Shown piece by piece: positions 1 through 33,832 of a stretch of 33,832 nucleotides of DNA. Source of the stretch: Perkinsus chesapeaki ATCC PRA-425. Lineage: Eukaryota; Protista; Perkinsozoa. The notes beneath the pieces were generated by a model. That model was not told the DNA's origin, ran no database searches, and worked only from the letters and a program-made list of their open reading frames with translations. The translations under genes and the position numbers were made by a program. Every line of letters starts with the position of its first letter. The first letter of the stretch is position 1. The DNA lies in contig JAAPAO010000388.1 in assembly GCA_013115145.1 (NCBI GenBank), positions 1-33,832 of the forward strand. Direction: 5' to 3'.

Positions 1-2438
1 GAAACGGAAATGAAACCGCGCTCGCATGAGCGAAGCGAAGTATCACAGATATACAAACGTCATGCATCTACAGCGCTGATACCGTCAGCCTGAGTCAGCG
101 GCTGACTCACACCGCACATGCCCGAGCTAACCGAGTCATAATAAACGAAACGTCGATAATTTGGTAACCAGACTGAACCGGAGCATCTTCAAGCGGCGGC
201 TTGAGCCAGGCTCCCTGCCTCAATCGAGGCCTGTAACCCGGTATCCAGTTATTAATTGCTGTGATGTTACTCTAACGCGTAAATGAGGAGATGAAGACAG
301 TACGATAATCGTACTACGATAGTGGACTATCTTAGAGGCATGAAATGATCTCTAGATTGAACCTTCAGTAGAGTTCATCAGATGGCAACTGCAGGGCGGC
401 GGCCACTAAACCCAGTTAACGCATCCCCTCACGAGCATGTGTGGAGCAAGTCGCATTAGTCTAGAATCTAGAGCGCTACGTCACGTGTAGACAAGGCACC
501 ATGGAGCCATTATGCGGAGCCACTATAGCGGCTATAGTATAGCCTTATCGTGTCACCTTGTATACAGTGCTCCCTCTCCTGCATTCTGTCTATACACGCA
601 TATTCCTAGCTATGAGTGACGTAGGATAAGCTACAGCTTAAATCACTCCTTAATTACAAGGTTTTTATTTTCTCCATCACCCAACCCCTTGGGACTTTGG
701 TTTGTTACCCTACACATGATACCACTCAGCCTTGATGACTATGCCTGCCCAATCCTTCATTGATTGCTCATCCAAGTCTGTTCCATCGATCGATCTTCAT
801 TTCCCGCAATTCTTTCGCTTCGACCCCTGGTGGATCCCGATCTCCCAGCGAAGGTCAAGGCGCACCGTTAGCTCCGGTGTATGAGACTGTGACTCTCTCC
901 GTGCGATGTGATTGAACTTAGTGGACAGTGAACCTATTGTTTGGAATGACATCAAGTCTCTGCTGCCTTCCCGTCTTTATTGGCATTATCCTTGGCTTGG
1001 GAGCCGAGCAACAACAAGCTGGTCTGCGTGGTCTTCGACCCCCAAGAGGTAAGCTGACTGCTAGGGAATTCAGCGCGCCGAACACCGATCTTGTGAAAAC
1101 TCACAGTGTGCCTCGGTACTGGAATATTCATCCTTGCCTTCCCAACCACATCTACATCCGGGTAATATCTCCAAAGTTGATAATGAGTCTTGGTTACTCC
1201 CAAAAGTCTTTTGGGATGTAATATGATTATAACTTGTAACTTATAACCCTCAGGCACAATATCCGCCACAAAGCCTTGCATCTCCAGAATCTCCTTCCGA
1301 ACAGCTGTTTATAGCATATTTGTGGAAATCTGGACGCTCACAGGCGTCCTCTAGAAAAAATTTGGTTTGGGTTCTTACTGCTTCATATGGTGCCTCGCGG
1401 CGGTCAAGACAACGTTGCTGAGGTCTCCATGCCGTTTGTTCAGAGGTCGTCGTGCACTTTCACAGTGAACTTCCGCTACCATACGACACCTTCCATCCTC
1501 ATCGGGGTTGTGTCGAGTTGCAAGGTAATTATCAACTGTTAATTAAACCCAGGAATCCTGTACCCGAACGCCAGAGCGAAGCGTAACTCCGAGGTGATCG
1601 GAATAAGAATGTCACACATTCAGTCGCCTTGATGACGGGCAACTGTCGAAGGTCCAACGCTTATTGACTGACTAGATGCAATGACACAAGAAGATCACAG
1701 TCGAAGCATGACTCTATGTACTCGTGTGAATCGACATCGGCCATTGGCATTCGCTGTACAACTGTTGCCGCTTCTTTTCCTAGTCCTTCCCAAATGAATT
1801 GTCAACACAGTTCTCCCTCCCTTGGCGATCATGCTGATACCGAGTATTAGTCTGTATAAACTGTCAACTTGTGAGGGTTGAACTTGCCCTACGCCGAACT
1901 TGGACTCTCACGATCATCCAACACTCGGCGAGACCTCCTCCGGGTGGTTGTGGGTTGGTTGAAAATCTTCCGCTTGAACGGCAACGCAGCTGACTTGACC
2001 ATCTGCTCGTACAAAGGATGCCTCGAACCTGAAGTTATTCACGGTGATTCAATATTGGTACCTTGACAAGGTAACCTTGTATTTCCTCAACGCGTTCCTA
2101 TTATAACACAAACTGTCGGGTACGGCCCCCCGACCGTCGACACAACTTGTGTGGCACGGAATGGCAAGAGTGTTATGTGGACACAAGTTGTGTCCCCATA
2201 CACTGTTGACACTGTTGCCATTCCGCTTTACAGTTGTACTGCACAACACTGCGTGTTCTTTCACACACAATCGATGACACATACGGAGACGTGACGCGAG
2301 TCGATGAGCGAGTAAGCCGGTTAGATTCGAGCGACAGTGTTTCCTTGGCTTATCTACCACTCTTAAGTTAACTCCAGACCCCTGTGTCTCATCTGTGGGA
2401 GGATTTCTTCCAAAAGGAGGAGTTTAAGATTTCCTCAC

Positions 2439-3242
2439 ATGAAGTCCACCCTTCCCTTTCTAGAGTGTATCGTTATCGCCATTAATCTTCGGTTAATTTC
2501 GAGCCTATTTGTAAACCGGGACGCTACTGAACTTAAGTACAGGCCTGCCGAGGACGGCGATCTCATGAACGGAGCTCCAATAGCATCGTCTTTGCCGGGG
2601 ACCCGCAAGTTCGTTGCCATCGACAACAGTGTCAGACCAGAATTCGTAGGAGCAGCATGAGCATCCGTCGTGAACGGCGATCCCATTCTCAGAGAGTGGT
2701 TGCATTCGTGGAGTTTGTGGGGGATCAGGAGCCACCAGACTACATCCTACGAAAACTGTCGGTTAATCTACCTACTGCGAGCGATAGTTACGCCCGTCTA
2801 CTCAGATCCGGTGCGGAGAAGCGTAAAAAGTTTTTTAAGATTGCTGAGGTGTTCGTCGCGAAACCCTGGAGGGGGCGGGGGGTTGGGTCCATAATGCTAC
2901 CACAAGCCCTCAAATGGGTAGGCCAACAGTAGACCTTGCCAGGCTGGATTTATCCGCTATCAGATTAAATCGGAGAACTCTGGCACCGCTGCAGTCTACC
3001 TCAGTGTCAAACCAGGAAATAAGAATGCAATCAAATTATATAAGAAAACTAACTTCACTCTTCTGTCTACCGGTAGAGTCGTTGAGGTCACTTCTCCGCT
3101 CGGAACGGACCGTTTCCAAATTGTCATTATACAATGCAACCGTTGCTCATCAGGTTCCCTGCAGACTCAGGTTTTCCTGTACAAGTATTCGGATTCCAAT
3201 GGCACCGAGACACTTTCACAGGGATCGCAAGAGCATGATTGA
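2439..3242 (+). CDS. GNAT-family N-acetyltransferase with hydrophobic, signal-peptide-like N-terminus; join(2439..2630,2693..2917,2964..3242), possible extra intron in last exon
   Basis: Phase-0 GT-AG introns 2631-2692 and 2918-2963 join FVAIDNS|RVVAFVEF and QALKW|IKSEN. GNAT acetyl-CoA motif A 'IAEVFVAKPWRGRGVGSIML' and motif B 'VYLSVKPGNKNAIKLYKKTNF' are present. Stop TGA at 3240-3242. Confidence 0.8.
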
Positions 3243-3474
3243 GGAACGATGTCAGTCTATTTTTGCTCCTGATTTATATTAACACTCGACTGCTCGACTT
3301 GAGTTGCCACAGATACCTTCATCAGGGTTGTGAGATCCACTAGTATAGACCGCACAGTGCTTTGCGAAACGAGCGCTTTTTCACGATGAGAACTTCACTC
3401 TTTGAGTGGCTAGAGGGTCAACTTGATGGAACTCAAAAGACTGATGATTGGAAACCGTTTTACTAATTAAATTG

Positions 3475-5430
3475 TCATGCTGCCGGGACCTCCTCTCGGC
3501 AAATTTCTTCGAGTATCTTTTGCGCGCTGTTCCTACTAGCCGTCGTAATGCCGATGAGGCCAGCTCTGACTGTGTGGTCCAAGGTGTAACGAAGATTTAC
3601 AACTGAAACGGGAGAGAAGATATCTAAGGAGGGCGACTGATTTGACGAACGTTCATCAAGGAGACTAGCGATTTCCTCTTCATCCAGTTCATCCCACAAA
3701 CTTGCACAATTGACCCCTAACAAAGGTGCATTTTGAACCGTTCATCGGAGTTTGGGGTTGGTACTTATATAAAGATATCTGTTCTCTCGATCAGGCTGTG
3801 GCCCGCCAACCTTCGCGGGAACGCTGTGCAGAAGATCTCTACACTCCTTTGGGAACGAGACTTCTAAAAAGGTAGACACGTACTTGGAGACTCAACAGTA
3901 AGAATGAGTTCACCTTCTTCCCCGACCGAACAAAGGTTGATCACAACGGAAGACTCAACGCCTCCTTCTAGTAGTCTTCCGGCACCTTTGAGGGATAAAG
4001 ATAACCAACCTACAGGCTTGGTAGCCGTTTACCAGCTTACCGTGAGCTTTGATTGCCGCCTCTAGCAGAGACCACCCGACTTCTGGGTTAATTCGCCGAG
4101 CCTGCAAACGCGGCAGCATAATGCTATCGGAGACAGTGCCTCACTGGCATTAGGGAGACGAGCCCCAGCAGTTTCCTGCTCTGATCAGTCCACGCTGCCA
4201 AGTTAGGATGGAGCAAGTTACAGTTGACCATCTGGTCTACTGCTTCGCTTGCTTTTGGAGGACTGCAGCTCACCAATGACCTGAGCGGCTTTACCGTAGC
4301 AAACTGAAGTGGACGTACTGAAGGGTGCCGAAGAGCCAAGAGGATAGTATCCTTGTTCTTGCTTGCATTAGCTCCGATAGTGCATTCTTATCCCGGAATG
4401 ACCTGAGGCATTTCGAAGTCGAACGTTCAACCTGGGGCCCGGGTTACCGTGGGAGCTTCAGCCTCACACCGACTGACCCTTCTAGAGATGATACGTCTGA
4501 GAACATATCCCGCAGAGTGGAGTTGGCGAATGAAGCTACGGCAGATGGGAGAATATACGGACCTGAGGGAGCATTCGCTCGGACCAGGTAGCCATTGAGG
4601 AACTTAAGGTACTTCACGAATGAATGAATATTTCCTATCGAGAGCTCCATTCCTCCTGTTCACTAAAGGAATTCTGGGATTCAGAATCGATCCTAGAATC
4701 GCATCTTACGGCCATAAAACGTTTATTCAACGACTCCATTGTATCTCAACACGAGGAACCCTTTACGGTCATCATATATCTACGAGGCCAGGTGACTCCC
4801 TGACGGAGCCAACGTACCAGCCTTTTGCGTAGGTTTTAATACCGATTGAAGGAAGTGAGGAGAGACAAACTACCCCACCGAATGACTTACATCTAATATC
4901 AACTATAATGAAGCGATCTGCGGTCCAGCTGAGGGCATAGGATATCGAATCGAGATCCTGCACAATGGTTTCTGCGCGCGGAGGCGATTTGCCAGCTCGA
5001 CAACTAGCGAAGCACTGAAAGACAAACGCGTGTTACATCGAAGAGTTCGTTGTGATACTTCATCCAGCTTGTGGCTGAGAACCAAATGCTCTGCATAGTG
5101 CGGTGATCGGGTGACCGAAGCGTCCATAGACATACTGTGGGAGACGGCAACCATGTCGACAAGCAATGGCAAGAAGCCTCAGCTAGGAGGACTAATGCTA
5201 AGTCAAAGAAGAGTTAATGTTAGTCTATAATACCGTAACAACGCAGCTTTCATTCTTTCGATCGATATCTTGAGTAACCCTCTCCGGTCCACGACGACCT
5301 CTACGTTACTCTGGACTGAGAGGTACACAATCAACTGGGCTCCTACAATTCCTCCATCAGATTTTCTCCCGCTGATGACGGATTCCCGCGCAGGTATTTC
5401 ACAAGTGTAAACTGCCTTGCATAAACTCAC
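3475..5430 (-). CDS. Probable multi-exon hypothetical protein, exon structure unresolved
   Basis: Series of short minus-strand ORF pieces (e.g. 4772-4963, 4444-4650, 3475-3723) separated by plausible GTRAG...YAG intron-sized stretches. No recognisable domain. Confidence 0.3.
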
Positions 5431-5981
5431 TTCACCCAGTCAAGGGATCCACTCGGTTAAACCAAGTCAGTTGGCTGCTAGTGAAGAGAGGCCTACAAAG
5501 AGTTAACGAATTCTCCAAAGCTCCTGACCATAATGGTTTGTATTATATATCAATATGGTGATTCACGCCATTGATATCTATGGAGATGCACCTGGCTTTC
5601 GCGTAAAACTGTTTCACGCCAGTGTAAAACCGCATGAAGCTTTACATAACACAGGTGCATCTCCTATGTACGTATATTGTATGTAAATCATTCTCTACAT
5701 TTAGTGAACATATATATTACTATCTAGTCTGGTTAGTCACATTATATGAAAAATACCCTCCTTAAGACACAGCTGTAACAACTCAAATGCCTCCAAATAC
5801 CTGTCTGGACACTAGATGGTGATTCTCGTATATAAATGAATCGTAGAAAAATGTTGGTATCACAGAACGCTGTCTGACGCGTTCAAATCGGTTGAGCTCA
5901 GAATGGTAGAAATAGTGAACTATACTGAGAAAGAATTGTCAACCGTTTACGTGATATTTACAGAGCAGCAGTAATGGCAGT

Positions 5982-8686
5982 TTAATCAGAGGACTCGGTC
6001 ATTGAGGAGTACGACTCGACGCTGGTCATGTCTTCTGACTCACCAACAAGTGCCGGACGAGATTTGTTTTTCTCAGCAGCGTCGATAGCAGCTAAAGTGG
6101 TAAGCTCGCCAGCGGACGGCTCACGGTGAAGCAGGGAACCCTCGAGATTGTTCCACTTCTCCGCGAACTTGCCCAAGGCATAGAAAGTGTGATAGAGTTC
6201 GAAGCACTGCTCCGTCCTGAGCGATGCGGGAATGTCGCCTCTTTCAAGCATCGCCGCAACAAAGCGCTCTCTGATATCGAGGAACTTGTCGATGAACTGC
6301 TGAATAGTAACATGGACATCATCCGGCATACCCTCAAGATCATCAACTTCATTCTGAGATGCAAGCCTCTCGGAAATGCGAGTGGCAGAGACCCTCAGCG
6401 CTTCAGAGAACTCGGCGATCTTCTCCCACATTGGGTGCAATATTCTAGCAAACCTGTTGTAGGACTCGGTGTCGCTGAGGATGGGGTGGCTGACCAGAGA
6501 AGTGACCAGAGCAGAGTTGTACAGGTTAATGCTGTAGGTTAAAACAGTCTTGATGGCCTCTTGGTTTCTAAGAACCTCCTTGCTGACCTTCGGCACGGCA
6601 TGGGGAATCTTGCTGTATACGATGACCTCGGGCTTCGCATCGGCGGCGAGGGCATGCATTCTGACGATGTTCTGGAACACGCTTGTGTCCAGTATGTCTT
6701 CCTCGGCGTACATAGCACCGCTCGATTGAGTGACGAACTTGCCGGCAACTGTGTCGGATAAGCCGCTCTTGGTACGAACCATGTCATCCAAGGATTTGCT
6801 AACTTTTTTAGATATCTTCAACATAGTCTCCGCCGACAACTTATTAAGCTTCTTGCAAGCCATATCCGGGAAGAAGGTCGCAGCTATGAAGGACGTGGCC
6901 AAAGTGCCACCGAAGGTGAAGATAAATCTCCACCCGGCCTGCTTGAGCATCACATCATCGCTCAGAGGCGCTTGGACTGATGTGAAACCGACAATATGCC
7001 AAGTCAGGGAGTACATCCAACCAGCGTACCAGATAGGTTCGTATAAGCTGACCAACTTGGCGCTGAACATGAGCAACAGGAGCTCACAGAACCAAGCAGG
7101 TTTATTGTGGGGGTTGATGGCAACGCACGCAAGAGCCATACAAGCGCCGAGGAAGGTACCAATGATACGATAGTTGCCCTTGACAAGAGTGGCACCCGCA
7201 GTCGGCATGAAACAGACAAATGTAGGAATAATAGACCAGAAACCATGGAAGGCTACGTTGTTGCTGTAGGCGGTGCCGATGACCAAAGGAAAGGCTATGA
7301 TGAAGTAACAGACCTGCTGACGGATAGCATACTGATATCTATCCCAGAAGGAGTAGGTGCCCTCATTGTCCAACCAGAAGGGCTTCTTCCACCAATTCAC
7401 CGCGGCCTTCCATATCTTCTTTGAGATGCGGACGGTAGCCATTCCGGCAGTTTCCTGACACAACAAGTCCGTTAAACATCAACTCGACTATTATTGTCAC
7501 TTACTTGACTTTGCAGCTTCTTCTGCTTTGTTTCCTCAATCACCTCTTCCACAAGGGCCTTGCGGAAGTTCTCGGTCAAAATGGCCACATAAAGCATTGT
7601 GCCCACAGCATAATGGAACCTCAGCAGCTCGGCAGCAGAAGGGAACTGAGTGTGACCACGAGCGCACTCTGCGTTGCTCTCAGCAATACACTCAAGCAAG
7701 TATTCTTGGCAATGCTTGGCCTGTTCGCTCAAATCATAGCTGGAGGCTTCGGCCTTGCCATTTGCACAGTCCCGTAGGACCTGGGATACCGTAATGCGCA
7801 GATTACTGAAATCGGCGCAAAACGGTTTCCAAACATACTTGATCATCCCTTCGCTGAACTCGCCCTCGGACAAGCAATCACGTAGTGACGCAAGTTCGCT
7901 TGTTATGGTGAAAGCGGTAGCCTGGACCTTCGGGGGGAGCGGTATATTCACCAGCTTCTCCACAGCTTGCTCAAGATCCTTATGATAGGCCTCAGCGACA
8001 TCCGCACCCATGTTGACGTCAGGGAATCTCCCGCTCTCCTGCTCGAAGACGTTGGCAGCCGCGTCGGCGAAGGCTGAGATTGGCCCCGGCCCAGAGTGCG
8101 GAAGGAGCTTGGTGACCTTCAGTATCGTAACCACGGAACACATAACGACGAAGCCGAAGGTAGCCCAGGTGCCCGCTGCCGCTAGGGCCACATAGACGTT
8201 TCCAGGAGGGTAGAACATGGCTCCCAAAGTGCCAGTAACAAAGATACCCTCTGGCATGATCCAATCTCTGAGTTTGTTATTCATAGGCTTGAATGCCAGT
8301 GACCAAAACCATGCTTCTGGGAGCCAGAGGAGGAACGACCAAACACGGTTCCATTGGCCTGGATCAGCGGCATCAGCGATGACATGGACCAAACATGCGT
8401 TGGCGATACCAATCCACAGACCGAGAACTCCCTTCACAGACATCTTGATGAGCACCTCCCAATTCAGCATAAGCATCGTAGAGCAATACGGCCCGAGGAA
8501 CTGACACGAGAAATCCAATCAATAGCCAAAGAGGGAAGAAAGGCTTACCCCGATAGCAGCATACAGAGGATTCTTCAATGGATTAAAGAAGTACGGGAAA
8601 GAGGCTATTGCCGCACATAGCATGGCAAAGAATGCCGTCCAAAGCTTATAGGCCGACACCGACGCTTGCGGCTTTGGGTAAGGCAT
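5982..8686 (-). CDS. ALMT/FUSC (aromatic acid exporter)-like multipass membrane transporter, ~868 aa; complement(join(5982..7454,7505..8500,8549..8686))
   Basis: ATG at 8686. Phase-0 introns 8501-8548 (gtaagc...gtcag) and 7455-7504 (gtaagt...gtcag) join the two long ORFs. Contains the motif 'IIPTFVCFMPTAGATLVKGNYRIIGTFLG' typical of FUSC_2/ALMT, and two hydrophobic helix clusters each followed by a helical cytoplasmic region. Confidence 0.8.
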
Positions 8687-9021
8687 GCTTTATATTACTT
8701 TACTGAATAACAAAACCTCAACACATTCCCGTTCGCTATAGAACTCTGTTCTCTTGGGGAAATACAACACAAACAGACGGCGGCGGCGGCTTAGCTTCGG
8801 CGCGCAGACGAGCAAGCTAACTGAAATGGAACCTGGCAGCATCGAGCAACTCTAATATTGAAATAGCCATCTCCGAATACACAGTGATACAGGCAGCAAG
8901 AGCGTGTTATTGGGGAGAACAATACAAGGCCCCCAAACGGTCACATTGATAGAAGTCACGGAATAGCTTTAATCACAAAACAGCTTTCGGCATACTAGAA
9001 AATGCGCGCGCTAAAAAATCT

Positions 9022-9092
9022 TCCGACACAGCCGAGTGGTAGAGCACTCGACAAAAGATCAAAGCATCCAGGTTCGATGCCACCATCAGACA
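9022..9092 (+). pseudogene. Degenerate tRNA-like sequence (Phe-like)
   Basis: A-box/D-arm-like 'cagccgagtggtagagca', anticodon-arm-like 'ctcgacaaaagatcaaa' (resembles Phe 'ttagactgaagatctaa'), T-loop 'caggttcgatgcc' and a following T-run, all at tRNA spacing. Stems pair poorly. Confidence 0.45.
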
Positions 9093-9847
9093 TTTTTAAA
9101 TTCACCGCGACTATTGGCAACCGTGTTAACCGCCCTAAACAAAATATAAGCAAGCTTACCAACGATCCTCTAGTGGTCAGTTTCAATACGGCTGAAGCGG
9201 AATGATCTTCTCAGAAAGACACTGGCAGTGTGTTTTATACAACTACTCAAAAGCTGCAAAATGGTCGCTAAGAACCGCGTGATGTTCTCCGACGTGCAAA
9301 CTCACAGTGCGATGTCTAGGTCGTCTAGCTCAACAAATAGCGTTTCCACGCTCCTTTCTTTACTCAGAGAGAGCAATTCCAATAGATATGATTGACGCCT
9401 TGCCCTTGCCCTCCTTAGTGGAGGAGGGAGGCCTTAACTAGCGCAACACTGCTCTGCACTGCTGCAAACACCTCAGTCTACAATCTCTCTAAAAGGATTG
9501 TGAAGGCCAATAACAACAACCTTCTTAATAGACAGACGAGAAGGTTTACGAAAGCGACGCCGACGTCCCATCCAAAGTGACGCTGCTATATTATACAGAA
9601 GAACTACGGTATGCACGCATGCGCAAGACCGTTTATATAGAACAAAGAAGTCCAAGGCTACTGCGTCCAACTCCTTTGTTTGTGCCAAACTACTTATGGC
9701 GACAGTAATGTCATAGCCGAGAACGACAAAGATATTGAAATAAATGGGACAATGTTATAGGAATTATTATCCTTCATAAACGGGAAAACAACAGCACCAA
9801 CAGATTTTCGCTCGGGTAGCAGCTAGTCTCCAAGCTGGACCACTAGC

Positions 9848-12800
9848 TTATGGCTCAGGCGTCCAGGACTTGGCAGTGGTATTGCTCTCTCTCGAGCGAA
9901 TATCCATTTGGAAATCGGCTTCTTGTGGAGCACGGTCGACCCTGTAAATGCTGTCGGCCAACTGTAAATAGCATTCGTATCTGTGAAAGTGAAATCCCTT
10001 TCGAAACCACTTTCGGTGGACCTACTCTACACGCAGAGGAGTCGTATCATAGTGATAATGGCCGGCCATCTTGTCATTGAATCCATGAGTATGTATGTCT
10101 CTAAGATCAAGGTCGGCAGGAGGATTCGTGACGACTGAAAAGGACAGAAATGCCGCCCCGACCAGGAATCGAACCCGGGTGATTCGCTTACAAACTGTGT
10201 AGTTGGTAAATGGCGTCTCGGCCTCCTTCATTCTTAGCCAATCACAATCGATGAACTTCTGCGTTCTAATAGGCTTCACCGTGAAGTCGTGCATCACATG
10301 AATCATCACTTTTCCTACAACCAACAAACCATCAACCTCAACCGAATACACTTTAAATATTCTCAAATAACTCTACACCCGAGAAGAGCTAAATCCTCAT
10401 CCTCAAAGATATGTTACACACGTTATACTTTGGGCAATAATATTATTAATAAACCTTACATCAATTAACTTATTACTTATCAAGTTTATACTAACTTAAT
10501 ATCAAAGTTATTACTTATTAAGTTTATACCGACTTAATATCAAAGTTATTACTTATTAAGTTTATACCGACTTAATATCAAAGTTATTACTTATTAAGTT
10601 TATACTAACTTAACATCAAAGTTCTTAATATTAATAGATTCTCACCTTTCCTAACCAACACCACTCCACCCATCCCCAAAACCGAATGAGGGAATGCCTT
10701 CTCCAGAATCGACTTGAGCGTTCCAACTATATCCGACCCAACTTCAGGATCCATTCGCGCACCAGCGCGCACTCGCAGCACCTTTCCCGGTGCTCCAGTG
10801 CACTTGAACACATTACAAATAGGCTGAAATAGGAGGTGCATTCCCAAGCTGAGAATATTGAATAACCCACCCCAGACAGATACGAATGATATTCCCTCCT
10901 CTCGGGCATGGTATCTTCTCCAACTGTGCCGCATTCAGAATGAGGCTCTCCCTCCTCGCTGCAGTTAATCGCCAACTCGCCATTCTGATAGAAAAACCGT
11001 CAAATCTCCTTCTGACGGAAGGCGGCCGAAGGTCAGTAGAGAGAATTAATAAGCATTCTCATCACATACACTATTAACAAATATCCCCCACTGCGCCTAC
11101 AGACTTAATAACCGTAACAAGTATCAAGCAATAGTGCTCATATATGATACTCATTCTCATTACTCAACATTGTTCAACGTCATACAACAATACCACATGT
11201 TTCCAGATCGCATTGGTCCAGTGGCATTCGATGATGCTTCCTTTTGCCACCGAAATCTCCATTCCATCATGAACACTCCCCACTCCCCCATGGCTGAACG
11301 ACTCCATGAGCGAATAACATATTTCGGAACCATCAGTCTCACTACCACACAGCTTAATAACTTAATTCACACTATCTTAATCTAGACTGATAACTATAAA
11401 TTATACCACTCCGCCACCATTCGACTAACCAGAACTGTGCGACTGGCATCCTCACCACCACGATATCCTCCGCTCCATATAACTCCCAAGTTCAACATCA
11501 CCAACATCCAATCCACACTTCACCAATAAATACATACTAATCACACCGCCATTTCCCCCCGATATCACCTGCTGTGTGACAGAGTAAGCGCAAGATCCTG
11601 CCCCAAGAATGTGGAAGGCATGGTTATGCGGGTCCGGTTGCAGCGAATCTTGATGATCGATTGGGCTGCCGGCTGATGAGGTAGTGCTGGAGGGAGGGTA
11701 AACTGAACGAAGGAGCAAGGTGAGAATAAATTTATACGTTGATGAGAACCAAGTGACGTTCCAATATACTCCTTGAATGAGTAATACTCGTACTGATAAA
11801 AGCTTACTCAACGAAAGGCAGCTGGCATAAAATTGGCTATTTGGTATCCGAAGCACACTACTATATAAACCAAGTCGCGGGTGGAGACTTTCTACGCCGT
11901 AACAACTACACAGTCCCAGCCGCCACTGTAATTTAGCGTGCGCCTCGAACTAGACGAAATCGTTGGTATATTCTGAATCGCGGTGTTTTCCTTCATACGT
12001 TGGTTTAAAAGTTAAAACCAGGACTCATTATTATTATTATGTCCAACTATTTAAAATGGAAGTAAATGGACGACAATTCTACGATGACGATATGGGTCTG
12101 TGAGAGTATACAGCCATAGAATAGTCCGGATAAACGGTTGATCGATTTACATATCCTTCCTCGCTGTGTGCTCTAGATTAACACTTAATCTAAGCCGTCA
12201 TTATAAACTTGGAATTTGAACTCTCCCGTTCTACGAAAGTTTAGGCTCGTCAAACAGCCACTCGACAGCCGACGAGAAATCATAAAAAAATGAAATATTC
12301 TATTTCATCAGGGAGGGCTGGATTAGCCAGTGGTACAGTACTGGAGCCATCTTACTAGTGCTCTCCACGTCGGAATGTCCCCCATTATGCGGATGATCAT
12401 CCACTATTGATGCTATCTGCCTCATATCATACTCCTTAGTCAAATCGACTTTAGGGTAGAGTAATGCCACTCCTCCACAGTCCACGACAGCACCCTCGTG
12501 AGGATCTAAATATAACATCCCCATCCAACCCAGAGGAGGTCCATCAGCTCACTTCCGAGGCCCGGTTTACAGCAGGAAAATGGTGCCTCCCGCAGATCTG
12601 GGCAGTCGACTACGCCCACCTTAACCTGTGCAGCATAAATAAAGGCAAGGAAGCTTGATAGGCTTAATTATACAATATAAAAAAGGAATGCCTGTGAAAA
12701 CCTACAATAGTTTTTATCGGATCAAATTCACACGAAGCTTAGTAAAGCCAGCGTTGAAGCGATAAAAGTCGAAGAAAGTTGTCCAAAAGTCCCTCCCCCC

Positions 12801-13748
12801 TCACCAACGAATGCATGATGTAAAATATAGCTAATAGGAAAGTAGCAGAACTCTCAAAATTGGCCGAGAAATGAAAATCCTAGTGATTTCGTGAGAAGGC
12901 AATCACCTGTTGAGAGTCGGGTTTATTACATTCTTAAATATATCGGTTAGACCTTCCTTTATAGCGACGGCAACCTCCTCGATGGAAATCGATGTATTAA
13001 GGGGATATACCTGAAGTTGAGTAGGATACGTTAATAAGAGGACGGAGCGGTATGACCATATAGGATACGTTAATAAGAGGAGGGGGCGGTATGACCATAT
13101 AGGATACGTTAAGGGAAGGGAGCGGTATGACCATATAGGATACGTTAAGGGAAGGGAGCGGTATGACCATATAGGATACGTTAATAAGAGGAGGGAGCGG
13201 TATGACCATATAGGATACGTTAAGGGAAGGGAGCGGTATGACCATAAAGGATACGTTAAGGGAAGGGAGCGGTATGACCATATAGGATACGTTAAGGGAA
13301 GGGAGCGGTACGATGATGTTCACATATATAAGTAACCCATACTAATTGTGTGATATTATTTACGAGCTAGGTATTACTGCATCCCGCAGACCATTGATGA
13401 TTACTCTAAAAGGCCCTATTTATATAATAGTTCACTCCCGGGAAACCTTCTGATTAAAACCAGACGGGTCAATGTTTTACAAACAAAAGCTTTAATGAGG
13501 AAATCGGGAATCGGCAAGTCTCCCTATTCTACTGCATTTTGCTAGTTCTAAACATCAAAGGCACCATTAAGAAAAACTCTATAAACAAACTAACAGTGCA
13601 CAAGGTAGAAAGATACGTGACATCAATAGGTGCTTCCGATCTTATTAAAGAGCAATAATCTCCCTTTTACCTCGACTGGCAAGTCCTTTGGTTCCAGTTT
13701 GCCCACAGCTCCAAAAACATCGTCGAAGCTGTCCTGTTCAACTGACAT
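9848..13748 (-). CDS. C11orf54: C11orf54/PTD012-like (DUF1907) zinc ester hydrolase, ~10+ exons; 5' end tentative
   Basis: Spliced exons give 'ISIEEVAVAIKEGLTDIFKN|VKVGVVDCPDLREAPF', 'VVDCGGVALLYPKVDLTKEYDMRQIA', 'HILGAGS', 'PGKVLRVRAGARM', 'LGMGGVVLVRKG|KVMIHVMHDF', 'DLDLRDIHTHGFNDKMAGHYHYDTTPLRVE|YECYLQLADSIYRVDRAP'. This includes the HxH...H zinc motif. Verified introns: 9981-10025, 10135-10191, 10315-10645. Stop at 9848-9850. The first exons (13748-13380) are inferred only. Confidence 0.85.
10154..10191 (-). other. tRNA 3'-half-like sequence (Asp-like) forming the 5' end of intron 10135-10191
   Basis: Minus strand reads gtaa-gcgaa-tcac-ccggg-ttcgatt-cctgg-tcggggc-g: anticodon stem, variable loop, paired T-stem with canonical TTCGA loop, 7-nt acceptor strand and G discriminator. 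Confidence 0.6.
10470..10621. repeat. AT-rich intronic minisatellite, 4 x 38 bp
   Basis: Unit ttattacttattaagtttataccgacttaatatcaaag at 10470, 10508, 10546 and 10584, inside intron 10315-10645. Confidence 0.95.
13022..13310. repeat. Minisatellite, ~7.8 copies of mixed 39-bp and 36-bp units
   Basis: Units taggatacgttaataagaggagggagcggtatgaccata (39, L) and taggatacgttaagggaagggagcggtatgaccata (36, S) in order L L S S L S S S(partial). Lies just inside the acceptor (13011) of a probable DUF1907 intron. Confidence 0.95.
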
Positions 13749-14556
13749 TATAACGATTAAAAACCCCTGCAAAAAGAATTTCGAATCTTTTCGGCTCAGT
13801 TCCGATATCATAGCAAATCATTCGGCTTGATTTCTGTATCATACTTGATCGGTTTGAACACCGATAGATCGTCTCTGCGTTTATTTTTCGCCTAACTCGG
13901 CTAGTCGACCATAGAATCGCACTTTGCTCGCAAAAGCAGCCTATTGGAATTTAAAACTTCCATTTTGAAGGATTTTACTGTTCAGCTGCCAGACAAGAAT
14001 CGAACTTCTTGGGCAACGTCTTATCGTTCGGAATTTCTCAATGACCCGAAACTAGCGAAGCCGAGAAAACGTCGCATCAACCTAAGATTCTCCAAGTAAG
14101 CAAGATTTGCTTGAGACGCAAGCCCAAGGCGAAGATGGGGACGGTTTTCATCGCAGTGGGAATACCACGCAAACTATCCTCTCCGATGCCTTAATTCTTC
14201 GAGAACAAATTCGAAAAATGGTCGAGAAGTGGAGCTCCGTTTCACGTCGACTCTTGTTGACCAGCCACTTTGTTACTAGCCACGCACTTCACCGCTTTAT
14301 GTACCCTCTCTTGCGAACTGGAGTTCACTACTCGTCCCTTACGCGATTGCTTCCTTTGGCGTATCTTTTGAATATCTTCTCAAGCAACTCTTGAAATAGG
14401 TCTGAAAGCGCGGTTATGTGGGCTCTTGTTGAGGTTTGTAGGTTCGAGTCCAACGCTGCCGGTTCCCAGTTCAGTTGCACTGGTATTCACTTACTTGTAG
14501 AGGGTGCTTGCTGAGCTCCCTTATCACTCTTGGCTTTATAGTTCGCGTCCGATCGC

Positions 14557-16059
14557 ATGTCTCTGCTGCGAAAGAGGACTGATTCTCTTTCCTCGGCATC
14601 ATCATCAGCTGCTGGTCCCTCAAGTCGGTCGAGGCAGGCTTCCATCAGCAGCATTCTCGGCCTGGCTACACCGTTCCCAGTTGTCGAGCTCTTGCCTGGA
14701 AGGTTCTACTTCACCGTAGCAGAAGGCAGCTTCCTTGCGGTCAACTCTGAGCAGCACGGTGGCTTCTCCTCTCGAAAGCCCCATGTTTTCACCATCGACC
14801 ATGAACTTGTTTATGATCCCTTTGCGATGGACTTTGGTCCGTTGAATCTTGGCATGATACACAGTTACATGGAGAAAGTAAGCCTTCTATACTATTCCGA
14901 GGACTAGGCCGCTGTGTCGGTATTTGCATTAAAAATATGTTTTTGATTCAAATCGGTATCTACGCTCTTCAGGTTCATTCGCTCATCCAAGGTCAACGGC
15001 GGCCTCTGGTTCACTATTGTTCAAGCGAACCGAGGAAGCGTAAGCCCGGGAATGACAGAACAAGCTGCATTTTCCCTTCAGGTTCCAACGCGGTATTTCT
15101 CGCTTGCGCGTATCTCGTCATTCACTGTAGCGTCCGGCCTCAGGAGGCTTTCTCCAGGATCGTCAATGGTGGCTATACTTCCTTTTTGCCATTTCGAGAC
15201 GCTACTAGCGGTCCTTGCTCCTACAAGTGCACGGTGAGTCCGGGGATTTTTTGTGGGGAGAAATCTCTTCGGGCAGATACTAGACTGTTTGGAAGGTCTT
15301 CACAGAGCGCGGCGTATTGGGTGGTATGTGCCGTCCCATTTTGATAAAGAGCAATACCAGTACTACGAGAAGGTCGAAAATGGCGACCTGAATTGGATCA
15401 TTCCCGGCAAGTTCCTAGCCTTTGCCGGACCCCATCCGAATCGGCATGATGCCCATGGATACTTGACGTTGATGCCGGAAGATTATTATGACGTTTTCAA
15501 GGATCTGGGCGTCACGCTGGTTATCAGGCTAAATAAAAAATCGTACGATCGATCGAGATTTACTGAAGGTGGATTCGCGCATGCTGATCTGTATTTTCCA
15601 GACGGCAGTTGTCCTCCTCAAAATATAATAAACTCATTTCTGTCTCTTTGTGAGAGCGCTCCCGGAGCCATCGCGGTGCATTGTAAGGCTGGCCTCGGGA
15701 GGACAGGCTCTCTGATTGGCATCTATGCGATGAAACACTATGGATTCCCGGCTCGAGCTTGGATCGGATGGAATAGGATTTGCCGGCCTGGCTCGGTTCT
15801 AGGGCCTCAACAACAGTTCTTGTGCGATATGGAACGTCTTGTTCTACGACGAGCGTCGTTGGATCGCTCCCCTAGCGAAACCCTGAAACCATTAAAAATT
15901 GATGTTAAGCTGAGTCAGCATGAGGCAAAGGAGGATACGGGGCAAGGCGAGCGGTTGACCAGCGCAAAGAAGACTGGTCAGTTGGCGAGGAGACTGAGCA
16001 ACTCCACGTCGCCCATCAATTCCTCCACAATACGTGGATTTTTCGGACGTGTTTTATGA
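14557..16059 (+). CDS. CDC14: CDC14 dual-specificity protein phosphatase, 440 aa; join(14557..14877,14973..15039,15082..15233,15277..16059)
   Basis: A-domain 'YDPFAMDFGPLNLGMI', 'FLPFRDATSGPCSYKCTILDCLEGL', 'YYEKVENGDLNWIIPGKFLAFAGP', catalytic 'HCKAGLGRTG' and 'RICRPGSVLGPQQQFL'. Three canonical introns restore the frame. Confidence 0.95.
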
Positions 16060-16561
16060 GGATCTTATTGGAGAAAGTCTTGATGTTTTAGAACTTGTCA
16101 GCAACAACAGCAACTCTGGCTTTAATACCATGCCATGGACGCTTTGCCGTCTTTATACGTGTTGATGGTGGCTCAACGTGTGCTGTTGTGTTGGCAGTAA
16201 GAATCATCAGCTCTTGTGAACCAGTGCTCAGGGTGATAGGCGAGTTGCGGTTCACCGCAATGGGAGACTGAGCAAAGTTTGCTCAGCAAACCCTATCCAC
16301 AAATAGTCCGTTTGTCGATCGATATCAATATGGTCGGTTTGCTGCACGTATGATGTGCGGGCGGGCTAACAGCATCAAGCATCAAGGAAAGATCCGAAAC
16401 TTGATCTCGAGCCTCGGATATAACTCAGAGCCCGAAGTCTTCGGTTTCATCAGCTTTCATAACATCTTCCTATATCTATTTCGCTAGGAAGTCTCTATTG
16501 TGACGCCTCAGTCTTTCGCTTGGCCGTAGCAGTTAGGAGACTCTTCAGTGTGTTTTTATTA

Positions 16562-19500
16562 ATGAAAGCTATTTTCGAACCATCGCTCCGCCTTGTCCCA
16601 GTTGTCGGATCGGACGCAGGCTTTCCGGTGAGGAGAGTCTATTGCATCGGGCGGAATTATGTCGAGCACGCTCTGGAGGTAAGCTCTGATATGGCTATAA
16701 TTACCCCCGTCCAGGATTCGTCCTCGTTTTGCTGCCCTCCTCAGATGAATGCCGATCCTATTCGAGAACCGCCCTTTTACTTCATGAAACCAAGTGACGC
16801 TGTGACGCCGTGTGTTAGTAGACAGGAGAGTGTCACGGAGGTGCCGTATCCTAAATGTGAGCCAGTGTAGGTTTGCCGGATATAATATGCTGTTGAAGCG
16901 CGAGCGTCACTTTTTTGACAACAAAAATTGAATCTTCACGGGATTCTTTTGCCTCTTGCCAATTCGGGTTAATGTCCTTATGTGGCAGTCTGTGGAATTC
17001 TGTGCGTTGACGGCTTCAATTCGAAGCCCAGTGTCTAATACGGTATTATACGGTATTAGTAATACCATTGGCTCGACGGTTAAGCGGACATTGATTACCA
17101 ATGGATTGGCTAATAGAATTCCGTCGTTGAGCTGGAGGGTGGAGAAGCCAGTACACAAGAAATAGTTATAATCTATTTTAAATTGACAACTTCACACAAT
17201 TCGAATGACGTATGGGATTTGCTAGTTCGCCCGGGCGAACCTCACGAGAAAGCGTAAGAGCGATACGGCAATACAAAATTGCTATTATAGCTCACGTAGT
17301 AGCTGGACTCACTAAGAAAGATTGTTCGGATTTTCCGAATCACAAAGAAGTGAAATCCAGTCGTTCTCCTCCGATAGTGATGTAAAGACTTGATATAGTT
17401 GTGAATACAACGTTAGTAGAGCCACTACGTCTCAACCCAAGCTGCGGGCACCAGAATCTGACGTACCTCGCAAACCGAGCGACCCTGTCACGGGGAGCCA
17501 ATTCGTAAGTCTCGAACTCTAGAGAGTCGCTCTTAACGAGATTGAATGATGTTCGAGGCACGGTTCTACGGCCACATGAAAGGTCCAATGTAGCACTGCC
17601 TTGATGCTGGGCGGTGAATACCATATTGACATCACTAGAGTGCTTTCCTAGGTAGATGTAGCGGCCCGCTTGTGGTGGGAGTGCACGCCTTACAAAATCG
17701 AGTCTTCTACCTTCGATAGTGACATAGAGTGAATCGTCAGTCGTGAAAGTTAGAGTTGTCAAGTCACCAGCTTTAATATTCAAACGCAGGTTTGCCAGCA
17801 GGAATCTGTACCACTCGTTGAGAGCTGTAAGACCGAGGTAATACACATTCGAACGTCCCGGGCTAAGGGGGGAGGTGAGGCGCCTCGCTGATGCGGCACC
17901 ATTGTCCGGGTCCGGGATGTCGATGAGTAAATAGACCATCCTGCTTGTGTAGTCGGGAATAATGAAATCGAGAGGGTACAGTATCTCGTGCCCGGAACTA
18001 TTGGCGCCGACGACGGAACCGCTGTAAAAACCTGGTGGCTGGGCCAAGGCTTTGAGCAACATTTGGGCAGCTACGACTGACCAAGTATATGAGAATATCA
18101 TGTTTTATTATGAAACCAAAAGCAATCAACCACTTAAATAATTGCCTTTCGCGGTATTTCAGCACTTCCGCCCGGGAACCCGGCTCTTGCGGGACAACAT
18201 TGGCTGGACTACTGGGACGAAGTGTATTGGAAATTCACTCTTACTGAGCATTACCCAATTTCTGACTTTTAGTACAAGGCTTGTAGTACGATGGATGATA
18301 GCAGTGACTGCTCAGCATTCACTTGAAAGCCCACTGGGCTTAGCCCAGGCTCATCGAACTCTCTCCTATCAGACAACGTCACGGTGGCGCGCCGTTTTGT
18401 GACGATGTCGCCTCTGCCGGGAGAAGTGCAGTGTCAAGACTGAAGGGATCTTGGTAAAGGGTCTCGTAAATCGGCTAGAATTAGATGTTCAGACCATATA
18501 TGACATATCACGTACACCATCAATGACCGCTGGCCACTGACCAGTTCGAAAACTGCATACCAAATTTTCCTATTCTCGTAGTGTGACGCGAAAGTCGCGT
18601 CGGGGCTGTCCCATTGTGACATCCGATGTCACACATCGTGGTGGTGAAGCGCATCGTTACAAAGTTGGTAACCTTTCTGATCCTGCTTGGCTCAGCAACA
18701 GTTCCACATTACCGAAATGTATCATCCGCATTGCGGTCCGCAATTTGCGGATTCCTCAACTGAATTAGCCCAATATGGTTGCAAGCCAGCGTATTAGGCT
18801 ATATCAGCTGTGCCACGGATATCATATCAGTGATATCGATATGATATCACTCAATAAGGCATCTAATACATGCCTTGTATTAGATGATTCTCGTTCTGAT
18901 AGCTCTCGCGAGGTACAAATGATGTTCATCACGAGGCAGAGCTCGTTGTATGTCTCGGTCCTGGCGCCAACAGCAGAATCTGTGAGGAGCTTAGCGATAC
19001 GGAGTTGCTTGCAAAGTGCATCGTTGGTTATGCTCTCGGAATTGACCTTACCAAGAGGGATGTGCAAGCGAAGGTGAGGAATAGGAGTTCCCAGCCTGCT
19101 GTATACTGTATCACTGAGTGTTTCATGCTTCCGACGAGTCATCAATGTAACCTCAGGCAAAGTCGATGCGGCGGCCGTGGGAAGAGTCCAAGGCATTCGA
19201 CCATTCTGCTCTTATAGGCCCGATCTACCCAATGGTCGGGGCCCTACCTTGGGATAGAGCTCTTCTCTGCCTCAAGTTAGTTCAGCCACAATGAGGCCTC
19301 GTGAATATAGCGTCTCGATATTAGGACAAACGGAGAAGTGAGACAGCAGTCTACCCTCGATAAGATGATATGGCCGGTAGTTGACATCATTAAGTACATT
19401 GCAGAAAGAAACGAAATTGCACCCGGTGATATGGTGAGTCCTCCGCTCGTTTATTCCACAAATATCTTCTACGCATCGCTCATTTCAGATATACACGGGC

Positions 19501-19632
19501 ACCCCAGCAGGCGTTGGGCAATTGAAGATCGGAGATTTGTGCGAAGTCGAGCTCGTTGATAAGGATGAGGCGAACACTCCTATCATCGCTGGAATTGAAT
19601 GTTCTATGAGATTGACCCAGTCTCTTCAATGA
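16562..19632 (+). CDS. Fumarylacetoacetate hydrolase (FAH)-family protein, FAHD1/fumarylpyruvate hydrolase type, 253 aa; join(16562..16678,16745..16856,18913..19073,19157..19275,19325..19433,19489..19632)
   Basis: Motifs 'VRRVYCIGRNYVEHALE', 'REPPFYFMKPSDA', 'VPYPKC|TNDVHHEAELVVCLG', 'GYALGIDLTKRDVQ', 'RPWEESKAFDHSA', 'NGEVRQQSTLDKMIW', 'PGDM|IYTGTPAGVG'. All introns are GT-AG and phase-consistent. Intron 2 is 2,056 nt. Confidence 0.9.
17340..18101 (-). CDS. Intronless secreted hypothetical protein (253 aa) with a duplicated domain, nested antisense in FAH intron 2
   Basis: Uninterrupted 762-bp ORF with signal-like 'MIFSYTWSVVAAQMLLKALAQ'. Internal repeat: 'LTTLTFTTDDSLYVTIEGRRLDF' versus 'STNVVFTTISSLYITIGGERLDF'. 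Confidence 0.75.
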   Translation of the reverse strand: MIFSYTWSVVAAQMLLKALAQPPGFYSGSVVGANSSGHEILYPLDFIIPDYTSRMVYLLIDIPDPDNGAASARRLTSPLSPGRSNVYYLGLTALNEWYRFLLANLRLNIKAGDLTTLTFTTDDSLYVTIEGRRLDFVRRALPPQAGRYIYLGKHSSDVNMVFTAQHQGSATLDLSCGRRTVPRTSFNLVKSDSLEFETYELAPRDRVARFARYVRFWCPQLGLRRSGSTNVVFTTISSLYITIGGERLDFTSL

Positions 19633-19987
19633 TCTCTTTCCTTTTCATTCAGTGTGTTTGTTGTCCGATAAATGCCATTACCGATAACATAAATTAGGCT
19701 CTCCCAGCCTGGAAAAGTTCCAGTGGAACGGAGTCCCAGGAACTCCCAGGACCGAGTTGTTTCCGGATTTTTTTGTGCGACGGATTATAAAACGCTACGC
19801 TCAGCATAGCTGCTATACTACTGTATAGCAAGTCATTAACTTGTATGCTATACAACTTTTTCCATTATCCACGGCCTGCAAGGGAACCTCTTCAAGAGAC
19901 TAGTATATAGTACAAACGGTACCATCATATCGGTCCCGTTTTGGGAGTCCTGACATGTACAGGGTATCTAAAATGCCAGGGGCGTAA

Positions 19988-20285
19988 ATTGCGCCGCGCA
20001 ATGGTAATGAATTATACACTATGAATAACGAGTCGTTATTAACGACACTGTCGTTACGACAGTGAGTCACTGGCAGCGACTATTAAATGAATATTATCCA
20101 TCAAGTGGCAAAGAAAATATAGGCTATTATAGCCTGGCTATAGTATAACCGCTATACTGTATAATCACCACTATCGAGAGTCTCAATCTAAGACTCATGT
20201 CACAGTGTGACACTGTCACTTGTAAGACTCATGTGACCGTCACAGTGACAGTCACATGAGTCTTACAAGTCACTTGTAACAAGTG
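19988..20285. repeat. Cluster of overlapping odd-centred palindromes plus a 20-bp inverted repeat
   Basis: Examples: aataacga-g-tcgttatt (20024-20040), cactgtcgt-t-acgacagtg (20046-20064), and acttgtaagactcatgtgac / gtcacatgagtcttacaagt (20218-20237 / 20251-20270). Confidence 0.9.
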
Positions 20286-21323
20286 CTATCGTCTCTATGA
20301 CTGCTGACTATCTCTCGCATTATGAATTTTGCATTATATCAAACGAAGTTTAGCGCGTGAAAAACGGCATCCACAAGGTGATCAACAGCAGCGTTTCAGC
20401 AACTATTAGTAGCTGAAACGCTTATCAGTAACGGTTATATCCACTGGATATTAGTCTAAGATCTACGCGATCTTCCCTCTCTACTGACTGAGAGCTTGCA
20501 GGCCTAGAAAACTTTTCTGATAACCTGTTGGACGAACTTCGTTCAACGAAGCAGATGTCCACAAACATGACTTTTCTCCCATTCGAGTCCATAGTCGTAA
20601 CCAGCCGATCGCACAGCCTGTAACCACAGAAGAACTCGACGATTTCATTGAAATCCAGACCCTCGGTTACCACAGGGGGCTTCTCAGTCAAGTCGTGCCC
20701 TCCACGTGGGGCCCTGGGCAACGCCTTGGTGATAACGCCTTGGCGGCTAACTAGTCTGCCCCGGGCAAACTGCCCCTCAGATCACCACCTAGTCGTTATG
20801 ACGCCAAGTAAGTCTATAGTCGTCAGAGTGGTTGCCGAAGATATACGATTCATCGTCCGCCTTGAGAATTGGGTCATGGGAGGAGATTGTCGGGATACCA
20901 ATGCCATTGGTATGATACTATCATACGATTAAAATCCGGGCTCTCCGCGACTGAGGGGTCGCCTGTCGGACCAAGTGGGGGTGAAGTTCTTCCAGTCAAA
21001 AAAAAACTCGCTGTGAACACCAGTGTCGGTACGACACCATTTTCAGACGATTTCCAAGGATGTCTGGCAAAGGCAACGCATTGAAGTACCTCGGCTATAG
21101 TTCTCGCAAACGGGCCCGACTCGGGCCGCCCGGGCCTTTCCGCTCAGGGAATTCGGGTTCAGGACTTCATTCGGGACCTCAACAGCTTCGGTTTACGGAA
21201 TCAACTTACCGCCGGTAACTTACCGGAACTTCACACAGAAAGTCTGGGGTCGGGTGAGTTCATCTCTGTTGAACAACTCCCACCGGGTTGGATACCCAAG
21301 ATCTGGGTGCCAGTTGTACCCTG

Positions 21324-21506
21324 GCAAGACTCGTCCGAGTCCCGAATAGAACCTCTCAGGACCATTAGTCAACCCCAACCCAGTTAGTCCCCGGGGCATC
21401 CGGCAAGTAGTATCCCGCCTATTCGGAGCTCGCAAGACTCGTCCGAGCCCGGGTAGAACCTTTCAGGACCATTAGTCAACCCCAACCTAGTTAGTCCCCG
21501 GGGCAT
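21324..21506. repeat. Imperfect direct repeat, 2 x ~75 bp
   Basis: gcaagactcgtccgag...gaccattagtcaaccccaacc(c/t)agttagtccccggggcat at 21324-21399 and 21432-21506. Confidence 0.9.
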
Positions 21507-21919
21507 TTCTAGGAAAAGGCACAAGAATTTCTTGTCAAGAAACCGCCTGGGCGACCGAGATTGGTTACTTGACATTTCACGACATACCTTGAATTACTTG
21601 AGTGTTAGCTGTAACCCTTCGCTCCGCCCTTGTGTTTGCGTGCACGGTGTTCTGAGCATTAGCTATATTTCATATTCCGTCTCACAAGCTCCTGCTGACC
21701 TTGTGTTCTGCGTACGAGTAAGAATACTGCAACATTAGCCAAATCTCGAAATCTTGCATTCTCACTATTCTTTACTAGATTATACTAGGACCTAGTAACT
21801 AGGTTATAGCTGACATGGCAGAATATCTGAATCTTATCCTTGTTCTGGATACACCACTCGACAGCAGGCTGCTGATAGCAGCTGTACTGGTATCTTGCGC
21901 TCTACTAATACGGTATTAG

Positions 21920-21980
21920 TCCAAATTTTGGACAACTGTTAGGGTATTAGTAATACCCTAACAGTTGTCCAAAATTTGGA
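21920..21980. repeat. Perfect 61-bp palindrome (30-bp arms, 1-nt centre)
   Basis: tccaaattttggacaactgttagggtatta-g-taataccctaacagttgtccaaaatttgga. Confidence 0.95.
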
Positions 21981-22491
21981 TAACTGTTGGAGTAACCAAT
22001 TCGGATTCCAAATTGGTTAACACAAGTCATATGTAATTTCCAGCGCAACGAGAGCAATGAAAAACTTTCATGCAAATGCAAGAGACTTGATTCCGAATCT
22101 TGCGCTCTTGTGTTTACCTCTCCATGATTCTAAAAACACAGAAATGCCCAATGGCCGTCACCCAATCACATACAACCTTTATAAATTGGTGTAACGCTTT
22201 TAGTATTCAATTGTAATTCCCATTGCTCAGTGGCTTGAGACTGAGCACTACAGAACAATCGCATAGAGTGCCCTAGAACGCCCATCTAAATGCCATTTAA
22301 CATGTCTCATTTACTATGGCAAGCAGCTCAGCACTGTGTTAGTCTCTTCACTGGCAATTATCATTCAGTTATCGAATATAATTCCTGTCAGCTAACCTGT
22401 CTTTGAGTATACATTCGAGTCACCTTGTTATTACGCTCGAGAAAAAAGCGAAATTGCTCGGGTATGTGATGATTTTCCCTCAGTGTTTGAT

Positions 22492-23881
22492 ATGCTCTCT
22501 AATTCCCTAGCGGCTAACGGCGGCACTACATCTACTCGGCTGCCCAGGATTCCCCAGGCAATTGAGGGAAGGCCTCCGAAGCAGTCGCCTCACTTCAAGT
22601 TCGTTCTTGCGGTCATCGGCGTCATTGCCTTCATATACTGCGGTTTTGTTTTCGGTCTCTGGTGGCCGGCTCTTGGCGGCCGTTGGTCTCGGCTAATGAT
22701 GCTCATTTTCAACACCTTCGTCTGCCTTATGCTCTTGGCTTTCTTCCAGAGCTGCACTACCGATCCTGGTGGGGTCCCTCAATACTGGGGGTTCCACATA
22801 GGTGATGATGCTAAGAGGCGAAGGTACTGTAAAATGTGTCATGTTTGGAAGCCGGAAAGATGCCATCATTGCTCGGCATGTAATCGATGTAATCTTAATA
22901 TGGACCATCACTGCCCATGGCTCAACAACTGTGTTGGTTTCTACAACAGGAAGTTCTTCATCCAACTTCTTGTTTATGTCTACATTTGCATCGCTCTTGT
23001 CCTCCTATTTGGATTCCCTCGGGTAATAGCCATCCTCGACGAGCGTCTCAATCACGAGAGTGGTTTGATTCTTATGCACCCTCGTAGCTGTCTCGGTCTG
23101 TTCTCCTACGGCCTGTCGATACTACTGGCGATTTCTCTGTTTAATTTCGTTAAGTTTCATCTTGGGCTGGTTGCTGATAACTTCACGACGATTGAGAACT
23201 TCGATAGAGAGCCTGGAGTGAGGTCTAAGTATGACATTGGAAGGCGGGCTAATGTCGAGGAGGTAGTAGGGGGATATACTGGGGAAGGGTCGTTCAAAGG
23301 TACCGTACGCAATAGATGAGGATATGTTGGTATGTAGGAGGTCTTAAGCTTTTCTTTGATAGCGTTAAAAATGCAAAGTGCGGTAGTGGATGTGGTTAGA
23401 CTGTGCCGAATGGTGACTGGAAACGCAAGAGTTTTTAACGAAACCTCTCTCAATTCGTCGATCTTTGTCGCACTGTTATATGATAAAATAATTGCGGAAA
23501 GGAAATCGACTTTTTTCCACTGGCCAAATGTAGAGCCGGAGATCCATGGACGACCGGTGTGTCGTGTTAAGGAAGTCTTAGGGGAATTTCACAAGTTTCC
23601 GATCGTATTCGAATCGAGTTACTGTAGCGGAAGTGGTAGTAATGTTGCAGGTAATGGGCCCGACACCTTGGCTTTGGTGGCTGCCGTTCCACACTAGGTT
23701 GAGCGAGCCTGTTGGTGATGGCGTTAATTGGCGGATTCGGACATCTGATGGAGGAATCGGTATGAGCGCTACGAGCTCGATAAATGCAGGAAGCAAGAGT
23801 ACGACAGTAGCTCATCCGGTGACATCAGTGTCATCGGCAACCGATGCGGGGAGGGCTCCGGATTGGGCGATGCGGGAATGA
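22492..23881 (+). CDS. DHHC-type protein S-palmitoyltransferase; join(22492..23262,23651..23881)
   Basis: 'RYCKMCHVWKPERCHHCSACNRCNLNMDHHCPWLNNCVGFYNRKFF', TTxE-like 'TTIENF', and 'YDIGRRANVEE|VMGPTPWLWWLPF...GDG'. Phase-0 intron 23263-23650. Start codon tentative. Confidence 0.9.
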
Positions 23882-24141
23882 GGAAAGAATGCAGTAACAT
23901 TACAAGCTTTTCGATCAGCGAGTTTCTTAGCGGAGCGAAGCTGAGTTGCCTAGGCGGGGTTTTGAACGAGGACAATCGGAATTCGTAAATAGTTGCATTG
24001 GACAAAGCGAGGGAGGGCTTGTTGCTCAGTAGGACGCGTCCATGGCTTGCATGGTCTTAATATAATGAATAATGATATAGTACTTTATCTCTTCTATTGA
24101 GGTATTGATGTGAATGCTATTAGCAGCTGTTTAAAACTGTA

Positions 24142-27100
24142 ATGTCAAGCTTTCGGTCATCAACAACGGTGTTGAACAACAATGACTGTGATGTCTCGGC
24201 GGCTTCAACCAGTATAGGGGGAACACCCCCGAGAGATGCCATAGATGATCTTGAAATTGGCGCGTCCGAAGGGGAGCGGAGTCGGAATCAACAGGGCCAT
24301 AGCGGTAATAAGGGAAACGCGAAATGATTGTTACGAGCTTTGGTGTAGATGATAGGAGACGATCTAACAGGAGAACGGTAAGACGTAATTTGCTGAGGAG
24401 GATAAATGATTACACCAAATGTATATTTATGATGTTCTGTGGATTATTAGCCCTCACTTTATTAGTCTTAACAGGTAGGGGAGGGCGGGGAGAGAGGGAG
24501 ATCGGTGATCTAGTGCACGCAGTGACGCATATATCGTAGTCTATTTGATGTTCCTTAGAACTGTAACCAACTCAAACGCGCAAAGCAATAAACCAGATAC
24601 TTGTCCTTTGAGGCCTGCGTTCTAGAAACCGAGTAGAGTCGATAGCCAGAACGGAGGGGATCGATGAGACGAAACAATCACTGGGTTAGCATATATCGTA
24701 GTCTATTTGTTGAATATACCTAGGCAGATGTATGCCGTACCCACAGATGTCGGCGAAAAGTACTCAATATGGAATATGAAAATTCTATGGAATTCCGGCC
24801 AACTTTTTACGCATTTTAAAATGTATATAGTGTCGATTGGTAAAGTAGAATAATGAGGAACAGTGACGGATATGCCACCACTGTAGCCATAAAGCCGTGG
24901 GAGCTTAGAGGGTAAATATGATTCAATTCATAGTGGTCGGTTGAATATGGGCCTATTGGGTCCCAGTGAGCTATGCTCCAGAGGCGTCCCTGAGGTATTC
25001 CTACTAAGGATAAAGTATATTTTAATATCATTTAGTGCAGCTAATTATCTCATTATAACTTTACATTATTGTCATTTGAAGTCTATTACATTTCAGGTGT
25101 TACTGTATGGGCTATATTTGTTGTTGAGAAGAGCGATATGGTCTGTGACCGTCCGTTAAGAACGTAGTATGAGATGGACAGCGGAGCGAAGCGTTTTTTG
25201 TATGCAGGTTTTTGCTAGTTTATTTCGTCGGTGTCATATACGGCATATTAAAGTCCATCATCACTCGTGTCTTACTGTGCTATAATCCTAATACTAACCC
25301 CGAGAAGCCATTGAGGGTTAGAATACACGACGCTCTATTCACTGGTAATAAAGGGAGGGGGAGCTCAGTTCTGGCAGTTACGGCCCAGTGTCAGCTAAGG
25401 AATTCTCTAAAAAGAGTTGGGTGGCTCTGTCGGGTGAAGTGGCTGGGCGGCGCAATCGTTCTGGGCTATAAAAATAAAATTGGTGACAAGTACTGTACCG
25501 GAATACTACTGGTTCTGGTCATACTCCGGAGGCCAGCTGTGAGAGAATTTGGGTATTTAGAGGTACTACCTATATAATAGGTAGATGGTATTAGTAGGAA
25601 ATGCGTGGTGTTAATTGATAAAATAATGACGGGGTTATTGATCTGTCGGGCGAGAGGAGCTGCGGCCTAAGGGAAGAATATGCATTAAAGGAATGGTAGA
25701 GGTTTGATGAGCATAGTTGCTAAGAGCTACGAGGCTCCGTCGGGACATTTTATCTGCGCGCAGGGACTGACGAGGAGATCTGAATTTTGGGTTCAAAAAA
25801 TTGGCCTTGGCAGCCTTTGAGGTGTGATATGCCTTCTAATCATTTTAATAAGAAGTTAAATGAAGCTAACTAATCGGTCGTGGGCCTTTGAATACACCCT
25901 TTCATAGATGACCTTCCAGCCGACTGGATGACCATTTCTTCATTGCCTTTCAGCTTTCTGTTTTGCCTGGCCTATAATCGGTGTGGTGTGGCTTGCCTCC
26001 TCTGAAACATGCAGTACAACAGCGCCTACGCTCTTTGCAGTGTCAACGACAGTAAGGGAGGTGTCGTCGAGTGGAGGGTTGTTATTGTTGATGGTGGTGG
26101 TTTTGGTAGATTGTAGTATTGTTGATAGTGGCGTGGGTACTCACGTTATTGGGTCCACCGATAATGATAGGGATATTGATGTTGGCGATAAGAAGAGGCC
26201 ATATTAGAGTGGCAAAGGAGAGACAGGTTAAGGTTGATAGGGTAAGTGGCCCGAGGTGGGTATGTGGGTATTCATAAGGATAATACCAATAGTGGAGTAA
26301 TTTATGTATTTGAATGATATGAAACTCAACTGGATAGAATGAAGGGGTCCGAACATGTGTGATACCCATTCTGTATCCAACTCAAATAGGCTCGGGAAAA
26401 GGCTGCGAAACTTAGGGGCATTCCAGTCACGGTTTTCCCGCGCTGAACCGTGTCTCTACCTTACTAACGAAGACAAGGGCGACAGGTTTAGTGTAAACTC
26501 CGTAGATGATGGCGAATATATGATGCAAGTGTTGTTTTTTCGGGTAAGCTGTAGCGTGGCGGTATCTGTGTTGTTCAGGTCTTATCAGCATTACGTATTG
26601 TATCAGCCGATGATGCCGCGAAGGTGGCTGGCGAGTGCAGTGTTTGTTTGACGGAGTAAGAATGGGATGTTATGGTGTAACGGCAAAGCGCTGAGTTTTT
26701 CATTCATGAAGTTGTGGGTTCGAATCTATACTATAGCATTTTATTGTTTTCAGCTTTGCCGACGTTTCCAGTCGAGCCGAGGTTATCAGGGAGACTCCTT
26801 GTCAGCACTACTTCCATCATAAGTGTTTGGAGAACTGGGCAAAAGTAGGCGACGCGAGTTCGATCCCTGCTCCCTGCATTTTCTTTCCATAGAAAATCTC
26901 TTGTCTAATGTTTTATCTTGTATTACCTGATTTTATAAAGTTATTCATTGCTTCGTGTTACTTTACAGTAAAGTCTTCATTTTATAGGGTTATCCATTAT
27001 TCTTTGTTGCTTTATTTTATGAGGTTATTTATTAATTTTCATTACTTCCCAAGCAATACTATAGTAGCGATATATCCATAGTTAAATATCCTTGTGAAAA

Positions 27101-27413
27101 CGTTATTAAAAACGTTTTCCTGGCCTATGAACCTGTGTACTCAACAAGATCACTCCCCGTCAAGTTGGGTCTCCGATAAAATACAGACGTCTGCTTTCCA
27201 CGAGTTCTCGTCAACTATTGGGCAACAGGCTCTGAAACTGAGTAGTGGCGATTCGTGTGGGGGTAATCGTAGTGTGAATATGTTAGTGATGTTGATGATC
27301 AGGTTGGAAAGATGTCATGTCCGCTATGTCGAGCCGCGCTTGATCCCGAGGATCCAGAAGATGATGCTCTCTCAGTAGACGATCAGTCAGCCGCAGTGCC
27401 TTCTACCTATTAG
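24142..27413 (+). CDS. Transmembrane RING-H2 E3 ubiquitin ligase, multi-exon; internal exons partly unresolved
   Basis: Spliced RING-H2 'ECSVCLTD|FADVSSRAEVIRETPCQHYFHHKCLENWAK|VGKMSCPLCR' using introns 26656-26753 and 26845-27302. Upstream hydrophobic exons include 'CIFMMFCGLLALTLLVLT' and 'VTVWAIFVVEKSDMVCDRPLR'. Stop at 27411-27413. The link to the 5' exons is inferred. Confidence 0.75.
24527..24709. repeat. 21-bp perfect direct repeat bracketing a 141-bp segment (TSD-like)
   Basis: gcatatatcgtagtctatttg at 24527-24547 and 24689-24709, in a probable intron of the RING gene. Confidence 0.85.
26667..26739 (+). pseudogene. Degenerate full-length tRNA-like sequence inside RING-gene intron 26656-26753
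   Basis: A-box tggtgtaacgg (26673-26683), B-box gggttcgaatc (26716-26726), terminal atgtta/tagcat pairing and a following T-run. Anticodon not assignable. Confidence 0.5.
26845..26878 (+). other. tRNA 3'-half-like sequence (Gly-like) at the 5' end of intron 26845-27302
   Basis: gtagg-cgac-gcgag-ttcgatc-cctgc-tccctgc-a followed by tttt. T-stem pairs at 4 of 5 positions. Confidence 0.45.
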
Positions 27414-27954
27414 TAAACCATGTACAAAATATCGAAACATACATCATTTTTCAGACGGAGCGAACCTCTTGACGTCTTAGAACGACTTGTTCTTGAAAGG
27501 TTAAGGAATTCCCATGGCCGCCGCCGCACCACTCTTTTGTATGTATTCCCTCTGTCATAATCGACTGGATGTTTTACGCGCATCTAGTGCTTCTCTCTAA
27601 GTCGTTATTATTGTTATTATTATTACTAGCGGAGTCCTCAAAAGGAGAGTTGTGTTGTAGTCGAAGCCACTCGCAGATTCGATTGAGTTTCATATCCTTC
27701 TAATATGTCTACTGCGCGTCGACCCACTGATTTCTCTTTTGTAAGTTTCGGACGCTCTCTCTCTGATTCGCATAGGGCATCCAAATGACCTTTTCTGAAT
27801 CTTTGTTAGTGGGATCACAATCGGCTCTTGTGTGGAAGACGGTTACGATAAGTTTTCTCGAACTCTAAAAATTTATGATCCTCCAAATTCTACCAAATTT
27901 AAGATTGGTTTTTGTTTGTTTGTTACTGATAGACGGTAACGTATTAGACCCCAC

Positions 27955-29774
27955 ATGGCCATGTCACGGTGGCCCACCGTCGGCGGCCCAATTATAACGA
28001 AGCCGTGGAAATTGCCGGGTTCCGGGCAAGTTCTTGTTCTTGACTGTACGACAGATTTGGCCATGAGTTCTATGCAAAGCACGGAGAATCAGAATCCGAT
28101 TGTATGTGTCTTGAGCGTGGAGCGAAAGCTGGCATGGAAATTTCCCCTTGGCCTCGGAAGTCTTTCATTAAATTAGATATCTATCGTGGCCCAGACTCAT
28201 GGGGCATCATTTGTGCTACTACGGAGTATGACAGATTGTTAATTCACAATAGAAATAATCATTTCATTTTAGTATTGCAGAGCGTATCATTTTTCTCCTT
28301 CAGGTGATGATACCTGCATCACCATCGCAACCTATGCGAGTGTTGAGGGGACCACAAGTGAAGGCGAAGAATGATGACGAGTTCCTAGATGGAGTTAGGG
28401 AACAGTTCCATCAAAACCATAATGAAGTTGCTATTGACAAGTGATGCTTGCAAGTTAACCTAGAAAATATCTTACGGTTTCAGAAACGCGCTTATGGCTC
28501 ATTTGTCCGGTGAATCCAAGATTGACACCAACGAGCTCATGGAAACTGCTGCCAAGGTCCGCGCTTCCGACCCCGACACAGCGCGGTATTTCTTGTTCAG
28601 ACGGTCCCCAAGCTTCGTATTATTCCGCTTGCATTTGCCGCCCCGGAGAGCGAACATCGTGGGGTGCAGATGTACGCTGATGATAACGCTGGAGATGCTG
28701 GGATGAAGGAGAACGGGTAGGGTGATCGAAATTGTGTAAATCTCGAACTTCCTTAACGGAAATAACATGGTGCACTGGGATTATCAGAATGACTAAATGT
28801 CGGTTTGGCTTTCCCGAAGATCCTACAAGAGGTGGCCACGAGAGAAGCACTGTGAAATTATGGTACTGGACTGAGGCAGTCCAGGACATATACTAACGTC
28901 CCGAAGTTGGGTTAATTAGGGCTCCATAGTGCGCGTTGTAGAATATATGCCCCTCCGACCTCTTAGTCTCGGCTTGCTCCGGTTACAACGCTCATTTTGT
29001 GACCCTTTTAGCAGTGAGCCTCATATGTTCGAAACTTGGCCATTATGAATAATCTCTCTCGACCTTCAGACGAGCGGAAGGCATTGCGGCAATTTGCGGA
29101 TGCCCCCGAAGACCTATCCGAGGCGACGTCTTCATCAGCAGAGTGTTCAGTGACGGTCAGCACTGGTGGAGGTAGGCTAGTTTTGGCGGAGCGAAGCGAT
29201 CTACATGTATTCCGTTTTTATGTAGGGAGGATTTCGAGATTGCGGATATTCGCCCGAGTGCGGAATGGATTCAGACGGCGCACAAGGTGAAGACTAGGTT
29301 CGAAGAGGAGACGAAAGCCGCTATGGAGAATGCACCGGATCCGCTAGCCGATCTTCCCGAGGGTAAGATTGGGTTACCCATTCGTGCCGGCTCATTATAT
29401 TCTTTGTATACCGCTGTTTTGCTCTTCACTTTCACCTCTCCTGCATGTTGGACACGACCAATTGGTGGTCATCTCCTACCACCCTCTGGTTATTAAGTTG
29501 AAGCATCGCATAGATGTATAAAACGCTCTAGTAGCGTTGCCACTACAGCGGTCTGGCCTTAGGTTATTACAACTTGGAACAAGTTGACGAGGATGATGAA
29601 GGAGAGGCCCAGACAACAGAAGTGGGCACCGTAGCTGCACGCAAGGCACCTATGGTTAAGAAGCCAACACCGAGGCCGGAGGATATGGGCGCCTTAGATA
29701 GCAATACTTATAGAGATAACTATAAGTTCCGTCAGATGAAGGATAAGGTGAGAAGGCGAGAGATCGATCGGTAA
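27955..29774 (+). CDS. Probable multi-exon hypothetical protein; ends uncertain
   Basis: Exon-like pieces joined by GT-AG stretches ('QFHQNHNEVAIDK|NALMAHLSGESKIDTNELMETAAKVR', 'TRFEEETKAAMENAPDPLADLPE', 'DSNTYRDNYKFRQMKDKVRRRE'). No family recognised. Confidence 0.4.
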
Positions 29775-30852
29775 CAACTTGAAAAATACTTATAAAATTC
29801 CTATATCATTGATATAGGAATTATAATTGATATAATATCAATATTGAATTTGTTCGCAGCATGCCATAGCTGTCCATATTCATTATGAATGCCTAGTAAT
29901 ATGCCTTCGTGCGTACGGCGTGTATACGCCATGGTGTAACCTATGATATGGAGTGTCCTATTAGGACATGCTTAGTATTACTAAGTTAGTAAGCTTGTAT
30001 CACGCGCCATATAATGTCCAACTGCGGTCATGTTGATCATCCCGATGGATATATGGGTTCCGGGAGCGCGATCCTCCTTATCGTACCGCTCCGAAATAGT
30101 CGTGTCATGATGCCAGTCCATCTCGAGTGACCAACGCGCGTCTGTCGGCGCGAATGTCGAGTCAAGAATGCTCGAACATGGCTGGTAGGCTTTTGCCAGC
30201 CGTGTTTCGCCATTATTTGGCTCAGTAGCTCCATCGGAACGGCGGTCACCAACCGACGTAGGGGGCGAAGAGAAATGAGGAAAAGAAGTTCTTATCCTAG
30301 ATTTGTCCCCATTGGCGGTTGCAGGAATGTTGCTGTCGTGTAACACACGATAGAAGACCCTTGAGAAGTCTCACCATTAGTGACGAGTTGCCAGTAATGG
30401 CGAGAGCTTGTCTAGGGAAGCGGTCGTTACTAGCGACAGCTTCTGGGGCAACAAAGACTCTTAGGTTTCAACCAAGTTGTTAAGGCGGAATTGTTGGTAT
30501 AGGAGGGCCTCCTGCAAGGCTGAGCGTTGAGCGGCTGAACGGCGAGCCCTGAGCCGACTCGCGGCGCTGCACGAAACGCTGCTCTAACTGGGCAACAATC
30601 TACAATCGGTTATCGTGTACCCAAAAAGGTACTGGTGAATCCACTTTGTTGATAAAATTGGTATCTCATAACTTCATGAACAAGTTACGTCAGTTCTCAT
30701 ACGTGAGTTTCATCCGCGAGAATTTGCCACTGGCCAATTGCCAGTGTAATTTCGCTGGAAGTCCCGGTCTTCCGAGTCGGAAGTTCCGACTCTACTCATG
30801 AATCAATGCCCATTTGTGTATTGTGTAAGGGGTTCATGATGAAATCATCATG

Positions 30853-30901
30853 ACTCAAATCTATCAGATGATGAACGGTTCATCATCTGATAGATTTGAG
30901 T
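30853..30901. repeat. Perfect 49-bp palindrome (24-bp arms, 1-nt centre)
   Basis: actcaaatctatcagatgatgaac-g-gttcatcatctgatagatttgagt. Confidence 0.95.
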
Positions 30902-31082
30902 TCACGTAGATGCTCAAACTTTGAGCCGACTTTAAGTCGACTTTAAGTCGACTACGTATGTGTCTCTGATTGCAGAAGTTGCTCATCCTTCCGACCACAC
31001 GTGCTGGGCTTAAAGAAATCCGCACGAACCATAATATGGGATATGGGCCCTGTATTCTTATTTACTGCTACGGTTACCTTAG

Positions 31083-31390
31083 ATAACTGTAGCGATCGAA
31101 GTCGACGACGATATCCGCGAGGATGATGTCCGAGTTAATGTCAGACCTACCCATCTGACAGTCAGAATCACGGGCGCCGATGGTTTCGACGGTAAGTCTG
31201 ATAGCGTAGTCTCGATATTGGGGTATTGGCAGGCGAACTGAATGGCAAAGTAGATCCGCGAAAGTCTACTTGGGAAGTTGATGACGGCGAGGTTAAGATT
31301 ACTTTACAAAAGGCTGCCATCAGCGACCCTGAGGATGAGGACAGAACATGGTTCGACTGGTGGGGAGACCTCTGGGCTAAGAAAATGTAA
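31083..31390 (+). CDS. 3' exons of a CS (p23/NudC-like) domain protein; join(<31083..31191,31233..31390)
   Basis: 'ITVAIEVDDDIREDDVRVNVRPTHLTVRITGADGFD|GELNGKVDPRKSTWEVDDGEVKITLQKA...WWGDLW' matches the NudC-type CS-domain pattern. 41-nt intron 31192-31232. 5' exons not found. Confidence 0.7.
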
Positions 31391-32584
31391 GTTGGTTGAA
31401 TGTTTTTAGTGGAATAACGGGTTGGCTTTCGCTTTCGAATTCCAGTATCAGCTCTCACGAGTAGCCGGTCACTCATTGTAAATTATGATCTATAATCCGC
31501 CATGCTGTTAGAGTTGAATAATTGAACCCCGGCATATCTGCGTTATCCCTCAGCAATACCCTCTACTATATCACTTACACTTTTCCTGTTTTCTTCAGTA
31601 TTTCGGTCATTAGTATGTGTTGTCTGTGGCTCGTATCGAGTCCCGAAGCTGTGTCGTCTAACGTGAGTTTTTATTGGTTTGCGCTGACCGGATATTTCAT
31701 ACCTGTGTCGGAGAATTGAATTACGCGCAGAAGATTCGTTTGGGTTGGCGCGCGCCCGCGTATATGTGAAAGTATGCTATCGGATATTTGAGTGATAGTC
31801 GGAACTTTTGAGATGCACGAATTGAACGGATATCAGTATGACTGTACTCGTCGGATATTGCAGATGACCGAATCGGATAAATGCATGCTGGTTGTAAATA
31901 AAGGTGACGCAATATTTGCTTGCTACCCCTCGGAAATACCAATGCGTATATCGAAAACATGACCGGGAAAAGCTGCAGACTCCCTATAAATATCTAAGAA
32001 ATTCCATAAACTAATGTTCAGACTCGGGTTGGCTATTTTTCTTAGAGTCGCCAGCGAGATGGAATGCTTTTGAGCATCCACACTTCATCGTTTAAAACTG
32101 TCCTCGTATGATTCTCATTGTCAGGTAACTTTCAGCATTCCCTCAACATTCCTTGGTTACTGTCCAGCAATACGTCTACTAGCGCTCATACACTTAACTT
32201 CACGTCTGATTTGAGTTGTTAGATAGGCAAGAGTATAAGGGGAACATCAGTGTTATTCGCGAATTCGAAGTGAAGACAAGCTCCGATAGCACGTTCAAGT
32301 TGAACGGTTCAACCGTAGGTGATGAATAGTGTGGGCCTCACAGTGTGAGGCATTTAACGCTGCTCTGGAATAGCGGCTTATGCAACATTTGGTCAGTATG
32401 GGAGGTACGAAGCAAGGAGCATTACCGGGCAAGGAGCATTCGGGTTAGGCTGGGAGCTTCCATGATTGTTAATAGTTTGGCCGGCTTATCGAGCAATGCG
32501 TAGCTGGCTACAAGCTAATGTCTACTGAGTTCAACTTTAACGTGATTTTATCGTTCTTTTGCGCTCATCTCTCCGCAAGCTTAC

Positions 32585-33832
32585 ATGAGTTCTGATATTC
32601 ATCGTCCTGGAGCTAGCGAACTGCGGAGTCGTGATGTTATGCAGGGAGGTGCCGGTGATGACTCTCCAATCACGGTAAAACTTCGAAAACCTGGATTATC
32701 ACCATATGCAGTCACGTCAACGCTAATGAGGTTATTTCACTCTTGTGAGGTTTATCGCCCTAAATGTATGTCATGGTCCACGAGGTTGGTTCAGATCTGC
32801 CGAAAATCATTTGCGTGCGAGAGTTCAGATATTTCGCGTCATCAAATCAGATGAATAGCTGCGTTCCGGTTGCATTTTCAACTTTCTCTCTGCGTTCGGA
32901 ATTCAGTTTGTGATGTGAGAATACGCAGGTACTTCTGGGTTACCAGTACGCCAGTGGCCATAGGCTACTTCTACAGCTTTATAAGCTTCGATAAAAATAA
33001 TCCCACTACCCGGGGAATGAAATTGGTTGGTCTTCAGGTAGCCTCGAGCTTCAGAAGCTCCTTATCTGCTCGGGGAGCCTCAAACCGAACGATTCTGACC
33101 TCGAACGAACTAGACGACCTATGTGTACAAACCGTACTAGAACGATATCCCCATCACAATGTCACCGGAGGTATCGAACCGTTCGAGGAGAAATATCAAT
33201 GGGACACACAAGATGTTTGGCCAACCTTAAGCGCTTTCGGAGCGTGCATGCGGCCAGCTTCATCGTCTGCCTGCTCTGAGAATGAAAGCCATTCGTCTAT
33301 AAGGCTTCACAGCTCGCCTCCGAGTGTTTCCGGGACGCGAACATTAGCTGACATAGAGACGATACTGAACCAGCTAGATCGCCCCGTAGAGCCGCGCAGA
33401 ATGCGCGATAGTGTTGAGCCGCCACCAAAAGACAGCGCTGTGGGAATGAGTCTCGAGGGAGTACGCTTCTTGGAGGCACTGTCCGCGAAGAGGATACAGA
33501 GGAGCTGGCGGGCCTATATGAAACGACAAGAGATAGTAAGCAGGGGAGTGACTATTTCCACCCATTCCCGAGGCGAACCTCGGAGGTTCAACCTCCCTTT
33601 ACGGCACTGTAGTAGCAGTTGCTATCACACATGTTCTAGAATCATTTTAGTAGAATACGGCAGGCTTCACTTTCTTACCATGGTCAGACGAAAATGTACG
33701 AGAGGACAGCGGAGCGATGCAGGCAAATGGTAGAGGCAACATTGCTCCAGACGGCCATGCAGAATAGCAGGCAAATCGAGAAGGAACTTCTTGCATTGAA
33801 AGTGGGCCATAACCTTGCTCCTAAAGAGTCTG
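32585..33832 (+). CDS. IQ-motif (calmodulin-binding) protein, multi-exon, probably running off the window
   Basis: 'SAKRIQRSWRAYMKRQE' fits IQxxxRxxxxR within ORF 32870-33733. An upstream ATG ORF starts at 32585. Exon boundaries unresolved. Confidence 0.5.

Follow-up and report, generated by a model that had tools for sequence, protein, structure and literature searches.

Results

Organization of the locus

The window analyzed here is an entire contig of P. chesapeaki, 33.8 kb in length. The genus Perkinsus is parasitic on oysters and clams. No tRNA and no Rfam match was found in the window and its genes are nuclear, on which grounds an organelle or RNA-gene origin of this DNA was rejected. 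A search for homologs of the open reading frame at 17340-18101 found none.

Perfect inverted repeats with a single central base and arms of at least 7 nt number 59 in the window, whereas 40 dinucleotide shuffles averaged 2.1 and never exceeded 5. The initial annotation had estimated about 40 such odd-centered palindromes; the excess over chance that it reported is real and every coordinate that it gave as an example was verified, but the count is 59. When palindromes in the window were sorted by spacer length, a shuffled-control check that the same annotation had proposed, spacers of 1, 3 and 5 were enriched (59, 27 and 18 palindromes), and spacers of 0, 2 and 4 (1, 3 and 2 palindromes) stood at the chance level of the shuffles, about two being expected for spacer 0. 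Enrichment at odd spacers only indicates that the axis of symmetry sits on a base. The commonest arm length is 7 nt (38 of the 59 palindromes), and the arm sequences are unrelated to each other.

Palindromes are absent from positions 2,196-16,267 of the window, and they are confined to non-coding DNA. Over the span covered by synteny with P. olseni, 0 of 45 palindrome centers fall in sequence conserved at the protein level, where 15.3 would be expected (P ~7e-9), which bears out the earlier remark that none lay in exons. The sole apparent exception, the structure at 33575-33596, proved to be intronic. The palindrome at 33046-33060 was considered as conserved coding sequence, the same 15-mer being present in P. 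olseni (L003/L004), and was rejected because the genes are not homologous.

A 22-nt scar of fixed geometry

Most of the palindromes are parts of a single 22-nt structure, N1-7 + revcomp(N1-8) + N2-8, equivalent to an 8-mer plus 14 nt; we refer to it as a scar (Table 1). The window holds 15 perfect copies, about 1e-4 being expected, and 20 copies with one or two mismatches (6 at 13/14 pairs and 14 at 12/14). In a scan of the window over k, the 15 perfect copies of the triple structure were specific to k = 8; none was present at k = 6, 7 or 9-13, k = 5 gave 3 against 0.5 expected, and the even-centered form of the structure was absent. At 17 cores set by 12 other constraints, 34 center bases were compared with their outer bases: 32 are the complement, 2 are identical and none is any other base. 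A generalized pair test found 25 palindrome pairs in the window but none in 10 shuffles. Each long palindrome (arms of 13-30 nt) is matched by a partner half that shares its 8-mer. Short hAT-type joints in the window, with L+R = 1-7, are barely above chance; L+R = 8 occurs 15 times.

The overlapping chains of palindromes described in the initial annotation do exist, but they resolve into the single 22-nt structure, their apparent iteration representing separate events on overlapping targets. Collapsing scars to their 8-mers exposed no older perfect scars hidden beneath them, the overlapping pair excepted. In the target logo, T2/A7 are the sole enriched positions (27/70 against a background of 27%), an effect that is weak (p ~0.02) and leans toward the hAT consensus nTnnnnAn. 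The distribution of scars is strongly clustered: as many as three targets fall in a stretch of 14 nt, and two unrelated loci share CTAATACC as the target 8-mer. TSD+TIR scans of the window at two stringencies found no resident transposons above the level of shuffles, and Pfam scans of 18 window ORFs, of which 10 lie in scar-rich DNA, detected no transposase ORFs or relics.

Table 1. Scars and composite palindromic structures in the window.
Feature	8-mer	Position	Strand	Details
Perfect 22-nt scar	CTATAGCC	523..544	.	14/14 pairs
Perfect 22-nt scar	TACCTTGT	2059..2080	.	
Perfect 22-nt scar	GAGCAAAC	16270..16291	.	
Canonical scar	CTAATACC	17035..17066	.	with 10-nt tandem duplication
Perfect 22-nt scar		18327..18348	.	
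Perfect 22-nt scar		18730..18751	.	
Non-canonical pair	CATATCAC	18823..18850	.	13 nt between centers
Three overlapping scars	ATAACGAC, AACGACAG, ACAGTGAC	20025..20080	.	2 perfect, 1 at 12/14; targets span 14 nt of ancestral DNA
Perfect scar, then overlapping 12/14 scar		20121..20157	.	
Composite	TGTGACAG	20206..20285	.	right hairpin unrolled ~29 nt; imperfect long palindrome 20215-20273; perfect scar 20264-20285
Perfect 22-nt scar		21521..21542	.	
Perfect 22-nt scar		21783..21804	.	
Composite	CTAATACC	21905..21980	.	N1-7, left inverted tract 8 nt, right hairpin unrolled 30 nt; perfect 61-nt palindrome 21920-21980
Composite	TATATCAA	29796..29842	.	palindrome with 13-nt arms and partner palindrome; 25 nt between centers
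Perfect 22-nt scar		29971..29992	.	
Perfect 22-nt scar		30769..30790	.	
Composite	GGTTCATC	30831..30901	.	short left half, filler 9 nt, right hairpin unrolled 24 nt; palindrome 30853-30901
Perfect 22-nt scar		32292..32313	.	
Perfect 22-nt scar		33575..33596	.	intron of last gene
Densest spacer		19633..22428	.	25 palindromes, 14 scars (5 per kb); P. olseni counterpart only 237 bp

Allelic variation in P. chesapeaki and P. olseni

An independent 2022 sample from a separate study (contig depth ~100-fold) matches positions 16,200-21,353 except for a single SNP and a 54-nt deletion that removes bases 20215-20268. An attempt to derive the long allele from the short one through a single hairpin event failed. 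Since the short allele keeps the left half-palindrome, the missing bases were lost secondarily, by deletion between direct repeats of 11 nt. Scars are seen to decay through deletion, as in this sample, and through mutation, as in the mismatched copies.

Scars are nearly absent from the compact syntenic locus of P. olseni. Three sites there differ between alleles in having either a scar or an 8-mer, two of them with an exact 14-nt gap: the scar at L005:8069 corresponds to the plain 8-mer TATGAAAA in L002 and L006, the scar at L006:9708 corresponds to CATGGTAG in L005, and at L006:10338-10390 a long-palindrome form is found where L005 has a single GTTGATAT. The direction of the allelic change is not fixed, as the N2-7 direct repeats could also lose precisely 14 nt by slippage. 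L002 has GTTCATAT at the last of these sites, with an unexplained 22-nt insertion before it.

The same P. olseni locus carries, at L005:4661-4943, a 267-bp element whose termini read TAGAG; it has subterminal repeats, TIRs that match at 12 of 14 positions and an 8-bp duplication, CCCGTGAA, and the site is empty in both L002 and L006. The consensus of hAT termini is YARNG. An element with hAT-type ends was thus recently mobile in the genus, in P. olseni rather than P. chesapeaki. In a small sample comprising the window, two read sets and three P. olseni alleles, no site combined an occupied allele with a scarred one.

Discussion

The palindromes are most probably donor-site repair scars of hAT-type cut-and-paste transposons, which would have made 8-bp target duplications and left flank hairpins with a one-base offset. 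Arguing for this origin are the observed geometry, the fixed k = 8, the center-base rule, the partner halves, the scar and 8-mer alleles, the restriction to non-coding DNA and the presence of a mobile element with an 8-bp duplication; from these we infer an element formerly at each scar, and the steps of hairpin opening and annealing. The element would have lain between two copies of the 8-mer N1-8, and its excision would have sealed each flank as a hairpin, the lone unpaired tip base being the position that adjoined the element. In Perkinsus the hairpins would then be opened far from the tip, at about 6 to 30 nt or more, to give long 3' tails, the left reading c8..c1 and the right N1..N8. Because of the 8-bp duplication, the left and right tails would be complementary across exactly 8 nt. 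Annealing of the tails, trimming of flaps and filling of gaps would invariably yield the 22-nt product N1-7 + revcomp(N1-8) + N2-8. Tails joined without annealing would instead give a long odd-centered palindrome together with a half-palindrome partner built on that 8-mer, and in some cases filler. That short hAT footprints are barely above chance implies a repair outcome unlike that of every described host.

The closest parallel is Ac/Ds. In plants, Saccharomyces cerevisiae and Candida albicans, Ac/Ds makes an 8-bp duplication, the flank hairpin is cut one nucleotide into the flank, and microhomology is used (PMC5873905, PMC1978519); its footprints include palindromes centered on the complement of the flanking base that adjoined the element (PMC5873905), whose arms reach 20 nt in yeast (PMC5873905, PMC1978519). 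The Perkinsus scars are likewise palindromic insertions that follow the same complement-centered rule on an 8-bp unit. However, the described Ac/Ds footprints are heterogeneous and mostly short P-nucleotide joints, forms that are near chance in Perkinsus, where ~35 of ~40 recognizable events ended in one complete product, an inversion of the full 8-mer that adds 14 nt, arms reach 30 nt, and scars have accumulated to as many as 5 per kb of spacer. In genome-wide surveys of rice, the footprints of DNA transposons also serve as a record of past excision, but they are complex, seldom "perfect" and recognized only through the alignment of two genomes (PMC4423477), whereas the Perkinsus scars are recognizable in a single sequence. 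V(D)J recombination, Transib and Muta1 share a flank hairpin made by a transposase and opened by host factors, but their hairpins are symmetric and result in even-centered palindromes. A test for a RAG/Transib-type footprint in the window was negative, with one palindrome of spacer 0 against ~2 expected and no even-centered triples (the Transib duplication is 5 bp). The hAT/RAG hairpin analogy drawn in the initial annotation is supported in its hAT half and not in its RAG/P-nucleotide half, since perfect hairpins produce even-centered palindromes and these stand at chance.

The tight clustering of scars and the reuse of CTAATACC are not predicted by random insertion and count against a transposon origin. 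So do the near-chance level of short hAT footprints, the lack of a resident element or transposase ORF in the window and of any site both occupied and scarred among the alleles compared, the weak target preference and the unfixed direction of the allelic differences. Template switching or snap-back synthesis of the Pol theta type, acting in replication or end joining independently of any transposon to invert local sequence, would account for templated inverted insertions with filler, for filler copied from nearby sequence at some composite sites and for chains of events at adjacent positions. It is nevertheless improbable, as snap-back synthesis would give variable lengths and multi-base loops rather than a unit of exactly 8, an axis always on a base, two center bases that both obey the complement rule and long palindromes that share an 8-mer with a partner half. 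Equally improbable is an origin in excision by a different superfamily whose duplications are similar (Mutator-like, Merlin or P). Muta1 makes flank hairpins and 8-9-bp duplications (PMC5499845), and Merlin, whose duplications are also 8-9 bp, is represented by ORFs in P. marinus (PMC8101967). Yet scars of k = 9 and even-centered scars are both absent, the Muta1 hairpin is symmetric (43+43 nt) and Muta1 excision is mostly precise (PMC5499845), the mobile P. olseni element begins with TAGAG and not with the 5'-GG conserved at Merlin ends, and no Merlin TIRs or TSDs were found in P. marinus.

A nuclease that forms hairpins and is host-controlled or domesticated, or a cruciform signal under selection, would not involve selfish-element traffic and would be in keeping with the extreme local clustering and reuse of micro-sites, with the one 8-mer targeted at two loci and with a window from which no element remains. 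We consider it similarly improbable, because the scar product needs two copies of the 8-mer and hence an earlier insertion, the arms have unrelated sequences, and scars vary between alleles, decay, and are nearly missing from the compact P. olseni locus. The undescribed fold-back system or cruciform signal favored by the initial annotation is likewise at odds with a unit fixed at 8, the Ac/Ds complement rule, presence or absence between alleles, and decay by mutation and deletion. A peculiarity of the host, by which the scars would record more than selfish-element traffic, is unlikely, although a little less so. It would be either a domesticated hAT-type nuclease that recuts the same intergenic micro-sites time and again, or a pathway of hairpin processing specific to Perkinsus, with a deterministic product that would make excision a major directional source of new non-coding DNA and palindromes. 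The fold-back artefact of library preparation or assembly that was raised at the outset is scarcely credible. Chimeric reads can yield short palindromes, but 5 kb is reproduced in the independent contig at ~100-fold depth, so the palindromes there are not artefactual; three P. olseni assemblies show the same structures with allele-specific presence, and palindromes are excluded from exons.

If the scars are those of hAT-type excision, the mechanism is of a known kind, and what appears to be undescribed is a scar that is near-deterministic, dense and self-identifying; our literature searches found no description of such scars in Perkinsus. Excision footprints are usually too varied to be recognized without a second genome. 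One fixed 22-nt product for each imprecise hAT excision would allow the history, rate and site preference of excision to be read from a single assembly. The scars also point to an unusual repair of hairpin-capped breaks, through opening far from the tip and annealing via the duplicated target, which would be testable in P. marinus since this species is transfectable. With 14 nt added per scar, and up to 5 scars per kb in lineage-specific spacers and introns, scar formation is a measurable source both of growth in non-coding DNA and of short sequences able to form hairpins.

Odd-centred palindromes and the 22-nt unit

The palindromes of the window are real and highly significant: counted directly, perfect inverted repeats with arms of at least 7 nt and one central base number 59, whereas 40 dinucleotide shuffles average 2.1 and never exceed 5. 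The initial annotation had seen about 40, and the excess over random sequence that it claimed is borne out. It had also named equal enrichment across spacer lengths as a refuting outcome; instead, the excess lies only at odd spacers (59, 27 and 18 at spacers 1, 3 and 5), whereas even spacers 0, 2 and 4 stand at chance level in the window (1, 3 and 2), which places the symmetry axis on a base. The spacer-3 and spacer-5 palindromes are spacer-1 objects with mismatches beside the centre, and the dominant class (38/59) has arms of exactly 7 nt.

Palindrome centres 7 nt apart are strongly over-represented and define a 22-mer (the scar), N1-7 + revcomp(N1-8) + N2-8, where N1-8 is an 8-mer target. 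There are 15 perfect copies, 6 at 13/14 pairs and 14 at 12/14, for chance expectations of about 1e-4, 0.005 and 0.1, respectively, and 45 of the 59 palindromes fall in units scoring at least 11/14. The chaining noted earlier, in which a right arm becomes the next left arm, is explained by this single structure. Generalized to any k, the structure is populated only at k = 8: in the window, k = 6, 7 and 9-13 give none, and even-centred versions are absent. At 17 sites, each defined by 12 other constraints and having two centres, 32/34 centre bases complement the outer bases N8 and N1, and the remaining 2/34 are identical to them.

When the comparison was widened to two odd palindromes at any distance, with outer arms that are direct copies and centre bases obeying this rule, the window held 25 pairs and ten shuffles held 0. 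For each of the longer palindromes (arms 13, 24 and 30 nt, plus 29 nt in an imperfect one) there is a partner half that shares its 8-mer (TATATCAA, GGTTCATC, CTAATACC, TGTGACAG), with filler of 3-9 nt in two cases; these long palindromes read as hairpins that unrolled by 13 to 30 nt and were joined with no annealing step. At 17035-17066 the scar is canonical and has since acquired a 10-nt tandem duplication.

Origin of the palindromes

The best explanation, and a probable one, is that these are scars of hAT-type excision whose repair was unusually deterministic. An artefact had been raised as an alternative, but a second study (2022) yielded contigs identical to window 16,200-21,353 except for one SNP and one 54-nt deletion, and the palindromes are not an artefact. 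The deletion sits inside the 29-nt-arm palindrome, bounded by 11-nt direct repeats; the left half-palindrome is kept in the short allele, which therefore derives from the long allele, and derivation of the long from the short allele in one step failed. The RAG-type hairpin analogue proposed initially is not supported: RAG, Transib and Muta1 (hairpin of 43+43 nt; PMC5499845) would leave even-centred palindromes from symmetric hairpins, and none occur here above chance. The hAT hairpin footprint proposed alongside it agrees with both the centre-base rule, which has been published for Ac/Ds (hAT) footprints (PMC5873905), and the restriction to k = 8. The target logo of 35 scars is enriched at T2/A7 only, a weak effect in the hAT direction. 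Neither an element nor a transposase was found in the window, and no site both occupied and scarred was seen.

With L and R as the bases from the tip at which the left and right flank hairpins would open, joint classes L+R = 1 to 7 are near chance and the complete class (L+R = 8) has 15 members, which indicates hairpins opened far from the tip. Such opening would leave a left 3' tail reading c8..c1 (complements of N8..N1) and a right one reading N1..N8, the two being complementary over precisely the 8 nt of the duplication; their annealing, with flap trimming and fill-in, would then yield a uniform 22-nt product. Whether L+R equals 8, or exceeds it and annealing follows, every product would be the identical 22-mer, and we infer that the annealing, trimming and fill-in step accounts for product uniformity.

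The scar mechanism belongs to a known kind; in the literature we found neither a complete 22-nt product that dominates nor such density in a genome. The present analysis contributes tests of parity and of k length, the centre-base rule, a test for partner halves of long palindromes, allelic before-and-after pairs and, from P. olseni, a hAT-type element that is polymorphic there.

Alleles and a mobile element in P. olseni

Three P. olseni assemblies (L002, L005 and L006) cover the syntenic locus, and the scar process is active there too, at lower density than in P. chesapeaki.

Scars, alleles and other located features (window coordinates unless prefixed by a P. olseni sequence)
Feature	Position	Comparison or description
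22-mer scar	L005:8069	TATGAAAA in L002 and L006; difference of exactly 14 nt
22-mer scar	L006:9708	CATGGTAG in L005; exactly 14 nt difference
Long-palindrome form	L006:10338-10390	plain 8-mer: single GTTGATAT in L005; GTTCATAT in L002
MITE-like element	L005:4661-4943	267 bp; TAGAG... termini; 12/14 terminal inverted repeat positions match
Scar in intron	33575-33596	intron roughly 130 nt, roughly 40 nt in P. olseni
22-nt insertion	L002:11515-11536	flanking direct repeat, about 10 nt; immediately upstream of GTTGATAT site; outside scar model
389-nt indel between P. olseni alleles	L005:909-1297	no clear target-site duplication or terminal inverted repeat; outside scar model
Identical 15-nt odd palindrome	33046-33060; L003:11299-11313; L004:10594-10608	non-homologous genes
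Tandem repeats in DUF1907 gene span	10467-10656; 13035-13313	38 nt; 36-39 nt

Formally, the allelic change could have run either way, since exactly 14 nt could also be lost by slippage between the N2-7 repeats. In the L005 scar one substitution is common to the middle and right copies, as expected if a mismatch in annealed tails was repaired. In the long form the left hairpin is unrolled about 31 nt, with the upstream flank copied in reverse.

The MITE-like element has many subterminal GTACGG/CCGTAC repeats and is flanked by a perfect 8-bp duplication, CCCGTGAA; the site is empty, with one 8-mer, in L002 and L006. The hAT terminal consensus is (T/C)A(A/G)NG, which the TAGAG termini fit. These termini do not fit Merlin's 5'-GG ends (PMC8101967).

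Distribution of the scars

The absence of palindromes from recognised exons, reported initially, extends to sequence conserved with P. olseni at the protein level, which holds 0/45 in the synteny-covered span (15.3 expected, P about 7e-9). Scars are densest, at up to 5 per kb, in the spacer between FAA-hydrolase and DHHC, whose length is 2.8 kb in P. chesapeaki vs 237 bp in P. olseni, and no palindromes lie at 2.2-16.3 kb of the window. A lineage-specific stretch of about 2 kb, carrying 3.4 scars per kb, appears to split the FAA-hydrolase gene; blocks 16553-16864 and 18912-19614 are both conserved with P. olseni FAA-hydrolase exons, and the annotation covers 18775-19632 only. Within the splitting DNA an orphan ORF is annotated (17340-18101, minus strand), with no homolog among 5.8 billion proteins.

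Three targets lie within 14 nt at 20025-20080, and CTAATACC underlies scars with unrelated flanks at both 17035-17066 and 21905-21980 (chance about 2% for about 40 sites). Such tight clustering and re-use are unexplained by random insertion; both could result from re-insertion nearby or from hot micro-sites.

Genes and other features of the contig

The window, the full contig JAAPAO010000388.1 of Perkinsus chesapeaki, is nuclear DNA (G+C 46.7%) with genes for ALMT/FUSC, DUF1907, CDC14-like, FAA-hydrolase, DHHC and RING/CS proteins and two unnamed ones; it contains no tRNA and no Rfam match. The RING/CS model has 659 aa over 7.2 kb, vs 1212 aa in the P. olseni model, and GC skew is strongly positive (about +0.2) at 23000-27000, across the 5' part of its span. 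Segment 21322-21912, where read depth is 4-14x that of the flanks and loose ends are numerous, is multi-copy, with a core at about 21637-21734 and no match in Rfam; a 108-nt tandem duplication (21321-21399 + 21429-21506) adjoins it.
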